Virus record (IMG/VR): IMGVR_UViG_2657245091_000008
DNA: 64,000 bases
Direction: 5' to 3' (one strand)
From: a virus
Lineage: Duplodnaviria; Heunggongvirae; Uroviricota; Caudoviricetes
Shown here: positions 1 to 64,000 of the stretch, one piece after another
How positions within the stretch are numbered: position 1 is the stretch's first letter
Layout of the letters: the number at the start of each line of letters is the position of its first letter
Program-made: the position numbers and the translations under genes
The notes under the pieces: generated by a model
The model's input: the letters and a program-made list of their open reading frames with translations, nothing else
Database searches by the model: none
Told to the model about the DNA's origin: nothing

Positions 1-431
1 GTCTGCGTAATGCTTACGTCATTAAGGCTGAACGCGTGGAGAAAGATGCCGAAGGCAATATCACCACCATCTTCTGTACTTATGACGCCGACACCTTAAG
101 CAAAGATCCGGCAGATGGTCGTAAAGTGAAAGGCGTTATTCACTGGGTGAGCGCGGCACATGCGCTGCCGGTTGAAATCCGCCTGTACGATCGTCTGTTC
201 AGCGTGCCGAACCCAGGTGCTGCGGATGATTTCCTGTCGGTGATTAACCCGGAATCGCTGGTGATCAAACAGGGTTTTGCTGAACCGTCGCTGAAAGACG
301 CGGTAGCGGGTAAAGCATTCCAGTTTGAGCGTGAAGGTTATTTCTGCCTCGACAGCCGCCATTCCACGGCGGAAAAACCGGTATTTAACCGCACCGTTGG
401 GCTGCGTGATACCTGGGCGAAGTTAGGTTAA
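1..431 (+). CDS. glnS: glutaminyl-tRNA synthetase, C-terminal fragment (5' end lies outside the window)
   Basis: Open frame from the window edge to TAA at 429-431; translation ...[29 protein letters not shown] is recognisable as the enterobacterial GlnS C-terminus. Confidence 0.9.
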
Positions 432-456
432 TAGGTATTTCGCCACATAAAAAAGT

Positions 457-481
457 AAACGCCGCTACTGCGGCGTTTTTT
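457..481 (+). terminator. rho-independent terminator of glnS
   Basis: GC hairpin aaacgccgc-tact-gcggcgttt followed by a T run, immediately after the glnS stop. Confidence 0.7.
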
Positions 482-1385
482 ACTTCATTATTGCAATTAT
501 ATCGTTAGCAACTACACGTGTTGACGCCTTGCAGGACACCGACCGTCTGGCTGCCATATGATGTACTTTAAACCCGTTTCCTTCATATAGTTCACGGATG
601 TTTGGCGCACCACTATTTGTTATCACTACCTTAGCGCCGCGCTGGTGGGCTTCCACCAATAGAGATACCAGCCGTTTCTGTTCGTCGAAACGGAAGCTAT
701 TTCCTGAATAACTGGTAAACCCTTCTGTATCCGGCAGCGGTTCATACGGCGGATCGCAAAAAATCACATCGCCTTCACCAGCCGCCTCGATGACGCCAGC
801 AAAGTCACCTGATACAAAGTACGTGTTTTTGAGTACGTCATCAGCCAAAAATGCCTCCATCTCTGCATGTGGGAAGTAGGGCGCTTTGTATTTGCCATAC
901 CCCACGTTGAACTCGCCATTTTGGTTGTACCGCGTTACGCCATTAAAACAGTGCCGATTAAGGTACAAAAAGGCGGCAGCATGATGTAGCTGGTCATACT
1001 TTCCTCTGTTAAATGCCTCACGCACTTCGAGGTAAGCGTCAGCGTTGTTGTAATTTTGGAAAAAACTATATGACAGCGTGACGAGCGAATGTCCTTCTCG
1101 CTGCAATGTCTGATAGAAGTTAATCAGGTCACCGTTAATATCATTAAGCAGGTTGTGGCGAAATCCTGCATTTGTAAATACGGAACCGCCACCAACGAAT
1201 GGTTCTATTAACCGCTTGCCGTGTGGTAGATGCTCAAGCACTGTAGGCAACTCTGAGAATTTACCGCCTACCCATTTGAAGATCGGGCGCTCATATTCAT
1301 CCTGAGTCCGAATGGTGCGCATATAGCTAATTTCAGCCATCGTATCCTGTTTTTCTATGGCTATGCTTGCTATAGATTTACTCAT
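480..1385 (-). CDS. DNA adenine (N6) methyltransferase, Dam family
   Basis: PIFKWVGGK motif near the N-terminus and DPPY catalytic motif; start chosen at ATG 1383-1385 (AGGGGG Shine-Dalgarno, ATGAGTAA overlap with the upstream stop). ORF track extends to 1442. Confidence 0.8.
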   Translation of the reverse strand: MSKSIASIAIEKQDTMAEISYMRTIRTQDEYERPIFKWVGGKFSELPTVLEHLPHGKRLIEPFVGGGSVFTNAGFRHNLLNDINGDLINFYQTLQREGHSLVTLSYSFFQNYNNADAYLEVREAFNRGKYDQLHHAAAFLYLNRHCFNGVTRYNQNGEFNVGYGKYKAPYFPHAEMEAFLADDVLKNTYFVSGDFAGVIEAAGEGDVIFCDPPYEPLPDTEGFTSYSGNSFRFDEQKRLVSLLVEAHQRGAKVVITNSGAPNIRELYEGNGFKVHHMAARRSVSCKASTRVVANDIIAIMK

Positions 1386-2028
1386 AGAGCACCCCCTTAT
1401 TCGCTTCGAAAACTGCCTTTGCGAATCCATGCGGAGTAGCACTTCGAAAATTAGCCCTTTCAGGTCCAGGTGGCGCGGTATGGATTCTGTTATCTGGCTT
1501 GCCTAATGATTCGTCCATTAGGGCATCAGGCATGACAAAGCCTTGCCCGCTCCAGAGGCATGTTTTTTTGGTGTAATTGTCTTCCTTGCAATATGCAGTG
1601 AAGTGGTAAGGATGGAAGATGTGATCAGGTTTACGCCAGAATGTCGATATTTGGCTGACCGGGTTTTCAATCATGTACGGGCAACCAATCATCTTTGCAA
1701 TATCGTAACACTGCCAGACGACCTGCATCGCTTTGAACTGGAAAAACGGATCTTTGTCAGCCTTATGCGCAAACCAGCGCGCACCGGAAACAGCAAGGTC
1801 CGTGCACGGCGGAAAACCAGCTAAAAACACAATACGTTGTAAATTATTTCGGAGAAAAGCATAAACTTCATCACTATCGATAATCGCACTGATACGTGTC
1901 AGAACTGCGCCTGATTGCATCAGCTCATCTCTGGTCTCTGCGTGTTGTGGATCGACGATAACAGCATCTATACCATGCTCCAGCCAGGGGGCGACCATTT
2001 TCCCCGTGAAATCACAAAGACTCACCAT
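1378..2028 (-). CDS. small DNA methyltransferase-like protein with C5-cytosine MTase-like motifs
   Basis: Ordered motifs LCDFTGKM (motif I-like), GFPPC (PC catalytic motif) and ENPV (ENV-like); start taken at internal ATG 2026-2028 just after the rdgC-like stop; too short for a full C5 MTase, so the function is tentative. Confidence 0.4.
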   Translation of the reverse strand: MVSLCDFTGKMVAPWLEHGIDAVIVDPQHAETRDELMQSGAVLTRISAIIDSDEVYAFLRNNLQRIVFLAGFPPCTDLAVSGARWFAHKADKDPFFQFKAMQVVWQCYDIAKMIGCPYMIENPVSQISTFWRKPDHIFHPYHFTAYCKEDNYTKKTCLWSGQGFVMPDALMDESLGKPDNRIHTAPPGPERANFRSATPHGFAKAVFEANKGVLYE

Positions 2029-2041
2029 CAGAGGTCTATTG

Positions 2042-2947
2042 TTAACGTTCTGCTTCACCACCAACGGCCTCCACCAGCGAAGTGAACATCGCGGATAATT
2101 CAGCAGTAAACAGGATAAAGTCAGCGTCAAATCGTTGCGCAACATCCTCTCGATCAATATCGTCGTTCTGGTCGTACAATTCGTCGCTGAACGACAAAGC
2201 CTTGATACTCATATCGTCATTCAGTCTGAAAAATGCACGGTCTTGCCAGTTAACCGCAACTGTGGTTGCAACCTTACCAGCTTCTATATGACTCATGATC
2301 TCGTCGGATAGCAGGTCCACTTTTTTGCAGCGGACCGCGCCGCCATCATCAAGCAATGCTTTTAAGGTCGCTTCCTCACCGGCACGGAAACCGTTCGGGA
2401 AGCCATTTTTAATCCAGCCAGTGATGGTCAGTTCTAATGGGTCTTTCGGAGAGAAGGGGACAACGGGCAAGCTGCCAAGCGATTTCCGTAACAAAGCCAG
2501 CTGATCCTCTGCTTTTTTAGCACTGCTGGCCTCGACAAAAACCAGATGATTGCTTCGGTCTATCAGGATTTTAGCGACTGATTTTCTCGTGAAAGCACGA
2601 GGAAGCAGAGAGTGAAGCACTTCATCCTTCAGCGAATCTTTTTCAGTCTTCTTCAGCTTTCTGTCTTGCTCTTCTTCAAGTGTCAGGATTTTTTTCTGTA
2701 ACTCTTCTTTGAGCACTTGAGAGGGTAGGATTTTTTCCTCTCGTTTATGCTGTATCAGAAGAAAACCTTGGTATTCATGGGTGAGGTTGTCGCCAAGAAC
2801 GGGGGTCCAACCAGCTTTAGCCATATCCTGAGAACCGCATGGGGTAAACACAAACTTGCTAAGGGCTGCATTTACTTCTGCAGTATCCCAGCTAACTTCG
2901 CGTGAAAGACGATAGATGAAGATATTTTTGAAAGCGACTGATCTCAT
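2042..2947 (-). CDS. rdgC: recombination-associated protein RdgC homolog
   Basis: 301-aa ORF; N-terminal [12 protein letters not shown]...[14 protein letters not shown] is characteristic of RdgC. Confidence 0.85.
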
Positions 2948-2953
2948 GTCTCA

Positions 2954-2997
2954 CCATTTGTGTTAGAAAATACATATTAATTATCTAACACAAATGG
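2954..2997. promoter_or_regulatory. palindromic pair of operator-like half sites (CCATTTGTGTTAGA ... TCTAACACAAATGG)
   Basis: 14-bp perfect inverted repeat with 16-bp AT-rich spacer immediately upstream of the rdgC-like start; contains the recurrent TGTTAGAAA core. Confidence 0.5.
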
Positions 2998-3006
2998 GTG
3001 CATTTT

Positions 3007-3660
3007 CTATCCTTTCTTGAAATCGAAGTTGCTAGCAGTGGCCTGAAAGGTTCCTCCTGCCTTGAAAGCTATGTCTCCGTTAGCGGTGACAGCAATATTT
3101 TCCCCTTTAACATTGATGTTGTTGGCTGATTTGACGTTAACACTCCCTCCTGCATTCACGATTACATCAGCCGGACCAATGATATATATCTGCCCGGACT
3201 CATTCATGCCAATCCTTGAGCCTGCTGCCGTATTGGCAATTTCATAGCCGCCACCAGCAGTTCGTACTTCAAGAATATTGTTGCGGTGAATAACGAAGTC
3301 TTTCGTTGCTGAGATTTGGGGGCGGGGAGGTGCTCCATCTACTTCCGGCGGCGTCCAGCCGTTGCCTTTGCCAGATGCTTCTGGTGCAACGTTTGGAATT
3401 CCTCCCGGTGCATCCTGAGCGGCACCAACTATCATTGGGCGTCTGGTGTCTATTCGACCGTTAACATCTAAATAAGGAAACTCTACCCAGACCAGGTCAC
3501 CTTTGACTGTGGGTACAAAAGCGTTCCCGATGGGTAACTGGTATTCCGCCCAGGGTAGATCGTCATCAGGAACGCCATTCCAGTCAGGTAAAACACGGAC
3601 TTGAGCACGCATAAGCCCTGCCGGGTGCACAGTTCCAACAATTTGCGCTCTACGCTTCAT
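3007..3660 (-). CDS. hypothetical protein, Gly-rich C-terminal repeats (last gene of a 4-gene operon)
   Basis: 217-aa ORF; start overlaps the stop of the upstream gene; C-terminal G/N/V-rich repeat (NVKSANNINVKGENIAVTANGDIAFKAGG). Confidence 0.5.
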   Translation of the reverse strand: MKRRAQIVGTVHPAGLMRAQVRVLPDWNGVPDDDLPWAEYQLPIGNAFVPTVKGDLVWVEFPYLDVNGRIDTRRPMIVGAAQDAPGGIPNVAPEASGKGNGWTPPEVDGAPPRPQISATKDFVIHRNNILEVRTAGGGYEIANTAAGSRIGMNESGQIYIIGPADVIVNAGGSVNVKSANNINVKGENIAVTANGDIAFKAGGTFQATASNFDFKKG

Positions 3661-4637
3661 TTGTTCGGCACTCCCAATATCATTCGTGTTGTGTAGCCTA
3701 CGCGGTCCTCAAAGTGCGCAACATTTTTTACTATCAGCTTACGGGGCATTGATTCATCAATGCGGTTTTCCTGGTCATAGCGGTATACGATAATCTCTAT
3801 TACCATCCCCGGTTTTATATCAGGATTGCCTGCGACTTCTATATCCATTTTGGGGACGAGAGACAGCTGCATATTGCGAAGAGTTTCCATATCAGAGTCG
3901 GATATATAACGCACTGGGAGTGAGCTATCGCCATATTCGACGTAGCCATCGGTCATGGAATACCCAACAAAACGATATTGATTCTTTGCTGTTGTCGCAT
4001 GTTCCTGTTGGAGTAGGCGCATTTTGGACAAAGTGTATTCTGCTTTAGGGTTATTCCCCTCGTAGGTAAATGATGGCGTTTGCTTCATCAGATCAGCCAG
4101 GGTGTAAAAGTTAAATTCCCCCCGGCATACCCAACATAATGCACCTTTGTCTCGCGCTATCTCCGAAAGCATTTTTGACGGTTTGTCACCGGCATTCAGA
4201 TGATATGTAACTGCGCGTTTTAGCACGCTGCTGGTAATTTTAAGCTTGCCGGAATATGCCTTGAATATAGCGTCTGGTGTTTTGTTGGTATGTAAATTTG
4301 TGCGCGGGGAGGGGATCTTAAACCTGCGCACGTCTTCACTGACAGCAATAACGGTAACAACATCACCAGCCAGCATTGCAGACGTAACAAAGAAATCTGT
4401 TTTAAAAGTGCCTGCATTACCGTTTGGATCGCCCATTTCAGCCACCAGCGATGCACCGTATTTGGCTTTCCAGTCATCAATTACGGTGCCGGTAGCGTCA
4501 TGAATTTCCAGTTTTAGCAAAGGGGCTTTGAGGCTGGTTTTTTCTACATATACTGCGGTAAAAATCCAGTCTCGTGGCACTTTGTTATCGTTAATGAGCA
4601 CTGACTGTAGAAAATATTGTTGTAACTCCTGGGCCAC
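3657..4637 (-). CDS. hypothetical protein (operon gene 3 of 4)
   Basis: 326-aa ORF, translationally coupled to its neighbours. Confidence 0.55.
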   Translation of the reverse strand: MAQELQQYFLQSVLINDNKVPRDWIFTAVYVEKTSLKAPLLKLEIHDATGTVIDDWKAKYGASLVAEMGDPNGNAGTFKTDFFVTSAMLAGDVVTVIAVSEDVRRFKIPSPRTNLHTNKTPDAIFKAYSGKLKITSSVLKRAVTYHLNAGDKPSKMLSEIARDKGALCWVCRGEFNFYTLADLMKQTPSFTYEGNNPKAEYTLSKMRLLQQEHATTAKNQYRFVGYSMTDGYVEYGDSSLPVRYISDSDMETLRNMQLSLVPKMDIEVAGNPDIKPGMVIEIIVYRYDQENRIDESMPRKLIVKNVAHFEDRVGYTTRMILGVPNK

Positions 4638-4640
4638 TTA

Positions 4641-5408
4641 TCACCCCATAGATATCGAGGTTTCGGTAATAATACGTTTTGCGTCCAACTCCCATGCTGT
4701 GATCACGTCTGCAATCACACTTATCGGCGCTTGTGTGGCATAAATACGCTCTTCTCCAATTGGTGCTGAAACATCCGTAAAGCCGACTTCTTTGGCATCC
4801 TGTATCGAGCAAATCAACGGGACCGGGACACGAACAAGGTGAGTGGTGGCTTCAAATTGTGTACCTGTCATCAGGCGAAGCCGTGCGCCCAGTGAATTAC
4901 ACATCAGACTCATGGTCGCTTTATCAGTTGCCATTAACGTAACGTCATACGTCAGAATGGCCTGGGTGTATTCCAGTTCTGCTAAAGGCATTCCGGTATC
5001 CGGTTCGCAAAAACTGGCTACTTTTTTGCGGTCAATCTGCTGATCATCGTTGATATAATTGATATCCATAGTGCGTGAGATATTGACCAGGGGGAGAGCA
5101 TCCCGGTTAATGTTCTGGTTTTCAGGTTTTCTCCCTTGCCCGGCATTTGCGCGACGAACTGCTTTAAGAAACTCGATCGCATTGTCGAAACGGGCCACAT
5201 AGACACGCTCTGCTGGTGGACGATTCAGGAATGACGCAAAGCGTTTTTCTTCCGGCGCGGGGGCCACCAGTAAGATATCAGAAAAAATGTTGCTGATTAG
5301 CGTCGCAAACGCGTTATCCACGCTTTCAAAGCCCGTGGTCTGGAATTTTCCTGTGCGTGAGGTTTGCCATTCACCTGTTCGCGCCAGGAGGGTTTTATTT
5401 GAAGTCAT
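4641..5408 (-). CDS. hypothetical protein (operon gene 2 of 4)
   Basis: 255-aa ORF; 4-bp overlap with the upstream gene. Confidence 0.55.
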   Translation of the reverse strand: MTSNKTLLARTGEWQTSRTGKFQTTGFESVDNAFATLISNIFSDILLVAPAPEEKRFASFLNRPPAERVYVARFDNAIEFLKAVRRANAGQGRKPENQNINRDALPLVNISRTMDINYINDDQQIDRKKVASFCEPDTGMPLAELEYTQAILTYDVTLMATDKATMSLMCNSLGARLRLMTGTQFEATTHLVRVPVPLICSIQDAKEVGFTDVSAPIGEERIYATQAPISVIADVITAWELDAKRIITETSISMG

Positions 5409-6208
5409 TCGATCACTCCGTTTTGAGTCGTATCAAAATTCCTGGCAGGTATGCAGTAGTAAAGCGAACCAACATGCTGTGTGCCGTAGCTAAAAATACG
5501 GTGCACGTACCACCAGCGGCGGGCTACGCCGTTTACCATCTCTTCATTCCATTCAAGAATTGATCCGACGGGGACGTTATTTGCTGCAATACGCAGAATC
5601 AGAACATCATCGGTTAAGCCATCCTGCTCACCGTCTGCGTCAATTGCATGGAAAGAGTCACGCCCGTCCGGGTTATCCAGCACATAAACGATTTCAGGTT
5701 CCTGGTAAGTCAGTTCGCGCTGGTTGTTATCCAGTTCAGTGAATGACTCTTCTCCTGTTTCGTCGCTGACTACCCCATATGTGCCAACATCTGGTCGATA
5801 TAAGAGAGCCTGAAACGCGTCTGGGCTGGATTCAATAATCAGCATCCAGTCTGCGCGGATTTGGTCGTTAAAGGCTTTATGCCCGTTATAGCGTGCTTTT
5901 AACTGTGGAGTCGGTTCTCTGCCAGCCAGGGAAGATGGAAGTATGGCTATATCTGATTCGCCAGCATCCGGAGTAAGGCCACCGTTGCTATCAGCAAAAT
6001 TATCATGGCTATCAGCTTTGGCGGCGGGTTGCTCTTCCAGAATGCTGAATGAATCCGAACCTGTATTGCCATGTTCCGGCGCGCCTCCTGCATTCGCTTC
6101 AATCGGCGCTGGCGTTTCTCTCTGCGTGCTGTCATGTTCTGACTCCTTACTTGCCAGGTTTGCATCGTCAGCAAACCATTCGTCAAAACGGCCCATAAGC
6201 ATCCTCAA
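5405..6208 (-). CDS. hypothetical acidic protein (operon gene 1 of 4)
   Basis: 267-aa ORF with an Asp/Glu-rich low-complexity N-terminal half. Confidence 0.5.
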   Translation of the reverse strand: MRMLMGRFDEWFADDANLASKESEHDSTQRETPAPIEANAGGAPEHGNTGSDSFSILEEQPAAKADSHDNFADSNGGLTPDAGESDIAILPSSLAGREPTPQLKARYNGHKAFNDQIRADWMLIIESSPDAFQALLYRPDVGTYGVVSDETGEESFTELDNNQRELTYQEPEIVYVLDNPDGRDSFHAIDADGEQDGLTDDVLILRIAANNVPVGSILEWNEEMVNGVARRWWYVHRIFSYGTQHVGSLYYCIPARNFDTTQNGVIE

Positions 6209-6290
6209 AGGTCGATCTGTCAGGTATCGAAAGGAAGATTTTCGGGAGATTGTGATTTTGGATGAAGGAGGGGGAATTCATAAAATGCAC

Positions 6291-6319
6291 TTGCGCACAG
6301 TGCAACGGTGCGCTATAGT
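6291..6319 (+). promoter_or_regulatory. sigma70-like promoter with embedded palindrome upstream of higB
   Basis: TTGCGC -35, 17-bp spacer, TATAGT -10; the spacer carries inverted repeat GCGCAC...GTGCGC, a plausible autoregulatory operator. Confidence 0.5.
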
Positions 6320-6358
6320 TATGGCATTCGGTAATCATCACGGAGGATCAAATGACTA

Positions 6359-6661
6359 ATGACCAAAAAAATTAACATAAAGGATTTCAGGGATGCGTGG
6401 CTTGATGATTTTTTTGAATTTTCAACACCACATAGAAAGATACCTCCTGATATTCATATGACATTGTCACGGAAGTTGGACATTATCAATGCCGCAACTA
6501 CCTGTAAGGATTTAAGATCACCACCAGGTAATCGGTATGAGGAACTGTCAGGGAAGCTAAATGGCTATTCATCAGTAAGGGTGAATAAGCAATATAGGTT
6601 AATTTTTAAGTGGGTTAACGGAAAGGCCGAGGACTTGTATCTCGACCCTCACAAATACTAA
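6359..6661 (+). CDS. higB: type II toxin HigB (RelE/ParE superfamily)
   Basis: 100-aa ORF; small basic protein immediately upstream of an HTH antitoxin gene; RelE-like C-terminal region. Confidence 0.75.
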   Translation: MTKKINIKDFRDAWLDDFFEFSTPHRKIPPDIHMTLSRKLDIINAATTCKDLRSPPGNRYEELSGKLNGYSSVRVNKQYRLIFKWVNGKAEDLYLDPHKY

Positions 6662-6731
6662 AACAGATACCCGGTTACGGACCGGGTTCTGACCAGAGTC
6701 CACTTAATACGCACGCTAGTAAGGGCAAAAA

Positions 6732-7070
6732 ATGAAACAGGCAACCAGAAAACCGACGACCGTAGGTGATATCCTGCTGTACGAATACCTGGAGCCGTTA
6801 GAGCTGAAGATCAACGAGTTGGCAGAAATACTTCATGTTCATCGTAACACCGTAAGTGCTCTTGTTAATAATAATCGTAAGCTAACGATGGATATGGCAT
6901 ATCGCCTGGCAAAAGCATTCGATACTTCTGTAGATTTTTGGATTAATCTTCAGACCGCAGTAGACCTGTGGGAAGTCGAAAATGATATGCGCGTTCAGGA
7001 AGAGTTAAGTCGTATCAATACTGCTGAAAAATTTATTTCTCAGCGGAACCTGAATAAAAAAGCAGCCTGA
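6732..7070 (+). CDS. higA: antitoxin HigA (XRE-family HTH)
   Basis: 112-aa ORF with an N-terminal HTH (ELAEILHVHRNTVSALVNN). Confidence 0.75.
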   Translation: MKQATRKPTTVGDILLYEYLEPLELKINELAEILHVHRNTVSALVNNNRKLTMDMAYRLAKAFDTSVDFWINLQTAVDLWEVENDMRVQEELSRINTAEKFISQRNLNKKAA

Positions 7071-7126
7071 TATAGTAAAACACATACAAAAAGCCCACTT
7101 AGCAAGTGGGCTTTCCTTTGTAATTA

Positions 7127-7486
7127 ATGAACATTAAACCTATCCGTACAGAACAAGATTATGAGGCCGCACTGCGTGCGGTCGAACCGATGTTCGATAA
7201 CGAACCGGAAATGAATACTCCGGAAGGTGATTTCTTTGAGGTTATGAGTCTTCTCATTGAGGAGTACGAGAAAAAACATTACCCAATTGAGCCACCATCA
7301 CCTATTGAGGCCATTAAATTCCGTATGGAACAGCAAGGGCTGACCGTGAAGGATCTGGAACCGGCGATTGGTAAGTCAAATCGTGTTTACGAAGTGCTAA
7401 ATGGGACACGAAATTTGACGTTACCTATGATTCGCCGTTTACATTCCCAGTTTGGCATTCCTCTTGAAAGCTTGGTTGGTATTTGA
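7127..7486 (+). CDS. second HTH protein, HigA-like with C-terminal HTH
   Basis: 119-aa ORF; C-terminal HTH (GLTVKDLEPAIGKSNRVYEVLNGTR); no cognate toxin gene directly upstream. Confidence 0.5.
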   Translation: MNIKPIRTEQDYEAALRAVEPMFDNEPEMNTPEGDFFEVMSLLIEEYEKKHYPIEPPSPIEAIKFRMEQQGLTVKDLEPAIGKSNRVYEVLNGTRNLTLPMIRRLHSQFGIPLESLVGI

Positions 7487-7548
7487 GTTTGGCGGTCTGG
7501 ATGACCGCTATTTTCATAAAATAGATATTAGAAATCACGGTAGTTTAT

Positions 7549-8277
7549 ATGAATACAGATTCATCAACAGAAAAATTGACTGAAAATGATCTAATCAAAG
7601 TATCTTTTGGAGATGCCATAAAAGACAAGCTATTTAATAAAGTGTTTGCATATATATTAATTTCTTTTCTAATTATTAATTGGAAAGATATACTAATATT
7701 GATGAAGTCAAAGGATGATATCCTATATACTTTATCTGTAACATTTGTTGGAGGTAAGATTCCTCTAGTTTATGAAGGCGTTTTGTCTCCTTGGCTTTAT
7801 CATTTTTGCTTGCCATTTATTTTTGGAATTATTGCATCAATTGCAGCTCCGATTGTCACTCTTTGCGTATCAAAGCTAACAAGTAAAATATATACAGAGA
7901 TAAGGTATTTGGATGCCGACATGGATCAAAATAAAAGAAAGGCGTTGCAAATAAAAGAGACTGAAATAATAAAAAGCATTAATGATACACAATTCAACAA
8001 AAGAATTATGGATGAAAATAAAAATGAACTTGAGAGATTGCTTAGGCAGCAAAAAGAGATTATGGCGGCAATAAAGTTATTATATGATGATGTTGGAGTT
8101 ATCATTGAGCTTTTTAAAAGTAGAGGGGTTGGTATTGACTCCCCAGAAAAGTTATATGATTTTGTAATGGCAATAAAGAAGACTTCGCTTTATAATGGCG
8201 ATCATGATTTTAATAAATTGGTTGCTGATATTTCAAATTTATTTGATAAAACGGAAATTGATTTTTCAAAAAGATGA
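7549..8277 (+). CDS. hypothetical membrane protein encoded in a strongly AT-rich islet
   Basis: 242-aa ORF; two hydrophobic segments then a charged coiled-coil-like tail; base composition clearly lower in GC than the flanks. Confidence 0.5.
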   Translation: MNTDSSTEKLTENDLIKVSFGDAIKDKLFNKVFAYILISFLIINWKDILILMKSKDDILYTLSVTFVGGKIPLVYEGVLSPWLYHFCLPFIFGIIASIAAPIVTLCVSKLTSKIYTEIRYLDADMDQNKRKALQIKETEIIKSINDTQFNKRIMDENKNELERLLRQQKEIMAAIKLLYDDVGVIIELFKSRGVGIDSPEKLYDFVMAIKKTSLYNGDHDFNKLVADISNLFDKTEIDFSKR

Positions 8278-8310
8278 AAGCCTAGCCTAGGCAGCTAGGC
8301 TATGTGTGGT

Positions 8311-9504
8311 TTATGCTTTTTTTACATACTCCATGAACATTTTTTCAGCTTGTGCTGGTGGTGTTCCAGCCATGACAAGCGCATCAATGAACGCCTGCTT
8401 CTTCAGTGCGAACTGATCGGCAAGGCGTTGCTGAAGCTCCTTGTTTTTCTGTTTCTCACGTTGCAAGGCCGCTTCTTTTGCTGCCGCCCGTTTTTTCTGT
8501 GCATCTGACAACTTTCTGGCCTTGGTCAATTGGTCACGTAGTTTGTCGATCTTGCCGTTGTCCTTTGCCAGTTTTGTACTTAAAGCTGCCTGGCGCTTCT
8601 GATAGAGCCTCCATTCGCGTTTGGCGGCTTCAACGTTCGTTTTACTGCTACGATTGCGATTAAACTCCTTCTCGTCTTCTTTTGAGAAGTGTTTGGTTGT
8701 ACGGCGGCGATCGTCACCAAATGCAATTTGCGTTGCAGCCTTTTGTAGCGCACGAGCAATACTCATTTGCCAACTGGCGGACTGTAACCGCGTCATTGAG
8801 TGGATCACGTGTTTACAGGCGACGCCTTGCAGCTTCGGGTTGCGAACTTTTGGATAGGCGTATTCTTTTGGCGGTGCCAGGGCAAAGTTACCCGCAGTGG
8901 CGATGTAACGATACCAGTATTGATGACGACCACAGTCACAATCGAAAGACACTCGCCCGGCGCACAGTGATTTAGTGATTTTGAGAGCTGATTTATCGTC
9001 TTCTGCGATGTCATCAACCATCTGATCCCATTCTTCAAAGCGTATCCGGACGATATGGTGCTGGTGGACGGATATATCCGATGCTTCTACGCGGATATTA
9101 ATCACATTGTGGCGAAGAGATACGGGTGTAGCTCTTTTGATACCAGATCCGTCATCCACGGCGTTATTTGCACGCTTAATATCGATTGCCTGGCTGGATG
9201 CCACCAGCTGGGCGTATGTGATGCCAGCCGTCTTGCTGTCATATTTTTCGCGCGTTTTACTCCGTAGCTTTTCGAAACCTTTCAGGTCGTCTCGCGTGAA
9301 GAACGTGCCGCCTTTTTTCTTCCCTAACTTGAGAATATCTTCGGCGGATTTGTTCCTCAGTCTACCTGGCGTCAGCGTCCGGTGAGCTTGTCGGCGCTTA
9401 CGGGTTTGTTCTTTCCTGATAAGGTCGAATAAACGCGTGAAGTCCTTAGAGGACAGGCCGTCAGTGATATAGCGCCCGTCCTGGTTTTTCAGGAAATCAG
9501 GCAT
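8311..9504 (-). CDS. SWIM-type zinc-finger protein with basic coiled-coil C-terminus
   Basis: 397-aa ORF; CxC...CxH arrangement (FDCDCGRH...QGVACKHV) and a Lys/Arg/Gln-rich tail. Confidence 0.5.
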   Translation of the reverse strand: MPDFLKNQDGRYITDGLSSKDFTRLFDLIRKEQTRKRRQAHRTLTPGRLRNKSAEDILKLGKKKGGTFFTRDDLKGFEKLRSKTREKYDSKTAGITYAQLVASSQAIDIKRANNAVDDGSGIKRATPVSLRHNVINIRVEASDISVHQHHIVRIRFEEWDQMVDDIAEDDKSALKITKSLCAGRVSFDCDCGRHQYWYRYIATAGNFALAPPKEYAYPKVRNPKLQGVACKHVIHSMTRLQSASWQMSIARALQKAATQIAFGDDRRRTTKHFSKEDEKEFNRNRSSKTNVEAAKREWRLYQKRQAALSTKLAKDNGKIDKLRDQLTKARKLSDAQKKRAAAKEAALQREKQKNKELQQRLADQFALKKQAFIDALVMAGTPPAQAEKMFMEYVKKA

Positions 9505-9826
9505 TTTCTATCTCCGGTTCCGCGCTCGCGTAATCACGGATCTTGTTCCTCAGCCATGCCACATCAGGAAGAGTTAACGTGGTCCCGGCGGGCATTTCTT
9601 CCATTTCTGACTCATGGCCCACCAGCACCCGGAATACCCAGCGCAAATCTGCATTGCCATACGCCCTGTAGGCTGCAAGGTCTGAACGATATACTTCATC
9701 AATCTTTATCGTGTACTGGAAATTATCAGAGTGATACTCCGATACCCGCTTAATCATTTCCTGGTGAAACAGCGCACGAAAAATATCGTCTTCAATGTAC
9801 CTATCGTCGAGTCTGCTATAGCCCAT
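9497..9826 (-). CDS. hypothetical protein
   Basis: 109-aa ORF whose stop overlaps the start of the SWIM protein gene. Confidence 0.45.
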   Translation of the reverse strand: MGYSRLDDRYIEDDIFRALFHQEMIKRVSEYHSDNFQYTIKIDEVYRSDLAAYRAYGNADLRWVFRVLVGHESEMEEMPAGTTLTLPDVAWLRNKIRDYASAEPEIENA

Positions 9827-10154
9827 AACAAAGCCTCTCAGTCATAACCTGGGGGAAACTGTATGCAGGGTGTGAAATGCGAGAAACAGACAGGCCACCA
9901 GTTCAGGGGGATGTGGTTCATAAATCCCCTCACTGGTGACAAGTGACTTTCATTAATCTTTATGCGGGGGCCAGCTTCCTTTGCTGGCATTAGATTAAAA
10001 ATTAAACGGAGTGAATGACATGGATGTTATCTTCGAATTATTAATGCTAATTGATCTGTTTATGAACGCTTCATTGACCACTCAAATACTCGCGTCAATA
10101 TTTTTGTTACTCTTCTACCTGGTATTGAGGGAGTTAACAAAGCTACTAATGTGA

Positions 10155-10808
10155 TCAAAGTATCACGGTATCTTCATCAACTTCTTTCCCAGCCAGTGAC
10201 TTTGGCTGGGAGGTGCCTGCTTTAACTTTTTCATGCCCAATAATGGAAAGGAACGAAGCGAGTATGCCTGTTTTTTGCTCTTTCTCGACTGTACCGGTCA
10301 TCTGCTCTACGTAATCCGCACTGGCAACGTTGTGGTATACGGTCGCGTAGCAACACAGTATCATCAGAATATGCTCCGGCCTGATATCCTGCCAGTTCAC
10401 CCTGTAGACTTCTTCTCCGTTACCGTTGTATTCGGTATCAACGATAGAGTCGGGGATTTCGAAAGCACCTTTGTTATTTTGCGGCAGGGATAATAGCTTC
10501 TGGAGTTTTAACTCTCTGTATCTTTCCATCCCGACGATGATTGCTGCTCTGCCATCGGCATGACGGGTCTTGAGAGTCACCTGGCTTGCTCCGGTGCCAG
10601 CGGAGATCGTTGGCGTAATTTCGTCTACCAGTACCTTAAATTTGCTTTTCCGCAGGGCTGCTATAGCTGGAGGAATTTTTTGCTTTTGCTCCAATGCTGA
10701 CGCGGGAAGGGGTTTTACTTCGTTAATAATGAGAGCGCCGTCTTTCAGTATTGCAGTGAGCATTTGAGGCTTGCTGGTGGTCAGGCTGAATATTGCGATC
10801 TTTTCCAT
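10155..10808 (-). CDS. hypothetical protein
   Basis: Start set at ATG 10806-10808 preceded by GGAGGAAGG; a GC hairpin plus T run lies just upstream on the minus strand. Confidence 0.5.
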   Translation of the reverse strand: MEKIAIFSLTTSKPQMLTAILKDGALIINEVKPLPASALEQKQKIPPAIAALRKSKFKVLVDEITPTISAGTGASQVTLKTRHADGRAAIIVGMERYRELKLQKLLSLPQNNKGAFEIPDSIVDTEYNGNGEEVYRVNWQDIRPEHILMILCCYATVYHNVASADYVEQMTGTVEKEQKTGILASFLSIIGHEKVKAGTSQPKSLAGKEVDEDTVIL

Positions 10809-11153
10809 TGTCCTTCCTCCACGGATGACGGATACAAAAAAAGGCCGCACATGGCGGCCTGCTTTGGCGTTATGACTCCCTACCGCGCTTCGGCTGAAAG
10901 TTAATCGTCAAAAGAACCTTCAACGGGAGCCGTTAGCGCGATGGATTATGTGCAGTTTGTGATTTCAAAAATAGTGTCAACCACTTTTTTTGGATTTTAT
11001 TTTTTGACAGAAATTTGGCCTAAATCATGTTGATTTGGCTGATTATTTTTATAACATAAAAGTCATTTTGATTGCATGAAGGACGGTGCAGTGAAGTTAA
11101 GGGTTTTAGGGACCGCGCTCGCGGCTAAGATGGTAAAGTATGGAGTTAATGAA

Positions 11154-11996
11154 ATGTTTTTTATAAAAAATGGAAAAAGATGTTCCTCAACAATACTTGC
11201 TACTGTTGTTGCTCTCTCTGTTCCCACATTTGCCTTTGCTTATGATTTTAGCAAAATTGACTGCAATGCCCCTAAAACCAGACAGATGTTAATCGATGAT
11301 TATAATGAACTGCTGAAGGACGATCAGGAAGCAATCTCTGTAATTGATGCTTATAATCAGATCAATGAGATAAGAGAAAAAAATAAGCTCCAATGCCTGG
11401 GAACGTATGAATTCTCAGATGGAAGTGCGCTTAGGGTTAGATATAAGTTATATTTAAATAGCCTCGGCACACCCATATATGAATTTGCTCCAGTTGAGGA
11501 ATTAACGCAAGATGACGTAAGTGCATCTATTCATAATTCCCCTGCAACTCCTGCAACTACAGCGAGCATGGCTGGACATGATAAAAAAAATAATGGTGAA
11601 ACGTATGCCTGTAAGGTGGCTGTAACTTACAAGGGGGAGCGTTCTAACTATATGGGGGATTCCGGAACATGGGATCGTGTGATTACTGACTATGGCACTT
11701 ATTTTTCATGGGATTTGCCACGCGGGAACCGAGGTAACAGCACAGGTCAGGATGCTTTTAGTGGCATGGACGAATCAAAGCCTGTATTAGAAAATCAGCT
11801 AGTGAGAAAGGAAATTGAAAAAGATGGTAGCGTGGTTGATGAGTTTAGGACAGAAGTGAGTTATGGAGACAAACAACCGGTACATAAGTTTGTATATGCC
11901 CGTAGAATAAAACCTACAGGAACGAGAGAATATTATGTCACTGATTTGACGGACAAGCGGGCATTTATGTTTCTGAATTGCCAGCGAGATTCGTAA
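11154..11996 (+). CDS. hypothetical secreted protein
   Basis: Signal-peptide-like N-terminus MFFIKNGKRCSSTILATVVALSVPTFAFA; start chosen at the ATG with GGAG 9 nt upstream. Confidence 0.5.
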   Translation: MFFIKNGKRCSSTILATVVALSVPTFAFAYDFSKIDCNAPKTRQMLIDDYNELLKDDQEAISVIDAYNQINEIREKNKLQCLGTYEFSDGSALRVRYKLYLNSLGTPIYEFAPVEELTQDDVSASIHNSPATPATTASMAGHDKKNNGETYACKVAVTYKGERSNYMGDSGTWDRVITDYGTYFSWDLPRGNRGNSTGQDAFSGMDESKPVLENQLVRKEIEKDGSVVDEFRTEVSYGDKQPVHKFVYARRIKPTGTREYYVTDLTDKRAFMFLNCQRDS

Positions 11997-12002
11997 TTGA
12001 TA

Positions 12003-12032
12003 AAGCAGGCTTAACGACTAAGCCTGCTTTTT
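12003..12032 (+). terminator. rho-independent terminator
   Basis: Hairpin aagcaggctt-aacgact-aagcctgctt followed by TTTTT, between convergent genes. Confidence 0.65.
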
Positions 12033-12037
12033 GGATT

Positions 12038-12388
12038 TTACTCGGTAATAGTTTTGCAGTTGTTTTGGTTTAAGGCCAATCCAAGTTTGCTGGCGGCTAA
12101 CTCATTTTCTGTGTGAGAACCAGCAAATACAAATCCTTGTTTTATCTTATTTACGGTGAAATATTTATTGTATATAAATGCCCAGACAAGTGAAGCTACC
12201 CAAGGACCAATTCCTGCAGTGAGAAATGCCAAGATTAGCATCACAACGAACACCCCGATGAAAGTTATAAAGTCTTTCCTGAACAAAGCCGGGAAGGCAC
12301 CAAAAAAGAACGTAGTCCAGGAGAATCCATAAAAGCCTGAGATGGACTCGCCTGTCCGAGGGTTTTCTAAGTTAATTTTAGTAGCCAA
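12038..12388 (-). CDS. small integral membrane protein
   Basis: 116-aa ORF with two long hydrophobic helices. Confidence 0.5.
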   Translation of the reverse strand: MATKINLENPRTGESISGFYGFSWTTFFFGAFPALFRKDFITFIGVFVVMLILAFLTAGIGPWVASLVWAFIYNKYFTVNKIKQGFVFAGSHTENELAASKLGLALNQNNCKTITE

Positions 12389-12556
12389 AGTTATTCATCC
12401 TTTAACGTAAAAAAACAAATAATTATAAAGCTGTGTGAGTGCGCTATTTTACTAATCTACACTATGTTATGCAATTTATTGGTATCAGGCCCCGGCTAGG
12501 CCGGGGCAAAAGCTATTAACTAACGATCCAGTCCATAGCAATAACATCCTCTGGAG

Positions 12557-13456
12557 CTAAATCAATAGCATGGATTTTCCCGTCCCGGATGGTGCGCCAG
12601 TGCTTTCGTGATCCACCTTCGGGCCATACCATACACCTTCAGGCCAGGAAGAACGACGACACACTGTTGCGTATCCAGTCCTGATCTTCTCTCTGGCGGT
12701 ATGTAGTGACAGATTATCCTTTGGGCTTTCAGGCACAGGATGGTGGATTGCCTGAAACATCCCCATCTTTGGATGATACCAGCGTTTATTGCGTGGTTCT
12801 GCCTCCGACATCACCTGCTTAAAGGCTTTCCGGAAGGGGGCCAGGGCCACAATGGAGCGTCGCGCAAGCAAACCATCTGGAGTTAAAAACTCATGCGTAT
12901 CGGTGGGAATCCGGTAAGCGTTGACCAGGTTTCGGCATTTGGCTTCAGTCAGGCCGCATTTCGCCGCCAGCTGGCGGTAGCCAATGTAGCCTTCCGGCAT
13001 ATTGCCTTTCTTTATTTGCTCGACGGTTTCAGCGACTTTGGACACTTGTGCCGATACTTCGGCTACCTGGGCATTAACAGCGTTGATCCGGCGTTCATGC
13101 TCAAGATGCATTTGCGCCATTTCAGCCAGGATTTCGGCTTTTGATTTTAACGGTTCCCTGGCATTCTCCAGTTCGCGCCAGCGGTCCACCAGCCGGGCGG
13201 TGAATTCCGGAGAGAGCTGTGCGACGACAATGATACTATCGCGCTTGCCTTGTTCGCCTTCGAAGACGTAAGCCTCGACACTACGGCGTAGTCCTAAGTT
13301 GTTGATTTTTTCGAAAACCTCAATTTGAGGAAACCGGACAACGCCACCTTTGGCTAATGTCTCAATAGTGCGTTTCACATTATCATGACGCTTACCCACC
13401 AGTTCCGCGATCTCAATACTGGTCATTGTCGCTTTGCGAGAGATGGGCAGATTCAT
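12557..13456 (-). CDS. antirepressor-like protein (Rha/Ant family), copy 1, with C-terminal extension
   Basis: Clear paralogue of the protein at 53637-54344 over about 230 aa; here the stop is absent and the frame continues about 70 aa through sequence homologous to the small ORF 53440-53640. Confidence 0.65.
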   Translation of the reverse strand: MNLPISRKATMTSIEIAELVGKRHDNVKRTIETLAKGGVVRFPQIEVFEKINNLGLRRSVEAYVFEGEQGKRDSIIVVAQLSPEFTARLVDRWRELENAREPLKSKAEILAEMAQMHLEHERRINAVNAQVAEVSAQVSKVAETVEQIKKGNMPEGYIGYRQLAAKCGLTEAKCRNLVNAYRIPTDTHEFLTPDGLLARRSIVALAPFRKAFKQVMSEAEPRNKRWYHPKMGMFQAIHHPVPESPKDNLSLHTAREKIRTGYATVCRRSSWPEGVWYGPKVDHESTGAPSGTGKSMLLI

Positions 13457-13671
13457 CAGTGCACCTCCACGCAGTTCATCGGCAGATTCCAGTAATTGAG
13501 GATCTCCATCGCATCAAGAGTGAAGCGAGCAGCAAAAATGCAGGGTTCTTCGGGAAGGTATGAGCGCGCTTCTGCTTCGGTTGTAGCCATGACGCAGATA
13601 TACAGGTGTTTTTGGCAGGAATAGAAACGCCAGATAAATTCAGAATGAGTTGGGGTAGGGATAGTAGCCAT
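13456..13671 (-). CDS. Icd-like small protein, copy 1
   Basis: 71-aa ORF overlapping the ant start; paralogue of 54344-54568 (shared EFIWRF, TEAEARS); position matches P1 icd upstream of ant. Confidence 0.5.
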   Translation of the reverse strand: MATIPTPTHSEFIWRFYSCQKHLYICVMATTEAEARSYLPEEPCIFAARFTLDAMEILNYWNLPMNCVEVH

Positions 13672-13980
13672 ATTGGCAGCCTCCTTTTGCTAAGTTAAGG
13701 AGCTACCGCGTGAGGTTCCAATCTCAATGGCGGTAGCACTGACTGGGTTGGAACTACCGGCGCAAAAGGGAACCGGCCTGCCTTTCGGCAGCCCAGCCAG
13801 CACTACCATTGATCTCTGAGCTAAACGCTACGTATGGCTGTGCGATGGCATGACACAAAAAAAGACGCTTTCGGCGTCTGTGTCGCCTTTTGCATTATCC
13901 GGGGTTCCAATCCCGGCACCCGTTTTTCTAAGGTGCCGTAGAAATATACCCCACGATAATGCCAGGGCGCAACAGTCAGT
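13672..13980 (-). ncRNA. structured untranslated leader, candidate c4-like antisense RNA region (copy 1)
   Basis: No credible ORF; GGTTCCAATC occurs twice (13706-13715, 13903-13912) with a partial complement at 13736-13745; hairpin plus T run on the minus strand around 13856-13880. Confidence 0.3.
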
Positions 13981-14482
13981 ATTTTATGCTTTGGCGGATT
14001 TCTTCCGGGCTTGCTTGCAGGCGTAGGCCATTGCTTTAGCTTTCACTTCATCCAGCTTCCCGGTAATCACTTCTTTTCCGAGAGTGACAAACCAGTCATA
14101 GCAACCGCCAGTAATGTTCTTGATTTGAAAGTTGAGGTAGCGAACAGTCATTTTGACACCCCCAGCGCGAATAAAGAATGCAGATTATCGCGTGAGTGGT
14201 GGACGACGAGTGATGGGAAAAGACTGTAGTTGTTCATAGTGTAGTGACTCCTTGCTTTCGGAGCCGCCATCGACTGTTCCACGGTCTGGTGGCGGCGCAA
14301 TAAAGGCTGGAACACCGTGAGTCAACGGGGGCTTTTCAGCCACCTATATTGCACCGCCATAGGTATGGCGGCGGCAATAATACGAAAAACTAAATAGTTT
14401 GTCTCAAAAAGTTGACCGGTGTGCCAATCGGTAGTGAATGTACATCGGAGAAATTTTCAATTCAACTTAAAATGTTAGAAAA

Positions 14483-15061
14483 CTAATTTATCAATTCAAT
14501 TGCCATCTGATACAACGCCATTTCATCGGCATTGTGCCGTATGAAATCTGCTTTTCCGCCTATTTTTCCATCAGCATGAACAGGGACCAGCCAGGGATAT
14601 TGTTCTCGGACCTCGGCTGGCGCTGCGTACTGGTGGTGCCATTTACACAAAGGGAGGACATATTTATGCGCGTTCTCTGCCGTTCTCCCGAAGATATGGT
14701 GCAGGGATACCACTGGGCTATGTTGCCCGTGAATATGGCAGGCAATGCAGGGGAGAGTACCGATAGCGGTCTGTATCCGGCGTTCATCGGCTGTGAGTGA
14801 TCTGCCCTTCAGGCCGCGTGACGTGCGTGTTTTTTTGGGCGGAGCGGATACAGCTTTATCTTTTCTCCGCTGTTCATATTGCTTTGCTTTTTCAATTTTC
14901 TTTTGCCGATATTCAGGCGATGCGGCTTTTTCTCTCGCTCGCTGCTGCTGGCGTTGAGCTTGTTGAAGGCGCTTTGCCCTTTGTTCCTCTCGCCAGGCCG
15001 GGTCAGCCAATTTTTGCATGGCCTTTTGTCTCTGTTTCTCCCAATAACTCTGTTTCTGCAT
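14483..15061 (-). CDS. ref: Ref-like recombination enhancement HNH nuclease
   Basis: 192-aa ORF; highly basic Gln/Arg/Lys-rich N-terminal half and Cys/His-rich C-terminal core (PCIACHIHGQH...LPLCKWHH). Confidence 0.55.
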   Translation of the reverse strand: MQKQSYWEKQRQKAMQKLADPAWREEQRAKRLQQAQRQQQRAREKAASPEYRQKKIEKAKQYEQRRKDKAVSAPPKKTRTSRGLKGRSLTADERRIQTAIGTLPCIACHIHGQHSPVVSLHHIFGRTAENAHKYVLPLCKWHHQYAAPAEVREQYPWLVPVHADGKIGGKADFIRHNADEMALYQMAIELIN

Positions 15062-15107
15062 GATGGCTGCCTCTTACTTTTCAGCGATTTTTCTATGATT
15101 GATCAAA

Positions 15108-15140
15108 ATGGTTAGATATTCAAAATTGATTTTCTAACAC
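15108..15140. promoter_or_regulatory. operator-like inverted pair upstream of ref
   Basis: GGTTAGATATTC ... GATTTTCTAACAC about 50 bp upstream of the ref start. Confidence 0.5.
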
Positions 15141-15333
15141 AAAACATTAATATCATTCCTGATAACTGTTTGGAGGACATGATGCTTATAGCTTTAAGTG
15201 CGATCCACCAGCCATCTGTGAATGAGATTGGCCTGTTCTATGTGTTGTTTTTCGGGGCGTTGGCGCTACTTGAGCTTGGTATTGAGCTTTTCGCAGTGCT
15301 TATGTTTTGCGTCACGATTTTGGGGAAATTTTG

Positions 15334-15945
15334 ATGGTGAAACGTGTTTTGAAAATTTACATCGCGGGGCCGATGACTGGTTATCCAGATTACAACCGTG
15401 CGGCGTTTAATGCGAAAGCGAGCGAGCTGATGGCTGAAGGGCATATCGTTCTGAATCCAGCGGTGTTACCTGGTGGCCTTTGCCAGAGTGAATACATGGA
15501 TATTTGCCTGGCAATGGTGCGTTCTGCTGATGCGATCTATTTGCTCAATCGATGGGAAGAATCGGTTGGTGCTCGTGCAGAGCACGCGCTGGCTGAAAAG
15601 CTGGGGCTGACTGTAATTTATGAGTCACCAACCAACATTGAATGCCAGGTTGCTCCGCATATTTACCGGGAACTGGTCAATGCACTGCGTGATATCGCTG
15701 CTGTATATCACGGCACAGAACAGCTTCGTGAGCGTTTAGCCCATACCATTTCCTATTACCTTTCTTTATCTCATGAGCACAAGCTCCGCCAGAAGGTAAT
15801 GATCAAATTTATCATGAGGTTATCGAAATCCCTGGCAAACGCCGATCCAAAGAATCCATTACCGAAAGAGGCAATGAATTACCTGAAGTCCTGCAACGTT
15901 GTTTCTGAAGATGGCGTTCTTTTGGTTAGAAGGAGTTCTGCGTGA
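15334..15945 (+). CDS. DUF4406-like protein (nucleoside 2-deoxyribosyltransferase-like fold)
   Basis: N-terminal IYIAGPMTG motif; start at the ATG with an upstream purine-rich stretch. Confidence 0.5.
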   Translation: MVKRVLKIYIAGPMTGYPDYNRAAFNAKASELMAEGHIVLNPAVLPGGLCQSEYMDICLAMVRSADAIYLLNRWEESVGARAEHALAEKLGLTVIYESPTNIECQVAPHIYRELVNALRDIAAVYHGTEQLRERLAHTISYYLSLSHEHKLRQKVMIKFIMRLSKSLANADPKNPLPKEAMNYLKSCNVVSEDGVLLVRRSSA

Positions 15946-16259
15946 GCTGGCGGGGATGGGGAAGGGCAGAAATCATGATACTCCGCCAGTGCGCCGGAAC
16001 TATGACGGTCGAGAGTATTGGGAAGCTGATCGGTCGTACCGGTGATGCCGTCAGGACTAAAGCGCGGGAGTTGGGGATCAGCATGATTCTGAAAGGAGAC
16101 TTTCATCCGTCAGCCAAATACCGGCAGAGCGATATAGAACTGGCACGGCAGCTTCATCAGTGTGGTGTTCCCCGCCGTGAGATCGCGGAAAAACTCGAAA
16201 TGCCCCTGGGCATGATTAATCAGTACGTTTATTTCGAAAGGAGAGTGTATGAAGTCTGA
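15942..16259 (+). CDS. hypothetical protein
   Basis: 105-aa ORF in a chain of overlapping start/stop early genes. Confidence 0.45.
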   Translation: MSWRGWGRAEIMILRQCAGTMTVESIGKLIGRTGDAVRTKARELGISMILKGDFHPSAKYRQSDIELARQLHQCGVPRREIAEKLEMPLGMINQYVYFERRVYEV

Positions 16260-16644
16260 AGGTTTAACGCCCGCACAACTGGCAGAGCGTAACGCTGAGT
16301 ATGTAACGGAAATTTCCCGGCTTGAGAAAGCGTGTGCTGCGCTGGCGGCGGAGAATGCGGCGCTGAATAAATTTATCGCACAGAGTTGCTACGTGTTTGA
16401 TGGCGAGCAGGATGAAGTATCTGATGCGTATATCTGCGCAACAGATGGAGGGATGCCGCAAACCCCAGCCACCGACGCTTTTCTGGCTGATGTACGGGCG
16501 GTGGCGTTTAACGAGCTTCGCGCGGCGTTTGTCAGGCACGCAAAAGTTGCAGGACTGGATGATGCCGATACCGTAACGCTTAAGGAAGTGACAGAAGCAT
16601 TGTTGCATTGTGCGGAACAGATTCGCAAAGGAGCTGACAAGTGA
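16249..16644 (+). CDS. Ea22-like protein
   Basis: Coiled-coil ALAAENAALN followed by TPATDAFLADVRA, shared with the 17060-17845 paralogue. Confidence 0.55.
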   Translation: MKSEGLTPAQLAERNAEYVTEISRLEKACAALAAENAALNKFIAQSCYVFDGEQDEVSDAYICATDGGMPQTPATDAFLADVRAVAFNELRAAFVRHAKVAGLDDADTVTLKEVTEALLHCAEQIRKGADK

Positions 16645-17051
16645 AGAAGATGATTTTTGTGGCGGCATTGCTGACCATTACCCAACAGGCGCAGGCTTCA
16701 GCAGTTATTGTGGCATCTACCGCCGCGACCACGGCTGCTGTAGCTGCTGCGAACTCTGCGAATATCGCAAACCAACAGTCACAGCGTGCTGCCAATGCAT
16801 CAGCCAGTGTTCACCCAATCGCCATTAAGGCCAGCAAGAAAAATATAGGTTTCATAACATGCGGCAAACGTTCTGACGAGGCTGTAGGTTCGCTTGGATG
16901 TACGGTATATGGGGATAGTGAGAGTAGAGAAATTCCATGGAAAACGTGGCCCGGATACGTTCTCGGCTCGAAGCTTCCTGCCAGCTATGAAGTAAACGCC
17001 GTATCGTTTGATCACTATAACGGTGTGGCAACTGTCTATTTTGCATATTGA
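16641..17051 (+). CDS. hypothetical secreted protein
   Basis: Signal-peptide-like N-terminus MKKMIFVAALLTITQQAQA. Confidence 0.45.
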   Translation: MKKMIFVAALLTITQQAQASAVIVASTAATTAAVAAANSANIANQQSQRAANASASVHPIAIKASKKNIGFITCGKRSDEAVGSLGCTVYGDSESREIPWKTWPGYVLGSKLPASYEVNAVSFDHYNGVATVYFAY

Positions 17052-17059
17052 GGCTCCGC

Positions 17060-17845
17060 ATGAAATTCTCCAAATTTTCTGAGTTGGTGAATCGTATTTT
17101 GTCCAATAACCACAGCCATCGTCGCGATATGGATGTAACGATCGTTGTTCATTCGCCTGGCAGCATTGGTTCAACACCCTCAGTTGAGGTTCAGTCAATT
17201 CACGCTGGTTTTGATTGGGATTCCGGGAAAGTGCTGATTTTCCCAGCACAGCCACTGACTACGCTAACACCAGAACAGATTACTGATATTACTGATAGTG
17301 TGCGCAAAGGTCAGTCCTGGCACGCATATCAGGAATACAAGAAGCATAAAGAGCGGTTGGAAAAATTATCGATTGAACTTGATACCGCAAAACAGCGCAT
17401 TGCAGAGCTGGAGGGTAATCGCGCGGCGCTGGCTGCGGAGAATGCGAAACTGAAGGCGATATGTGAGGATCGCCGCACGTTCATTATGAATGGCGTGCAG
17501 CTTGGTTTTATCAAGGTGCCGACAGTGGAAATAGATCCAGCTCTTGAAACAATTCGTATCGCCCTATCACCACAAAAAACCACTCCTGCGACCGACACTT
17601 TCCTGGATGAAGTGAAGACTGAAGCACGCAAGGAGGGCGCTTACTTTGTGGCGAACAGGATGCTGGCTGCATGGGAAGCTGGTTTTATTGATGATACTGC
17701 GAAGAACGCCGCGGATATTGCCCGGATGATTCTTACCTCTACTGAGTTTATGGCTAATGCGCGGGAAGGCGATTTTGACCGCTCATTCTCTGATGGCGTT
17801 CTCGAAGATATCGCCGAACAGCTTCGAAAAGGAGGCAAACAGTGA
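17060..17845 (+). CDS. Ea22-like protein (longer paralogue)
   Basis: Same ALAAENAKL coiled coil and TPATDTFLDEVK motif; start at the ATG with upstream GAGG. Confidence 0.55.
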   Translation: MKFSKFSELVNRILSNNHSHRRDMDVTIVVHSPGSIGSTPSVEVQSIHAGFDWDSGKVLIFPAQPLTTLTPEQITDITDSVRKGQSWHAYQEYKKHKERLEKLSIELDTAKQRIAELEGNRAALAAENAKLKAICEDRRTFIMNGVQLGFIKVPTVEIDPALETIRIALSPQKTTPATDTFLDEVKTEARKEGAYFVANRMLAAWEAGFIDDTAKNAADIARMILTSTEFMANAREGDFDRSFSDGVLEDIAEQLRKGGKQ

Positions 17846-18090
17846 GTAATTCCGCACGACTACAGCTTGGTTTTTCACCGCTATCAAAAACCATCGTGTT
17901 GGCAAAAATGCGTGACTTAGGGGATGGAACAAAACGTCGTGTCGGCAATGATCGCGGTCGTGATGTAACCAACGAGGCCGCACAACTCGTTTGGCATCTA
18001 GTCATGGCTGAAGGCGGTGAAATTAATTGGGAGCTGGATGATGGTTCTCGCATGGTATTGAAGGCAGAAAAGCAGGAGCCACCACAGTGA
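17842..18090 (+). CDS. hypothetical protein
   Basis: 82-aa ORF with overlapping stop/start coupling. Confidence 0.4.
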   Translation: MSNSARLQLGFSPLSKTIVLAKMRDLGDGTKRRVGNDRGRDVTNEAAQLVWHLVMAEGGEINWELDDGSRMVLKAEKQEPPQ

Positions 18091-18362
18091 ATATCGACAC
18101 CACGATAACAATCGATACGGCCCTAAATACCGGTCTGGCACTTTTCGGTTGGCTTTACATCATGTCCCGTACCTGGCGATGGCTGGGTTCCATTTTCCTA
18201 AAAGAGTGGAAAAAACGGCGCAAACAGGAACTACGCCAGAAGGCATTAGAAGCGTTCTATGACGCATTTGAGCTTAGCCGCATTGAACCAGGCACAACAG
18301 CCAGAATAGCGACAAAAGGCGACCTGATGATAGTGATGTTCAGACAGGAGAAAACCAAATGA
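18087..18362 (+). CDS. hypothetical small membrane protein
   Basis: 91-aa ORF, one hydrophobic helix. Confidence 0.4.
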   Translation: MNIDTTITIDTALNTGLALFGWLYIMSRTWRWLGSIFLKEWKKRRKQELRQKALEAFYDAFELSRIEPGTTARIATKGDLMIVMFRQEKTK

Positions 18363-18583
18363 CAGAACAGACGATGACAAATCGCGAACTTGTTGATGCC
18401 GCGATTGAACTTGCTGGCGATTTTTATTCCATGATGGGTTACGAGCATCGACCTGGTTTTAAGTATTGGGAGTCACCGCATCCGCAAGAACAACAGGTGT
18501 TTGAAATGGCCTGCCGTGCTTTTGAGGTTATTCGCGGTTCTGATGTGATGGAGGCCGTTGCCGACTTGGAGGATGAAGAGTGA
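18359..18583 (+). CDS. hypothetical protein
   Basis: 74-aa ORF, coupled. Confidence 0.4.
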   Translation: MTEQTMTNRELVDAAIELAGDFYSMMGYEHRPGFKYWESPHPQEQQVFEMACRAFEVIRGSDVMEAVADLEDEE

Positions 18584-18891
18584 GCATCATTAAAGAAATG
18601 CCGGTAGAACGTGATGAATATGGCTGCTGGACACATCCGGAGTATGAGAAGTTTTGCGCAGGTCGTGAATATATTTCCACTGAGGAATTTGACGCCTGGA
18701 TGAAGGAAAATAATCTTCAGTGGACTATTCGCAGTATGGATGAAGATGATTTTGATCTGGACGCAGCTGGACCCGATATTGCCGCCTGGGAACCGGAGCG
18801 ACCAGAGGGTGAAGGCTGGTTTGTTGGCTCTATCCATGACACTGAAGATGGTCCAGTTTGTATCTGGCTGCGGGAGAAGGTTGCCGCATGA
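18580..18891 (+). CDS. hypothetical protein
   Basis: 103-aa acidic ORF, coupled. Confidence 0.4.
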
Positions 18892-19580
18892 TCCAGGCTA
18901 TGCATGAAGTGAATTTATATAGCCGTATTGATGGTTCTGGCTACAGAAACATATGGGTTGTTGGTGATCTGCATGGTTGCTACACCAGACTGATGTCCGA
19001 ACTCCATCGTGTGGATTTTGACCCGGCGCAGGATTTACTGATATCGGTTGGCGACCTTATCGATCGCGGCACCGAAAATGTTGAATGCCTGGAGCTATTG
19101 CAGATGCCCTGGTTTCGGTCAGTTATGGGAAACCACGAGCGATTAATGATCGATGCGTTAAGTCCTGATGGCAACGTGAATAACTGGCTAATGAATGGCG
19201 GACAATGGTTCTTCATGCTGGACGCTGATCAGGAAATATTAGCCAGGGCGCTGGTGGAGTTGGTAAGACGTCTGCCCTATATCATTGAGTTGAACACCGG
19301 GCATGAAACTATCGTTATAGCCCATGCCGACTATCCAGGTGGAGAGTACCAGTTCGGTAAGGATGTGTCGCTTTTTGATGTTGTCTGGTCGCGCAGTCGC
19401 GTCGGTGATTCGATAGATGGCATTGGTGGAGAAATCACAGGCGCAGATCGCTTTATCTTTGGGCACACACCGGTACGAAGACCAAAAGCATACTGGAATC
19501 AGCACTACATAGACACGGGTGCGGTTTTTTGCGGAAATCTGACGCTAATGCAGGTGAAGGGAGGGCAGCTTAAAGTCTGA
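18888..19580 (+). CDS. Ser/Thr protein phosphatase (calcineurin-like, NinI/PrpA-like)
   Basis: Metallophosphatase motifs GDLHGC, GDLIDRG, GNHE; start ATG overlaps the upstream stop. Confidence 0.75.
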
Positions 19581-19607
19581 TCAAATCATTTACGCACTCA
19601 AAATTAC

Positions 19608-19636
19608 GTTAGAACATTGATTTTAGTTTTCTAACA
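19608..19636. promoter_or_regulatory. operator-like inverted pair
   Basis: GTTAGAACATTG ... TTTTCTAACAT about 45 bp upstream of the 19679 start. Confidence 0.5.
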
Positions 19637-19678
19637 TATTATTTTACCGCTCGGAACAAAACAGAGTCGGTATGCATT

Positions 19679-20674
19679 ATGAGTGCAATAATCACCCCAT
19701 ATGTCGTAAATGAAACTGGTGTGGCTGTCTTTCCTGTAGATAAGCCCACCAGCAATTACATCGGCGCAGGACGTCGTTTTCTTATATCCCCATTGCCGCG
19801 TGAACAGGCTGAAAACACCCCTGATGGTGTCGTTGACCTGAATTATTCACTGGTTACCAACCAGTCACTGGCACCCTTTTTTCAAAGTGAGCGCGTATTT
19901 AACGCGTTAGGTGGTGAGGATTCTCTCGTTCACTGGGTTAGCACCAACATTCACGATTGCCAGGCGCATGATAAGCGCGATTGCAGCCACCAGCTAACCA
20001 CCCATTTCTATAACGGTTCTGCCGTTCGCCTGTGCTGGAAGCATGATGCGGAATACATGATGAAGGGATACGGCAAGCTGGAAGACCAACTGTCACTGAA
20101 TCGCGCCAACTGGATTATGAACTGGGCTGCCAGCGAGTTAAAACTTCCGCCAGATCGCGATCTGAGCATGGTTGAACTCACCTTTTGGGCCATTCGCCGG
20201 AATCTTAAAGACGAACTGCCTGATGAAGCTGGTCGCATTGCATTTTGTCAGCCAAAAACTGAAATCCCTACCGGCACTCTGAAAGAGTCGGATATTACCT
20301 GGGAGCATAGTACCCGCGAGCTGGTGGATATTTCCGCAGAGCAGATCGTCAATCTGTCCGTCGATGAAGATTCTGGCCTCCTATATATGCGCCGTCCAAA
20401 AACCTTACTCGGAAAAAGCCCGGCTTATCTCCGGTTTGTGGTGTCTCGCCCGTGTGTAGGCTGCGGCGGTAAGGTTAATCACCCATTCATGTACCGCGCC
20501 CGCTCGTTAAACGAACACGACCGCTGGGCTGTTCCTCTTTGCGATGACTGCGCCAGAAGCGCAGAAAACGATGTCCGGGCATGGGAAAAAGCACATGGCA
20601 TACGCCTTTACGTAGCCGCTAACCAGCTTTTCGACTTCGCCATCGAGCGCGGAGTAATCACGTTTAATAACTAA
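19679..20674 (+). CDS. hypothetical protein with C-terminal Cys4 zinc ribbon
   Basis: 331-aa ORF; CVGCGG...CDDC near the C-terminus. Confidence 0.5.
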   Translation: MSAIITPYVVNETGVAVFPVDKPTSNYIGAGRRFLISPLPREQAENTPDGVVDLNYSLVTNQSLAPFFQSERVFNALGGEDSLVHWVSTNIHDCQAHDKRDCSHQLTTHFYNGSAVRLCWKHDAEYMMKGYGKLEDQLSLNRANWIMNWAASELKLPPDRDLSMVELTFWAIRRNLKDELPDEAGRIAFCQPKTEIPTGTLKESDITWEHSTRELVDISAEQIVNLSVDEDSGLLYMRRPKTLLGKSPAYLRFVVSRPCVGCGGKVNHPFMYRARSLNEHDRWAVPLCDDCARSAENDVRAWEKAHGIRLYVAANQLFDFAIERGVITFNN

Positions 20675-20710
20675 TGAGATGGTTCGGATAATTCTTGGCG
20701 GGAATAACGA

Positions 20711-21589
20711 GTGACTATGCATCAAGTCGTCAGTTTTTCAGGTGGACGAACATCGGCCTATCTCGTCCATCTGATGGAGGCACAGCGAAAAGCTGGCGCT
20801 AGCGTCCATTTTATTTTTATGGATACCGGCTGTGAACATCCTCTGACGTATCGCTTTATTCGTGAGGTTGTGAAGTTCTGGAACGTACCGCTAACGGTGT
20901 TGCAGGTCGATATAAATCCAGAACTTGGGCAGCCAAATGGTTATACGGAATGGGAGCCAAAGGATATTCAGACGCGAATGCCGGTGCTTAAACCGTTTAT
21001 GGACATGGTTAAAAAGTACGGTACGCCATACATCGGCGGCGCGTTCTGTACTGACAGGCTAAAACTCACCCCTTTCACGAAATATTGCGATGACCATTTC
21101 GGACGAGGGAATTACATCACATGGCTGGGTATTCGTGCAGACGAACCCCGTAGGCTGAAACCGAAACCGGGCGTCCGGTATCTTGCCGAGCTGTCAGATT
21201 TTGATAAGTCGGATGTTATCCGGTGGTGGCGTAAACAACCTTTTGATTTGCAAATCCCGGAGCACCTCGGGAACTGTGTTTTCTGCATCAAAAAGTCAAC
21301 GCAAAAGCTGGGGCTTGCATGTAAAGACGAACCAGGTCTGATGCGAGTTTTTAATGAGCTGGTTACAGGCAAACACGTCAGGGATGATCATCGCAGAACA
21401 GGTAAAGACATTATGTACCGTGGTCACCTGACGCTTGACGGAATTGCCAGAATGTCTGCCAACAGCGACTACAGAAATTTGTATCAGGCGATGGTACAGG
21501 CCAGGCGATTCGATACCGGCTCGTGTTCAGAGTCATGTGAAATCTGGGGTGATCAATTGGAATTGAAATTCGAAGAGGTAGTGGCATGA
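20711..21589 (+). CDS. phosphoadenosine phosphosulfate reductase family protein
   Basis: N-terminal SFSGGRTS PP-loop-like motif typical of the PAPS reductase / ATP pyrophosphatase fold. Confidence 0.6.
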   Translation: MTMHQVVSFSGGRTSAYLVHLMEAQRKAGASVHFIFMDTGCEHPLTYRFIREVVKFWNVPLTVLQVDINPELGQPNGYTEWEPKDIQTRMPVLKPFMDMVKKYGTPYIGGAFCTDRLKLTPFTKYCDDHFGRGNYITWLGIRADEPRRLKPKPGVRYLAELSDFDKSDVIRWWRKQPFDLQIPEHLGNCVFCIKKSTQKLGLACKDEPGLMRVFNELVTGKHVRDDHRRTGKDIMYRGHLTLDGIARMSANSDYRNLYQAMVQARRFDTGSCSESCEIWGDQLELKFEEVVA

Positions 21590-21789
21590 CAATCGTAAAA
21601 ACCCATACCGGTACCGTGATCACCAAAGATGGCCCGCAGGTAAAAAAACTGCACCAAACAGAGCGGATGTGGGTCGTTGGCAAAAACGAGTTTTACCACA
21701 AAGAAACTGGACGCCGCCATTTTGCAGAAAATACGCGCCGCCGACTGCTGTTAGACACCATCAAGCCTATCGAGGTGAAGCATGTTTAA
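21586..21789 (+). CDS. hypothetical protein
   Basis: 67-aa ORF, coupled. Confidence 0.35.
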   Translation: MTIVKTHTGTVITKDGPQVKKLHQTERMWVVGKNEFYHKETGRRHFAENTRRRLLLDTIKPIEVKHV

Positions 21790-22021
21790 ACAGAACGAAA
21801 AAGCTATCGCTCAAATTGCTGATTATATCCCGCGTGCGTGCCGGGGTATGCAGTTGCAGGAAGCCAAAGCGCGCCTGGAGAAAAAAATTGCGCTCTATAT
21901 TGATGACGGCTGTGATGCCGCCGTTCTTAACGAGGCGTTCGCACCAGCTCTTAACAGTCATACTCGGGAGTCTTTTTTTTCGTGCATCGCAGCGCAACTC
22001 CACCAAGGAGGCATCCAGTGA
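21782..22021 (+). CDS. hypothetical protein
   Basis: 79-aa ORF, coupled. Confidence 0.4.
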   Translation: MFKQNEKAIAQIADYIPRACRGMQLQEAKARLEKKIALYIDDGCDAAVLNEAFAPALNSHTRESFFSCIAAQLHQGGIQ

Positions 22022-22662
22022 GTAACCGTTTTTACATGATGTGCTTGCGTGAAACTGTGGGTAATAACGCCTCATTCCATTGCCATAACGGCAATGGTTA
22101 CAGTTCTGATATCGATCGCGCTCATATTTACACGCTGGAAGAAGCCCAAAAAGCCTGGAATTGTGGGCGAGATATCGATCAGCCTGTTTGTGCCGATAGT
22201 GTGGATGCAATGGCTGTGTGGCACGTTGATTGCCAGTACATCCCTACAGAAAGCCTGATTGAGTCAGATTGCACTGCGTATGTGGCCTACAAAAAAGGTA
22301 GCTGGAACGGCAACGATGTTTACTGGCTTCAACACGGTGGATTGCCAACAGATGACTTCAGTAAAGCGACCATCTTTAGCGTCGCCAACAAAAACGAACC
22401 AGGAATAGTTTGGTTGCCATTTTCCATTGCTGATGCAGCAAAGCGCCGGACGTTCAATATCAATAACTTTAACCGCAGAACAATGGTTCAGGGCGCAGGT
22501 TTGGTCATGCCTGACTGGTTGAAAGAGCAGAACAGAAGAAAGAAGTCGCGAAGCGGGAAGGTGCGTTGGAATTGTCCGCATTGCGGAAAAATAACCTGGC
22601 AGTACAGCCCATATGATTTTGAAGGCTGTAGTGATTACAACTGTGAAGGATGGCGAGAATGA
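22018..22662 (+). CDS. hypothetical Cys-rich protein
   Basis: GTG start overlapping the upstream stop, AAGGAGG 6 nt upstream; C-terminal CPHCG...C cluster. Confidence 0.45.
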   Translation: MSNRFYMMCLRETVGNNASFHCHNGNGYSSDIDRAHIYTLEEAQKAWNCGRDIDQPVCADSVDAMAVWHVDCQYIPTESLIESDCTAYVAYKKGSWNGNDVYWLQHGGLPTDDFSKATIFSVANKNEPGIVWLPFSIADAAKRRTFNINNFNRRTMVQGAGLVMPDWLKEQNRRKKSRSGKVRWNCPHCGKITWQYSPYDFEGCSDYNCEGWRE

Positions 22663-23237
22663 CAATTGACTATCAAGAACTGCGCGAGGCAGCGGAACAG
22701 GCAACTCAAGACGAATGGGTAGCATATATTTTGCCGGGTCATAACGGCATTTATCCTGCGCGCACGTCTGAGGGTAGGCATTGCGGATACTTTATTGACT
22801 GTCCTGGCATTGATGGACAAAGGAATGCTGGTGCTAATGCCCGTTATATTGCGGCTATCCCACCAAAAGTTGCGCTGGCACTCCTGGGCGAAATTAAGCG
22901 CCTGGAAGACACAAATATTGATGCCATGTGCCGAATTGCAGAACTGGAAGCACGGGAAATAAAACCAGCCAAAGGCGAAGTTCTTGTCGTTGTATCTGGT
23001 TTTACTGGTTGCGGAAAAAGCGCCATTGCCGGGGAAATAGAAATTGCGATGAAGGCTATTGGTGTACCGGTTCAGTGGACTAATGGCGATGCAGAAAAGC
23101 GCATGACTGGTGCTGACTGGCTGACAGCAATTGAGATGTACAAACCAACTGTGCGCATCGTGGAAGTTAATGTGCCACGCGTCGCTGGCATTCGCATCAA
23201 AGGAGACGCAGGAGAGCAAAACGATGAAAAACCGTAA
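22650..23237 (+). CDS. hypothetical protein with Walker-A-like motif
   Basis: 195-aa ORF; SGFTGCGKS resembles a P-loop. Confidence 0.45.
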   Translation: MARMTIDYQELREAAEQATQDEWVAYILPGHNGIYPARTSEGRHCGYFIDCPGIDGQRNAGANARYIAAIPPKVALALLGEIKRLEDTNIDAMCRIAELEAREIKPAKGEVLVVVSGFTGCGKSAIAGEIEIAMKAIGVPVQWTNGDAEKRMTGADWLTAIEMYKPTVRIVEVNVPRVAGIRIKGDAGEQNDEKP

Positions 23238-23412
23238 AGCAAAGATTCTGTTAGTTCGTAGAAACGCTCCTGGCGTCTGGCAGTGGGTGAGACTCAGCAA
23301 CCGACGGATGGGGTTGATGAAATATTACGGGATGATGGATTGTGGTTTTTGCAAAAAGCCCAGCGCGGCGCAAAACCGCTGGAAAAACCACTTGCGCACT
23401 AAAGGAGAGTGA
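23224..23412 (+). CDS. hypothetical small Cys-containing protein
   Basis: Start at the internal ATG overlapping the upstream stop. Confidence 0.35.
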   Translation: MKNRKAKILLVRRNAPGVWQWVRLSNRRMGLMKYYGMMDCGFCKKPSAAQNRWKNHLRTKGE

Positions 23413-23413
23413 T

Positions 23414-23929
23414 ATGGCGTTAACACACCGCGAACTCTGTCAGATTGCGTATAAGTTCCTTAAGCGCAACGGGTTCAAGGTTTGTTTTCATGACCGCTTT
23501 ATAGCTGTAACCAGTACCGGAGAACAGCCAGATGCTATGGGATTCAGAAATTCAGCATCATGCCTGATAGAGGCGAAGTGTTCTCGTGCTGACTTGTTGG
23601 CAGATAGAAAAAAGCGTTTTCGTAAAAATCCATCTCTTGGAATGGGCGACTGGCGATTCTTTATTAGTGAGCCGGGAATTATTTCAGTTGAGGATTTACC
23701 ACCTGGCTGGGGATTACTTCACGTTGTTAACGGAAGAGTACGGAAAGTACATGGGTGGCCCAAGGGTAATTGCTGTTGGGGTAATCCTGACGATAAGCCA
23801 TTTACTGGAAATAAGCAGGTTGAATGCGATTACATGTTATCTGCATTAAGGCGCATGGAGTTGAGAGGGCACCTTAATGAAATATATGACGGTGTAATTG
23901 TTAATAAGAAAGAAGGAAACGCGGCATGA
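23414..23929 (+). CDS. PD-(D/E)xK nuclease-like protein (MmcB-like)
   Basis: D...EAK arrangement (DAMGF...LIEAKCSRAD); start at MALTHREL. Confidence 0.4.
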   Translation: MALTHRELCQIAYKFLKRNGFKVCFHDRFIAVTSTGEQPDAMGFRNSASCLIEAKCSRADLLADRKKRFRKNPSLGMGDWRFFISEPGIISVEDLPPGWGLLHVVNGRVRKVHGWPKGNCCWGNPDDKPFTGNKQVECDYMLSALRRMELRGHLNEIYDGVIVNKKEGNAA

Positions 23930-24789
23930 TCACTATTACCAAAGAGCGACTGCTGACAATCAAGCAGTGGCGCGAAACATACGGACCTGATAGCAACGTT
24001 GTACTGCCAGCAGAAGAAGCGGAAGAACTGGCGCGTATCGTGCTGGCATCGCTGGAAGCAGAGCCTGTTCTGTATCAGTCCTGCACTCGCCCCACCTGGA
24101 ATAGCGGTGTTCCGTGGACGGAATGGAAAGAACGTAGTCGTGAGTGCTACGAAGACGATTTGCGTTTTACAGACACGCCTGACCATGCCGGTTGGATATA
24201 CAAATGTCGAAAACTATATACCACTCCGCCAGCGCCGATAGCGTTAGAGGCCATTGAAAACGCAATTGAATACATTCGTAGTATCGCTTTTCACATCGAT
24301 GAAGACGATTACCACGGCAAACATATTGCGTATTTCATGCGACAAGCATTGGCCTGGCTGGAAGGGCATTCATGCAGCGACGACAGACTGGGTAAAGCCG
24401 ACAATCAACCAGTACGCGGCAACCAGGCTGCCGAATCCAATCGCGGTAATGAGTGGACCGGCAATCCTGATATTGATAACGCCATCATCATGCTCGACCG
24501 CATAGATACGCTGGAAAATTGCGATGATGACCGTATTGAGGCTGTTAAGGCTGTTTTGCGTAGACTGGCAGGCAACTCTCCGGTAACTCCGGATGGTTGG
24601 ATAAGCTGTAGTGAGCGAATGCCGGATAAGTTAATTCCGGTAATGGTCATGTATGAAGACGGTGAGATGTGGTCTGCAATGTGGAATGGTAATCGCTGGG
24701 ATGATGGCACCGAATATCCGGATCCGCACTCAGTTACGCACTGGCGTGAAATGCCAGCAGCACCGAAGCAGGAGGTTAACCGTGGCTAA
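23926..24789 (+). CDS. DUF551-domain protein
   Basis: C-terminal ...HSVTHWREMPAAPK resembles the DUF551 signature. Confidence 0.55.
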   Translation: MITITKERLLTIKQWRETYGPDSNVVLPAEEAEELARIVLASLEAEPVLYQSCTRPTWNSGVPWTEWKERSRECYEDDLRFTDTPDHAGWIYKCRKLYTTPPAPIALEAIENAIEYIRSIAFHIDEDDYHGKHIAYFMRQALAWLEGHSCSDDRLGKADNQPVRGNQAAESNRGNEWTGNPDIDNAIIMLDRIDTLENCDDDRIEAVKAVLRRLAGNSPVTPDGWISCSERMPDKLIPVMVMYEDGEMWSAMWNGNRWDDGTEYPDPHSVTHWREMPAAPKQEVNRG

Positions 24790-25081
24790 CCTGCAACTTG
24801 CCGTTAAAGGTGAATACTTCGATGCCATGATTCGCGGAGAGAAAACGGAAGAGTATCGCCTGTGTAATGACTACTGGAATAAGCGAATTATGTTCCGGGA
24901 GTATGACCGCCTGATTATCACAAAGGGATATCCGAAGCGCGACGACTTCAGTCGCAGAATTGACGTCCCGTATAACGGATATGAAATAAAAACAATCACA
25001 CATCCCCACTTCGGCGATAAACCGGTAAAGGTGTTCGCGATAAAGGTAAAATTAACACGGAGTAATTATGTGGCGCGGTAA
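24782..25081 (+). CDS. ASCH-domain protein
   Basis: GTG start with GGAGG upstream; AVKGEYFDAMIRGEKTEEYR matches the ASCH GxKxxExR motif. Confidence 0.5.
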   Translation: MANLQLAVKGEYFDAMIRGEKTEEYRLCNDYWNKRIMFREYDRLIITKGYPKRDDFSRRIDVPYNGYEIKTITHPHFGDKPVKVFAIKVKLTRSNYVAR

Positions 25082-25361
25082 TAATCATGGCGGAAGCCAG
25101 ATGATACTTACCGAATATACGTTCGACCACAAAACCAATAAATCACGTTCAGTATATTTGCTTCGGCACAATAGCCGCGTAAGAAATACCGTGCTGGAGC
25201 AAAATCTGACCGTCGAAATGGATAATTTGGGAAACTTCAAGCCAACAATATCGCTTGATGATTTTCCGTGTGGTTTAAGCGAAAGAGAAGCAATGCTGAA
25301 ATTAGCAGAATGGTTACAAAGATTGAGCATTGCTATTGAAGATAACTGGATTCAACCATAA
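25068..25361 (+). CDS. hypothetical protein
   Basis: 97-aa ORF, coupled. Confidence 0.4.
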   Translation: MWRGNNHGGSQMILTEYTFDHKTNKSRSVYLLRHNSRVRNTVLEQNLTVEMDNLGNFKPTISLDDFPCGLSEREAMLKLAEWLQRLSIAIEDNWIQP

Positions 25362-25385
25362 TGAAAAACAGAAAGAAAGATTGCT

Positions 25386-25595
25386 ATGACAACATTTAGT
25401 AAATTCGCAGTAATTATGATTTTATTAATCCCCCTCACTGTTACAGCAGGGGAACAGCAACATTGCACAAAAGAGAATGAACACCCTTTCATCGTTATTC
25501 AATGCGATGACGGAACGGTGACTGTGGTTAATGTAAGAAATGACCGTGTAGCTGTTTGCCGTAAAGGCGAACCATGCAAGGAAATAAAACTATGA
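25386..25595 (+). CDS. hypothetical small secreted protein
   Basis: 69-aa ORF with signal-peptide-like N-terminus and 4 Cys. Confidence 0.4.
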   Translation: MTTFSKFAVIMILLIPLTVTAGEQQHCTKENEHPFIVIQCDDGTVTVVNVRNDRVAVCRKGEPCKEIKL

Positions 25596-26341
25596 CAAGA
25601 ATCACTAAAGAGCGTATTTCAGATATTATTTCCCGTATCGAAATGTATGGTCACGGTGCTGGATACACAGCAGATGAAGTATTGGAGCTTGCCAAAATAG
25701 CTTTAGCGCCTTGCAAGGATGGTAAAGCTATGACACTGATTGACTTGTTAGTGAAGGAATTATCTAAGGGGCGTGGATGGCCTGATGGAAAAGATTTTTG
25801 CCATCTATCCATTACGATGCCAGGTAGTAGTCGCGCTACGGTTCTTTTTGGTACGCGCCATAAAAATTACCAATCATCAAAGAATTATTCCATTGATGGC
25901 ATTATTTGCGATATCAGTGACCTTGATCGCAGTGCGTTTACATCGGTTGTCACTCGTGAACAGTATGAAGCAGCTCGCATAGCGTCTCAGAAAGTTAAGT
26001 CTGAAAGTAAGGCTTACAAGTTAGATTTTGAGCAATGGCTGGAACAGCAACGCGGGAAAATCGATGTGGACTGCGGTTGTGTGTCTGCGGAAACATTCAT
26101 GCACTGGTTGCGGGTAGCTTATGAGGCTGGCAACCATCCGGATTTTCCGGATAGTTCCCAACAATCGCCCAAGAAAAGCGTAAAAACCACTCTGGAAAGA
26201 GGCTATCTTGAGGCCGCATTAAAGATTAAGCCGGGCCATACGCTAGGCGTCATTGATGCCATGTTGGTTCATGAAATGGCTAAGGCTTTATTGCCACTGG
26301 TAGCAGATCAACATGAGGCGAGTCATGCCAACGAAAGCTGA
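25592..26341 (+). CDS. hypothetical protein
   Basis: Start at the ATG overlapping the upstream stop; about 249 aa. Confidence 0.45.
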   Translation: MTRITKERISDIISRIEMYGHGAGYTADEVLELAKIALAPCKDGKAMTLIDLLVKELSKGRGWPDGKDFCHLSITMPGSSRATVLFGTRHKNYQSSKNYSIDGIICDISDLDRSAFTSVVTREQYEAARIASQKVKSESKAYKLDFEQWLEQQRGKIDVDCGCVSAETFMHWLRVAYEAGNHPDFPDSSQQSPKKSVKTTLERGYLEAALKIKPGHTLGVIDAMLVHEMAKALLPLVADQHEASHANES

Positions 26342-26609
26342 ACTACAGACGCGTGTAGAGGAACTTGAAAAAGAGAACGCTGGCCTCAAAAAAATGCTGG
26401 CCCGGGCAGAAAGGGAGTTGTCCGGCAAACTTCTGCCAGAAGAACTGCCACCAGCAGATATACCCGAGCGAGTGTCCCGGTGGATGAAATCTTTTTGTTT
26501 GCCGTGGGAGACTTTTTGGTGCTACGACCATCGCAGATGGTGTGATGAGCTTGATAGCAGTTTCCCCTATTTTGCGGAAGGGAACTCTTGCCCTGAATGT
26601 AGGAGTTAA
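26313..26609 (+). CDS. small coiled-coil / zinc-ribbon protein (tandem paralogue A)
   Basis: 98 aa; C-terminal W..F.C.DH..W.DELDSSFPYF...CPEC shared with the next gene. Confidence 0.45.
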   Translation: MRRVMPTKAELQTRVEELEKENAGLKKMLARAERELSGKLLPEELPPADIPERVSRWMKSFCLPWETFWCYDHRRWCDELDSSFPYFAEGNSCPECRS

Positions 26610-26914
26610 TGATGACCGGCGAGCTTTATTTTAAAATGGCACGGGAGCGGCGTGTGCATCTGGATCGGATATTTCATCTCCAGAAGAGAGTAGAAGAACT
26701 GGAACGTCGTCTGAACTGTTATCCTGTTGATATGGTGTCTGCAATACCGCCGATTCCAATAGAAATGCAGATCCGCCTATGGATGGAAGAATATGGAATG
26801 CCGTGGGAGATATTTTTCTGCTTCGACCATAAACAGTGGGTAGATGAGCTGGATAATAGTTTCCCATATTTCACAGAGAACACATGCCCAGTATGCAGGA
26901 AGAACGGAATATGA
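26609..26914 (+). CDS. small coiled-coil / zinc-ribbon protein (tandem paralogue B)
   Basis: 101 aa; same C-terminal motif (WEIFFCFDHKQWVDELDNSFPYF...CPVC). Confidence 0.45.
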   Translation: MMTGELYFKMARERRVHLDRIFHLQKRVEELERRLNCYPVDMVSAIPPIPIEMQIRLWMEEYGMPWEIFFCFDHKQWVDELDNSFPYFTENTCPVCRKNGI

Positions 26915-27435
26915 CAAAATTTGGAAAGCTGGAAGCTCATTTGCTAACTCGTAACTACCGCCATGATATACACCCATATAGACAGTGGATCGATGAAAGC
27001 GAAGGAGTAGTTACATTCCCTCTATACAGGTTTGATGGGATGTTGGCTGGGTATCAGACATATAGACCAGGTGCTCCTAAGCAGCATAGCAATCCGAAGA
27101 TGGCCCGGTATTTCACGCGATCACACGGCAGACAGTTACTTTGGGGAACCTATCTTCCTTTAAAAGATGGCCCAATATGGATAACTGAGTCTATTTTTAA
27201 GAGCGCAGCTGTACACAACGCGGGCGGCAATTCGTGGGCGCTGTTAGGTTCAACTTTCTCCGCAGGATTACGCCGTCAACTTGCGATGCTGCCGTATGAC
27301 TTTCGTGTAATAGGTGACAATGATGCGGCTGGTGAATCACTTGTGAAGTCTTTCGGAAAAGGTTTTGTGGCCCCGGATCTTGACGAGCTACAACCACATG
27401 AAGTGTCTCATTTGATTTTTAGCCATAGCCAATAA
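26911..27435 (+). CDS. Toprim-domain protein
   Basis: Conserved ITES...VIGDNDAAG (Toprim Glu and DxD) arrangement; start overlaps the upstream stop. Confidence 0.45.
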   Translation: MTKFGKLEAHLLTRNYRHDIHPYRQWIDESEGVVTFPLYRFDGMLAGYQTYRPGAPKQHSNPKMARYFTRSHGRQLLWGTYLPLKDGPIWITESIFKSAAVHNAGGNSWALLGSTFSAGLRRQLAMLPYDFRVIGDNDAAGESLVKSFGKGFVAPDLDELQPHEVSHLIFSHSQ

Positions 27436-27643
27436 GCATCTCTCCCCTTTGAGGTCACAATTAGTGGCCTTAAACAATGTGTTTTCTACCTCGATTTAGC
27501 CTTTATTATCGTTTTGCATTTCTCTAATCCGGGCAACGAGGTTACGCTGATCCGTTGGTGATGAATAGTAGCAAAGCGCACAAAATCATCAGCGGTGGTT
27601 GATGTACGTAACGCGTTTGCACCAAAGGTGTCTCTTTAATGTA

Positions 27644-27663
27644 TACTGTATAAATGAACAGTA
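27644..27663 (+). promoter_or_regulatory. LexA (SOS) box
   Basis: TACTGTATAAATGAACAGTA fits CTGT-N8-ACAG exactly, 20 bp upstream of humD. Confidence 0.75.
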
Positions 27664-27682
27664 TCATTGAGGTGAAAACGCT

Positions 27683-28072
27683 ATGGGCTTCCCTTCTCCT
27701 GCGGCGGATTATGTTGAAAGCCGAATTTCTCTTGATCAGCAACTAATCAGGCATCCATCAGCAACCTACTTCATGCGGGCGGCAGACAGCCATCACCGTG
27801 AGGGAATATTGCAGGGTGCTTTGCTGGTGGTTGATTCTTCGCTTACTCCAGTTGATGGTTCGCTGCTTGTGTGCGCTATGGAGGGTGAATATCGCATAAA
27901 GAGATACCGAAAGTATCCGCGCCAGCACCTGGAGGATTTAAGCACCGGGAAGAAAGAGGCGTTACCAGTAGATGACGATGGTTACACGGGTAGTAATGCT
28001 GTTTTTGGTGTGATCACTCATGTCATCAATGATGCCCGAAGTGGGGAGTTTGATGATTGTCCGGTCATTTAA
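27683..28072 (+). CDS. humD: UmuD'-like protein (HumD)
   Basis: Begins MGFPSPAADYVE, i.e. at the position of the UmuD cleavage product; SOS box upstream; followed by phd-doc as in P1. Confidence 0.8.
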   Translation: MGFPSPAADYVESRISLDQQLIRHPSATYFMRAADSHHREGILQGALLVVDSSLTPVDGSLLVCAMEGEYRIKRYRKYPRQHLEDLSTGKKEALPVDDDGYTGSNAVFGVITHVINDARSGEFDDCPVI

Positions 28073-28144
28073 GCTGCAAAGTGCTGGTGCTTTATGCCTG
28101 TGAAGTTTATGATTGTGTACACATAACGAGTACACGAGGTGTTT

Positions 28145-28366
28145 ATGCAGTCCATTAACTTCCGTACCGCGCGCGGCAACCTTTCTGAATTGCTCAACAA
28201 TGTTGAAGCCGGGGAAGAGGTTGAAATCACCCGCAGAGGCCGTGAACCAGCAGTAATTGTCAGCAAGGCTACTTTCGAAGCCTACAAAAAGGCGGCGCTG
28301 GATGCTGAATTTGCATCCCTGTTTGACACCCTGGACTCCACCAACAAGGAACTGGTTAACCGATAA
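28145..28366 (+). CDS. phd: antitoxin Phd
   Basis: 73-aa product [39 protein letters not shown]...; GAGGTG Shine-Dalgarno; overlaps the doc start. Confidence 0.9.
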
Positions 28367-28746
28367 TGAGGCATATATCACCGGAAGAACTTATTGCGCT
28401 TCATGATGCGAATATAAGCCGCTACGGCGGCCTGCCGGGAATGTCAGATCCGGGTAGGGCAGAGGCCATTATCGGGAGAGTTCAGGCCAGAGTTGCCTAC
28501 GAAGAGATCACCGACCTTTTCGAAGTCTCCGCAACCTACCTGGTGGCTACTGCGAGAGGGCATATATTCAATGATGCCAATAAGCGTACCGCGCTAAACA
28601 GTGCGCTGCTATTTCTACGCCGTAACGGTATACAGGTATATGATTCTCCCGTGCTGGTGGAACTTGCGGTGGGGGCTGCAACTGGTGAAATCCCCGTATC
28701 TTCAGTAGCGGAAAAACTACGTGAACTATATGGTTCCAATATTTGA
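28366..28746 (+). CDS. doc: toxin Doc (Fic family)
   Basis: 126-aa product [22 protein letters not shown]..., recognisable as P1 Doc. Confidence 0.9.
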
Positions 28747-28781
28747 AAAGAAGCCCGCTCAACCAGGCGGGCTTCCTACTA

Positions 28782-29888
28782 TCACTCAATGATTTTTTCT
28801 GCTGTCAGCCAGCTAATTTCTTGCCTGTCTTTCGGCGGTTTTAGCATGTGGGCGTATTCAGCAACATTCTCCCACGGAATTGTTTTTGCCCACTCAACGA
28901 TAGCATTGTGATCTGCAGTGAAGAGTGGAATGGTGTGCGATTTCAACCACTCCAATGTTGTAACGCCATGTTTTTTGGCGTGGTGCTGTGCATGATGCCG
29001 GGCTATCACTCGTAATGGCATTATCCATTCACTACCATCAGGCATCGAAAAGCGCATTGTCTTCGGCATATCTGATTCAAGAACAGCCTCCCTAATACCA
29101 GGAAACTCACCAAGAACCATACGACGGTAGTAATCGCTGTTTTTACCACCATATATTTCTGCAATGTTATCAAGATAACCTTGAGAAATAATGGGGGTAT
29201 CTTCTGCGTTCAGCTTGATGGCTGTATAAATACCACATGGATTTTCTTCTGATTTAGCACGACCATGATGGGAATCGTAAAAGTGTCCATGCTCCTCCTC
29301 TGAAGGAGCGGACATTAAAAGTATACGTGAATCGTCACTTACTAACGATGCTCTTAACATGCTGAATAGCCGATCGCCAGCAAGAGCCGCCTCCGTAACA
29401 ATGATTAAAAGATGTTCAGCATAATATCCACCGAAACCTTCCTCATAATTTCGGTGATATGGCTTAATTTCGCAGCCCCAATATTCCCGGTAACGATGAT
29501 TGATGCCGTTTCCATCGACTTTAAAATATTCTCCCAGCAATGGGATTCTGTTACTGACTCTATCCCAATACGTACTTATGTATTGGATAACTTGCCTGCG
29601 ACAATTATAGAACTTTGGGGAAACAATAACCGTTTTAGACTCAGGCATCAGGATTGTATAAAGAATACTAATTATAGCGATAACCGTCTTTTGGCCTATC
29701 CCTTCAGGAGTGGTGACGCTGACTGCTGAACCTTTTTGTTGAATCGCCTCAACAATTAGCTTTTGCTGGTGGGTTAACTTAACACCCATCAACTCTTCTG
29801 CTGCTAATGCCCAGTCATGGCTATATTTGCTTACCAGCTCTCTCCACTCTGGTAATTCGGTGATGTTTTTAGGCGTCAGCATCAGCAT
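28782..29888 (-). CDS. terminase-large-subunit (PacB)-like ATPase paralogue
   Basis: Region GFGGYYAEHLLIIVTEAALAGDR...LLMSAPSEEEHGHFYDSHHGRAKSEENPCGIYTAIKLNAEDTP aligns by eye with the PacB core at 35223-36731; Walker-B-like DEAS is replaced by TEAA. Confidence 0.5.
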   Translation of the reverse strand: MLMLTPKNITELPEWRELVSKYSHDWALAAEELMGVKLTHQQKLIVEAIQQKGSAVSVTTPEGIGQKTVIAIISILYTILMPESKTVIVSPKFYNCRRQVIQYISTYWDRVSNRIPLLGEYFKVDGNGINHRYREYWGCEIKPYHRNYEEGFGGYYAEHLLIIVTEAALAGDRLFSMLRASLVSDDSRILLMSAPSEEEHGHFYDSHHGRAKSEENPCGIYTAIKLNAEDTPIISQGYLDNIAEIYGGKNSDYYRRMVLGEFPGIREAVLESDMPKTMRFSMPDGSEWIMPLRVIARHHAQHHAKKHGVTTLEWLKSHTIPLFTADHNAIVEWAKTIPWENVAEYAHMLKPPKDRQEISWLTAEKIIE

Positions 29889-30675
29889 CCTCCGCTACCT
29901 CTGCCTCCACATCTGCCGCGACTTCATCGGACTGTTCTTCTTTGGCCTGTTCTGCAATCGCCGCACGGCATTTGGCCCTTGCTGTGGCGATTGCTTCAGC
30001 ACGCACATCATCAGGAATCGTTGACGTGATATACATATCCAGTTCTTCGGCGCGGAACACTGTTTGGTCCAGATATTCGCGTAGCATCCAGGTAAATTCG
30101 AAATCACACGCGATAATCTCTGCGCTACCTTCTGCACCATTTGGGAAATGAATAAATGCCTGTTTAGCCAAACCGATAACACGACATGCGGTTGCCAAAA
30201 CAGCGACAACCAGATTTACATTTTCACACGCTACGGGCTGATTAACGCCGGAGATTACTCCATTTAACTGTCGGTTATATGGAAGGTAGTTTGAGATGCG
30301 TTCTACGCGCCATGTGCCAGTCAGGCTGCCATTTTTAAAGATAATTGGTGTAACGGATAGCCCAAGCTCGCGTATAAGTCGTTGCGCTATAGCAGGATCA
30401 TTAAACAGGTCTAATGCTACACATTCGAAAGACTGCGCAAGGGCAAACAGTTCTTCCAGAGAGTAGTCTTTGCCCCTGGCGGTGATGTAACGACGAACGC
30501 CGCTGTCTGCATCACTCCATATAGCTACGCCATGCTCTTCATTCAGTTCTTCATTAAAGCCGAGATACGTCATGATAGTGCGTTCAATCGTGTCAAACGG
30601 CAGTGACATGTCGGCGTTAACAGCCACCAGCAGGCCATTACGCAAGCGGTATTGAATTGTTTTGGTGCTTTCCAT
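29869..30675 (-). CDS. hypothetical protein with acidic C-terminal tail
   Basis: 268-aa ORF in the dre operon. Confidence 0.45.
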   Translation of the reverse strand: MESTKTIQYRLRNGLLVAVNADMSLPFDTIERTIMTYLGFNEELNEEHGVAIWSDADSGVRRYITARGKDYSLEELFALAQSFECVALDLFNDPAIAQRLIRELGLSVTPIIFKNGSLTGTWRVERISNYLPYNRQLNGVISGVNQPVACENVNLVVAVLATACRVIGLAKQAFIHFPNGAEGSAEIIACDFEFTWMLREYLDQTVFRAEELDMYITSTIPDDVRAEAIATARAKCRAAIAEQAKEEQSDEVAADVEAEVAEDADADA

Positions 30676-30681
30676 GTCAAA

Positions 30682-31338
30682 TTACTCCACTACAAACCAG
30701 TCACATGCCAGTAAATCAGCAACAGACGGCAACCAAACGTTGTCTATATTTTGCGCATCCTTCAATACAAAATGGTCGCCATAAGGAACCTGAATGTCGT
30801 GGAAATTGACGCACCCAGCTAGAACTAACCAGCAGCATTGCTTTTCGCCTTTCCACCCGCGTCGAGATACCTTTCTTCCTTCTTTCAACCACGTCAGCGC
30901 GACAGAAAAGTCGGCTGCTTCAAGGTCGATTTCTTCTTGTTGGGTAGTGATACCACCAGCAGAAATAGTTACGTCCCTGGCTGTAATGAATGTCACCCCA
31001 TTGTGACCTTCAATCCTGAGCGATACCCCATTTTCGAAGATGTCGTTAGTTCGACTAAAGCCATCTTTAAATTTCTTTTCTGATAAACAGGACAGATGAC
31101 CTTCTTCATCAACGACAAGATAGCCGCCAACTTGTGGTAGGTGTTTTTGCAAAAACATTGCATCAACATAGATTCTTACTCCTTTGGGTTCTGTGACCTC
31201 GATTTCACCACAATTAGGCATCACAGGAGTAATACCACCGATGTATTTGATATTCTTGATTTTCGATGCACTAACGTTTTTGTGAGCTTTGTATTTGGGA
31301 AGGAACTTAAAAAGCTCTTTCGTTGCCATGTTATTCAT
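30682..31338 (-). CDS. protein with C-terminal DUF2829 (Tad2-like) domain
   Basis: C-terminal FSVALTWLKEGRKVSRRGWKGEK matches the DUF2829 pattern A..LK.G.KV.R.GW.G. Confidence 0.45.
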   Translation of the reverse strand: MNNMATKELFKFLPKYKAHKNVSASKIKNIKYIGGITPVMPNCGEIEVTEPKGVRIYVDAMFLQKHLPQVGGYLVVDEEGHLSCLSEKKFKDGFSRTNDIFENGVSLRIEGHNGVTFITARDVTISAGGITTQQEEIDLEAADFSVALTWLKEGRKVSRRGWKGEKQCCWLVLAGCVNFHDIQVPYGDHFVLKDAQNIDNVWLPSVADLLACDWFVVE

Positions 31339-31352
31339 AGTCTTTTCTCTGC

Positions 31353-31847
31353 TTATAACTTTTCGTACTGAAGCGGTGAACGCTTAATTTCAAAGTGGCC
31401 TTCCGATGTGCTACCAAAGCCACCAGCACCACGTTCCGTTTCGTTGAGTTCCTCAACCTCGACTAGTGAGACTTGTTCAACACGCTCAAAAATGCCTTGC
31501 ATGACAGCCATTCCAGGCTTGAGACAAACGCCTTCCCCGCCGGGATCAGTAATCAGTTTTGCCATGATTTCACCGCGATAATCGGAGTCGATAATTCCTA
31601 CGCAGTTAGCCAGGCGAGTATGTTTTTTGCAGCCCAATCCGGATCGCGGATAGAGTTTCAGACACCAGCCGGGCGGGATCTCCATAGCCAGTCCGGTATA
31701 CACCCACCAGCTTGAGGAAATTGCACCATTGCTATCGACGCATGGTTTTATTTCAACAGCCTCAAAATCCATCGCCGCCGATCCGGAGGTGGCATAAGCT
31801 GGAAGTTTTGCTGCCGGATGTAGGCGTTTCACTTTTACGTAAATCAT
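31353..31847 (-). CDS. dut: dUTPase
   Basis: dUTPase motifs GIIDSDYRGE (motif III) and RGAGGFGSTSEG (motif V). Confidence 0.7.
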   Translation of the reverse strand: MIYVKVKRLHPAAKLPAYATSGSAAMDFEAVEIKPCVDSNGAISSSWWVYTGLAMEIPPGWCLKLYPRSGLGCKKHTRLANCVGIIDSDYRGEIMAKLITDPGGEGVCLKPGMAVMQGIFERVEQVSLVEVEELNETERGAGGFGSTSEGHFEIKRSPLQYEKL

Positions 31848-32320
31848 TGTTTTTTAGCTCTCTGCGTGAAGGTGTAAACCCGACGTTTGATATGTGGAAC
31901 GGTAGGAACAGGAAGACAGGAACTTTCAATAACTCCTTGCTCCTCCAGCGATCGCACCGCCCGCAAGAACTGCGACGTGTCGCCGCCAAACTGGCGGGCA
32001 TAGGTGCTGCCGTTATGAAGTATTTGAGCTATTACCCGAGCTTTTGTCTGGCTGACACGATATGCGAATAGCCGCACGGCCTCTTCTGGCGCAATCGCTA
32101 ACTGATAGCCTTTCCCGGCACGGTGTCGAATGAATCCATGCGCCAGTAGGTTTTTGAGTTCGTTACGAGTGCGAACAGATCCGTAATCCAGGAAGTGTGG
32201 ATTGATAACGACTGGCTTAAACCATTCCGTAGGTGCTTTAGCTAATAGAGCTAACAGCTTCCCGGATAATTCTGGATAGGAAGACGGGTAACAATTCAGA
32301 GATGGGTAATAAGTTTTCAC
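31844..32320 (-). CDS. hypothetical protein
   Basis: 158-aa ORF, coupled. Confidence 0.45.
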   Translation of the reverse strand: MKTYYPSLNCYPSSYPELSGKLLALLAKAPTEWFKPVVINPHFLDYGSVRTRNELKNLLAHGFIRHRAGKGYQLAIAPEEAVRLFAYRVSQTKARVIAQILHNGSTYARQFGGDTSQFLRAVRSLEEQGVIESSCLPVPTVPHIKRRVYTFTQRAKKQ

Positions 32321-32661
32321 CGACGCCCCCTTGCAGGATATCGACCTGCATTAGTATCCGGTGCAATAAAGCCGGTAGTGGGGCGAGTGAAAGCGAGATT
32401 AATCTTCTCGACCATAGTGCGATAATTTTCCTGATAGTGGGCCAGGAGTTTTTCGGCGGCAATGATGGTTACTTTCCGGACGTAGCTTTCTGCTTCCTCC
32501 AGATTTCGCCAGTTTTTTTCGAGGGTAAACACAGGGACGGCCTCAAGCCCGGTCATGATGCCGAACACAACGACAGCATGACTGTTCTTAACACCAGCGG
32601 CGAAGGTTACGGTGTAACCATCCACCTTGAAGCGTCTTGATTCCGTGATTTGACTCTGCAA
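32317..32661 (-). CDS. hypothetical protein
   Basis: 114-aa ORF; operator-like site directly upstream. Confidence 0.45.
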   Translation of the reverse strand: MQSQITESRRFKVDGYTVTFAAGVKNSHAVVVFGIMTGLEAVPVFTLEKNWRNLEEAESYVRKVTIIAAEKLLAHYQENYRTMVEKINLAFTRPTTGFIAPDTNAGRYPARGRR

Positions 32662-32706
32662 AGCACCCTCCTAAATAGGCGAGGGTACTTTACAGCAAAG
32701 GCGTTA

Positions 32707-32726
32707 ATCTAAAAAGATGTGTTAGA
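32707..32726. promoter_or_regulatory. operator-like site
   Basis: GTGTTAGAAATTTAAT between the recombinase stop and the next gene start. Confidence 0.45.
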
Positions 32727-32734
32727 AATTTAAT

Positions 32735-33763
32735 TTACGAATCCATCAGGCGGCTATTAGCCCCCACAGACACGCCGCCACGGCGAAGATACCGCATAAG
32801 TGTTTCCGGTTTCTTCCAGGTTCCTTCCTGCATGATCTCCACCATAGACACCTGCTTTTCAGCCATATCAATAGCGGCCCCGACGCGTGCACTATGCCCG
32901 GTCCACGTCCGGTATCTTCCTTTGTTTGGCGTAGCATCTCTTTTATTCAGCAACACCCAGGCGTCGCTGAATATTTTCTCCATTGCAGGTGCAGTAAGGG
33001 GTGTTGTCGTGATCCTGGCCTTATTGCTACGGTGTATCGGCGGGAACAGCACTGCGTCAGGATGTTCGCGAAGCCCGGAAACATCCAGCCAGTCATTCAG
33101 CACAGCGGTAGTGCGACGGGAAAGCACCTTATCAAGCCCGGCGGCGGTCGTTATTGTCTTCGTGTGTGAAATATGTAGCGTGACAGTGTCACCTGTTTGA
33201 TCCAGATCTCCTACACGAATACGCGAGATTTCCGACATACGCATCAGCGTATTGTATGCAACAAAGAGAAAAGCCCGGTTGCGCAGGTCCACCAGCCGTT
33301 CTGACCTGGACAACAGGACGTCGAGCAGTTTCAGATCGTCCCACCGAAGCGGTATAGCCTGGCCTGTTCGTTCGCCTTTTTCAGTTGCCGCTTCGCGCCG
33401 GATGCGCCGCATAGCCAGAGAAACACTTTTATCATCCGAAAGTGGCGGAAGACCACAATGCGAAAGCAGCATGTTCAGCATGGCGTAGTGCTTATCAATG
33501 GTGGTCGAAGCCAGATCGGCATCATGCAGCTGAAGAAAATACTCGCGGGCCATTTCTGGTGAGATCGGAAACCAGGCAAGCTGGCGAGCGTGACACCAGC
33601 GCGCCCAGGAATGAAACACCAACCGGAGGTCGCGCAGAGTATTCGGCGCATAAGCCCCCTGGTCATTCATGAACCGCATAAAGTTTTCTGCGGCTTCCTG
33701 GTACTCTTTGCCAATGTTGCGCAGAAAACCACCGGAACTGCCAGAGATAATTAATTCACTCAT
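32735..33763 (-). CDS. dre: Cre-family tyrosine recombinase (Dre-like)
   Basis: 342 aa; blocks aligning with Cre by eye (AFLFVAYNTLMRMSEISRIRVGDL; TWTGHSARVGAAIDMA with catalytic-region His/Arg, C-terminal Tyr region); a rox-type site about 150 bp upstream. Confidence 0.8.
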   Translation of the reverse strand: MSELIISGSSGGFLRNIGKEYQEAAENFMRFMNDQGAYAPNTLRDLRLVFHSWARWCHARQLAWFPISPEMAREYFLQLHDADLASTTIDKHYAMLNMLLSHCGLPPLSDDKSVSLAMRRIRREAATEKGERTGQAIPLRWDDLKLLDVLLSRSERLVDLRNRAFLFVAYNTLMRMSEISRIRVGDLDQTGDTVTLHISHTKTITTAAGLDKVLSRRTTAVLNDWLDVSGLREHPDAVLFPPIHRSNKARITTTPLTAPAMEKIFSDAWVLLNKRDATPNKGRYRTWTGHSARVGAAIDMAEKQVSMVEIMQEGTWKKPETLMRYLRRGGVSVGANSRLMDS

Positions 33764-33915
33764 GAAACTATTTGACCTCTATATACAGATGACGCTACGC
33801 GAAAAATATAAAAATGACAGGGTAGCTATAAGTTAATTTTCAAAATACAAGCCTTTGATTCGAGGCACGTATTTTCAGTGATGTCAACACTGTTCATCTA
33901 CACATGATTATAGCC

Positions 33916-33947
33916 TAACTTTAAATAATGCCAATTATTTAAAGTTA
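33916..33947. other. rox-like recombination target site (14-bp inverted repeats, 4-bp spacer)
   Basis: TAACTTTAAATAAT-GCCA-ATTATTTAAAGTTA, a perfect inverted repeat; arms begin TAACTT like loxP arms; matches the published rox site as I recall it. Confidence 0.75.
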
Positions 33948-34044
33948 CAGAATGGCGATTTTTTTTAATCCATCATAGATTGATTTTGACCAGTAACACG
34001 TTGCCTTCATGGTCTTTAATTTGCGAAGTGTGGTTTATACAGTT

Positions 34045-34145
34045 GGTTTTCTAAAATTGATGACAAAAAATCACAGTTCGATCCTTTACTCACTCTGTTA
34101 TTCGACATAAATTTGTCATAGTAATTTTATGTTAGAAAACTAAAT
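34045..34145. promoter_or_regulatory. two operator-like sites in the promoter of the candidate repressor gene
   Basis: GGTTTTCTAAAATTGA (34045-34060) and ATGTTAGAAAACTAAAT (34129-34145), the second only 12 bp before the start codon. Confidence 0.5.
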
Positions 34146-34157
34146 CGAGTAGGAATA

Positions 34158-35195
34158 ATGAGTAAGAAGTCGATCGAGAAAGAGTACAAACGGTTCCTGC
34201 AAACCGCTGAACGGTGGAAAGAGCTGGTGGTCGCAAACTCTGTTTTCCATGATACCAGTTATGCTGGCGAGGAATTCCGCCATGTTGCATTAACGCATGA
34301 CCAAAACATATTAGAAGAAGCTGAAAAATGTCTTGCTGAATGGAAAGCCTTCGTTGACATGTGCCGCGATGCCGACGGCAAAGCGTCGAACATTGTTGAG
34401 TCTGTATATTCTCCGATCCCATTCATCATTGAGGACACCAATCAAAGCACGCATGTTGTTGTGCAAAGCGCTACAACAACACGTACATTTACACGTGAAC
34501 AATTGCTCAAAAAATACGACAAAATCATAAAGAAAAGCCTGAAAAATAGGGTTTTTTCTCAAATTGTAGGTGCTCTTGAAGAAGAACAGCGCTTCTTTGA
34601 AGCTGAGCCTGAAGGCGAGATCTACCGGGCGCGTAAAGAGGCATATACAGATGTTGTGCTGACAACAAACATCGAAGGCAGCAATGCCCTTTCTCGCTTT
34701 AGAGTTGGCGCACATGGCGCATTGGTTTTCGCAAGACTACCGAAGACAACGATCCCCGTTGTCAATAATGTTGGTGAACGCCGGAGCATTACAATTTATT
34801 CAGGCGTCGAATCGGTACCTTGCAGCCTTCTCGGCGATTTTAACTTATATCGTGTTCGTGACCTGGAAAAACACCAGCCAAGCTACGTTGCGAAGTCGTA
34901 CATCTTAAGGAACATCGATATTCGCAATGAAAGCCTTAAGCAGAAATCCGCTAAGATGCTGGAGGATGCCGATCCGGCTATTCGCCATATCATTGAGCGT
35001 AAGATACGTACATCACGTGAAGCAATGGCAAGGCTGGATAAAATGGATCTGGAATTGTTAGACGTAATGATGGCCTCTGGAGACGACCTGACCGGCATTA
35101 AACTGAATGAAGCTCGTAAAAAATACGGCAAAGCAATCGAAGAACGTTACGGATACACATTCCCCCAAACGCAGTACGCCGCGAAGCTCTGGTAA
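34158..35195 (+). CDS. candidate master (C1-analogous) repressor
   Basis: 345-aa ORF at the c1 position (convergent with pacB, beside the rox site) with two operator-like motifs just upstream; no similarity to P1 C1 that I can recognise by eye. Confidence 0.35.
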   Translation: MSKKSIEKEYKRFLQTAERWKELVVANSVFHDTSYAGEEFRHVALTHDQNILEEAEKCLAEWKAFVDMCRDADGKASNIVESVYSPIPFIIEDTNQSTHVVVQSATTTRTFTREQLLKKYDKIIKKSLKNRVFSQIVGALEEEQRFFEAEPEGEIYRARKEAYTDVVLTTNIEGSNALSRFRVGAHGALVFARLPKTTIPVVNNVGERRSITIYSGVESVPCSLLGDFNLYRVRDLEKHQPSYVAKSYILRNIDIRNESLKQKSAKMLEDADPAIRHIIERKIRTSREAMARLDKMDLELLDVMMASGDDLTGIKLNEARKKYGKAIEERYGYTFPQTQYAAKLW

Positions 35196-35203
35196 TCACA
35201 ACC

Positions 35204-35224
35204 GGCCCCGCATCGCGGGGCTTT
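35204..35224. terminator. bidirectional terminator hairpin between convergent genes
   Basis: CCCCGC-atc-GCGGGG hairpin flanked by T-rich sequence. Confidence 0.5.
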
Positions 35225-36731
35225 ATATATCCAGATCTGGCATTTCGATATCCGCCAGAACCTGATCTCGGAAAGTTGCCATTTCGGCACCAATATCTTC
35301 ATTAGCAGGCACATAGTCCACCAGCATAGTGAAGCAGTAGGTATCCCATCGGTCAGGCGATTTGATGTTTAGCTTTTGCCGCATGTGCTCTTTGCGCATC
35401 ATCGCCATTTTCCCTTCCTCATTCAGTAAAAAGGGGATTTTTGACGCTTGCTCTGCCGTTTTAGGGTCACTGTCTATCCGCATACGCCCTGACTTTATGG
35501 CATCACGCGCCATAATATTTGCGTAGGCACGCTGATTAACAAATCGCTCCCTGTCTTTGTTCGCAAACATGGGTTTTCCCCACCGAATACGTACCGGGTT
35601 CGCACCACGACGCACCAACTGCGCACACGTATCAGAACCAAAACCATCGGCATCAACCGCGATTGTTATATTCGGGTATTTTTCCGGCGTACATTCGTTA
35701 TATATAAAGTCAGCAAAGGCCAATGGGTCCATAGTGCCAGGCATCTCCATTACCTTAAAGTTAACAACGCGCCGCTTATCCCTGTGACCAGATACCTTGC
35801 AGATGTTGAGGACCGACTTATCTCGCCCATTACCAACGTCAGCCGTTGCCACCCATCCCCAGTTTTTCTCCAACAACACCTTGCGGCGAGCAGCGCGATC
35901 GCATTCATCACGACCAAGCAAATAGCCGTTAATTTCTCGTGGGAACTGACCAAGCACCTTGACCATATACTCAATAGAATCGCGCCCACCATATTCCAGA
36001 AGCTTCTGCTTGATGAATTGTGGTGTGACGAACGGTGATTCTTCCGAGTTAAGAACAATTGCTGTCCAGATCCCTTTCGGGTTGTCTGGGGTTTTTGCTT
36101 GAGAATGGTGCGAATCGTAGAAATAACCACTTGGCCTTGTTGGCTGGGATAGCATCAACATCCGGTTATCTTCTTCAGTAAGAGCACCGGTCATTACGCC
36201 GATCGCCTTATCAGATATACCAGATGCTTCATCCAGAATTAGAAGCAAATGTGCCGCGTGTTCCCCCGCCAGCGCTTCTTCGTTGCCGAGTCGATAACCT
36301 TTGCAGAGAACTTCCCAAATCCCCTTACGGGAGCGCTCATAAAACATGGTGTCAGAGAGGACAAAATAGGTCTGCAACCACCCATGACGCTTAACTGCAT
36401 TCGCCCAATACTGTTTAACGTATTTGAATACGCCTGTTTTTACCTGGCCTATCTTGTTAGCAACAATGATGACACGGGCATCGGGGAACAGGATCATAAA
36501 AATCAACAGCAACATCGCGGTAAGGGACGACTTCCCCGTTCCGTGTCCGGACGTGACGGTCGTCCTACTCCCCGTTTCCTGCACTGACTGAATGATCTGC
36601 TGCTGCTGGTGGGAGGGGAACATCCCAAAAATATCGACAACAGCCTGGGTAAAGTTGTAGCGGTATTTGATTACCATATCGCGCCAGCGTGGATCGCTGG
36701 TGACGCATTTAATCTTGCGCCCGCCAGCCAT
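35223..36731 (-). CDS. pacB: terminase large subunit PacB
   Basis: 502 aa; Walker A TSGHGTGKSS, Walker B LLLILDEASG, C-terminal nuclease-like region; directly after pacA. Confidence 0.8.
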   Translation of the reverse strand: MAGGRKIKCVTSDPRWRDMVIKYRYNFTQAVVDIFGMFPSHQQQQIIQSVQETGSRTTVTSGHGTGKSSLTAMLLLIFMILFPDARVIIVANKIGQVKTGVFKYVKQYWANAVKRHGWLQTYFVLSDTMFYERSRKGIWEVLCKGYRLGNEEALAGEHAAHLLLILDEASGISDKAIGVMTGALTEEDNRMLMLSQPTRPSGYFYDSHHSQAKTPDNPKGIWTAIVLNSEESPFVTPQFIKQKLLEYGGRDSIEYMVKVLGQFPREINGYLLGRDECDRAARRKVLLEKNWGWVATADVGNGRDKSVLNICKVSGHRDKRRVVNFKVMEMPGTMDPLAFADFIYNECTPEKYPNITIAVDADGFGSDTCAQLVRRGANPVRIRWGKPMFANKDRERFVNQRAYANIMARDAIKSGRMRIDSDPKTAEQASKIPFLLNEEGKMAMMRKEHMRQKLNIKSPDRWDTYCFTMLVDYVPANEDIGAEMATFRDQVLADIEMPDLDI

Positions 36732-38095
36732 TAATCATCCTCCGGCGGTTCTATCGCGATATCATCATCTCCGGCGTCATACCCTGCATCAGATGCATCA
36801 TAATCACCGTAAATTTCAGCCGTTGCCGAAGGGTCAATATCCAGCTCTTCGTCGTTGGCCTCGAATTCTCCAGCTTTACGCTCGCCATTGCGGTCGTAAT
36901 CTCCGCACCCCAATTCTTCAACAATGGTTGCCACATCCGCCCGGCGCTCTGCCAGCCATTGCGGATGGTTAGCCTGAAGCGTTGCAAACTCCCTTGCCTC
37001 TTTGTCCAGCTGTTCATCATCAACATCATTGACGTCAGAAACAGGTGGTTCGAGAAGAGTGATAGCTTTCGCCGCGCGCGCCGCGAGGATAGCCGGGACG
37101 CTGACCCCCTGGCGCTCGATGTATTCAGCAACACCGATATCATCCAGTTCCTCGCGCTCACGCATACGTATAGCGGCGGCGATAACTCTGGCAGCGCGTG
37201 CGTCAGCGCCAATGCGATATTCAATCTCTTTGCCACGCTGTTCGGCCTGTAGGCGTGCTAATTCGAGTTTTTCTCTGGCCTCAGCCTCTTTGAATGCTTG
37301 CTGGCGAGCGCTCTGACGAAGCTTTTCATCCCCCTGTCGCAGCTTTTGTTCGGACTGATATATAGCTGCCAACCTACTGATAAAATCATTCATGTAGTAG
37401 GCCGCGTCACTGATTAGACCGAGAAGGCGCTGCCCAGGGTGCATTCCTTCTGGCTCTTTATCGCCCAAGGCGTCTATTTCCGCCTGTAGACGTTCGGCCT
37501 CCTGATCAACAATGCTTTGATACTGAAGTGCGCGCTCTTGCGCCATTTGAATTGCTAACCGCAGGTGTTCTTCTGCGCCGTTCTTCATCATATCGCGAGC
37601 CACATTCGTAGTGGGCAATGTGGCACGCTGCACAGCACCGCCAGGGATCATTGCTGAAGATCCCTCAATTTTTGGGGCGCTTTTATCTTCTTCGGGGATC
37701 ATTTTCGCCATTTTTTCGCGCAATGATCTCCTGACAGATTCTTTTATCTCATTGTTATTATTGGTATTACTTTCATGATCCGAAGTTTTCTTTCTTGGCA
37801 TACTTCGGAAAGAACCTGCACCCTGCGAATTGTCAATTTCTGTAAATTTTGTTTTTTCTGCACCCTCTTCCAGCTTTTTTGTTGCTCTTCCCGCCCGTTT
37901 TTTTTCAGGTGATTTGGTGCTTTTTTTTGTTGTCTTTACCTGCGACCGCACCTCATTTTTTTTCATATTGAGATGCTTTCTGGCTGTATTGAAGCTAAGA
38001 CCATGCTCCTCACAGTATTCCTTTACAGTGATCCCTTTTTCTTCACGCAACGCTATAAAGCGGGCGCGGTGCTCCTCCCAATTAACCAGACTCAT
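36731..38095 (-). CDS. pacA: terminase small subunit PacA
   Basis: 454 aa; N-terminal HTH-like region (MSLVNWEEHRARFIALREEKGITVKEYCEEHGLS), acidic C-terminus; 1-bp overlap with pacB. Confidence 0.7.
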   Translation of the reverse strand: MSLVNWEEHRARFIALREEKGITVKEYCEEHGLSFNTARKHLNMKKNEVRSQVKTTKKSTKSPEKKRAGRATKKLEEGAEKTKFTEIDNSQGAGSFRSMPRKKTSDHESNTNNNNEIKESVRRSLREKMAKMIPEEDKSAPKIEGSSAMIPGGAVQRATLPTTNVARDMMKNGAEEHLRLAIQMAQERALQYQSIVDQEAERLQAEIDALGDKEPEGMHPGQRLLGLISDAAYYMNDFISRLAAIYQSEQKLRQGDEKLRQSARQQAFKEAEAREKLELARLQAEQRGKEIEYRIGADARAARVIAAAIRMREREELDDIGVAEYIERQGVSVPAILAARAAKAITLLEPPVSDVNDVDDEQLDKEAREFATLQANHPQWLAERRADVATIVEELGCGDYDRNGERKAGEFEANDEELDIDPSATAEIYGDYDASDAGYDAGDDDIAIEPPEDD

Positions 38096-38484
38096 AAAGC
38101 AACACCACGCTTTTTAACGGCGGCATTCCACAGCTTATTCGCCATGTCCACCAGCTCTCGTTGCTCTTTTCGCGCCTGTTCGACTGATTTCCTGCTACAG
38201 TTTTTAACCAGTAAGCTACCGTATTCAGGCGTGCGCCCGCGCACCTTGAACTGATATCCGTTCAGACCATGTAGCCAGTATTTTCGTGGATACACACGAT
38301 CATCCAGCTCACAGATTGCCCTGCTTGAACGAACAAAATGACGAATGATGTTAGTTACACTTACTCGTGAAACATGGAGATGAGGGTATTTTTCTTTGGC
38401 GAGAGTGGTAATTTCAGTGACTGTCAGATAGCAGTCAGCCCTGATCATGATATCCGCAATTTCTGCGCTGCTGATTTGTTCCAT
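38092..38484 (-). CDS. lpa: late promoter activator Lpa
   Basis: 130-aa ORF immediately upstream of pacA with an operator-like site in its promoter, as for P1 lpa. Confidence 0.55.
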   Translation of the reverse strand: MEQISSAEIADIMIRADCYLTVTEITTLAKEKYPHLHVSRVSVTNIIRHFVRSSRAICELDDRVYPRKYWLHGLNGYQFKVRGRTPEYGSLLVKNCSRKSVEQARKEQRELVDMANKLWNAAVKKRGVAL

Positions 38485-38560
38485 TAATCCCCCGGGCAGG
38501 AAATGACCGAGGGGATGATAATGAGAATGTTAAAACTGTATAGACTGGTAAAAAGATGAT

Positions 38561-38577
38561 TGTATTAGAAAATTAAT
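38561..38577. promoter_or_regulatory. operator-like site upstream of lpa
   Basis: TGTATTAGAAAATTAAT about 80 bp upstream of the lpa start. Confidence 0.45.
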
Positions 38578-38592
38578 ATTAAACACCTAATG

Positions 38593-38985
38593 CTACCAGC
38601 GAGACAAACGAACAACATGTTTCACTTTTGCGATCCACTTTCCGCGATAACTATTGATTACGGCCTGTGCCAGCTTCAAATTGGCTTCAAAATCAGCCTT
38701 ACTACCATCAGACTCCACCAGCATTCCTCCATCTATTTCTGGTAAACATAGATAATCCTGCTCAACCTGCAGCGGCATTGATGGCTCTCTGAATGGCGTT
38801 ACTTGCTCTGCTTTCCAGCGAAATCTAACCCTCATCCCCCTGGTGGTCATTACTAGATAGCCTGTTATAGTGCTTTTATGGCCCACATCAGTACGCGTGG
38901 CATTGCATGACACGATCTTACAGTTAGCGATAGACCACTCCATATTGGTGGCCTGTTGAGTGCTTAATTTGGTAGTCCCGTACAT
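38593..38985 (-). CDS. hypothetical protein
   Basis: 130-aa ORF. Confidence 0.45.
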   Translation of the reverse strand: MYGTTKLSTQQATNMEWSIANCKIVSCNATRTDVGHKSTITGYLVMTTRGMRVRFRWKAEQVTPFREPSMPLQVEQDYLCLPEIDGGMLVESDGSKADFEANLKLAQAVINSYRGKWIAKVKHVVRLSRW

Positions 38986-39560
38986 CAGAAAGCCTCCCAG
39001 TCAGTCGCGATAATATCCACACCAGTTGCAAACCAGTCTGTCTGCGCCTGTAAATCCCCATTCATCATTACCAGGCGAGGCATCACCATCACATCGCACC
39101 CTTCCACAATATCGAATGCCTCTTCCGGCAAGAATTCGAAGAGCTTTTCTTTGCTGCCAATGCTGCCACGGAACATCGATATATAGCTCCCTTTAGGCCA
39201 TGATGTCCGCCGGGCATCAAGCCCTTTCATCATCCAGTAAAAAGCCGAGGAAAAAGGGATATTCTTTTTGCCAATGATTACATTATTCGCTTCTGTGTAC
39301 TTCAGGAACTTAACTAACCTTACCATTGACTCGGATAACGCAACGTATGGCTCATGATTGATTGCTGACACGCTTACACCGTGCAATCCAACGCTTACCA
39401 CTGTCATATCGCCGCTCTGTGCGGTTTCGATATTGACGCCTTTGCGAACTAATGAGGCGTAAAGTTCCTCTCGCTTTTGGGTCCAGCGTTCCCGCTTCCC
39501 TATGAAGTCACTCAAAATGAGATCTTCTTCTGCATATGCGTTATCGTTCGCCATTAACAT
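38985..39560 (-). CDS. hypothetical protein with DUF2829-like segment
   Basis: 191 aa; FSSAFYWMMKGLDARRTSWPKGSYI resembles the DUF2829 core. Confidence 0.4.
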   Translation of the reverse strand: MLMANDNAYAEEDLILSDFIGKRERWTQKREELYASLVRKGVNIETAQSGDMTVVSVGLHGVSVSAINHEPYVALSESMVRLVKFLKYTEANNVIIGKKNIPFSSAFYWMMKGLDARRTSWPKGSYISMFRGSIGSKEKLFEFLPEEAFDIVEGCDVMVMPRLVMMNGDLQAQTDWFATGVDIIATDWEAF

Positions 39561-40014
39561 AACGTCTCCTTTTTTACGCGCGCGACTATCCCCCGGAAGT
39601 ACCGGTAGTGATGTCGTAACTTCGTATTAATTAAGGGGTACAGCCTGAGCGGCTATATGATGAATTGAAAGGAGTTGTGGCGGTGGTGCCTCCACCTGCC
39701 AGGTTAGCCACTCCTGGCGACGTCACTTATCAGAACGTAGTGAATGAAAATGGCTTCGTCACGAGCGCATAGCCGCAATTACCACAACGGAAACGGCGCT
39801 CGCATTAATTAAACGCCTTTTCCTGTTGTGCGCCGTACTCTTCCGGCTGTCACACCGAATCGCCAGGATGGTGAGTCCCTGAGTCCGCTATCCCTCCAGC
39901 GGTGACTTGCACATTCCGGCTACCTGATGTGCCCATGCAGTGTTAGTAAGGTACCTAACAGCTACACCAGACCGCTAACGACGCATGTGCCATACGTCGT
40001 GTTACAACCAAATA

Positions 40015-40090
40015 TGGTGGCCCCTACCGGATTTGAACCGGTGACCGTGCGATTATGAGTCGCCTGCTCTAACCACTGAGCTAAAGGGCC
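40015..40090 (-). tRNA. tRNA-Ile (anticodon CAU, ileX-like) or tRNA-Met
   Basis: Minus-strand GGCCCTTTAGCTCAGTGGTTAGAGCAGGCGACTCATAATCGC...GGTTCAAATCC...GGGGCCACCA; cloverleaf with CAU anticodon and encoded CCA; very close to E. coli ileX as I recall it. Confidence 0.8.
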
Positions 40091-40227
40091 AGATTACTGT
40101 TAATTCCGCTTACGCTTTTTGCCAGAACCGCGTAAGGCTTTTGCCGCTTGCTCGACCCCATATGCAACCACCAGCAAAAATAAAAATGTCCAACCAGGGT
40201 TCTTATCGGCAAACGCCCAAAAATTCA

Positions 40228-40551
40228 TCACTTACAGCCACCTTGCATTTCCTCGGATAATTCATTGATTTTAGTGCTCAATAAGTAATCAAAGTAAAGA
40301 TAAAACACAAAAGTAACGATAGTGCTTAAAGTGTCTGAAATTGCGTATTTCAGCTCAGGAAGCATGACAAAGCAGACAAATAGCGGAAGAAATAACTGCA
40401 CTATGCACAGGCTCTCCTTCCACAACCATCTATATCTGAAGTCTGACAACAAAAACTCCATTGCTTGAAACTTTATTAGATTGCGGTGCCTGGTGCCTCC
40501 AGGTGACGTTAACCAGTTAACAATTAACGCCGGGATGTTTGACTTAACCAC
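40228..40551 (-). CDS. possible small membrane protein between tRNA genes
   Basis: 107-aa AT-rich ORF with hydrophobic stretches; no clear ribosome-binding site. Confidence 0.25.
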   Translation of the reverse strand: MVKSNIPALIVNWLTSPGGTRHRNLIKFQAMEFLLSDFRYRWLWKESLCIVQLFLPLFVCFVMLPELKYAISDTLSTIVTFVFYLYFDYLLSTKINELSEEMQGGCK

Positions 40552-40711
40552 TAAGGAGGATTGTTTTAACTGTTCCGCGTGCGCTTAGCCGCATTCACCG
40601 CAATGGTAAGAGCACTTGGCTGGCTGGGCGGCGATGACGCCTGTACGCATTTGGTGATCCGGTTCTGCTTCCGGCATTCGCTTAATTAGCCAAATACTCT
40701 TAACGTTGCGC

Positions 40712-40798
40712 TGGCGGAGAGTAATGGAATCGAACCATCATCGCTTGCGCAATGGGACGGTTTTCAAGACCGCTTGAGCACCATGCTCCCTACTCTCC
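40712..40798 (-). tRNA. class II tRNA, anticodon UGA (tRNA-Ser-like)
   Basis: 87 nt; acceptor GGAGAGT/ACTCTCC, anticodon loop CUUGAAA, variable arm with GCAA tetraloop, T loop TTCGATT, discriminator G, encoded CCA. Confidence 0.65.
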
Positions 40799-41170
40799 CG
40801 TTATTGTGGCGACCGGTGCTGATCTCCGGCTTGCGGTTATTTCAGACTCTCACGGGCGTTTAATTGCCCCGCCGAACAGCTCTTTTCCGCAATAGCTGCA
40901 ATGTCTTTCGCGCATCAGCCTGCGCATTCACCACAATGTTGAGAACACTGGTTGTCACGCTGCAACGCAACATTTATTCGTAGATTGGGATATGACCCCG
41001 TTACGCCAGTGTTCTCAACGTTGTAGTGCCGGTTACGGTTCCGGCCAGGCCTCTTCCTCAACGGGGTGTTCTCCATACGGACTACCGTTTATTGGTCGTT
41101 CCTGCGGTTTATGTTGTGAAGCCAGATGCTTATCTTCTGGTTGCTTCAAAGAGCTGCACTTCCTCACAAC

Positions 41171-41244
41171 GGTAAGGGTACTTCGTAGGGATTCGAACCC
41201 TCTGCCAAGCTCGGCGATCTCCGACGTCGCAAAATACCCTTACC
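41171..41244 (-). other. tRNA-like fragment / degenerate tRNA
   Basis: Contains a T-arm-like GGGTTCGAATCCC and a 10-bp terminal inverted repeat (GGTAAGGGTA...TACCCTTACC) but no foldable anticodon or D arm. Confidence 0.3.
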
Positions 41245-41252
41245 TGTTGTGC

Positions 41253-41328
41253 TGGTGCCGATTAACGGACTCGAACCGCTGACCATTCGCTTACAAAGCG
41301 ACTGCTCTACCAACTGAGCTAAATCGGC
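41253..41328 (-). tRNA. tRNA-Thr (anticodon UGU)
   Basis: GCCGATTTAGCTCAGTTGGTAGAGCAGTCGCTTTGTAAGCGAATGGTCAGCGGTTCGAGTCCGTTAATCGGCACCA on the minus strand. Confidence 0.85.
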
Positions 41329-41332
41329 AATT

Positions 41333-41419
41333 TGGTGGGGAGTGATGGAGTCGAACCACCCGAGTCGCAATGACAGTAGATTTACAGTCTACCCCGCTAC
41401 CCCTACGGACTAACTCCCC
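41333..41419 (-). tRNA. tRNA-Tyr (anticodon GUA)
   Basis: 87-nt class II tRNA; anticodon arm GTAGACTGTAAATCTAC, T loop GGTTCGACTCC, discriminator A, CCA. Confidence 0.8.
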
Positions 41420-41424
41420 TAAAG

Positions 41425-41501
41425 TGGCGATGGTGGGTGGATTCGAACCACCGACCGACAGCTTAGAAGGCTGCTGCTCTATCCTACTGAGCTACACCAT
41501 C
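41425..41501 (-). tRNA. tRNA-Arg (anticodon UCU, rare AGA/AGG decoder)
   Basis: GATGGTGTAGCTCAGTAGGATAGAGCAGCAGCCTTCTAAGCTGTCGGTCGGTGGTTCGAATCCACCCACCATCGCCA. Confidence 0.8.
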
Positions 41502-42735
41502 ACTTGCCGGGTACGTCTCCGGCGAGGGCTTCCACCTCCGTATGCTTTTCGGCGCACCGCGCCCTGGCTGCAATTCGGTAACAGGGGATGCATAACCCTG
41601 GCTTCCAGCGTGATTAGCGCCTTCAGCATGACGGGATATACCCGTTACAAGAAATTCCCCCAGGATGCCATTAAGCAATGGCTGTTACGCGGGAGGGACG
41701 TAACAGGTAAGGGCGCTGACCAGAAAGACCTGACCCTTCTCATTCATCTGGTTAATCACACCAGCGCCCTTGCCTGTTATGCCTCCCCGTTCCCTAATAC
41801 ACAGACGGGGACACTCTGCGGTCGATTTTTTGACGGGGGACGACTCATACCCCGTGGCGTCTGGCTTCTTAGGCCGCTACCATCATCAGATCATCGTTTG
41901 CATTTACTTTAATGGTCGGTTTCTAAACCGCCGCAAAGTCGCTAACCATGACGAAAACCCTAAAAAAGCCCACCCGAAGATGGGCAAATACGCTACATCT
42001 CACACAAGAAAGAAGCCGACTGCCTGAGCTGGATTCACTTTCAAATGCCCGCAGAAAGGGATCACAAGTCGGCTTCTTTCTTGATGCGGCACTCTCTCCG
42101 CCCGTCACCGCTCTGTCTCGGTTGTCGCGTTTGCCACGCCAGCCGTAACGAGGTTTAAAGTCTTTGCACGTTTCCATCACTCGACTGCCGTCTGTGGCTG
42201 TTCGTTGCAGCGGGGGTGCCTCCCCCTGGGGATATCCCCGGCCTTACCCCATTCTTTCAAGACACAATGCAAGGCCACATCCGCATAGGTGCATTACCGC
42301 AACATTAAGGAGACTCAGGGCAAAAGGTAACCGCCACAAAAATCCCTATGCCTCCTTAATGTTGAAGATGTGCATTGATGATTAGATGCAGCATGTACTG
42401 TTACTCTCTGCCGGACCATCATCAATGAACACCTTAAAAAGACCTTCCGTGGCTCAACATGTATTGTCGTTTACTCCGCAAAGTGCTCTCTCTGAAACCA
42501 CTTTCCGCACTAAACCTGTTGAACTTTGGTCAGCTCGGTGCCAAAGCGTGCTTTTGCTTTACTATACTTTTCTAACACTTTAATTTGTTAACAGCCGGTG
42601 GGCAAACAATAACCAATAAGTGACTATCAAGCCCAGCAAGCGAAACGTGGGTGCCGCCCACCAGCAAGGAAAATTCTATGTTAAGTTATCATCACAATCA
42701 ATACATTCGAATTGTGATTTTAGATTTCTAACACA

Positions 42736-43959
42736 TTACTTCCCGTAAAGATCTTCTACGCCCCCATTCTTCTTATCCCATTCGTTCGCCCATACCCGGC
42801 AAGCGTCAATGATTTCCTGACGACGATCTCCTTGCATGAACGGGATGCTTTCATGGAAACAGCTTGGAATGCAGGCCACACTGAATACGGTATCAAACTC
42901 CGTCTGCTTGATTGCCTCCAGCGTCTCTGGACGCATTTTTAATTCATCGATTGGCGCATCCTTAGAGTCCATAATCCGGCGATATAAGCGCGGAAAATCC
43001 GTCTCCAGGTACGCCATAATTTTATCTGCGAGACATTCGTCTATGTCGGTATTCCAGTCCTTTTCGAAGCCCGGCAGGCGATAGTAAAGCGGCGTTCCCC
43101 ATACCGATGGGATCACATCCATCGTTAACAGGCGATTGGTTCTGATTTGTTGATGGTAATTAGCCGTCAGCAGTGCTTCGCCACGCTGCCCAGTTTCCGC
43201 AACCAGGCCGTGCGGATACTCATGGATGTAGGCAATGGCATCCCTTCCATCATACATAAGTGGAAATGTCTCTGGTCTTTGTCCCATGCCACAAGCACGG
43301 TTCAGATCGTGACCAAGCTGTGAGCACTCTCGCTTTAATGTTTCGATAATGCTCTGCGCTGTAGCCAACTTTTTACGCAGTGTGACGCCTTCGCCTTGAT
43401 AATCAATGCATTGCTGATTGAGCTTGGTTAAACGCTCTTTTAGTTCCCGGCGCTCTCTTTTCAGCGTGCGGTTATCCTTCTCCGCAACATCCAGCCGCTT
43501 TGTCAGGCTGGGCGGATAGTCTTTTTTGTAACGGTTCAAATCGGCTTCGGCAGATTTACGCAGTGTATTTGCCTGTTCAAGACGCGCTTCCAGATTGCCG
43601 ATCTCATTACGCATATTCGCGGCAAATTGATTAACTGCATCACCCAGGCTTTCAACTGTCGCTGATACGCCTGTGACTTGTGAAAAACGGATCAAGCCAT
43701 CATTAACGGCTTGTTGGTATTCCTCAAACTGATCCACCAGCTTATTGTAATCAACTGCCCCATCATCAAGCAGCTTGTTGATTTCCGCCACCAGGTTATC
43801 TGTAGTGGCAATGACACTCTCGTGCAGTCGCTTTGACAGGTCATCACCCGGATTCCGTTTCTGTATAAGAGCGATTTGTGTGCGCAGCGTTTCAATTGCT
43901 GTCGAGATAATTTCCAGATTAGAAGTATCAGTGTGTTGACTCATTGCTGTTCCCGTCAC
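42736..43959 (-). CDS. hypothetical coiled-coil protein
   Basis: 407-aa ORF; operator-like sites both upstream (43962-43988) and at its 3' end (42719-42738). Confidence 0.5.
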   Translation of the reverse strand: MTGTAMSQHTDTSNLEIISTAIETLRTQIALIQKRNPGDDLSKRLHESVIATTDNLVAEINKLLDDGAVDYNKLVDQFEEYQQAVNDGLIRFSQVTGVSATVESLGDAVNQFAANMRNEIGNLEARLEQANTLRKSAEADLNRYKKDYPPSLTKRLDVAEKDNRTLKRERRELKERLTKLNQQCIDYQGEGVTLRKKLATAQSIIETLKRECSQLGHDLNRACGMGQRPETFPLMYDGRDAIAYIHEYPHGLVAETGQRGEALLTANYHQQIRTNRLLTMDVIPSVWGTPLYYRLPGFEKDWNTDIDECLADKIMAYLETDFPRLYRRIMDSKDAPIDELKMRPETLEAIKQTEFDTVFSVACIPSCFHESIPFMQGDRRQEIIDACRVWANEWDKKNGGVEDLYGK

Positions 43960-44057
43960 CTTGTTAAATTAGTTTTCTAACATATTTTATTAGTTTGATG
44001 GCGGTATCGGAAGATGCAATAAACAAAAAACCCGCTAATTGGCGGGTTTTTATGCAA

Positions 44058-44372
44058 TTACTGTGTTGCAGCCTGATAAATAAGATACGCGATAAATACA
44101 GGTACGATGGCCCATTGCAGCAATGAAAGTAGCCTCATTACTGTTATTGGGGTAACTCCATCCACGTATTGTTTCTCTGACATTTTCCCGAACCAACTAA
44201 CCGACAACAGTGCCGAGTTTTCCCCCAATTCCAGCTCTCTGAGAGCTTCACGGATTAACGGCGCTGTCACAGCCTTAACCGGTGTGCTCAACGTGATACT
44301 CCGCGTCCTCCCCGCATCGTCAGCGAACGCCAGACTCACATAATATTTTTTGCTCAATGTACAAACTCCCAA
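44058..44372 (-). CDS. hypothetical small membrane protein
   Basis: 104-aa ORF with a C-terminal hydrophobic helix. Confidence 0.4.
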   Translation of the reverse strand: MGVCTLSKKYYVSLAFADDAGRTRSITLSTPVKAVTAPLIREALRELELGENSALLSVSWFGKMSEKQYVDGVTPITVMRLLSLLQWAIVPVFIAYLIYQAATQ

Positions 44373-44554
44373 TCATCAGCGCTTGCACTTTCCGGGGTTA
44401 TGTGAACCTTATCGCCAGTAACAATATTGCGAGCTTCAAAACTTCCATTGATACGTTTCGAGATCTCAATACATAGAGCCTGCTGCCATGAGCGACGACG
44501 AGCGATAGCATTAGTTCCTGCAGGGATAAGTTCTGCCACGTTAAGTAAACGCAA
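44354..44554 (-). CDS. hypothetical protein
   Basis: 66-aa ORF overlapping the next gene. Confidence 0.3.
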   Translation of the reverse strand: MRLLNVAELIPAGTNAIARRRSWQQALCIEISKRINGSFEARNIVTGDKVHITPESASADDWEFVH

Positions 44555-44568
44555 AACGATTTCTCCGT

Positions 44569-45063
44569 TTAATCAAGACAAACATACTCCGTGATAGCTT
44601 TTATGGCTTCAGCGGCACTGCGCGCCTCAAAGCAGTAGTAACCGGCTTCAGTGAGGCGAGTCATCCAGACGAGTTGTTCGGGAGTCAGGCGATTTCTCCC
44701 ATGTTTCATCTCAATGCGCATTCCGTGGTATCCCCCACAAGCAAGGTCTATAGAAAGATCGGGATATCCCTTCTTTTGGCCCTCTGCCACCATTTTTATT
44801 GCCGTCCTTATGCCTCGCAGGCCACCGTTTGGAGTGGCGTGAGTATGCTCATACACATAACGCATATTGCGATACAACCAGTCCAGGACGCGAACCTGCT
44901 CGTAATGCTCATGGTTCCTTTTGATTAGATCTGGGTTTTTCTCCAGTTCTCTAAGAGCTGCGGCATGTGGGGATGTTTCAGAATATTCACTGCGACGCCT
45001 TCTCTTTCGCGCTATTTTTCTAACACACCCATTGATAGTAAATGTGCGAAATAATAACAACAA
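44569..45063 (-). CDS. VRR-NUC domain nuclease (start uncertain)
   Basis: ...HATPNGGLRG...GQKKGYPDLSIDL...MRIEMKHGRNRLTPEQLVW matches the VRR-NUC pattern; the ORF begins at TTG and runs through an operator-like site, so the true start is probably further downstream. Confidence 0.55.
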   Translation of the reverse strand: MLLLFRTFTINGCVRKIARKRRRRSEYSETSPHAAALRELEKNPDLIKRNHEHYEQVRVLDWLYRNMRYVYEHTHATPNGGLRGIRTAIKMVAEGQKKGYPDLSIDLACGGYHGMRIEMKHGRNRLTPEQLVWMTRLTEAGYYCFEARSAAEAIKAITEYVCLD

Positions 45064-45199
45064 CGTTAGATTTGTAAAACAAGAGAGATACTACTCAAGG
45101 ATGGTCTATATGCAACAGGTCGGATTTGCTTTTAGAGTAAAGAGTGACCTTAATCAACAAGGAGGGTAAATCGCATGGCATTTACCCAACCTGTTATTT

Positions 45200-45460
45200 T
45201 TAAAGGGTTATTTTATCCTGTTCGGATAATTCTTTGATTGTCTTGTCGATTGCGATCAACCAACCTTCATAGGTTAAATCATCAACAAGTTCTACCAACT
45301 TATCATCGGTGTGAGGAAAGTATATCCAGCTCCAGTTCGCAGGGTTTTCTGCTTTTCGCAGCGTAAAAACCTTCTTGTATCGGTGGAACTCAAGGATATA
45401 CCCCTTCGATATGGAATATTCCTTTAGGTCTTCGACCGTAAACCTACGATTCTTTCGCAT
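45200..45460 (-). CDS. hypothetical protein
   Basis: 86-aa ORF downstream of darB. Confidence 0.4.
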   Translation of the reverse strand: MRKNRRFTVEDLKEYSISKGYILEFHRYKKVFTLRKAENPANWSWIYFPHTDDKLVELVDDLTYEGWLIAIDKTIKELSEQDKITL

Positions 45461-45462
45461 GG

Positions 45463-45897
45463 CTACCCCATGATTCGATATTTCTCTATAGACTCGTCGT
45501 AACTTGTGTACACGTATGGCTCTGTATCATCGGCATAAGGTGCGACTTCCAGAGCATGAACAGGATTGTATACCGCGTCATTTTCCAGGCGATCGCTCGA
45601 ATACAGATGCCCAGCCAAAACCGTAAGCGCCGGGCGACTCATTTTGTAGATCTCTGCCACATCACTATCTACAACTTGTCCAAATGATATGTCGCCGCGC
45701 TCCAGCAATAACGTTTTAAGCGCAGGCCACCACGGCCCATAAAGGTGATAAAGCTGTGGATCTCGTTTCAGCCTTTCCACCATGCCATTCAGATATGCAT
45801 CCAGAAACGCCTCTTCACTCCTGCCATTGAGCGCCTGCGGCAAAATGTCCTCAAGGTAGGATTCCGTCGGTTTTACAGTGTCAATTAATGTCGTCAT
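45463..45897 (-). CDS. hypothetical protein
   Basis: 144-aa ORF downstream of darB. Confidence 0.45.
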   Translation of the reverse strand: MTTLIDTVKPTESYLEDILPQALNGRSEEAFLDAYLNGMVERLKRDPQLYHLYGPWWPALKTLLLERGDISFGQVVDSDVAEIYKMSRPALTVLAGHLYSSDRLENDAVYNPVHALEVAPYADDTEPYVYTSYDESIEKYRIMG

Positions 45898-45933
45898 TCA
45901 AATTCGGCCCCGGTTGGGGCCGCTCCTTATCTG

Positions 45934-48900
45934 TTAGGCCGCATCGGCGATTATTTTACGCAGTTCATCTACCGAGTAACGCGTAGATACCATCCATGCA
46001 GGACGGTCAAAGTTCACATCAGCAACCGGGTTTGCTTCAAAATTCCAGAAACGCCCGCCAATCTTCTTAATCGCGTCTTTGGCGTTCCGTATTGTCGAGG
46101 AACCTGGTTGGTCGGCAATGAGATAAACCGCGCCAACGTCCTCGCTGACGCTCCACCAGCGCCCGCGAACACGCGCCTTAGCGCGAATCGGCTTATCATT
46201 AACCACAATGATATAGTCATCATTCGCCGCTTCATCAGCTCTGGCTTCAGCCACTGCCGCCTGCTCTTCTCTTTTGCTTTCAGCCTGCTCAAGCCTTTCC
46301 GCGATCTCTGATTCAGTGGCCCCGCCGTTTTTCAGCGATACATAGTCCTGCCACGTTGCCGATTTGAGCGCATCCGGCAACTCATTCACATAGTCGCCGT
46401 CTTTCAACTCACGGGCGCGACGGGTAGCCATTTCTACCAGGCGATTAACAGAAACAGCATCAGCAAAATCGTCCTTACTAATGTATTTTTCATCAAATGC
46501 ATTGATGACAGCCCCCACCTTAATCCACTGTGCTGCCGGTGATTCCAGGGGGTTATCAGCCTGAACAATGGCTAGTTTTGCTCCATCTACCCCATTATTC
46601 GCCAGCTGTTCCAATGCCGCCCATCCATCTGCATCACTGAGTGATTTATATTGCTCAAACAATGCATCGCGCCAGGCCACCAGCGCAGAACGTGTTTTTT
46701 CGATCTTCGTCTTAATTTTCGCTATCTTGACCTGATTAAACATCCGTTCAATATCATCGATATTGCTAAAGGCTTTCATCCTGCCCTGGAATAAACGGTA
46801 TGCCAGCACGGTCCTCCAGAATGATTCCAGACCTTCTCCGGACGGTTTGCGGAACAAGCTAAGAATATCTTCAGAAGTGACTTTATTAAGCGAACGACCT
46901 GACAGACCACGCCCAGCCATCCAGTTTTCGAACTCCTGGGCAACATCATCCATCGTTGCCTGTGCGCCCCATGCCTGCATTCCCTGGATGTAATCATACC
47001 CATACAATGCCTGGAGGAATCCCTCGCCGTCCACGATATTCAGCGGGTTATCACTGGCTTGTATTTTTGCCACTTCACGCTTCAGCGCCTCGTCGTTGCC
47101 ATCAGGATATATCCATCGCTCAGGTGCTATATCCGATGCTCGCCCGATTTTTTGGCCTATCACGCCATCATAGGTCGATGACAGTGCGATCTGACCATCA
47201 TCTGTGCGATAAGCCCAGTATTTAATAGCTGACCCACCGCCCCATGCATTACCAGGTTTACCAGCAATAACATTCATTACCCCATTACGAATAGCATCAT
47301 AGAACTGATCGCGAGTAAGTATTGTTGATAGCTGGTGGCACTGAACACCACGCGCAGCCGTTGCGCGCGATTCAGCAACCCCCTCTTCAAAAGTTACCGC
47401 TTCAATCACAGAGTCAAACGGCAATGTAACGATTGACCCCGGTGATCGAGCGTAACGACTTGCTCTATCCAGCCAGGCGATACGGCAGATGTATTGTGCT
47501 TTTTCACCGTCAATTTTTTCCACCCGGACAATCGCTGTTGTTTCGCGATCATCAATGACTGCACGGTAATAACTACCTTTATGCAACAGGATATTCTTGT
47601 CAGTGCGCATATATTCCTGTGGGTTCTGAATAACATCGATACTGATATCCAGCACACCAGACTTAATAGCGCGCTCCACATCACCACGAGAGCGTTTCAT
47701 TATGGTATCCGCGTCTTTTGCCCTGGTGATCGCAAACCGCAGCACCCGCGCACGTTTTCTGTAGCTACTCAACTGCTCAAGCGCGTATTTTTGCCCATTC
47801 CTGTTCGTACCCGCTTTTATCAGGTCGTCAAGATTGCGCTGGTAATACTCTATCTGTTCCATCGCGCTTTTCAGTTCTGTCTCCATCATGCCGATATCTT
47901 TTCCGGCGGCGTTTGCCGCTTTCAGGTAGATATCGAGAGCATTGTTGGCCTCGCGCTGTGCTTTCAGTTTCAGACGTTCTTCACGCTCTTGCGCCTGGCG
48001 AGCCATGATTGCGCGGCGTTCTTCCGGGTTTGCCGCCAGCATAATGGCGCGTTCATCAGCATCATCCGCATCACCATTGGCGATCTCTGACATGTCGGAG
48101 GTCATCACCATCTTGATCCAGTCTTTCTTACGTTTCAGCGTATCCAGACGGAAGTCGTCGAATGTGCCTTTGCCACAATAGTAGTGAACATTGACCTTTT
48201 CTTGCGGTGAACCTACGCGCGCACCGCGCCCATTTCGTTGGTCGATACTGGCTGGCGTCCAGGGCAGTGTCAGGTGGTGGATATCGGTTGTCCCGATGTG
48301 CAGGTTAATACCTACTTCAGCCTTCTTGTTACAGATTATGATGCGCGTGCGACCTTCGTTATAGTCGGCGGCAATACCTTCCATGCCCTCAAGGCCAGCA
48401 TCATTTTTAGCGGAGAGATAATCCTCATATTGGGCAAGTTTGCTGTAGTAGGTTTCCCATGCCCCTTCTTTGTATTCACCGTTTTTGTTTGGAGTAGGTT
48501 CGGTCGGCTTATTCACCTTCTTCAGCTTGATGCCGCCAGCCTGGCTAACTGTCGTTGCATTGATAATGCCAATCTCCTGCTCCGGCATTTGCAGTGCACT
48601 GGCGATAATACGGCGCAGCTTCTGGTGCTGGGCTTTTTCATCAATAAAGACGATCTGCTTACCGTTCTTCAGACCTTCACGAAGATTTTCGATCAGCGCG
48701 GCATACTTCGGCGGGATGGGGTGCGATACCTGCTGCATATCAATACCGGCAGCCGCAATGGCCTTAAGTATTTCAGCTTCCAGTTCAATGCTGGCACGTA
48801 TTTCAACATGCGTCGGATGTTCACTAAAAGCGGTCTTCACTACCTTGCTGGTACGCGTACTGACCAGCCCGCCAGCGCCGTCTTCCTCGGCCTCATCAAC

Positions 48901-51900
48901 ATCATCTGCCACTTTACCGCCAGCTACTTTTGGCAAGGCATCAGCAATAGCTTTTACCTGGTCTGCAAGCTCAACGGGGAACTGGAATGTAATCGCACTG
49001 GCATACAGATCCGGGTCTATAGCAACCTTGTCCATGTCACGGATGATGGAGAAGATGAAATCATCCGGTTTGTCGTTAGTGATATGCCCGTTTTCATCGA
49101 CTGTCAGCTCATCATTGCGACTTAACTCCTGAGCACGCTTACGAAGCTCTTCATAAGCAGTCTCCTGCTCCCCTGTCATCGGGATCTGCAAGGTGTTCTC
49201 AATGATGTCGGGAATTTTAACCGTTGCTCCGACATCTGCAGCAGTCTTCAGAGTGGTCCAACGATGGAAAATACCACGCAGGCCGTCAAGGTTCTGGAAG
49301 CCCACCAGCCCCTGCTTCTCTTCCACTTCCCCGGAAATTTTCTGGACCTGAACTGTGGCTGTTTTGCCAAACACACGAACGAAATCATCAGGCGTAATGA
49401 TGCCCATGCGCATCCACTCTTCCTGCGGAATGACAGTAGACAGCATGTTGAAGGCATCAATCGGACTGTTCACCAGCGGAGTTGCCGTCAGCATGACTAC
49501 ACCACGCCCGTTGTTGCGTTTCATCATGTACGCAGCTTTTACAGCCATGTCGCGGGCCATCTTGGATACTGCCGGGTTAGGCAAATATGCCAGTTGTCCC
49601 GCTTCACGCCCGGCATTAAAGGAGTTGCGGTAGTTATGCCCCTCGTCGGCAATCACGCTATCGAAGTTCATATCCTCAAAGTACGGGATATTCTGCTTCT
49701 TCGTTGTACCGGTATTCGCGGCCTGATCCTTAATCTTGTTCTTCTTCTGCGCATCACGGTGTTTACCGGACGCCAGGTCAAGACGCCCCATTTCCACAGC
49801 ATTAAAGACAGCTTGCTGTGAGTTCTCCTCGATGGTTTTTTCTCGTAGCGGGATAGACGCGAATTGTTCTTTTGTCATGATGACCGTTCGCCAATTTGAC
49901 GACGGGATCATGTTCATGCGCTGAACGATAACGGCGCTGGCGGACTCTTTCACAACATTTCTGGTAAGAGGCTGCCCGTTACTGTCGAGGCGTGGTTCGC
50001 CATTTTCATCAAGCACCGGCGCGGTCAGAATATTTCCGCTGTCATCACGAACTTCATCCAAACCGATAAACATCATATTGGCGAAGGCATCAGCACTGTA
50101 GAAACTCTGTGCCTCGTGATACCAGTTCTGATAAACCGCCTTCGGAACAACAATACACGTGCGTTTAGTGCGACCTGTTTCGAAGTTATACGCCTCAAGC
50201 GCAAGCGCGGTCGTGGTTTTACCCAGCCCGGTACCAAATCCCATGATGCCGCGCCCATCTTCTGACAAGCGCCGAACTTCTTCATTCTGATAAGTCAGAG
50301 GAATGCGCTTTCCACTAATCCCTTCCAGGCCAAGCGGTGCGTCAGAATGCGTGAACGGAATGAAACCATTGAATGCGTCGTTATACTCGCGGGCTATCTG
50401 ATCAGCCTGCGGGTGAGTGCGTAACCAGTCGTTAAAGCTAACTTCCAGTTGAGCAATTTTATCCAGGTACTCGTTAGCGTTCTGCCCACGCGGTTTAACA
50501 CCGTTCAGGTAGTTTTCTAACTGGTTCAGGAAGCCGTCTTTATTGTTGGCCTTCTTGAACTCATTCCCGTTTTTGCCGTTTACGGTTCGTAGCTGATAGC
50601 CGGTAAATACACCGTCCTTACCTTCGTAATCGTCCGGAGATACCAGAATGCCATCGACGACCTTCAGATCAGGTTCAGTGTACTTAAACTCGTCATAGCC
50701 CTGCTCTGCCAGGAACTCTTTTATCAAGCGGCGATCCAGCCAGCGGGCATTCAGATTAACGGTGACTTTATTTAGTGGCGTGAAAATACGTTTCTCTTCG
50801 ATTTTCGCCAACTGACGCTCAAAGTTGGCTTTCTGCTCACCTGTTGACGCATCACGCCAGCTCATCAGCAAAGCTGTTTTGGTTGCAATATCGCCGCTGG
50901 TGGCGCGGTCCATCGGCAGCAGGCAGCCATACCCATCAATAGCGATATCATCAAATTTCGCCAGGTATTCAAGGGCCGCGTCGTCGTCCTCTGGCAGTTC
51001 ACCAGCAAACGCCTCACGAAAGTCTCCCAGCGTTATAGGATTAAGGGCTACATCACTGAAAAGATGTGCTATCACTTGTTCAGGACGTGTAAAGTCAATA
51101 CCGGCAGCACCATCCGTTACATCAAGTCGCCCTGCCAGAAGGTCAGAAGTGGAACCATCCTGTTTCACATTGCCAGTGAACGTCATCCAGTTTTTAGCGC
51201 CAGCTTCAGCAAGCCCATTCAGCTTAATGGCGTGCGGTGGCCCATACTTCGCAACTTCTGCTGCCGCCAGGCGGGATGCATCTGCCAGTTTGTCATCAAC
51301 GTTCACACCCAGGTTACGCAAATCAAGTGCCTTGTTGATCAACTGACCTATCAGCGCACCGCGCATAACGCGCTCCCTGTCTTTTTCTCGCTGCTTGCCA
51401 GCAAAGCGAATCATTGCTGCCACTTCATCACTGACAACCGATGGATAGTCGGACGCGATCGCCGATATCTGGTCCCATGACAAAGCCAGAATCCCGTTTG
51501 TTGACTGGAACGCGATCTGCAGATCGCCAAACGTCGAAACACCATATCGACTTACATCAAGCGCGGAGGATTTGGTTGTCGTGTCCTTAACCCATTTCAG
51601 ACCATCAAACTCATGCCAGATACCGCCTACAAGGCGTTTATCGCCCACTTTCGCGCCCTGCCATGCCTGAGTAGTTACGCCGAGCAAATCCCAATTGATG
51701 CGACTATCAAAGCGACGAGATAGCGCGGTTTTCATCGACTCATTGGATACACGACCGTCTTTTTTCACCACCAGGGTATTGCGGAAGCTGGTACGTTCCA
51801 TGTCGCCGTAAACAAATCGCTTCCCTTCGGTTGTAAACCATTTTCCTTTGAGGAAGGTATCCCAAAGGACGTTTGCCGATTTGAGTGTTGAATCATCCGT

Positions 51901-52770
51901 GTCGGGGATCATCTCCAGGAAGGTTTCCGGGTGTTTACGCAATACCCATACGTCCACCACGGTATCTGTACCGGATTCGCTGAACGTACCAGAAGGCATA
52001 CGATGTGCGCCCAAAAATTCCGCTTTACGGCTGACTTTATCGCGCAATTTTTTATATTTCGCACCATCGGTCATGCCATTCGGCACCACCAATACGATAA
52101 GCCCACCAGGCTTAACCTTGTCGATCGTGCGCAGCACAAAGTAATTGCCAACGTTCTTCTCGTTTGCATATGCCGGATCAAGCCCGGCGACACCGGAACG
52201 CCCTTCACCAAACGGTACGTTACCAACAGCGTGATCATACATTGCGTCTTTCGCCGCCAGCGCCTCAAACGCCCCGATATTCACATCGTCTTCCGGGTGC
52301 AAAAGCTGGTTTATTCGACCGGAAATCGGAGACAGTTCGGCGCTGGTCATTATCATGCCCTGCCGTTTTGTCTCCTGGAAAATACCTGTGCCCGCTGATG
52401 GTTCCAGTACGTGCCCGCCATCAATACCGTAGTCAGCAAACAGATCCCATATACCTTCAGCCATAAACTGTGGCGTGTAGTATTCGTATTGGCTGCCCTC
52501 ACCATCTGTCAGGCCGCCTTCACCGGTATACCCGGCAAGAATCTGACGTTGTTCGTCAGTTAATTTCGCCCCATCGAAGCCGGGCGGAAGGGAATTAAGA
52601 AGATTTACTGCGGCATTATTTGCTGCCCGGCGTGTTTTCTGAATACTGACGCCATCGGCTTTCCTGACGCCAAAGGTCGCAACAGCACGTAATTTATGCA
52701 ACCGACTAACAATTTCAATCAGTTCGCCTAAGCTGGAGGCTTCACTGATTGAATGAAGTAGTTTGTCCAA
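45934..52770 (-). CDS. darB: DarB-like antirestriction protein (N6-adenine methyltransferase plus SF2 helicase)
   Basis: 2278-aa single ORF; methyltransferase motif GNVPFGEG near the N-terminus, helicase DEGH box mid-protein; size and architecture match P1 DarB; TTG start with GAGGGGGA Shine-Dalgarno. Confidence 0.75.
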   Translation of the reverse strand: MDKLLHSISEASSLGELIEIVSRLHKLRAVATFGVRKADGVSIQKTRRAANNAAVNLLNSLPPGFDGAKLTDEQRQILAGYTGEGGLTDGEGSQYEYYTPQFMAEGIWDLFADYGIDGGHVLEPSAGTGIFQETKRQGMIMTSAELSPISGRINQLLHPEDDVNIGAFEALAAKDAMYDHAVGNVPFGEGRSGVAGLDPAYANEKNVGNYFVLRTIDKVKPGGLIVLVVPNGMTDGAKYKKLRDKVSRKAEFLGAHRMPSGTFSESGTDTVVDVWVLRKHPETFLEMIPDTDDSTLKSANVLWDTFLKGKWFTTEGKRFVYGDMERTSFRNTLVVKKDGRVSNESMKTALSRRFDSRINWDLLGVTTQAWQGAKVGDKRLVGGIWHEFDGLKWVKDTTTKSSALDVSRYGVSTFGDLQIAFQSTNGILALSWDQISAIASDYPSVVSDEVAAMIRFAGKQREKDRERVMRGALIGQLINKALDLRNLGVNVDDKLADASRLAAAEVAKYGPPHAIKLNGLAEAGAKNWMTFTGNVKQDGSTSDLLAGRLDVTDGAAGIDFTRPEQVIAHLFSDVALNPITLGDFREAFAGELPEDDDAALEYLAKFDDIAIDGYGCLLPMDRATSGDIATKTALLMSWRDASTGEQKANFERQLAKIEEKRIFTPLNKVTVNLNARWLDRRLIKEFLAEQGYDEFKYTEPDLKVVDGILVSPDDYEGKDGVFTGYQLRTVNGKNGNEFKKANNKDGFLNQLENYLNGVKPRGQNANEYLDKIAQLEVSFNDWLRTHPQADQIAREYNDAFNGFIPFTHSDAPLGLEGISGKRIPLTYQNEEVRRLSEDGRGIMGFGTGLGKTTTALALEAYNFETGRTKRTCIVVPKAVYQNWYHEAQSFYSADAFANMMFIGLDEVRDDSGNILTAPVLDENGEPRLDSNGQPLTRNVVKESASAVIVQRMNMIPSSNWRTVIMTKEQFASIPLREKTIEENSQQAVFNAVEMGRLDLASGKHRDAQKKNKIKDQAANTGTTKKQNIPYFEDMNFDSVIADEGHNYRNSFNAGREAGQLAYLPNPAVSKMARDMAVKAAYMMKRNNGRGVVMLTATPLVNSPIDAFNMLSTVIPQEEWMRMGIITPDDFVRVFGKTATVQVQKISGEVEEKQGLVGFQNLDGLRGIFHRWTTLKTAADVGATVKIPDIIENTLQIPMTGEQETAYEELRKRAQELSRNDELTVDENGHITNDKPDDFIFSIIRDMDKVAIDPDLYASAITFQFPVELADQVKAIADALPKVAGGKVADDVDEAEEDGAGGLVSTRTSKVVKTAFSEHPTHVEIRASIELEAEILKAIAAAGIDMQQVSHPIPPKYAALIENLREGLKNGKQIVFIDEKAQHQKLRRIIASALQMPEQEIGIINATTVSQAGGIKLKKVNKPTEPTPNKNGEYKEGAWETYYSKLAQYEDYLSAKNDAGLEGMEGIAADYNEGRTRIIICNKKAEVGINLHIGTTDIHHLTLPWTPASIDQRNGRGARVGSPQEKVNVHYYCGKGTFDDFRLDTLKRKKDWIKMVMTSDMSEIANGDADDADERAIMLAANPEERRAIMARQAQEREERLKLKAQREANNALDIYLKAANAAGKDIGMMETELKSAMEQIEYYQRNLDDLIKAGTNRNGQKYALEQLSSYRKRARVLRFAITRAKDADTIMKRSRGDVERAIKSGVLDISIDVIQNPQEYMRTDKNILLHKGSYYRAVIDDRETTAIVRVEKIDGEKAQYICRIAWLDRASRYARSPGSIVTLPFDSVIEAVTFEEGVAESRATAARGVQCHQLSTILTRDQFYDAIRNGVMNVIAGKPGNAWGGGSAIKYWAYRTDDGQIALSSTYDGVIGQKIGRASDIAPERWIYPDGNDEALKREVAKIQASDNPLNIVDGEGFLQALYGYDYIQGMQAWGAQATMDDVAQEFENWMAGRGLSGRSLNKVTSEDILSLFRKPSGEGLESFWRTVLAYRLFQGRMKAFSNIDDIERMFNQVKIAKIKTKIEKTRSALVAWRDALFEQYKSLSDADGWAALEQLANNGVDGAKLAIVQADNPLESPAAQWIKVGAVINAFDEKYISKDDFADAVSVNRLVEMATRRARELKDGDYVNELPDALKSATWQDYVSLKNGGATESEIAERLEQAESKREEQAAVAEARADEAANDDYIIVVNDKPIRAKARVRGRWWSVSEDVGAVYLIADQPGSSTIRNAKDAIKKIGGRFWNFEANPVADVNFDRPAWMVSTRYSVDELRKIIADAA

Positions 52771-52921
52771 AGGATTTCCCCCTCTAAACCGTAAAAAATT
52801 CCGCTATGCGGTACGGTTGAGAGGGTATGGAGAATGTTATTTTCAGGGGGACGATACTACCGTCAAAATCACATACTCCCCATAGTTTGCCTACTTATTA
52901 ACCCATGACCGGGAGAAAAAT

Positions 52922-53407
52922 ATGGCAAACATTGAACCTCGCTGGCTAATTGAAGCCCGTAAGCACATTGGCCTGACTGAAATAAAAGGCGCTAAACACA
53001 ACCCTGAAATCGTTCAGTTCTGGCGCGACATCAAGCGCGGCGGAATTAAAGACGATGAAACGCCGTGGTGCGCAGCATTTGTCGGTGCAATGCTGGAACG
53101 TGTAGGCATCCGCTCAACAAGATTTGAGTCGGCAAAATCCTATCTGGATTGGGGCGAGAAATTAGATACACCGGCATACGGATGTATCGTTGTATTTACC
53201 CGCGTAGGCGGTGGACACGTAGGCTTCGTTGTCGGACGCCGCGCCAATGGCGATCTGCTTGTCTTGGGTGGGAACCAGGGGGATGCGGTTAATATTCGCG
53301 CATTCCCAACATCAAGAGTGTCTGGCTATCGCTGGCCTGCTGGCGAACCACGCAATACCGCTCTGTTACCAGTCGGAGACGCAGCAACCTCAACTAATGA
53401 GGCATGA
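52922..53407 (+). CDS. putative cell-wall hydrolase (NlpC/P60-CHAP-like, TIGR02594-like)
   Basis: 161 aa; conserved Cys in TPWCAAFVG and His in GGGHVGFVVG. Confidence 0.5.
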   Translation: MANIEPRWLIEARKHIGLTEIKGAKHNPEIVQFWRDIKRGGIKDDETPWCAAFVGAMLERVGIRSTRFESAKSYLDWGEKLDTPAYGCIVVFTRVGGGHVGFVVGRRANGDLLVLGGNQGDAVNIRAFPTSRVSGYRWPAGEPRNTALLPVGDAATSTNEA

Positions 53408-53431
53408 AAAAAGCCCCGGCCAGGCCGGGGC
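53406..53431 (-). terminator. GC hairpin plus U run (minus-strand terminator); also present as a repeat at 12489-12507
   Basis: GCCCCGGCCAGGCCGGGGC preceded on the plus strand by AAAAAA. Confidence 0.5.
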
Positions 53432-53439
53432 ATCACGCT

Positions 53440-53640
53440 TCAAGTCACGATCCAATCATTACCGACTATATCAGCCGTCGATAAATCAACTTCCCGGATC
53501 TGGAGTCCATTAATACAAAACCATCCGGTAGTAGAGTAATTATCAGGCCAGGCCCATACACCAACACTCCATGCTTTACGGCGGCACACTTCAGCCTGTC
53601 CTTCCCTGATTTTTTTTACCGCCTGCATGATGTCCATCAC
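53440..53640 (-). CDS. hypothetical small protein downstream of ant copy 2
   Basis: 66-aa ORF; its homologue in copy 1 is fused in frame to the ant gene. Confidence 0.35.
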   Translation of the reverse strand: MMDIMQAVKKIREGQAEVCRRKAWSVGVWAWPDNYSTTGWFCINGLQIREVDLSTADIVGNDWIVT

Positions 53641-54344
53641 TCACCTCCCCAACCGATCACCTGGAATTGCCCCATTTTGGGGTGATACCAGCGTTTTCCT
53701 CGGTGTTCAGCCTCCGACATCATCCGGTTAAAAGCATTCATGAAGGGATATAAGGCCACGATGGAACGACGCGACAATACCCCCTCTGGAGTTAAAAACT
53801 CATGCGTATCGGTGGGAATCCGGTAAGCGTTGACAAGGTTGCGGCATTTGGCTTCAGTCAGGCCACATTTCGCCGCCAGCTGGCGGTAGCCAATGTAGCC
53901 TTCCGGAATATTGCCTTTCTTTATTTGCTCGACGGTTTCAGCGACCTGGCTAACCTTTGACTCAACAGCATGAATCCGCTTTTGCTGCTGAACTGCATTC
54001 GCAGCCATTGCAGCGATCATCTCTATTTCGGTCAACGGCTGGCGTACTTGTTCTTCCAGTTCGCGCCAGCGGTCCACCAGCCGGGCGGTGAATTCGGGAG
54101 AGAGCTGCGCGACGACAATGATGCTGTCTCGTTTGCCTTGCTCGCCTTCGAAGACGTAAGCCTCAACGCCACGACGCAATCCTAAGTTATTGATTTTTTC
54201 GAAAACAGCCATTGGCGGTTTTCGGATAATGCTTCGAGCAACCATACGCTCAATACTACGTTTAACGTCAGAGTGTTGGCTTCCCACCAGCTCCGCAATC
54301 TCAATGCTGGTCATTGATAGTTTTTCGAGAATGCAGATACCCAT
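53637..54344 (-). CDS. antirepressor-like protein (Rha/Ant family), copy 2
   Basis: 235 aa; paralogue of 12557-13456; coupled to the upstream Icd-like ORF. Confidence 0.65.
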   Translation of the reverse strand: MGICILEKLSMTSIEIAELVGSQHSDVKRSIERMVARSIIRKPPMAVFEKINNLGLRRGVEAYVFEGEQGKRDSIIVVAQLSPEFTARLVDRWRELEEQVRQPLTEIEMIAAMAANAVQQQKRIHAVESKVSQVAETVEQIKKGNIPEGYIGYRQLAAKCGLTEAKCRNLVNAYRIPTDTHEFLTPEGVLSRRSIVALYPFMNAFNRMMSEAEHRGKRWYHPKMGQFQVIGWGGE

Positions 54345-54568
54345 CAGTGAGCCTCCGCAATGCCGGGATTGGTAATATTGCGATACCAGGGATTAGTGTT
54401 TGGTTGTGGGGAAGTAGAGAAACGACCAGTAAGAACACCATGCTGATCAGGGATCAGAGAACGGGCTTCTTTTTCGGTTGCGGCAATTGCGAAGTGATCG
54501 CAGCGTTTTTGCAGGGAGTGGAAACGCCAGATGAATTCTGGACGTGAACAAGGATTGGCATTAACCAT
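54344..54568 (-). CDS. Icd-like small protein, copy 2
   Basis: 74 aa; paralogue of 13456-13671. Confidence 0.5.
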   Translation of the reverse strand: MVNANPCSRPEFIWRFHSLQKRCDHFAIAATEKEARSLIPDQHGVLTGRFSTSPQPNTNPWYRNITNPGIAEAH

Positions 54569-54890
54569 AGTTACGGCCTCACTAACAGGTTTAACAACCT
54601 GCCACCCGCTGTCAAACAGGTGGCAGGACGTGACAGGGTTGACAGACTGGCGTTAGTGAAACCAGCAGGCCGAAGCCTCCCCATCACGCCCCACCATAAT
54701 TCGGGCGTAACGCGGTTTACGGACACAAAAATACCGCAATATCGGAAATCTGCGGTTGTCCGCACTAACATTCAGGCTGTCAAACCCGGTCGCAGAATTT
54801 GCTACGACGGCATGAATATAAGCCTGAAAACATGGAAGATCAACTAAAAATTTCAGCAATGGATGACTTCAGTCGATGATGCAGATCATA
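54569..54890 (-). ncRNA. structured untranslated leader, candidate c4-like antisense RNA region (copy 2)
   Basis: CTGTCAAAC occurs twice (54609-54617, 54777-54785) with its complement GTTGACAG at 54638-54645; 9-bp stem hairpin CCTGCCACC...GGTGGCAGG. Confidence 0.3.
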
Positions 54891-54894
54891 CATT

Positions 54895-54931
54895 CCGTTT
54901 TAGAAACAGCAAATTAATTTTCTAACATAAA
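54895..54931. promoter_or_regulatory. operator-like inverted pair upstream of immI-like module 2
   Basis: GTTTTAGAAACAGC ... ATTTTCTAACATAAAT. Confidence 0.5.
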
Positions 54932-54981
54932 TCATCGGCCGAGCATTTTCCGATCATTGGGATGTTTTGTAGACACACAGG

Positions 54982-55944
54982 TCATCCCCTAAATCCCGCA
55001 GGGATTGACCAATCCTCACGGTCAAATTCAGACCGATAGCCACGCTGTTTCATCAGGTCAAAGGCTTCACCAATGGTTGCACACCCCTGGGAGCCAGAAT
55101 AATCCATTGAGAAATCTAGGGCACTGGATTGTTTAGGCTTATTCACTGCGGTAGCGGCACTACGTATCCATGCAAATTTTTTTGCCAGCTTTTCAGCGGT
55201 ACGATACAGAGCCTGCCGTTTTGCGTGCCCCTCGTCTGAACGACGCTTTGCAGCTCTCGCTTTTGCCGCCGCCAGGCAGTGGTTGGTATGTTCTTCCCTG
55301 ATTACTGGTTTTTTATCCAGTACCACGTTATCCGTTTGAGAACTATCTGCTGGTGAAGCCTTTGGCTGAACCGCGCATGATCTTTCTCTTCTTTTGGCTA
55401 TAGAGTGACTCTTATTTTCTATTGGCTGTTCATTTTGAACATGGGGGGACTTGTTCAATTTGAACAGGGGGTTCCCAGTTTCAAAAAAATAACGAACCTT
55501 TGAAATCAACTGCTTAACCAGTTTTGTGGCGTTGGCAAATTTGATGCCCTGCTTACCCCCTATCTCCATTGCTACATGAATGAAGTGGAGAAATTGTGTC
55601 GTAAACCGATATACGTTACACACCTGGGCATTGTTATTCGCTACCTGATGTTGCTTAACAAGCATTCCGCACTTCGTCGCTTCAGCAAATGCCCGGCGCA
55701 CAGTAGAAATACTGCGTCCTGTAATCTCGGACATATCAGCATATGAGCGACGGATCATGTATTCATCGGTAGACCCTGCCAGGTTAGCGAACTCGGCAAT
55801 AATGGCGCTATGTGAAGGGGAAAGAAGACCGCTATGACGAGCAAAAAAACTCAACTGATGACCTTTGATTTTTTTGTGGTATTCAGTGTTGTTTTTATAC
55901 TCAGAAGTGTTGAAAGTTACTGAAACTGAATTTAAAATACTCAC
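54982..55944 (-). CDS. putative replication / DNA-binding protein with HTH (RepL-like?)
   Basis: 320 aa; HTH-like segment YADMSEITGRSISTVRRAFAEATKCGMLV and a basic C-terminal half; operator-like site in its promoter. Confidence 0.35.
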   Translation of the reverse strand: MSILNSVSVTFNTSEYKNNTEYHKKIKGHQLSFFARHSGLLSPSHSAIIAEFANLAGSTDEYMIRRSYADMSEITGRSISTVRRAFAEATKCGMLVKQHQVANNNAQVCNVYRFTTQFLHFIHVAMEIGGKQGIKFANATKLVKQLISKVRYFFETGNPLFKLNKSPHVQNEQPIENKSHSIAKRRERSCAVQPKASPADSSQTDNVVLDKKPVIREEHTNHCLAAAKARAAKRRSDEGHAKRQALYRTAEKLAKKFAWIRSAATAVNKPKQSSALDFSMDYSGSQGCATIGEAFDLMKQRGYRSEFDREDWSIPAGFRG

Positions 55945-56112
55945 CAGATAGTTCCGTGAAAAAATCTATCTACCGTATAAATCTATGGCAGTGGATTTAT
56001 ACACCCAAAAAGCCGCTTCTCAGCGGCTTTTGCTTTTTTGGCAGTCGCTACCGGAGCAGTGACCGCGATCCTACTCGATCCCATCCACCAGGATCAACAG
56101 TGTATATAAATA

Positions 56113-56132
56113 CACTATGTTAGAAATTTAAC
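56113..56132. promoter_or_regulatory. operator-like site
   Basis: ATGTTAGAAATTTAAC upstream of the 55944 start. Confidence 0.45.
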
Positions 56133-56144
56133 TTAACAAGGCGA

Positions 56145-57143
56145 TTACCCCCTTCTAGAAACGAAGAGTAACGGGGTGGTGTTTTTGTTCTCTTTCGGTG
56201 ATAACTCTGGTTCTTTCTTGCCTGATACCGGTAAGCCATAAGTAGCATTTGCCCCAAGAGATTCAAGCATCGCAGCCACTATGCGGGCATCATCTTCAGA
56301 CTGCATACGGCAGAGCGCCCGGCGCTGTTCTGCGCTGATAAAAACAGGCATTTCCTGGATAGCGTCACGCAAAATCCGGCGGCATTGCTTTGCATTTTCC
56401 CCCTGGCTTTCCATCATCGCTGTTTGAGCGCGCAGCTTATCTCGAAGCTGTATGTTTTCCACTTCAAGGAGCATCAATTCTGATTCCAGGGCTTCACGAT
56501 GTGCAGATTCGAGCATGGCTTGCTGATTTTTCATTGCTGAAAAGTGGTGAACCAGATCCGTAGCAGCGTTATCAGTAAAACCTTGTTCGATAAGTGCTGC
56601 ATGAATAGCCGCATCGCGCTCTTCTGCTGATTCAAGCATCAGGCTTTTCTTGTCGAGGCTGATATAGTTAGGCACAGTTACGTAATCAAAGCCGTGGAAA
56701 GACTTTACCAGGGATACCGATGAATCTGGACCAGATGTAGCCCACGACCAACCACCAGCACCAGAATTAATCATGCCCTGAACAATACGCCCGGTGTCTG
56801 TATCCAGTATTTCCTGCGTATGCGTAACAATGCCGTTGTCGTCAATCGAAATGTCGATAGTCCTGTTTGACGGCACGTTCTCCAATACAACAGGCTTCCC
56901 ATCTACCATCACAACAGAGACTTCCGGCAAGTTCAGGCTTTTCGTTTTGTTATAGTGCATCGCCCGGCGACCATGACCGTAATAACCATACATCTCACCC
57001 AGCGCGATACGCTCTTTTGTTTCTGGCGAGTTGAATGTGTCTCGTACCGACTGAATGACGTAATTTCGGTTGTTCTGCGGTGTGTGTTTGCGGATTTTCT
57101 CTACCAGGGAGAAGCGATCCGTAACAGTATTCAGTGATTGCAT
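56145..57143 (-). CDS. hypothetical protein
   Basis: 332-aa ORF, 13 bp downstream of the 560-aa gene. Confidence 0.45.
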   Translation of the reverse strand: MQSLNTVTDRFSLVEKIRKHTPQNNRNYVIQSVRDTFNSPETKERIALGEMYGYYGHGRRAMHYNKTKSLNLPEVSVVMVDGKPVVLENVPSNRTIDISIDDNGIVTHTQEILDTDTGRIVQGMINSGAGGWSWATSGPDSSVSLVKSFHGFDYVTVPNYISLDKKSLMLESAEERDAAIHAALIEQGFTDNAATDLVHHFSAMKNQQAMLESAHREALESELMLLEVENIQLRDKLRAQTAMMESQGENAKQCRRILRDAIQEMPVFISAEQRRALCRMQSEDDARIVAAMLESLGANATYGLPVSGKKEPELSPKENKNTTPLLFVSRRG

Positions 57144-57156
57144 TATTTCCCTCCGG

Positions 57157-58839
57157 TTAATTGCTCATCACAAATTTTGCAAAGTTTATTAACTGTTCTG
57201 GCGTCCAGTTTTCCGGATCGTCACCGGACGACAACGGCGCGGATTCGTACATACCATGCTCGTTGTTTTGCTCTGATTCATTCGCCTTAAACTCTTTGAT
57301 CATGGTGTTGAGAGTGTCATCGTCGATGTGCAACTGCTCGATGAACAGATAACGCATAAACGCGTCACTACCAGCCAGTTTCGGGTTGTTCTGGATCTGG
57401 TCCATAATTTGGGAGATGACAGCAACAAAGTTGGCGCGTGCATCCAGTTCCCGGTTTTCCTCTTCCTGGATAGCAGTGTTCATTGAGTTGAATTGCACGT
57501 CATAAGGACGGTTTTTTTCGGTGTAAACCTTCCCGTATTTATAAGCGAGGTGAATATCATGAAGCCGATAAATAGTTCGCTGGGCGGCCTGTCTGATCCA
57601 GTTCGCACGTAATGCGGCCTGGATAGCTGTTTGCTGCCAACCGCCTTCCCCAAGTCCACCACTCATCTGATCAGCCCAGCCAAGCATTGTTGCGTCAATG
57701 CCTAGGCTTGCAGCAAGCTGCCGGAGGTGAAACATAACGTCTTCGATACCACTGATATCTGCGGGTATGGATTGCGTATCAATGGTGATGCCATTCTTCC
57801 CATCCCCCATAACAGGTATCAGGTGGTTTAGCACCGTCGGAATAGCGTTGGCATTAATCGACCTTTGCGCCACCAGGTCACTATGACGCTTCAATGCCTG
57901 ACTGACGCCACGCGTATAGTTCGCCGCATTAACCGGGTCCAGTGTATTCGTCGTAAGAGCAATCAGGCGGTCAATTTTGGCTGCATTATTTCGCGTTGAT
58001 TTCAGCGCGGCGAGCGCAGCACATAAATTCAGGTAAGGTTCATAGCTGTATTCAAGGAATGAAGTTCCGTAATTCTGCGTCTCCATTAACGGCTTATCAG
58101 CCTGCTCACTTAACAGTGAGTACCCTTTTGTGCCGTAGCTAACCGGAATAACTTTATGCTGCGGCGTCCAATAGGGATTTTTCATGGAAACCAGATTCCA
58201 CGGTTCGGTTATTACTCTGCGCAAACTATGCGTATCCAGGATGTAATCACCACTGAAACCTACCAGCTGGCTACCACGATAAAACTCCTGGACGAAGTGT
58301 GGCAGAGTGTAATAACTGGACTCAATGCCTGTTATCCCCCTGCCCTGTTCAGCATAAGGGCGGACATAAGACACCCCAAAGATCGCCATAATCATGGCCC
58401 ATGAAGGAAGTCCGTCATTAATCATCGCCCCCAAATCAGCGGTTAACTCTTCACATCTACTTACTGCCTCGGCATCGGAACCATCCTTTGGCGAAAGGAT
58501 GAATGCTTGTCCGGTTTTTTTTGAAGGCGCAAGCGCATGTGCAATGTGAATGTTTAAAGCCGTCGAGATAGTCGGGCTTTTAGCCATCGTTTCCAGGATG
58601 TTGTACTTTTGCAGGCGCTCGCCGGGCAGTTCAGCGGATAAAGAAATTGAATCTGCTGCACTCGTCATGCCATCGCTGTTGCTCCCCAGTATACCTGGAC
58701 GTAAAGCAGACAGGCCGGAACGAGCAACGACACTATGCCCGCTCGTAAAAACGACCGGATCGGCGGGCGTAACATCACCACCGTTGAAGGCTTTCTTCAA
58801 TGCTGACAGAAAGCCTTTATTTTTGTCTTTCGTTGCCAT
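57157..58839 (-). CDS. hypothetical protein, possible virion structural protein
   Basis: 560-aa ORF in the late-looking operon; no diagnostic motif recognised. Confidence 0.45.
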   Translation of the reverse strand: MATKDKNKGFLSALKKAFNGGDVTPADPVVFTSGHSVVARSGLSALRPGILGSNSDGMTSAADSISLSAELPGERLQKYNILETMAKSPTISTALNIHIAHALAPSKKTGQAFILSPKDGSDAEAVSRCEELTADLGAMINDGLPSWAMIMAIFGVSYVRPYAEQGRGITGIESSYYTLPHFVQEFYRGSQLVGFSGDYILDTHSLRRVITEPWNLVSMKNPYWTPQHKVIPVSYGTKGYSLLSEQADKPLMETQNYGTSFLEYSYEPYLNLCAALAALKSTRNNAAKIDRLIALTTNTLDPVNAANYTRGVSQALKRHSDLVAQRSINANAIPTVLNHLIPVMGDGKNGITIDTQSIPADISGIEDVMFHLRQLAASLGIDATMLGWADQMSGGLGEGGWQQTAIQAALRANWIRQAAQRTIYRLHDIHLAYKYGKVYTEKNRPYDVQFNSMNTAIQEEENRELDARANFVAVISQIMDQIQNNPKLAGSDAFMRYLFIEQLHIDDDTLNTMIKEFKANESEQNNEHGMYESAPLSSGDDPENWTPEQLINFAKFVMSN

Positions 58840-58903
58840 GAATCACCGCAAATTGTTTCCAGTTTTGCGGCAGCATAATCAGTATGTGATTTCAGCGGTT
58901 GGT

Positions 58904-60301
58904 TTAGTTTTCCGTACGGCAATTATTTAAATCTGTAGAATTTTCAAACATAGCAAAGTTCAGACCTTTCCCTTCGCCAAATTCACCCTCAATTTCATCA
59001 GATACAGCAGACAAAATACGACGCAGATCAACATCGCCACCGCCGAACATATCGCCTAATGCCTGTTGTTTATGAGTCAGCTCGTCGTTGATTTTTTGCG
59101 CCATTTTTTTGAATGCTGCCCCCATACGCTTCGCACTGCGATTATTTGCTACGATGAATAACGCCAATGCCTCAGCTTCCGGTGTACTGTCGCCGAATAA
59201 CCCCCTTTGGGCGATCACTTCTTCAACGGCCTGACCGTTGTCTTTGGCTTCACGTACAAGATTAATTGCTTCCTGGAGTGCTGCTATCGCCTGTGTATCC
59301 AGGCTATTAACCTGCTCTATACCGTCCACTAATCCTGTTACTGCGTCATGGTGAGCGTCGCCAGACAGCGACTGCATTTGCGCAAAATCGCTGGCTGCCG
59401 TATTTAATGCGGTCAGGATATTACGCATTTCCGGATCTGGCTCTTCCGACACCAGCCGAACAAGCCTTTCATCCTTGTACGCTTTGGCAAAAATTGCATT
59501 CTGAATGCGATCGATAAGCTGTTTCGTGGGACGCCCATCGGCAGTAAGCAAGCCTGCCGTCGCTGTATCGCCAATTTCACGCAAAAACGCACGAATAAAC
59601 GCATCATTGGATCGCGCCAGCAGATTTCCATCATCTGAAGGATTAAATAGCGCCATGACGCTCTCAGTGAGAAATTGCGCATCCGCATACGCTTTTTCAC
59701 TTGCTGCCATCTCTTGCAGATCGCTAATGTTTGAATCGCGGGCAAATTGAGCGCGGTCTACATCTGTGAGTCTTTCTCGCACCAGTACGGGCATAGACAT
59801 TTGCGAAATTTCGTCAGGATTCAGACCAAACTCTTTCGCATGGTCGATCAGGTACTGGCGATACTCATCCGCCTGTCCCTGCTCATAGGCACGCCAGATA
59901 CCCATACTCCTTCCGTTGCCGGATTCAACAACGTTGTCCGGACCGACTATCGGCGCTCCGTGGCTGCTCATACCGGAATCCGTTAATTGTGCCGGGCGTA
60001 AATTAGAGGCAATACGGTTAACCTGGAGTTTGCTGGATAGCCGGGTACGATCTCGTGGTTGGAGTTCTTCCGGGAAGGCCGGGTTAATCGTACCGTCAAG
60101 GTTGTTCGAAATGATCAGACTGCTGGCATCAACGACCTTAAAAGCCGTCTTTACCTCTGCACCTTTGCTGGTGACTACGTAGCTACTTCGCCCCAGACGT
60201 GTTTCTTCCCTTTCTAATGAAGAAACCAGAGCAATGACGCTGTTAATATCTGCGGCCTCGGAAAGCGCAGAAGTAACTGATTTGTTCAAAATACACTCCA
60301 A
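58904..60301 (-). CDS. hypothetical protein (DdrB position in a Dar-like operon)
   Basis: 465-aa ORF. Confidence 0.4.
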   Translation of the reverse strand: MECILNKSVTSALSEAADINSVIALVSSLEREETRLGRSSYVVTSKGAEVKTAFKVVDASSLIISNNLDGTINPAFPEELQPRDRTRLSSKLQVNRIASNLRPAQLTDSGMSSHGAPIVGPDNVVESGNGRSMGIWRAYEQGQADEYRQYLIDHAKEFGLNPDEISQMSMPVLVRERLTDVDRAQFARDSNISDLQEMAASEKAYADAQFLTESVMALFNPSDDGNLLARSNDAFIRAFLREIGDTATAGLLTADGRPTKQLIDRIQNAIFAKAYKDERLVRLVSEEPDPEMRNILTALNTAASDFAQMQSLSGDAHHDAVTGLVDGIEQVNSLDTQAIAALQEAINLVREAKDNGQAVEEVIAQRGLFGDSTPEAEALALFIVANNRSAKRMGAAFKKMAQKINDELTHKQQALGDMFGGGDVDLRRILSAVSDEIEGEFGEGKGLNFAMFENSTDLNNCRTEN

Positions 60302-60383
60302 CTATAGAGAAAGCTGTGAGTGTAAAAAGTGTGTGATTTATGTGAGAACAGATAAGTGAAAGGGGCATTTCAGCCCCTTTTGA

Positions 60384-60752
60384 TTACCCGGCATAACCGT
60401 TAGCTTTCACCCAGCTTATGGTCTGCTCTTTAGCCTGCTCCAACGTAAGGAACTCGCCAACATAGTTTGAGATCCCACGCAGCGCATCAATAAATTCCAT
60501 TTGTGTGGACTTTGTGAAGACACCGCCCAAGAAGTCAGTCACTATCTTAGGGACTTCATCTACAACAGGATCAGTCTGTTGTTGCGGTTCCGCTACCGGT
60601 TGCGCGGCAGTCCCCAGGCCCAATTTCAGCATCACATCAACAATCTGCTTACCAATGGTGACGCGTTGCAATACTGGCGCAGTTTTCTGCGCCTGCATTA
60701 GATCTGATAGCTCTTTACCTAATTTCAGGCGGTCTAAAACAGATATGGTCAT
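60384..60752 (-). CDS. hypothetical protein (DdrA position)
   Basis: 122-aa ORF, 1-bp overlap with the upstream gene. Confidence 0.4.
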   Translation of the reverse strand: MTISVLDRLKLGKELSDLMQAQKTAPVLQRVTIGKQIVDVMLKLGLGTAAQPVAEPQQQTDPVVDEVPKIVTDFLGGVFTKSTQMEFIDALRGISNYVGEFLTLEQAKEQTISWVKANGYAG

Positions 60753-62671
60753 TAAGCACCTCCCTGCTGAATTTCAGCCAGAATGTTGATCAGGTAGTCA
60801 ACTGCTGCACCCACAGTGGCTTCGTTCTCGTCGTATCGACCTGCACTGATTAGAGCGTTTGCTGCTTCCTGCACATGATCAAGTTCAGCACTGATGACCG
60901 TCAGATCGCGGGATGTAAACTGCTCCGGCACGGATTTCAGGTACTCCAGCGCTTTATCTGCCTCCTGATCAGCTTCACTTGCTGATTCACCCGTTTCTTC
61001 TGGCTCCTGTTCTGGTGCTGGTTGTGGTTGTGATTCTGGCTCAACCATATGCTCTGTTTTTACTTCGCTTGAATGATTTTGAAGGGCGTTATACACGTCC
61101 ATAATGAAAAGGTTCTCCCCATCACTAAGTGGATACGCCACGTTTGGAAACGCTTTGCGGAAAAGAATTTTCACTTGCGCCTTGAATGTTTTCAGGTCAC
61201 TGCCAAACAGGTCCACATAGCCATCAATATGTTTCGACATGCTGGACGCAACCAATTGGCCTGCAAAATCTTTCAGCTCATCTTCATCAGGAAGATAGAG
61301 CAACTCGTACTGGCTGACTTCTTCATCTGTCAGTTTACGGTCATACGTAATGATACCGTGACGAGCATATTCGTAATACTGATCAGCCTGGTCAGGACGA
61401 TCAAGCACGGCTTTATTTCCATCCGGAACAGCACCAACACCAGCCGGGCGAGATTGAAGTGCATAGTGGTATTTACCTACATCTTGGCTCTCTGGTTGTA
61501 ATACTGGGTTCGTTTCGGGGTCTGTCTGTGGTGGTTCGGAGTCTTCCAACTGGCCTGGTAACACATCAACTTTATATTTATCTGCGTTATGCTCTCGGTA
61601 GGCTTTAAGTAATTTGGTTGCAGCATCTGCCAAACTGCCTCCTTTGACAGCACTGGCATCAATACTGAATTTACCTTCAGGTGCTACTATCGTAACGAAA
61701 TTGTCACTGCCGGACGTGACATAATTAACTTCAGCGCCATTATCCAGCACTGTTTTTCCGTCAATGGCAAGATTATGTTTTACATGTCGCAGCTGGTCAC
61801 TAAACGCTCGTTCTTTCGTTTTTTCACCTTTAGCAGACAACAATTTATCGCGTTTTGCTTGTAATTCCTCGTTGATGGCTTTCTGGGCATCAAGTTTTTT
61901 TTGCATCTCCGTAAGAGCAGCACGCTTTTCAGTCAGCCCACGTTGCGCAACTTCCACCTGATCAATCATTATTGACCGTTCTTCTGCCAGTTTATCTGCT
62001 TCATTGAGATAACTCTCAATATCTGCCTTCATTTTGTCCTGGCGCTCTTTTGCTTTCTTAAATTTTTCGCTGTTACGCTCAATCAAATTAGATAGCGCCT
62101 GGCATACCTGGCTTAAAGAAACATCTCTCCCACCAATCGGGGCGACAACGTGAGTTACGTTACGTTTATTAAGTAAAAACTGAAATGCAACAAGCTCGTC
62201 GTTACTCTTTATTTTTGCCCCGTCAGCTGTTGGAGAGTGGAAAATTATGCTTGTACTCTGCCCGTCAGTAAGCGGTATCTGCGCGGTCAAAACAGGGATA
62301 TTAGCTACCCGACGTACACGACCGATAATCGCACCACCAATACAATTACGTCCATTTTCATCGGTCCCAGCTTCATCAGTCCCTGCCATAATATTCGTAC
62401 CATTCAGGCCACGATTCAGCGCACGGACGAAAGCTCGCATTGTTTGAGCTAACCGAATTCTGGTTGTAGTTATGGACTCAAACATAGCTTCGTCAGACAC
62501 AACCAGAATTTCATTGCCCATATAGGCAAGCTCAATATCTTCTAAGGTCGCCGCCTCAAAAATCAGGTCATCTTCGCTTAATTCTTCTGAAGACCAGCGA
62601 CTTGGCATATAGCCGGGGATCGTATCAGCAAAAGTAGACTGAATATTAATTCGTAAAGGATTGTTAATCAT
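60752..62671 (-). CDS. DarA-like internal head / antirestriction protein (tentative)
   Basis: Start placed at the ATG with GGAGG 6 nt upstream, giving about 639 aa; coiled-coil middle and acidic C-terminus; operon context with a DarB homologue elsewhere. Confidence 0.35.
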   Translation of the reverse strand: MINNPLRINIQSTFADTIPGYMPSRWSSEELSEDDLIFEAATLEDIELAYMGNEILVVSDEAMFESITTTRIRLAQTMRAFVRALNRGLNGTNIMAGTDEAGTDENGRNCIGGAIIGRVRRVANIPVLTAQIPLTDGQSTSIIFHSPTADGAKIKSNDELVAFQFLLNKRNVTHVVAPIGGRDVSLSQVCQALSNLIERNSEKFKKAKERQDKMKADIESYLNEADKLAEERSIMIDQVEVAQRGLTEKRAALTEMQKKLDAQKAINEELQAKRDKLLSAKGEKTKERAFSDQLRHVKHNLAIDGKTVLDNGAEVNYVTSGSDNFVTIVAPEGKFSIDASAVKGGSLADAATKLLKAYREHNADKYKVDVLPGQLEDSEPPQTDPETNPVLQPESQDVGKYHYALQSRPAGVGAVPDGNKAVLDRPDQADQYYEYARHGIITYDRKLTDEEVSQYELLYLPDEDELKDFAGQLVASSMSKHIDGYVDLFGSDLKTFKAQVKILFRKAFPNVAYPLSDGENLFIMDVYNALQNHSSEVKTEHMVEPESQPQPAPEQEPEETGESASEADQEADKALEYLKSVPEQFTSRDLTVISAELDHVQEAANALISAGRYDENEATVGAAVDYLINILAEIQQGGA

Positions 62672-63284
62672 GCTCATCCTCCAGGCGCGCGATTTCTTCT
62701 TTAAGAGCACGTGTCTTAGCTACTTCCTGAGACAAGGCAGCTTTAACATTACCCGTATCTTGCATTACTTTGTCTGACTTGCTCTGGAGTTTAGACAGTT
62801 TGTCGTTAGCATTAGCGATATCTTCACGGAGTGCATCACGTGATTCTTTCGCTTCAGCTAATTTCTGAGCGTTAGATTTAACTCCCTGCCGCTTCTTATT
62901 TCCGTCATCAATATTTTTTGCTGCACGAGCAAGTTTTCGAGCTAATGACTTCTGGAAAGAAGTTGCTCCACGATTAAATAAAGCCGCAAGAGATTGCCCC
63001 AAAGCCGACATTGTTTTTACTGGCTTGAACGGTACTGTTTTACCATTCAGTTTGATCCCAGATATATCACCGGTATCGTTAACCTGAACTTCCATTGTCT
63101 GTTCATCAATACCAATAAGGGTAAACGTGCGCGTCATGATCCCATCTTTCTTCCTGCCATTACTTGCAGGGATCACCCTCGCTATCTTGTAACCACCTTT
63201 GCTGATTTCTTTGACGAGTTTTGCCAGCCCCTTTTCGTTTAACTCATCATAATTAAGAAGAACATAATTATTCTTATTTGACAT
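62664..63284 (-). CDS. hypothetical protein (Hdf position, tentative)
   Basis: About 206 aa from the ATG preceded by GAAGGAGA. Confidence 0.35.
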   Translation of the reverse strand: MSNKNNYVLLNYDELNEKGLAKLVKEISKGGYKIARVIPASNGRKKDGIMTRTFTLIGIDEQTMEVQVNDTGDISGIKLNGKTVPFKPVKTMSALGQSLAALFNRGATSFQKSLARKLARAAKNIDDGNKKRQGVKSNAQKLAEAKESRDALREDIANANDKLSKLQSKSDKVMQDTGNVKAALSQEVAKTRALKEEIARLEDEHD

Positions 63285-63720
63285 CCCAGTCTCCTTCACG
63301 CTTTTCGATCGTAAACTGGCGCTCTATGCAGTCATTGATAGGGAAAATGCGATAAAGCGGATTCAGTCGACAGTTACCGTTAGTCAATGTGACTTTCAGA
63401 TCCCACTTCGTTGGCTCAAGATATTTCGTATCGATGAGCAAATACTCTTCTCTCTCACCGCGTTTTGAGGCGTCAACTGGTCGCGTTTTCCCTGAAATAA
63501 CCACAGATGGATTTTTCAGGTCTTGCAACCAATATTCGATTTGAGCATTGCTGACCCAGCTTCGCTTAACACGTAGCGAAACAGGAAATGCTATAGCGGA
63601 TTCTTTCACTACAGCGTCACCAATACTCAAAATCTCAACACTCTTGCGACGAAAAATGAAACGGTCAATGATGGCAACAAATGCCATGATAAAAATGAAA
63701 TAATTTCCAAAGTTACCCAT
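63274..63720 (-). CDS. membrane protein (LydB-like position, tentative)
   Basis: 148 aa with an N-terminal transmembrane helix. Confidence 0.35.
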   Translation of the reverse strand: MGNFGNYFIFIMAFVAIIDRFIFRRKSVEILSIGDAVVKESAIAFPVSLRVKRSWVSNAQIEYWLQDLKNPSVVISGKTRPVDASKRGEREEYLLIDTKYLEPTKWDLKVTLTNGNCRLNPLYRIFPINDCIERQFTIEKREGDWDVK

Positions 63721-63920
63721 TATTTCTCTCCACCTTTTCCCCCATTCGCTATTACGCTTAAGAGATTCAAGACGTTACTAGCTCTGGACTTCAAGCCCTG
63801 TAAAATTTCACTACCGTTGTTACTGGCAATCAGAACAACGCAGAAAATGATACCTTCAGGCCATTCTTGGCTAACCGCCACCCCATACCCCGCAAGCCCG
63901 GCTGTTACCGCAGTAAACAA
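63720..63920 (-). CDS. small membrane protein (holin-like position, tentative)
   Basis: 66-aa hydrophobic ORF at the window edge. Confidence 0.3.
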   Translation of the reverse strand: MFTAVTAGLAGYGVAVSQEWPEGIIFCVVLIASNNGSEILQGLKSRASNVLNLLSVIANGGKGGEK

Positions 63921-64000
63921 TTCACTCGCAAGATTGAGCAGGGACGCAGAAATGCGCCCGTCTCTAACTCCGAGAAGGAATACGCCGGTTCCACTTAGTA

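Follow-up and report, generated by a model that had tools for sequence, protein, structure and literature searches.

The motif RTGTTAGAAAAYTAAT, dispersed over a phage D6-like plasmid prophage, is very likely the operator of the D6-type C1 protein, the master prophage repressor encoded at 34158-35195, as judged from comparative sequence analysis. The window, that is, the whole 64,000-nt stretch of DNA analysed, is ~99% identical to D6 (MF356679), whose records carry no annotated operators. D6-like phage-plasmids are common in E. coli and Salmonella, and PLSDB holds >100 plasmids near-identical to this element. The operator set would define a D6-like immunity group together with its complete repressor-controlled regulon, and would predict which P1-like elements coexist or superinfect.

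A dispersed motif in non-coding DNA

We first consider the abundance of the motif. Its core, TGTTAGAAA, occurs 12 times in the window against 0.62 expected, a count reached in 0/100 shuffles, and the 16-mer, allowing ≤3 mismatches, has 17 matches where 2.2 are expected. In unsupervised k-mer enrichment, the motif family ranked top in both the 9-mer and the 10-mer lists. We then built a position weight matrix (PWM; 22 nt, ~19 bits) from RTGTTAGAAAAYTAAT and took scores ≥15 as strong sites. In the window, 18 sites grouped at 15 loci were found, as compared with 0.33 in Markov simulations. Non-coding DNA amounts to 10.4% of the window and holds 16 of the 18 (binomial p=2.3e-14). The dispersed, asymmetric, promoter-proximal, operator-like motif of a preliminary description is thereby upheld, as is the intergenic enrichment proposed there as a check. 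The candidate operators are as follows, with PWM scores in parentheses.

2960-2975 (+) and 2976-2991 (-): bivalent candidate operator, a tail-to-tail 32-bp quasi-palindrome (23.3, 26.5), upstream of the rdgC(hrdC)-dcm-dmt operon
11042-11057 (-): monovalent candidate operator (19.7) in the divergent mat/simB intergenic region
14472-14487 (+): monovalent candidate operator (28.3), overlapping the ref 3' end, upstream of immunity module 2 (isrK-like RNA, C4 RNA, icd2, ant2)
15109-15140: bivalent candidate operator, strong half 15125-15140 (-) and weak half 15109-15124 (28.5, 9.2), between the divergent ref and orf88...ppp early operon
19606-19621 (+) and 19622-19637 (-): bivalent candidate operator (20.7, 28.4), 42 nt upstream of pdcB
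32719-32734 (+): monovalent candidate operator (27.1), between the dre stop codon and the start of orf117-orf116-dut
34042-34057 (-): distal c1 candidate operator, weaker (17.2), in the dre-c1 intergenic region
34129-34144 (+): proximal c1 candidate operator (27.2), 14 nt upstream of the c1 start codon
38562-38593: lpa candidate operator, strong half 38562-38577 (+) and degenerate inverted partner 38578-38593 (25.2, 2.8)
42563-42578 (-): candidate operator (20.1), downstream of a leftward promoter facing the tRNA cluster
42703-42734: candidate operator, strong half 42719-42734 (-) and degenerate partner 42703-42718 (26.9, 3.6)
43968-43983 (-): candidate operator (30.2), 9 nt upstream of pmgS
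45065-45080 (-) and 45011-45026 (-): candidate operator pair (18.4, 15.5) bracketing the pmgM promoter
54897-54928: candidate operator, strong half 54913-54928 (-) and degenerate partner 54897-54912 (30.6, 5.0), upstream of immunity module 1 (a1b1 targets, C4 RNA, icd, ant)
56117-56132 (+): candidate operator (24.1), 173 nt upstream of repL (lytic replication)

Of 16 intervals listed earlier, 15 hold a PWM-supported site, and the exception is the compact palindrome at 39941-39960, which scored <7 and matches the motif only in its 6-bp arms. The site reported at 32707-32726 is real, with its position off by ~10 nt (the true 16-mer is 32719-32734). The mat/simB site at 11042-11057 had been missed. 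Sites 43968-43983 and 56117-56132 also have an extra downstream sequence, TTAACAAGG, in common.

Three clear inverted pairs of 32 bp and three more with degenerate partners were recognised, always with an offset of 16 nt; the bivalent candidate operators consist of two inverted monovalent sites, as in the P1/P7 C1 family. This fixed spacing bears on the very improbable reading of the motif as a dispersed repeat with no regulatory role, such as the remnant of a duplicated promoter cassette or a small mobile repeat. While the shared TTAACAAGG would suit such an origin, the likeness at all other sites stops at the 16-22 nt core, and this core forms a conserved island within diverged intergenic DNA.

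Position of the sites relative to promoters and genes

In a strict promoter scan, the rdgC and pmgM sites overlap -35/-10 elements. The -10 hexamer GATAAT (2985-2980) lies inside the 2960-2991 pair, and the pmgM promoter TTTACA-16-TATTAT (45078-45051; 10/12 matches) has its -35 inside the upstream site of its pair. A relaxed scan extended such overlaps to most other targets, although relaxed matches are frequent in AT-rich DNA. Thus, the 11042-11057 site contains a candidate -10 (TAACAT), the 15109-15140 pair contains the -35-like hexamers TTGAAT and TTGATT, one per direction, and the 43968-43983 site immediately follows a -10-like TAAAAT. The 42703-42734 site abuts a TTGATT-17-TAGAAT promoter (42701-42673) directed at the tRNA cluster (40015-41501, minus strand). 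The lpa, repL and 42719 sites lie ~18-20 nt upstream of the best -35, the lpa operator being 19 nt upstream of a conserved lpa promoter. Several sites overlap no confidently predicted promoter, and none was predicted for orf117 by the scan. The proximal c1 site lies just downstream of a conserved promoter-like TTTACT-17-TAAATT, suggesting autoregulation of c1.

Immunity module 2 comprises a C4 RNA (13726-13813) and isrK (13858-13936), and module 1 contains c4-a1b1 (54769-54821) and C4 (54616-54701); the lpa product matches PF25716 (5e-57), pmgM encodes a VRR_NUC domain, and PdcB is a DUF968 protein. In a lysogen, C1 would occupy ~18 sites at 15 loci, overlapping or abutting the sigma-70 promoters of early, lytic and immunity operons, and its binding would repress them. 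P1 C1 is reported to bind its operators as a monomer, and by this likeness the D6-type protein may do the same. The units under its control would include repL, lpa (the late-gene activator), ref, mat, rdgC-dcm-dmt, pdcB, pmgS, pmgM and the tRNA operon, as well as both c4-icd-ant antirepressor modules and, through two sites, c1 itself.

Repression of lpa would keep all late genes off indirectly. This fits the whole-genome PWM scan of D6, which detected 19 sites (18 of them in the part covered by the window) and none in the 30-54 kb late block. The same distribution speaks against the motif being part of a late, Lpa-dependent promoter instead of a repressor operator, a proposal that draws on the sites before pmgS and pmgM, both annotated as putative morphogenetic genes. 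The motif is absent not only from the late block, but also upstream of prt, darB, ddrB, gp26 and gp7, whereas it precedes lpa and c1. Furthermore, P1 late promoters combine a -10 hexamer with a AAGTGACTT-like box at -22, a pattern that occurs once in the window and at no motif site, and pmgR/S and pmgL/M of P1 are C1-controlled as well. We thus regard a late-promoter role as extremely unlikely, and return to the operator of C1.

The repressor gene

34158-35195 (+): c1, encoding the 345-aa D6-type C1 prophage repressor, 100% identical to D6 c1

Both D6 records annotate an identical gene as c1, and this open reading frame is the best candidate for the repressor that acts on the motif, as had been suggested. 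It occupies the immC slot, with pacB on one side and a Cre-type recombinase with its lox/rox site on the other. The order dre - rox - c1 - pacB - pacA - lpa is found in the window and in D6, and that of P1 agrees.

The preliminary description favoured a repressor other than C1, and a regulon run by a protein analogous, but not homologous, to P1 C1 would indeed be in keeping with the low pairwise identity (21% over 240 aa in BLASTP, E 2e-8), with a tblastn search that at E<1e-3 matched only D6 itself, and with a local Pfam copy that gave no match. This view is contradicted by profile methods. In precomputed assignments, PF27008 (Phage_P7_repressor_C1) falls on every member of the D6-type family and on the P1 C1 homologues, and a profile-profile comparison of the two families by hhalign gave a probability of 97.3% and E 2e-11, with 229 aligned columns that cover almost all of the P1 protein. 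Together with the shared slot from pacB to dre/cre, these matches make a non-homologous repressor scarcely credible. By these profile relationships, the 345-aa protein is a divergent C1, distantly related to P1 C1 and changed in specificity, and not a repressor of another kind. Residues 7-241 are homologous to P1 C1, followed by a helical C-terminal extension of ~100 aa that P1 C1 lacks (AF2 model, pLDDT 79). No second C1 homologue was found in D6; a search there for a separate P1-C1-like repressor with P1-type operators, which would have spoken against this assignment, yielded neither.

Comparison with the P1 circuit

C1 of P1/P7 acts through dispersed asymmetric 17-bp operators, ATTGCTCTAATAAATTT, 22 in number (PMC8546580). 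The P1 operators annotated in AF234172 (Oref, Omat, Oc4, OrepL, Odmt, Oban, O26, OpmgR, Olpa and Oc1a-e) map to the same genes and match the D6-type positions, bearing out the P1-like wiring noted earlier. The 2960-2991 pair corresponds to Odmt, which in P1 precedes uhr-hrdC-dmt, and 15109-15140 to Oref. The mat gene, near 11042-11057 in the window, is C1-controlled in P1 (Omat), and the ref 3' end, overlapped here by 14472-14487, is overlapped in P1 by Omat (2628-2645, ref end 2637). Olpa corresponds to 38562-38593, Oban, which governs the P1 tRNA-tci-ban operon, to 42703-42734, OpmgRa/b to 43968-43983, O26 (pmgL-pmgM) to 45011-45080, Oc4 to 54897-54928, and OrepL to 56117-56132. The operons c1, lpa, repL, ref, mat, hrdC-dmt, c4-icd-ant, pmgR/S, pmgL/M and the tRNA operon are common to both. 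The two phages share a homologous repressor, encoded next to pacB and the cre/dre recombinase gene. In both, the asymmetric operators are numerous and dispersed, with some forming inverted bivalent pairs, and indirect control of the late genes via lpa is proposed for D6 as in P1.

The operator sequences themselves differ, as the preliminary description had noticed. With ≤3 mismatches, ATTGCTCTAATAAATTT has 17 matches in P1 and none in the window or the whole D6 genome; the P1 and D6 operators are each absent from the other's genome, and the similarity between their PWMs was not significant (p=0.16). Since the D6 operator is unrelated to that of P1, each repressor should ignore the sites of the other, which would explain heteroimmunity. 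On this sequence evidence, we class the D6-type system as a variant of the known P1 C1 system that is heteroimmune to it: the element is a member of the P1/P7 C1 family that falls outside the immunity group of P1.

The geometry is also distinct. A D6 pair spans 32 bp, with its two 16-mers abutting, whereas in a P1 pair the 17-mers overlap by 6 bp and together span 28 bp. When TCTAA is used to align the operators, the half-sites of the two phages run in opposite orientations. Unlike P1, D6 has two immI modules, and pdcB and the post-dre operon have operators of their own. Neither lxc nor coi is listed in the D6 annotation, no Lxc or Coi homologue was found, and the ORF in the D6 lxc slot has no similarity to Lxc; Lxc was not detected in an earlier study either (PMC6799933). 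Lacking the accessory factors Lxc (corepressor) and Coi (antirepressor), the D6 circuit is no exact copy of the P1 one.

Conservation and co-variation in relatives

In relatives whose C1 is 44-51% identical, TGTTAGAAAA is kept at the same positions. In an alignment of the c1-upstream region from four relatives, no 10-mer but this one is invariant, and all four have a bivalent lpa operator. Syntenic sites of the local motif type correspond to 32719-32734 in L006, L007, Leclercia and Citrobacter, and L007 has a syntenic site upstream of its DUF968 gene; conservation of the distal c1 site is partial. In plasmids whose C1 is 24-30% identical, the D6 motif is absent and other motifs stand at the same syntenic positions, namely AATTCTAAGG (5 observed vs 0.03 expected) and AARATTCTAA followed by a T-run. 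TCTAA is common to all operator classes.

This co-variation of motif and C1 is not specific to C1, since all proteins diverge between these lineages, and all phage proteins co-vary with the motif. We also considered another factor as the binder, with C1 acting elsewhere. Such a factor might be Lpa, one of the Rha-type Ant proteins or, on the host side, a nucleoid protein (IHF or Fis, for example). Ant1 and Ant2 do have Phage_pRha and weak HTH matches, but the ant genes themselves lie downstream of sites and C4 RNA. The sites of a host factor would not switch in sequence between phage lineages sharing hosts. Moreover, the P1 C1 regulon, as annotated from experiments, is recovered almost gene by gene in the positions of the sites, and the most conserved site is the one directly before c1. 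Another binder is therefore improbable, and C1 remains the preferred one. The P1, D6 and Leclercia/Citrobacter types would offer orthogonal repressor/operator pairs to join the Cre/Dre pair already in use.

Possible relation to Tus and comparison with lambda-type repressors

It is about evenly balanced whether Tus-fold monomeric clamps on asymmetric sites, evolutionarily linked to the replication-terminus protein, make up the whole C1 family (P1, P7, D6 and the lineages of Leclercia, Citrobacter and Xenorhabdus), with operators in at least four specificity classes that have a common TCTAA core and diverged flanks setting immunity. The C1 and Tus (PF05472) profiles align at 78.9% (E 1.6e-5, 116 columns), where sub-profiles alone gave weak matches in the same register. 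Structure comparison gave TM-scores of 0.26-0.29, an HMM search of the PDB found nothing, and TerB matched D6 or P1 operators no better than shuffled sequences (p 0.09-0.7). Homology between C1 and Tus is not proven, and unlike E. coli Tus-Ter, C1 would be a transcriptional repressor with many sites, for which nothing suggests fork arrest. If true, the Tus fold would explain how a C1 without an HTH reads an asymmetric 16-17-bp site, a question open for P1 C1 since the 1980s-90s, and would link a phage immunity repressor to a replication terminator protein, while the TCTAA classes would provide a rule for predicting the immunity groups of P1-like phage-plasmids from sequence.

As compared with lambda-type CI/Cro, the proposed system is alike in having a prophage maintenance repressor, autoregulation, and heteroimmunity by changed operator specificity. 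D6 C1 differs in having no HTH domain, dimer-symmetric operators or clustered OL/OR; its asymmetric sites are spread through the genome, and c4-icd-ant antirepressor modules stand in the place of Cro.

The candidate repressor is a divergent homologue of P1 C1

Escherichia phage D6 (MF356679, AY753669) and over 100 plasmids of E. coli and Salmonella match the window at ~99% identity, and we mapped the D6 genes onto the window, with D6 position 1 falling at its position 33933. The candidate repressor gene was found to be as follows.

34158-35195 (+): 345-aa ORF, 100% identical to c1 of both D6 records ("similar to P1 C1")

The protein had no match in a local copy of Pfam, and a tblastn search with it at E<1e-3 returned D6 itself only. 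Precomputed annotations, in turn, place PF27008 (Phage_P7_repressor_C1) on every D6-type homologue (99-44% identity) and likewise on every P1 C1 homologue. BLASTP aligned the D6-type C1 with P1 C1 at 21% identity over 240 aa, and a profile-profile alignment of the two families, a comparison suggested in the preliminary description, indeed showed them to be homologous (97.3% probability, E 2e-11) across residues 7-241 of the D6 protein and 8-246 of the P1 protein. The shared domain and this alignment therefore leave the earlier proposal of a non-C1 repressor unsupported. A separate P1-C1-like repressor with P1-type operators had also been considered, and neither was found in D6: the genome yielded no second C1 homologue, and the P1 operator consensus, taken with its count of 22 operators from PMC8546580, had no match at ≤3 mismatches in the window or in all of D6, as compared with 17 in P1. 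The motif thus differs from the P1 consensus, as the preliminary description had stated, and its exact core is absent from P1. We also compared the two operators as position weight matrices (PWMs), but their similarity was not significant (p=0.16).

The system is the one to be expected for immunity in a phage already known and sequenced, and represents a heteroimmune version of the P1 C1 regulon. It departs from the latter in its operator, in its pair geometry and in its longer repressor, and no homologue of Lxc or Coi was detected. The additional ~100 aa form a C-terminal tail that is predicted to be helical. This long extension (residues 245-345) is also present in the Leclercia and Citrobacter C1 proteins (~345 aa), whereas P1 C1 (283 aa) lacks it. 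Speculatively, the tail may be an oligomerisation module that substitutes for the absent Lxc, with a role in cooperativity. The orf13 product was considered as an Lxc analogue and rejected, as it showed no similarity.

A dispersed motif marks predicted C1 operators

We counted 12 copies of the core TGTTAGAAA in the window, where 0.62 were expected, a number reached in 0 of 100 shuffles, and the 16-mer RTGTTAGAAAAYTAAT occurs 17 times at ≤3 mismatches against 2.2 expected. An unsupervised k-mer scan likewise ranked the family of this motif highest for over-representation among both 9-mers and 10-mers. We then used a PWM of 22 nt (consensus TATTGTGTTAGAAAATTAATTT, about 19 bits) with a site threshold of ≥15, which gave 18 sites in the window, compared with 0.33 in Markov-chain simulations. 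Sixteen of the 18 fall within the non-coding DNA, whose share of the window is 10.4% (binomial p=2.3e-14), and the motif is thus enriched in intergenic over coding DNA. Fifteen of the 16 intervals in the preliminary description were recovered by the PWM; the exception, a "compact palindrome" at 39941-39960, scored below 7 and was ruled out as an operator, while a site at 11042-11057 had been overlooked. The palindrome itself, TGTTAGTAAGGTACCTAACA, is a hairpin with 6-bp arms directly downstream of tRNA-Met, which has TGTTAG in common with the operator but no A-tract.

Clear inverted pairs of abutting 16-mers were observed at three loci (2960-2991, 19606-19637 and 15109-15140), and degenerate partners with the identical 16-nt offset at 54897, 42703 and 38578, each of these partners having a PWM score beyond the 99th percentile for non-coding DNA. 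The sequence TTAACAAGG(T/C)GA directly follows the operators 43968 (pmgS; 43952-43967) and 56117 (repL side; 56133-56146) and no other site. The full D6 genome carries 19 sites, of which one lies outside the part represented in the window and none in the 30-54 kb late-gene block. Both D6 records are without operator annotations, and a full-text search of the accessible literature for D6 operators and the motif string returned nothing relevant; the primary D6 papers may already describe them.

The sites follow the wiring of the P1 C1 regulon

For comparison, we used the experimentally derived C1 operators annotated in the P1 record AF234172. Those listed below corresponded to predicted window sites, including those for ref, lpa, immI, repL and c1, in agreement with the P1-like wiring described earlier.

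Table. P1 C1 operators and the corresponding predicted sites in the window
Oref (ref): 15109-15140, ref / orf88
Omat (mat; overlaps the ref 3' end): 14472, likewise overlapping the ref 3' end, and 11042, mat/simB
Oc4 (c4-icd-ant): 14472 and 54913, each upstream of an Rfam C4 RNA
OrepL (repL): 56117
Odmt (uhr-hrdC-dmt): 2960-2991, rdgC-dcm-dmt
Obanab (tRNA-tci-ban operon): 42563 and 42719, upstream of the tRNA cluster
O26 (pmgL-pmgM): 45011 and 45065, pmgM
OpmgRa/b (pmgR, pmgS): 43968, pmgS
Olpa (lpa): 38562
Oc1a-e (c1 region): 34042 and 34129

P1 has further operators (Ossb, Orlf, Oppp and OpmgT), and the sites at 19606-19637 (pdcB) and 32719 (the operon following dre) are particular to the D6-type element. 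Two separate immI modules, at 13726-13936 and 54616-54821 (-), each contain an Rfam C4 antisense RNA and are each preceded by a predicted C1-type operator; the place of the c4-a1b1 target element of module 1 is taken in module 2 by an isrK-like RNA (13858-13936). In the P1 record, Omat (2628-2645) is listed on the minus strand, while the operator-like CATGCACTAATAAATAT reads on the plus strand, which looks like an annotation slip.

Most predicted operators overlap or abut candidate promoters

A strict promoter scan placed the rdgC -10 element inside the operator pair 2960-2991 and the pmgM -35 element inside the site 45065-45080, which is closely followed downstream by a second site. When the criteria were relaxed, 11 of 14 targets had a sigma-70-like promoter that overlaps or abuts the operator. 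Among these is a conserved TTTACT-17-TAAATT, whose start point would fall immediately before the proximal c1 operator. For lpa, repL and 42719, the site precedes the best -35 element by 18-20 nt. In the simplest reading, C1 would act by promoter occlusion or as a roadblock, c1 would be autoregulated, and the late genes would be controlled indirectly via lpa, as in P1. A near-consensus sigma-70 promoter, TTGGCA-16-TATAAT (11/12 matches), was also observed at 33907-33934 (-), directed into dre and overlapping the rox site region.

The P1 late-promoter box (AAGTGACTT-like) is unrelated to the motif, and its pattern is nearly absent from the window, with one match only. Exact AAATCACAYA boxes at 52866, 58883 and 60330 lie upstream of the late genes orf16 hydrolase, prt and ddrB, and might represent a D6 equivalent of the -22 box in P1 late promoters; overall, AAATCACAYA shows no enrichment (observed 13 times, expected 11 times).

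Predicted operator sequence appears to shift with the C1 lineage

In contigs L006, L008 and L007 of relatives, with C1 proteins 51%, 48% and 44% identical, TGTTAGAAAA occurs at syntenic positions upstream of c1, lpa, DUF968 and pmgS, and after dre. No other 10-mer is invariant in the alignment of the regions upstream of c1, and each of the four sequences carries the lpa operator as an inverted pair. In contrast, the D6 motif is absent from the Citrobacter and Leclercia plasmids with C1 ~30% identical, which carry another motif at the same positions: AATTCTAAGG in Citrobacter (n=5 against 0.03 expected) and AGATTCTAA in Leclercia (n=4 against 0.09 expected), located by rdgC, ref, c1, lpa, pmgS, VRR-NUC and repL, and after the integrase gene. 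Furthermore, in a Xenorhabdus megaplasmid (C1 24.5% identical), the motif at c1, lpa and VRR-NUC is AARATTCTAA with a subsequent T-run. The operator sequence therefore appears to shift with the C1 lineage while the wiring is kept. The four operator classes all have TCTAA in common, which is suggestive. The Leclercia relative pE1_003 is probably a defective prophage, since its large-terminase gene, adjoining c1, is interrupted by transposon Tn5403 in the region 10592-14978.

A possible relation of C1 to Tus

Along with this multi-class operator comparison, a lead to Tus adds to the interest of the system. A C1 superfamily profile matched a diverse Tus profile (78.9% probability, E 1.6e-5; C1 87-206 against Tus 159-278), and the D6-only and P1-only C1 profiles gave weak matches in the same register. 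Tus binds as a monomer to an asymmetric site, and P1 C1 is reported to do likewise. The similarity of Ter to the operator was not significant; the C1 profile found nothing among PDB sequences, a BFVD fold search gave no matches, the AF2 model of a P1-type C1 (pLDDT 54) was too poor for use, and the accessible literature held nothing relevant on a C1-Tus link or "Tus-like" repressors. We put a structural relation of C1 to Tus at roughly even chances.

Mosaicism and cargo

Relative to D6, the window is a mosaic, as the first two of the following entries show; the other two are further features of the window.

1378-2947, 12038-13456 and 53637-54344: dcm, rdgC, orf80, ant2 and ant1, 84-90% identical, within flanks of ~99%
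16.3-31.3 kb: largely replaced
38985-39560 (-): D6 orf6, just upstream of lpa, a 191-aa protein with a Tad2-like (Thoeris anti-defense 2) domain (PF11195, E 1e-9)
40015-41501 (-): five tRNAs, Met, Ser, Thr, Tyr and Arg (ARAGORN and Rfam)

The last region is variable cargo: the D6 record has three tRNAs, on the plus strand and of partly different identities, as well as tciA/tciB, in place of which other DNA is found in the window. The Tad2-like domain is also found at the orf6 position in relatives, and is fused to a dUTPase in L007. Finally, Chi (GCTGGTGG) is strongly over-represented in the window and also in L006, L007 and L012, with 42 copies against 5.4 expected in the window and 51 against 4.35 in the Citrobacter relative; P1 is known for the same over-representation.

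Follow-up and report, generated by a model that had tools for sequence, protein, structure and literature searches.

The locus and its host element

The stretch of DNA analysed here, 64,000 nucleotides in length and called the window below, is 99.5% identical to Escherichia phage D6, which points to a D6-type phage-plasmid as its source, and the region under study corresponds to D6 orf70 to orf73 (Table 1). These four genes form an island of 2.1 kb between homologues of P1 genes 7 and 25, where they interrupt the tail operon in an orientation opposite to that of the surrounding late genes. All four open reading frames are as the sequence-only reading had described them, a canonical higBA pair followed by a partnerless HigA-like HTH gene and an AT-rich gene for a membrane and coiled-coil protein; the extent it had given, positions 6291 to 8277, is exact at its end and less so at its start, which falls in the promoter region, 68 nt ahead of the higB ATG.

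Table 1. Features of the island and its borders, with positions in the window.
Feature	Position	Strand	Basis
P1 gene 7 homologue (tail protein), left island border	5405..6196	-	D6 orf69 annotation
Swapped-in cassette: promoter region, PF05015 higB, TIGR02607 higA and terminator	6259..7119	+	Homology breakpoints versus type-A relatives
orf70, HigB-like toxin (PF05015, GraT-like)	6359..6661	+	Pfam, PHROGs and PDB matches
orf71, HigA antitoxin (TIGR02607, YbaQ/GraA-like)	6732..7070	+	NCBIfam and PDB matches
Putative cassette terminator: perfect 11-bp stem, 3-nt loop, T-runs on both strands	7090..7114	.	Hairpin inspection
orf72, orphaned K-12-type HigA antitoxin, 119 aa, N-terminal domain and HTH	7127..7486	+	PDB, PADLOC, relatives
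GC-rich hairpin and T-tract right after the orf72 stop	7490..7510	+	Candidate terminator or attenuator between higA and orf73
orf73 (X), 242 aa, predicted 2 TM, long coiled coil and small helical C-terminus	7549..8277	+	ORF, hydrophobicity, model
Bidirectional hairpin between convergent orf73 and gene 25	8279..8302	.	Hairpin inspection
P1 gene 25 homologue (tail protein), right island border	8311..9504	-	Comparison with P1

The region is not uniformly present among relatives, an outcome in keeping with the sequence-only reading, which uniform presence would have counted against. In P1 itself gene 7 comes directly after gene 25 with no island between them, another gene fills this site in one related plasmid, and D6-like plasmids show at least four arrangements there, while the flanking tail genes are at least 96% identical across the plasmids compared. 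Other cargo found at the gene 7-25 site elsewhere includes umuDC and a 'stationary phase growth adaptation protein'. The island sits in a variable hot spot within the P1-type late operon of D6-like phage-plasmids, with genes 26-25 on one side and 7-24-6-5 on the other, and three units of cargo that can be separated from one another make it up, namely orf70/71, orf72, and orf73. Between positions 6000 and 8500 an Rfam scan recognised no RNA family. D6-like phage-plasmids occur widely across E. coli, Shigella, and Salmonella, and defence-finding tools give almost no complete defence systems in them (bioRxiv 10.1101/2025.09.12.675607).

A replaced toxin-antitoxin cassette and its leftover antitoxin

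The first unit resembles a well-known class of toxin-antitoxin modules. The orf70 product matches PF05015 (E 4.4e-35, 120.5 bits against a Pfam gathering cut-off of 27), phrog_3066, and PDB 6F8S_B (E 2.8e-14), and that of orf71 matches the HigA equivalog TIGR02607 (E 7.9e-30, 102.5 bits, the cut-off being 47.7), closely resembles E. coli YbaQ (PDB 2EBY, E 1e-53), and also matches PDB 6F8S_A. The toxin gene lies upstream of the antitoxin gene, an order common to the PF05015/TIGR02607-type HigBA systems, such as Rts1 HigBA, P. putida GraTA, and E. coli YbaQ; the proteins resemble the GraT/GraA and YbaQ structures in the PDB, and we saw no notable difference from what would be an ordinary member of this group. 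The hairpin behind orf71 reads as the terminator of the cassette. By all of these features orf70 and orf71 appear to be a canonical, intact, and self-terminated HigB/HigA pair, whose most likely role is plasmid addiction, with a possible part in defence. The pair has already been named the D6 addiction module (PMC6799933), and at the nucleotide level the cassette occurs only in D6-like plasmids of about 90 kb (91 PLSDB records).

The product of orf72 belongs to another type of antitoxin. It consists of an N-terminal domain and an HTH_3 domain (residues 63 to 115), right after which the protein stops, and residues 6 to 112 of its 119 align with both domains of E. coli K-12 HigA (PDB 5IFG_B and 5YCL, E about 8e-8 to 9e-8). 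In the K-12 HigB-HigA pair (YgjN/YgjM), a PF09907 toxin is combined with an antitoxin made of an N-terminal domain and a C-terminal HTH, and the N-terminal domain is said, in the paper that describes 5IFG, to be the toxin-binding part. The window differs from this system in that toxin, promoter, and candidate operators are missing, and orf72 is shorter than K-12 HigA (119 versus 138 aa). No toxin gene of the type that would suit orf72 adjoins it in the window, where orf71 and then the terminator lie upstream. A PF09907 higB is present in relatives L005-7, L013, and L039-45, and in the related plasmids L005 and L007 an orf72 counterpart (97-98% identical) occupies the same site 4 nt behind this toxin gene. 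By these comparisons, the cognate toxin of orf72 is a PF09907 HigB, which relatives have kept and which is deleted here.

Homology to the type-A relatives (L005-7), in which, as in NZ_CP117014, PF09907 HigB, HigA, and an orf73 homologue follow one another, ends at position 6258 and restarts at 7120, and between the breakpoints these relatives have 383 bp with the PF09907 higB in place of the cassette of the window. The type-A promoter carries the palindrome TCCCA-N3-TGGGA twice; we regard these palindromes as candidate operators of PF09907 HigB/HigA, and the motif is absent from the window, in which sites with one mismatch occur only at chance level. The older arrangement at the site would have been, in order, a PF09907 HigB gene, a K-12-type HigA gene after a gap of 4 nt, and gene X (orf73 or one of its relatives). 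Recombination would have replaced the old promoter and the PF09907 toxin by the orf70/71 cassette and would have left orf72 12 nt behind the cassette terminator, with neither toxin nor palindromic candidate operators. At the level of sequence comparison, the data show both the cassette swap and the orphan status of orf72.

Our results further suggest that the leftover is being lost piecemeal in sister lineages, as three independent disruptions of orf72 were found: the HTH half is gone in the commonest D6-like lineage (type C), which leaves a truncated form of 66 aa, the gene is frameshifted in L042, and it contains a nonsense codon in L038. Synonymous and nonsynonymous codon differences number 63 and 3 in type A and 69 and 19 in the orphan arrangement (type B), counted among sequences that are related and not independent of one another. 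The orphan appears to be under relaxed constraint and decaying. Its nonsynonymous changes are still far fewer than neutrality would predict, so it may keep a role, which at most may be to neutralise the old HigB brought in by competing plasmids. Saavedra De Bast and colleagues reportedly described, in 2008, orphan antitoxins that act as anti-addiction modules. Like these, orf72 has outlived its toxin, and its replicon competes with incompatible relatives in which that toxin is still present (the type-A plasmids). This would make it a candidate of the same kind, though orf72 is visibly decaying in sister lineages.

orf73 and its relatives

The orf73 protein has two predicted transmembrane segments, at residues 32-52 and 85-108, and a long helix that continues onward to residue 192; the two segments together with the distribution of lysine and arginine favour a topology with both termini inside. 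With a GC content of 0.295 and a GC3 of 0.239, the gene is the lowest-GC stretch in the 64 kb, in which segments of 729 bp average 0.475 (standard deviation 0.036) and only 0.08% of them are at or below 0.30, so that it was rightly described as much poorer in GC than its flanks. The accompanying suggestion that this composition reflects recent acquisition did not hold up, because all members of the family are poor in GC (0.29-0.40 whatever the allele or context, and always AT-rich against the flanks), a shared trait that does not date the arrival of orf73, although alleles have nonetheless clearly been exchanged. Between the hairpin that follows orf72 and the orf73 ATG there is no convincing sigma-70 promoter, the promoter-like matches being as frequent as in shuffled sequence, and orf73 could for this reason be poorly expressed.

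Database searches gave few indications of what the protein is. Neither orf73 nor the 21 relatives scanned with it matched Pfam, PADLOC, or NCBIfam beyond coiled-coil noise, PHROGs returned only families of unknown function (phrog_8191), and a PDB profile search gave nothing below an E value of 0.05. AlphaFold2 produced a poor model from 5 sequences (pLDDT 60) and, from 22 sequences, a model that is essentially one long helix (pLDDT 72, pTM 0.32), for which a Foldseek search of BFVD returned no match below an E value of 0.4 and no informative structural neighbour. The window contains no paralogue of orf73, the species-representative genomes that were scanned contain no relative, and a profile of the membrane module run against a set of 5.8 billion proteins found only fragments and no domain fusions.

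Alleles of X are 33-58% identical between backbones that are at least 96% identical, and their dS ranges from 0.35 to saturation, while the flanking genes are again at least 96% identical. The membrane part has a dN/dS ratio of 0.09-0.26 and the C-terminal part one of 0.2-0.5. These values show that X is a real gene under purifying selection, which argues against orf73 being junk. Together, orf73 and its relatives form an unnamed, unannotated, and strongly diversifying family of AT-rich membrane proteins.

The sequence-only reading had likened orf72 and orf73 to an HTH regulator with a membrane effector, an architecture it called common in abortive infection and superinfection exclusion. On such a model, orf72 as an HTH repressor or antitoxin would restrain a toxic membrane effector encoded by orf73 until infection and so bring about abortive infection. 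The adjacency behind this proposal is real, as the two genes share a strand and follow each other in the same order in every type A and type B locus, and the hairpin between them could be regulatory. A regulator-effector or antitoxin-toxin pair is nevertheless highly improbable, since orf72 has another cognate partner in the PF09907 HigB encoded 4 nt upstream in relatives, X is intact beside all three disrupted forms of orf72, including that of the commonest lineage, homologues of X stand alone elsewhere, and no operator-like repeat is found upstream of orf73.

A second possibility is that PF09907 HigB, HigA, and X formed an ancestral three-part defence system resembling PD-lambda-2, of which the window would hold a broken remnant with X deprived of its partners. 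PD-lambda-2 consists of a HigB-like protein, a HigA-peptidase fusion, and a third factor (PMC9519451; Vassallo et al. 2022), and its third gene is dispensable for neutralisation and required for defence (PMC9519451); the ancestral HigB-orf72-orf73 locus has the same three-gene layout with an unrelated third gene. The type-A HigB of relatives and orf72 match the PADLOC models PD-Lambda-2_A and PD-Lambda-2_B at about 1e-42 (E 2.6e-42 and 4e-43, respectively). X is repeatedly linked with PF09907-type HigBA, in two subtypes of the pair that have diverged widely (identity between them is only 27% for HigB and 29% for HigA) and on three types of replicon, namely E. coli D6-like, Enterobacter P1-like, and Klebsiella IncFIB/HI1B plasmids. 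This recurrence could mean that a functional tie is underrated.

Several observations speak against such a system, which we consider quite unlikely. X has remained intact and under purifying selection after loss of HigB and truncation of HigA, and it occurs next to umuDC in K. grimontii, after TacAT in an element of about 95 kb, and alone on an E. cancerogenus chromosome; in a P2-like prophage of K. pneumoniae, a distant relative stands by itself, flanked by the Phage_base_V and Phage_tail_S genes. HigBA of the same PF09907 type is present without X on about 150 E. coli chromosomes and forms a two-gene unit in many lambdoid prophages, and Klebsiella plasmids keep HigBA while X is broken. X alleles are also shuffled relative to the HigBA module upstream, for which reason strict co-divergence of the two was dropped, and a terminator-like hairpin, of unrelated sequence in each case, separates higA from X in every subtype. 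In Caulobacter, a gene directly downstream of higBA can likewise be functionally independent: higX encodes a membrane-associated protein that is independent of the toxin-antitoxin pair and whose synteny is not conserved, as with X, although HigX functions as a transcription factor and is ancestral to the lineage of its host, and X is mobile cargo with no DNA-binding domain (PMC13384398).

PD-lambda-2 proper was dropped as a candidate. Its component A is missing from the window, where orf70 matches no PADLOC model; orf72 covers only positions 1-119 of the 402 in the component B profile and lacks the ImmA/IrrE peptidase domain; and neither orf73 nor its 21 relatives match any PADLOC PD-lambda-2 model, component C, a third protein related to a P4 antitoxin, having been compared through these models only. 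A toxin-antitoxin-chaperone system, which would need a SecB-like chaperone as third partner and a C-terminal chaperone-addiction extension on the antitoxin, was rejected as well, as orf73 is a two-TM coiled-coil protein with no Pfam match and orf72 stops directly behind its HTH.

The distribution and allele patterns of X show, within the genomes compared, that it is independent of both HigA and HigB. We consider it very probable that orf70/71 are an intact toxin-antitoxin pair, that orf72 is a leftover of the swap, and that X is independent of both.

Possible function of orf73

Our preferred reading is that orf73 is an independent cargo gene, probably expressed in the lysogen. Its product would act on its own as a protein of the inner membrane whose two ends probably both lie in the cytoplasm, as the predicted topology suggests, and would be made at a low level through read-through of the hairpins. 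It combines a conserved two-TM module with a fast-diverging, predicted cytoplasmic coiled-coil and C-terminal part, and it would most likely exclude other phages or abort their infection, in which case the variable part would recognise the invader and the membrane module would be the effector. That X works in phage exclusion or abortive infection is a tentative assignment, to which we give somewhat less than even odds.

This assignment draws on several comparisons. Small membrane proteins mediate exclusion in known cases, such as T4 Imm and the prophage protein P22 SieA. Like the cargo of prophage hot spots, for example those of P2 and P4, orf73 is AT-rich, lies on the opposite strand within a late structural operon between conserved core genes, and undergoes rapid allele swapping. 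In the P2 and P4 hot spots, unknown genes with conserved core genes on either side have often turned out to serve defence (PMC13586616). Known exclusion and abortive-infection proteins, in contrast, show no similarity to orf73 in sequence or fold, and orf73 differs from the membrane exclusion proteins of prophages in that its variability is greatest in the predicted cytoplasmic coiled coil and not in the periplasmic loop. A two-TM effector of the CBASS or Pycsar kind was considered and rejected, with no nucleotide-sensing domain and no cyclase gene nearby; the '2TM effector' model gives a weak match (4e-4) in only 2 of 22 X relatives.

Alternatively, orf73 might be cargo with no anti-phage role, whether an envelope or division factor of lysogenic conversion, a protein that times lysis, or selfish AT-rich DNA silenced by H-NS. 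No defence family is homologous to the protein, the weak ZapB- and PspA-like matches of its coiled coil are of a kind typical of cytoskeletal or envelope proteins, and the growth adaptation gene and umuDC mentioned above use the same site. H-NS targets typically have very low GC, which counts in the same direction. We nevertheless find a non-defence role unlikely, as the exchange of deeply diverged X alleles between near-identical backbones, with divergence greatest in one domain, suits genes in conflict better than housekeeping-like functions, and for lysis in particular orf73 does not lie beside lysis genes and, with its 242 aa, is large for a holin.

Our preferred explanation of the locus as a whole, a swapped-in higBA cassette, an orphan HigA, and an independent X cargo gene that probably acts in exclusion, has in our estimate a probability of roughly 0.55. 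A bolder version would make orf73 the founder of a new family of single-gene antiphage systems (about 100 clusters at 50% identity) with a two-TM effector and a hypervariable coiled-coil sensor, passed on as a cassette from one hot spot to another among P1- and D6-like phage-plasmids, P2-like prophages, and islands, and would at the same time have the orphan HigA retained as an antidote that lets the addiction-switched plasmid displace relatives carrying the old HigB. As a joint proposal this is doubtful, if worth entertaining.

Should orf73 prove neutral, the finding would reduce to a tidy case of modular decay. The X family, which also occupies a cargo site of a P2-like prophage, is a cheap candidate for a phage-challenge screen, and the gene 7-25 interval is a cargo hot spot inside a tail operon. 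The island moreover preserves, as it happened in nature, the replacement of one toxin-antitoxin module by another with the old antidote left behind, and the swap makes competition between the addiction modules of incompatible plasmids directly testable.

The island and its insertion site

Escherichia phage D6, a phage-plasmid related to P1, matches positions 5400-9600 of the window at 99.5% identity, and ~90-kb plasmids of E. coli and Salmonella match them at up to 99.9%. The island corresponds to D6 orf70-73, for which the D6 record gives one RelE-family toxin, two antitoxins of the "HigA family", and one hypothetical protein. Its four genes are all on the plus strand and are flanked by homologues of the P1 tail genes 7 and 25 on the minus strand. 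Only 3 nt separate genes 25 and 7 in P1, where both belong to one late operon, and the island therefore breaks up a structural operon whose genes run the other way. The gene 7/25 site is a hot spot, being empty in P1, occupied by another gene in NZ_CP159120, and by umuDC plus an orf73 homologue in K. grimontii, so that the region is not uniform among relatives. On the related E. coli plasmid NZ_CP159120.1 (~94 kb), whose tail genes follow the same P1-type order as those of the window, a single 179-aa gene replaces the island; it is annotated as a 'stationary phase growth adaptation protein' and had no match in Pfam or PADLOC.

The P1 late operon 26-25-7-24-6-5 is thus split, and the hairpins bounding the island read as terminators in both directions; genes 7-24-6-5 would therefore either have acquired a late promoter of their own within 6197-6258 or rely on transcription reading through the island in antisense (the P1 LP26 promoter was compared by eye only). 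Some D6-like plasmids carry a further HigA/RelE-ParE pair between gene 26 and mat, an interval that holds only two tiny ORFs (D6 orf76 and orf77) in the window and looks like a second variable cargo site.

Coordinates of features in the window and in related loci
Feature	Locus	Position	Remark
orf70	window	6359-6661	HigB
orf71	window	6732-7070	HigA
Hairpin	window	7090-7114	bounds island
orf72	window	7127-7486	K-12-type HigA
Palindrome copy, one mismatch	window	7445-7457	chance level
orf73	window	7549-8277	membrane and coiled-coil protein
Hairpin	window	8279-8302	bounds island
Split late operon	window	5405-6196, 8311-9826	
Intact late operon	P1 (L024)	3114-5450	
Promoter palindromes	type A (L005)	5246-5258, 5277-5289	
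Truncated orf72	L003	2228-2428	66-aa frame
Pair between gene 26 and mat	L003	4819-5001	
Pair between gene 26 and mat	L012	4924-5495	
179-aa gene	NZ_CP159120.1 (L047)	4640-5179	
HigB-HigA pair	STEC chromosome (L059)	4001-4665	lambdoid prophage early region
HigB-HigA and 213-aa gene	phage JK004 (L025)	1028-2624	
TacA-TacT and distant orf73 relative	L052	3781-5714	
orf73 relative	P2-like prophage (L048)	5001-5651	

Toxin replacement and the orphaned orf72

The canonical higBA pair proposed from the sequence is borne out by matches of orf70 to PF05015 HigB-like toxins (4e-35) and of orf71 to TIGR02607 HigA (8e-30), the latter being close to GraA and to E. coli YbaQ. It is an ordinary pair of a known kind, which the literature already names as the addiction module of D6 (PMC6799933). 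The second antitoxin-like protein, orf72, consists of an N-terminal domain plus HTH_3 and aligns with E. coli K-12 HigA (PDB 5IFG_B) over its residues 6-112 of 119. Type-A loci, reached through orf73 homologues in D6-like contigs and plasmids, carry at the same site a 100-aa PF09907 HigB, a 4-nt gap, a 119-aa HigA 97-98% identical to orf72, and an orf73 homologue. The HTH gene had rightly been described as lacking a toxin partner: the PF09907 partner is present in type-A relatives and has been replaced in the window. Nucleotide homology between the two ends at 6258 and restarts at 7120, which is 7 nt ahead of the ATG of orf72, and the breakpoints enclose 861 bp in the window (promoter, orf70, orf71, and terminator) and 383 bp in type A (promoter and PF09907 higB). 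A complete higBA cassette of another family has therefore replaced the old toxin gene in what is a composite island, and the "extra HigA" is a fossil of this toxin-antitoxin replacement, an orphaned antitoxin and not a regulator of orf73. The palindromes TCCCAGCATGGGA and TCCCATATTGGGA, at a spacing of 31 bp in the type-A higB promoter, are likely candidates for HigA operators. None occurs above chance in the window, which keeps only a copy with one mismatch, located within the 3' end of orf72 and 92 nt ahead of orf73.

Orphan copies of orf72 decay. Relative to the type-A consensus, codon differences number 63 synonymous and 3 nonsynonymous in type-A copies against 69 and 19 in orphan copies (Fisher p = 0.002, indicative only, the sequences being related), which points to relaxed constraint. 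The orphan has been disrupted at least three times, in the commonest lineage by a truncation past about codon 59 that removes the HTH, in L042 by a frameshift, and in L038 by a nonsense codon. Its nonsynonymous changes are still well under neutral expectation, and a residual role, e.g., as an antidote to the old HigB of competing type-A plasmids, may persist. The commonest truncated form remains an open frame that retains the N-terminal domain and constitutes its own PHROG family, phrog_10398. In K-12 HigA this domain binds the toxin, and the stub may be functional or merely recent.

The orf73 family and its separability from HigBA

The AT-rich 242-aa membrane and coiled-coil gene is as first described, with two hydrophobic segments, a helix extending to residue 192 (AlphaFold), and a GC content of 0.295, the minimum of the 64 kb and ~5 sd under the mean. 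We infer an inner-membrane protein that the lysogen probably makes in small amounts, and the placement of its lysine and arginine residues, with 7 flanking the two ends and 3 in the loop, favors cytoplasmic locations for both ends. Close relatives are rare, with 9 clusters (single query) or 26 (profile) in 5.8 billion proteins, all from Enterobacteriaceae; a full HMMER scan of 1.84 billion representatives yielded 102 clusters at E <= 1e-3, most of 200-300 aa with the same layout. The hallmark of this unnamed family is its N-terminal membrane module, in which motifs including KDKLFNK, NW, KSK-DI-YTL, and HF-LP recur; the C-terminal coiled coil is variable. A limited literature search found no paper discussing orf72, orf73, the cassette swap, or this family.

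Low GC had been taken as a sign of recent acquisition, but it marks the family and not an arrival date: every allele and distant relative is AT-rich compared with its 3-kb flanks (0.41-0.61), at 0.29-0.35 in P1/D6-like elements and K. grimontii, 0.36-0.42 in distant relatives, and 0.40 on the Enterobacter cancerogenus chromosome. D6-like backbones mostly share >=96% identity in gene 7, orf72, and gene 25 (79% for gene 7 in one sublineage), but their orf73 alleles share only 33-58% identity overall, 51-86% in the membrane part and 16-83% in the C-terminal part. Interallele dS runs from 0.35 to saturation, with dN/dS values of 0.09-0.26 (membrane part) and 0.2-0.5 (C-terminal part). Hence the alleles are old and functional, are under purifying selection, and have moved by recombination through conserved flanks. 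The same allele is found behind either upstream module, as with the P0006 type in L006 and L012.

Linkage to HigBA is frequent. The trio of PF09907 HigB, HigA, and an orf73 homologue recurs in a P1-like plasmid of Enterobacter and in IncFIB/HI1B plasmids of Klebsiella, where HigB and HigA are only 27-29% identical to the E. coli type. Nonetheless, HigBA and orf73 are separable in every direction. The membrane gene is intact without HigB in the window and without the HigA HTH in type-C loci (10 of 40 typed loci bearing it, and about half of 30 rows sampled from 98 island-matching E. coli plasmids); it stands alone on the E. cancerogenus chromosome, adjoins umuDC and gene 25 in K. grimontii, and elsewhere lies in an island that also carries a methylase and an H-NS-like gene. 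Conversely, Klebsiella has intact HigBA with an IS-disrupted or frameshifted orf73 homologue, and a HigB-HigA pair of the type-A kind, 80% identical in DNA to the type-A pair, is found as a unit of two genes in the lambdoid prophages of ~150 complete E. coli chromosomes, between dicB/ydfC and repressor-like genes, with no third gene beside it. Cronobacter phage JK004, which is P1-like, carries an Enterobacter-type HigB-HigA (86% identity) elsewhere, on the upstream side of gene 26, and the gene that comes after the pair is an unrelated one of 213 aa rather than an orf73 homologue.

A distant relative lies ~380 nt downstream of a TacA antitoxin/GNAT toxin pair (TacA-TacT) in a ~95-kb Citrobacter/Salmonella element, and the family therefore sits behind at least three unrelated toxin-antitoxin types. 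Another (membrane module 32% identical; GC 0.36 versus 0.50-0.59 in the flanks) lies on the opposite strand of a K. pneumoniae P2-like prophage, between the Phage_base_V (baseplate spike) and Phage_tail_S (tail completion) genes, presumably the AT-rich orf30 cargo site of P2; this protein is listed in 42 collection blocks, and 24 contigs bearing it were examined. In every HigA-orf73 subtype the stop codon of HigA is followed by a hairpin, and these hairpins are unrelated in sequence; this suggests that orf73 is insulated from higBA transcription or expressed only through attenuated read-through. With orf72 an orphaned antitoxin, orf73 intact where the HTH is lost, and orf73 alone elsewhere, the HTH regulator-membrane effector pair of the sequence-only reading is very improbable. 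Caulobacter higBA-higX, in which a membrane-associated protein downstream of higBA is independent of it (PMC13384398), cautions against tying orf73 to the upstream higBA.

Possible function of orf73

Matches to PADLOC models raise the possibility that orf73 is the remnant of a PD-lambda-2-like three-part system, since orf72 matches PD-Lambda-2_B (model positions 1-119 of 402, 4e-43) and the type-A HigB matches PD-Lambda-2_A (2.6e-42). However, component A is missing from the window, orf72 has no peptidase domain, and orf73 matches no PD-lambda-2 model; the island as a PD-lambda-2 system was rejected, and descent from one appears improbable. A toxin-antitoxin-chaperone system was also rejected.

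A conflict gene best accounts for the combination of a membrane module that is conserved, a cytoplasmic domain that diverges fast, and alleles that are swapped in prophage hot spots, and unknown genes of P2/P4 hot spots have mostly been confirmed as defense when tested (PMC13586616). This pattern and precedent therefore favor a single protein that excludes phages or aborts their infection, a tentative reading to which we give a probability of roughly 0.4, in which the variable cytoplasmic part would sense the invader and the membrane module would act as effector. A cargo gene with no part in defense is rather unlikely. Overall, orf73 is autonomous hypervariable cargo whose function is probably conflict related.

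Nothing in the island overturns expectations. The locus is a clean natural experiment on addiction-module turnover, and the orf73 family is a cheap, well-defined candidate for defense screening.

Follow-up and report, generated by a model that had tools for sequence, protein, structure and literature searches.

Control of phage anti-repressors by c4-type antisense RNAs has reportedly been known since 1990, from the work of Citron and Schuster on the immI regions of P1 and P7. In P1, RNase P cuts the c4 RNA out of the leader transcript as a species of about 77 nt, and the downstream anti-repressor is silenced through loss of translational coupling and through transcriptional polarity; the repression of transcription there is itself said to be a consequence of the translational block, as reportedly described by Biere, Citron and Schuster in 1992. 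The immA anti-immunity operon of N15 is likewise said – the report being that of Ravin et al. in 1999 – to be controlled by a small processed RNA.

Further members of these RNA families have been described in P4 and Gifsy-1. IsrK has been equated with P4 seqA, and C4 with the P4 CI RNA (PMC3632133), and the P4 RNA is reported to act by premature transcription termination rather than by occlusion of a ribosome-binding site (PMC4825925). In Gifsy-1, a Rho-independent terminator marks the end of the IsrK RNA, and transcription past it gives an mRNA from which an RNA of about 80 nt (STnc1160) is processed – one overlapped by a small ORF, orf45, and followed by the gene for the anti-repressor AnrP (PMC4825925). 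Pairing between the IsrK loop and the downstream sequence was validated in that system by compensatory mutations, and the published model puts its emphasis on trans-activation by the short RNA over c4-type repression: short IsrK RNA activates translation of the anti-repressor, and over-production of the c4-like RNA did not stop this activation (PMC4825925). For D6-like prophages such as pYU39_89, in turn, a region related to ImmI, in which c4 and icd are joined by an anti-repressor gene, has been noted along with a second region with c4 and icd (PMC6799933). Switches of this kind are thus already on record in the literature as the "IsrK-C4 immunity system", and both c4/icd regions of D6-like prophages have been noted there.

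The window – the whole 64,000-nucleotide stretch of viral DNA analysed here – is a D6-like P1-type plasmid prophage. Its module 1 is very probably an IsrK-C4 (c4/immI-type) antisense-RNA immunity module, with a regulatory function assigned by homology; its elements (isrK, c4, the icd-like and the ant-like gene) are all transcribed from the minus strand. Its features, together with a second c4 module in the same window, are as follows.

13972..13943, minus strand: putative sigma-70 promoter, read from the sequence (−35 TTGCGC at 13972..13967, 18-nt spacer, −10 TATATT at 13948..13943)
13936..13857, minus strand: IsrK-type leader RNA (Rfam RF01394 isrK at 13936..13858, 62.5 bits where the gathering score is 50, the model being covered in full, 1-77)
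13910..13904, minus strand: target a1, UUGGAAC, in the loop of a CGGG/CCCG hairpin and inside the decamer copy 13903-13912; exact complement of a'
13893..13886, minus strand: target b1, GCAAAAGG; exact complement of the c4 b' loop
13879..13857, minus strand: Rho-independent terminator, AGACGC-CGAAA-GCGUCU followed by U7, with a 6-bp GC-rich stem (terminator scan)
13813..13726, minus strand: c4 antisense RNA, Rfam match (RF01695, 76.7 bits against a cutoff of 45, E=3e-13, model positions 1-87 of 87)
13807..13729, minus strand: predicted mature c4 RNA, 79 nt, its ends placed by aligning it with the 77-nt c4 annotated in P1
13762..13769, minus strand: c4 segment b', CCUUUUGC, the loop of the second c4 hairpin; pairs with b1 and b2 (exact complementarity and co-variation)
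13748..13754, minus strand: c4 segment a', GUUCCAA, single-stranded 3' of the second c4 hairpin; pairs with a1 and a2 (exact complementarity and co-variation)
13737..13702, minus strand: 8-bp hairpin with a2 in its loop, read from the sequence; GCUACCGC (13737..13730) pairs with GCGGUAGC (13709..13702)
13721..13715, minus strand: target a2, UUGGAAC, inside the decamer copy 13714-13723; complement of a'
13690..13683, minus strand: target b2, GCAAAAGG; exact complement of b', overlapping 4 nt of the icd Shine-Dalgarno (SD) sequence
13671..13456, minus strand: icd-like gene, 71 aa, AUG at 13671 (NCBIfam phage_ICD_like, 49.7 bits against a cutoff of 25)
13456..12557, minus strand: ant-like gene, 299 aa, Rha/Ant-type putative anti-repressor (Pfam Phage_pRha, 35.9 bits against 29.9)
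53.6-54.9 kb: module 2, the second c4 module, with a c4 identical to that of P1; 89% identical to P1

The gene part of module 1 is compact. The icd-like product shows 61% identity to P1 Icd across 59 residues, its reading frame is preceded by the SD sequence AAGGAGG (13686..13680, minus strand), and its stop codon is overlapped by the start of the ant-like gene, whose product matches PHROG 63, 'anti-repressor Ant', with E=2.7e-45. The orthologues in D6 are annotated as Icd-like and as anti-repressor Ant. The first gene would very probably encode a cell-division inhibitor and the second an anti-repressor, both being kept off by c4.

Upstream of these genes, the original prediction had recognised the architecture of a c4-type antisense RNA, and this is what the leader contains: an Rfam C4 match well above threshold – the covariance comparison with the P1/P7 c4 family – in the leader of an operon transcribed in the same direction, with duplicated targets that co-vary with it in relatives. 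Folded as minus-strand RNA, the 79-mer adopts the C4 structure, a long closing stem around two hairpins, at −46.6 kcal/mol (z=−5.3). Among 36 distinct related leaders, on which all formal pair counts given here are based (four P1-type rows, shifted by a base at a' in the alignment, were left out of them, their pairings being taken from k-mer analysis), pairing in the three helices of this fold stands at 99.5%, 100% and 100%, and the pairs changed on both sides number 9, 4 and 1, respectively. None of 42 leaders departs from AUGG at the 5' end or from CC.CC at the 3' end, and both motifs match the ends of the annotated 77-nt RNA of P1.

How the RNA meets its targets differs in part from what had been expected. 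The 64-kb window holds just two copies of the repeated decamer, GGTTCCAATC: one at 13903-13912, as originally predicted, and one at 13714-13723 rather than 13706-13715. Its partial complement (GGTTGGAAC) is likewise present, at 13746-13754 and not at 13736-13745; it corresponds to the a' segment of c4. Two of the three coordinates first proposed were thus off by 8-10 nt. The decamer copies carry UUGGAAC, complementary to the GUUCCAA of a', and are the a1 and a2 sites of P1 nomenclature, neither of which covers the ribosome-binding site. A second set of complementarities, overlooked at first, does so, through its b2 copy only: CCTTTTGC stands on the plus strand at 13683-13690 and 13886-13893, giving b2 and b1 in the RNA, and its complement is found in the RNA at 13762-13769, in the b' loop. 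The idea of an antisense RNA with two decamer targets that occludes the icd ribosome-binding site therefore survives in its pairing with two targets but not in its geometry, since the decamers lie off this site and it is b'-b2 pairing, overlapping AAGGAGG, that covers it. All four duplexes are exact, over 7 bp for the a sites and 8 bp for the b sites.

The a2 site also sits where it had been placed structurally, within a hairpin with an 8-bp stem – on the plus strand, GCTACCGC (13702-13709) with GCGGTAGC (13730-13737) – whose loop holds the decamer copy 13714-13723. As the upstream arm of this stem is at the same time the 3' strand of the c4 closing stem, the a2 hairpin and the closing stem are mutually exclusive. 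The arrangement is found in P1 and module 2 as well, and in relatives the pairing of this hairpin reaches 96.5%, with both-sides changes at 3 pairs. Another candidate hairpin, predicted in the fragment that follows c4, would sequester the SD sequence by pairing GGUAGCUCCUU with AAGGAGGCUGCC; it is 92.7% paired, with a single both-sides change in one sequence only, and its upper half is not conserved.

The isrK element adjoins C4 on the same strand, 44 nt upstream, with an Rfam E-value of 5e-11, and overlaps a sub-threshold match to Rfam c4-a1b1. It consists of a 5' hairpin, the hairpin with a1 in its loop, the single-stranded b1 and an intrinsic terminator, and its helices are 96-100% paired in the 36 relatives. 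As IsrK-C4 systems do, it carries C4-complementary sequences (a1 and b1), and it is the counterpart of P4 seqA and of the a1b1 of P1. The minus-strand hairpin and U run that had been noticed at 13856-13880 are indeed there, at 13879..13857, where the Rfam isrK model has its 3' end; in relatives, pairing in the stem stands at 95.7% and the U run is conserved. As an IsrK-type leader RNA terminates at this hairpin and U run, module 1 comes nearest in architecture to the IsrK-C4 type of P4, N15 and Gifsy-1 rather than to the classical P1 immI.

A putative promoter lies just upstream, from which transcription would start at about G13936. It agrees with consensus at 8/12 positions only, i.e. it is weak by this measure, and the promoter scan did not flag it; its position agrees with the 5' end of the Rfam isrK match, and TTGCG(C/T) with a −10-like hexamer at the same distance recurs in divergent leaders. 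With a strong terminator between this putative promoter and c4, synthesis of c4 should depend on read-through.

The c4 RNA and both sets of targets change together across the 36 leaders, with 96-100% of positions paired and 3-4 compensatory pairs per intermolecular duplex, against only 27-49% pairing in register-shifted controls; the conservation of repeat and complement, on which the original prediction had staked itself, is thereby borne out. In detail, a1-a' is 99.6% and a2-a' 100% paired, each with 4/7 pairs changed on both sides, while the b1-b' duplex is 96.2% paired with 3 pairs so changed and b2-b' 96.5% with 4/8. Natural alleles switch at all three sites at once: GUUCCAA/UUGGAAC in the window and GUCUCAA/UUGAGAC in D6 for the a sites, CCUUUUGC/GCAAAAGG and CCUUUGAC/GUCAAAGG for the b sites. 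All four combinations of two a and two b alleles occur on one backbone in relatives, in addition to further alleles. The a allele of the window is shared by an N15-like Klebsiella plasmid (L007). One relative (L070) departs from the rule in that its a1 is mismatched to its own c4, with a2 still matching.

Taken with what is known from P1, these elements suggest the following sequence of events. Transcription of the minus strand would start near 13936, from the promoter at about 13972..13943, and most transcripts would probably end at the terminator, giving an IsrK-type RNA some 80 nt long that carries a1 and b1. Those that run past the terminator would contain c4, which, by homology with P1, would be excised as an RNA of about 79 nt (13807..13729). 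Its b' loop and its single-stranded a' segment would then pair with b2 and a2 on the mRNA of its own operon, and as the b'-b2 duplex would hide part of the icd SD sequence, icd would not be translated. The ant-like gene would be silenced as in P1, through lost translational coupling and transcriptional polarity, and with both icd and the anti-repressor silent, the prophage would stay repressed. For the a1 and b1 sites, which can bind the same c4 segments, the most plausible role would be to adjust how much c4 is free or how often the terminator is read through.

The P4 homologue, however, is reported to act by termination, so the dominant step in module 1 could be other than occlusion of the ribosome-binding site. 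On such an account – possible, though we would not favour it – c4 would pair with a1/b1 and a2/b2 on the nascent transcript and cause it to end prematurely, at the IsrK terminator, in the leader or in icd, instead of blocking ribosomes. This would alter the mechanism only and leave the identity of the elements as it is. The layout of isrK, terminator and C4 is common to module 1, P4 and N15, the terminator is canonical and conserved, and the P4 CI RNA has been described as terminating transcription through pairing with seqA and seqC (PMC4825925; PMC3632133). Moreover, the co-variation with c4 is as tight for a1/b1 as for a2/b2, which indicates that the upstream pairing is under selection. Yet b2 overlaps the SD sequence in module 1 and, with few exceptions, in the 36 aligned leaders too, as the translational model predicts and pure termination does not require; c4 comes after the terminator, whose stem is overlapped by neither a1 nor b1. 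The reported dependence of transcriptional repression on the translational block in P1 also counts against this account.

About as tentative is a reversal of roles along the lines of Gifsy-1, in which the short terminated IsrK-type RNA (13936..13857) would act in trans, titrating c4 or remodelling the read-through mRNA so as to turn icd/ant translation on, with c4 as the default brake. When Gifsy-1 IsrK was supplied in trans, translation of anrP rose by a factor of more than 100, by way of the same loop pairing (PMC4825925). In module 1, the duplex of a' with a1 in its context is predicted to be more stable than that with a2 (−15.7 vs −8.8 kcal/mol), and the terminator and a1/b1 are conserved, the latter co-varying with c4. 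Against a central part for the decoy stands L070, whose a1 no longer matches its own c4 although its a2 does, so that a1 pairing appears to be dispensable, at least transiently; besides, a decoy is compatible with translational repression by c4 and does not exclude it. Module 1 could also work as an RNA-only circuit of three parts – a speculative reading, to which we would give rather less than even weight – where an abundant terminated IsrK-type RNA serves as a specific decoy for its cognate c4 and sets a threshold for the anti-repressor, and where the a and b sites are independently exchangeable 'digits' of specificity. If so, several plasmid prophages of the P1-, D6- and N15-like kinds, or a pair of modules within a single prophage, could coexist without cross-talk, and the window prophage would be hetero-specific with D6 at module 1 and c4-homo-specific with P1 at module 2.

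It is highly improbable that the conserved sequence works not as RNA but through a small protein of the 'Ash family', encoded by the 39-aa ORF 13809..13690. This ORF does match Pfam Phage_ASH (PF10554; 32.5 bits against a cutoff of 26), PGAP calls an 'ash family protein' here in related plasmids, and the analogous orf45 of Gifsy-1 has been reported as translated (PMC4825925). Its frame, however, is open for anything from 14 to more than 53 codons across variants, stopping after 14 in P1, in module 2 and in one relative (L061), and for this failure to be maintained across homologues it was rejected as a coding sequence. The amino-acid changes follow the specificity alleles of the RNA, the substitutions over the ORF are compensatory in the RNA helices, and the predicted 5' end of c4 lies inside the Ash AUG; the c4 of P1, too, was first deposited as a CDS (record X15639). 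Chance, finally, may be set aside as practically negligible: short motifs of this kind are individually not rare in a GC-rich intergenic region (CCTTTTGC is found 4 times in the window, with 3.5 expected), but two three-way segments (at least 7 nt, with the reverse complement both up- and downstream) arose together in 0/5000 dinucleotide-preserving shuffles of the leader, and one such segment in 10/5000, the Rfam E-values are 3e-13 and 5e-11, and the sites co-vary in 36 leaders.

The region thus merits annotation as two RNA genes (an IsrK-type leader RNA and c4) and four target sites. The labels that it bears at present are 'ash family protein' or 'hypothetical protein'; the D6 record has only hypothetical proteins over the RNAs. 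Another D6 annotation, 'orf84', a plus-strand ORF antisense to the RNAs, was considered and discarded, its counterpart in the window having an in-frame stop. The evidence from module 1 indicates that Rfam isrK, Rfam c4-a1b1 and Pfam 'Ash' describe parts of one RNA system. The biological novelty is small; the value of the locus lies in a natural co-variation data set in which c4 and all four target sites switch together.

Among known systems, the orf82-orf83 region of D6 is the direct orthologue of module 1, the two being 92% identical across 1.9 kb and 96% identical across the leader. The D6 a allele differs from that of the window at all three sites, and the two prophages are therefore predicted to be hetero-specific at module 1. 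N15, a plasmid prophage like the window, scores for isrK at 62.4 bits and for C4 at 78.8 bits, with an annotated terminator as well, upstream of an operon that ends in an Ant gene (gene 30), but differs from module 1 in its b allele, in the sequence of its c4 stem and in the additional genes of its operon. In P4, isrK (60.8 bits) is followed by C4 (74.9 bits) as in module 1; its CI RNA, however, is described as prematurely terminating a replication operon, and no icd/ant follows downstream. Gifsy-1 has isrK and C4 in tandem by Rfam and a layout of terminator and read-through like that of module 1, with the difference that module 1 has an icd-like gene, its SD sequence covered by b2, between c4 and the anti-repressor, and that Gifsy-1 is a lambdoid prophage in the chromosome.

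The likeness to P1/P7 immI that was first proposed is thus real but not the closest one. P1 (NC_005856) is annotated as a1-b1-c4-a2-b2-icd-ant, and module 1 shares this order, the RNA family and the fold. In both, the a site measures 7 nt and the b site 8 nt; b2, annotated in P1 as the site of repression of icd/ant translation, lies at the icd ribosome-binding site in module 1 as well; and a few bases in a'/b' and in the sites they pair with determine specificity, as they do between P1 and P7. At the nucleotide level, module 1 has no megablast match to P1. Between b1 and c4 it has a canonical strong terminator, where P1 has a hairpin with a 12-nt loop that the terminator scan did not call; its anti-repressor is of the Rha/Ant (PHROG 63) type, in contrast to the annotated ant1/ant2 pair of P1; and the P1-type C1 operator, searched for by its consensus with up to 3 mismatches, has no match in the window. 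The c4 loops of module 1 and P1 differ in sequence, and modelling predicts the two to be orthogonal, as are, by prediction, modules 1 and 2. It is module 2, by its sequence, that is the P1 immI orthologue in the window, and there the prophage is predicted to share the c4 specificity of P1; module 1 stands closer to the IsrK-C4 layout of P4, N15 and Gifsy-1.

Module 1 is a probable immunity region, transcribed throughout from the minus strand, in which an IsrK-type leader RNA and a C4 antisense RNA (scanned with Rfam at curated thresholds of 50 and 45 bits, respectively) precede an icd-like gene and an anti-repressor gene that overlaps it, its start lying on the icd stop. In P1 nomenclature – a1/b1 and a2/b2 for the upstream and downstream target sites, a' and b' for the c4 segments that pair with them – its elements are as follows.

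Elements of module 1 (all on the minus strand)
13936..13858: IsrK RNA, Rfam 62.5 bits
13910..13904: a1, UUGGAAC
13893..13886: b1, GCAAAAGG
13813..13726: C4 antisense RNA, Rfam 76.7 bits
13769..13762: c4 b', CCUUUUGC
13754..13748: c4 a', GUUCCAA
13721..13715: a2, UUGGAAC
13690..13683: b2, GCAAAAGG
13671..13456: Icd-like gene, 71 aa; NCBIfam phage_ICD_like, 49.7 bits against a threshold of 25; 61% identity to P1 Icd
13456..12557: Rha/Ant-type anti-repressor gene, 299 aa; Pfam Phage_pRha; PHROG 63 'anti-repressor Ant', E=2.7e-45

Judging by alignment to the annotated RNA ends of P1, mature c4 would span 13807..13729 (79 nt). This predicted 79-mer alone folds to the family structure (-46.6 kcal/mol, z=-5.3), and the AUGG and CC.CC motifs at its predicted ends are invariant in 42 leaders. 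The Rfam isrK model is built from a 5' hairpin, a second one with a1 in its loop, a single-stranded b1 and a terminator, the last being the minus-strand hairpin and U-run that the original prediction had recognised (13879..13857).

That prediction, made from the sequence alone, also rested on a repeated decamer, GGTTCCAATC, of which the window does have exactly two copies. The one proposed at 13903-13912 is confirmed; the other, placed at 13706-13715, is at 13714-13723, where it does sit in the loop of the proposed 8-bp hairpin, GCTACCGC (13702-13709)/GCGGTAGC (13730-13737). The partial complement GGTTGGAAC exists as well, at 13746-13754 rather than 13736-13745. A second complementarity set had been overlooked: CCTTTTGC, on the plus strand at 13683-13690 and 13886-13893, with its complement at 13762-13769. 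Among 5000 dinucleotide-preserving shuffles of the 265-nt leader, none (0/5000) produced two central segments that each have a reverse complement on either side, upstream as well as downstream, and 10 produced one such segment. Two coordinates aside, the pattern is thus real and non-random. What requires revision is the role given to the decamers as the sites at which the ribosome-binding site is occluded: they hold a1 and a2, and since b2 overlaps the icd Shine–Dalgarno (SD) sequence AAGGAGG, 8 nt ahead of the start codon (AUG, 13671), the pairing that covers it is b'–b2.

The comparison with relatives covered nine annotated loci from plasmids or phages, together with 80 viral contigs gathered via the Icd protein. 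c4 is present in 90 of 91 loci, in 16 sequence versions and within 42 different leaders; its loops and both target sets switch in concert.

Alleles of c4 and its targets
This window: GUUCCAA/UUGGAAC and CCUUUUGC/GCAAAAGG
D6, at a', a1 and a2: GUCUCAA/UUGAGAC
Other relatives, at b', b1 and b2: CCUUUGAC/GUCAAAGG
More distant leaders: AGACCAA/UUGGUCU, AGGCCAA/UUGGCCU, ACGCCAA/UUGGCGU

Pairing in 36 isrK-type leaders (share of cells that pair; number of pairs with both partners changed)
c4 helices: 99.5-100%; 14 over all helices
a'–a2: 100%; 4
a1–a': 99.6%; 4
b'–b2: 96.5%; 4
b1–b': 96.2%; 3
8-bp hairpin: 96.5%; 3
Terminator stem: 95.7%; 1

When the partners were slid by 1-3 columns, pairing fell to 27-49%, so the repeat–complement pairing on which the original prediction had staked its case is conserved; together with the shuffles, these counts exclude a chance origin. 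The a alleles GUUCCAA and GUCUCAA occur with the b alleles CCUUUUGC and CCUUUGAC in all four combinations on a nearly identical c4 backbone, counted in 27, 17, 5 and 5 records (leaders upstream of icd in the related loci L003, L012, L082 and L050 and in D6, L001). Both target sets match c4 in each combination, a pattern suggesting that D6-like and IncY P1-like plasmids have exchanged immunity specificities as modules or diversified them. A natural recombinant is also found (L070, 434-708), whose upstream a1, UUGAGAC, no longer fits its own c4, with a'/a2 GUUCCAA/UUGGAAC. In Salmonella pLG25p2, two C4-family RNAs (322-409 and 673-760) lie on the same strand about 260 nt apart, one with an isrK-type and the other with a P1-type backbone. 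Behind the first comes an Icd-like ORF that is either truncated or fused, and the locus resembles two modules joined in tandem or as a chimera.

The complementarity of b' and a' to b2 and a2, their positions and their co-variation are direct observations. By homology, c4 would be excised from read-through transcripts, and its b' and a' would bind b2 and a2 and so cover the icd SD; repression of icd would follow as in P1, and the anti-repressor gene would presumably be silenced together with it. What a1/b1 and the terminator do is the least certain part of this explanation: they may bring about c4-dependent termination, for which P4 offers a reported precedent, or may tune free c4 by acting as a decoy – two options that are not mutually exclusive. 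The 8-bp hairpin, conserved even in P1, borrows the 3' strand of the c4 closing stem to display a2 in its loop and therefore cannot coexist with folded c4. A third alternative structure is possible: in the predicted fold of the post-excision leader (13664-13728, minus strand), GGUAGCUCCUU pairs with AAGGAGG and GCUGCC, sharing GGUAGC with the 8-bp hairpin. Conservation is compatible with this candidate SD-sequestering hairpin, though without multi-sequence compensatory support.

Two ORFs across these RNAs were rejected as coding. One, of 39 aa and exactly over c4 (13690-13809, minus strand), has hits to Pfam Phage_ASH (PF10554) and to several PHROGs labelled 'transcriptional repressor/regulator', and PGAP calls an 'ash family protein' in relatives (L003, 802-921; L004, 768-887). 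Its frame, however, ranges in open length from 14 to >53 codons across variants, with P1 among the truncated ones, and the amino-acid replacements track the RNA alleles. Since the frame is not conserved, these families probably include translated c4/CI-type RNAs; P1 c4, too, was originally deposited as a coding sequence. The other, D6 orf84 (99 aa; L001, 4240-4539), spans the IsrK and c4 RNAs on the antisense strand. Its counterpart (13727-14026, plus strand) is broken by an in-frame stop at codon 31, and orf84 is therefore probably not a true gene.

A second immI-like module lies at 53637-54860.

Elements of module 2 (all on the minus strand)
54821..54769: c4-a1b1 match
54701..54616: c4
54568..54344: icd-like gene
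54344..53637: Rha-like gene

It is 89% identical to the P1 c4-icd region, and its c4 matches the mature 77-nt P1 RNA base for base, so this D6-like prophage should share P1 c4 specificity. The anti-repressor of module 2 does not belong to the P1 ant1/2 type. Module 2 carries the alleles CUGUCAA/UUGACAG and CACUAAC/GUUAGUG. Module-1 c4 is predicted to bind the module-2 sites weakly (a2, -1.6 kcal/mol; b2, -4.0 kcal/mol) compared with cognate duplexes (-8.8 to -15.7 kcal/mol), and the modules therefore look orthogonal at these operator-proximal sites. Of the two, it is module 1 that represents the non-P1 lineage. RCS47 and JL22, which are P1-like phages, have a module of its type as a second copy.

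The 2 kb around module 1 share 92% identity with the P1-like plasmid prophage D6 (an Escherichia phage), whose orthologous genes are annotated as Icd-like protein and anti-repressor Ant, and the 561-bp module-1 region is matched in 728 plasmid records, E. coli predominating. Just upstream, as in D6, is a Ref-like RecA-dependent nuclease gene (14483-15061, minus strand; Pfam RecA_dep_nuc, E=1e-34). Also on the minus strand are a four-tRNA-gene cluster typical of P1/D6-like phage-plasmids (Rfam; 40018-41501) and a single 2278-aa ORF (45934-52770), which, judged from the ORF list alone, seems to carry methyltransferase- and helicase-like motifs and may be comparable to the very large DarB-type protein of P1.

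In P1, as annotated in GenBank, promoters are followed by a1 (7 nt), b1 (8 nt), c4 (77 nt), a2, b2 at the icd ribosome-binding site, icd and ant. The proposed likeness to P1/P7 immI holds at the level of the C4 family, every sequence-testable feature of which is found in module 1, but not as strict P1 immI orthology: a search of the window at up to 3 mismatches gave no P1-type C1 operator, module 1 has no megablast match in P1, and the anti-repressor is of a different type. Its isrK-then-C4 tandem is instead common to P4, N15 and Gifsy-1, and every sequence-testable feature of an IsrK-C4 system is present. Rfam isrK (RF01394, no clan) and c4-a1b1 (RF03163, clan CL00128) match overlapping coordinates here (13896-13949), in an N15-like Klebsiella plasmid (L007, 740-828) and in Gifsy-1 (L094, 34240-34329), and appear to model one element with and without the terminator. 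Experiments in Gifsy-1 have shown that IsrK ends at the terminator, that read-through yields an mRNA from which an ~80-nt RNA is processed, and, via compensatory mutations, that the IsrK loop pairs (PMC4825925). The name 'IsrK-C4 immunity system' was already used, and equated with P4 seqA/CI RNA, by Barquist et al. 2013 (PMC3632133), who noted structurally similar systems in P1, P7 and N15. As both an ImmI-related region (c4, icd, anti-repressor) and a second c4/icd region have been reported in D6-like prophages (PMC6799933), module 1 is a correct but already known finding, of practical value for annotation and as a clean series of co-varying alleles.
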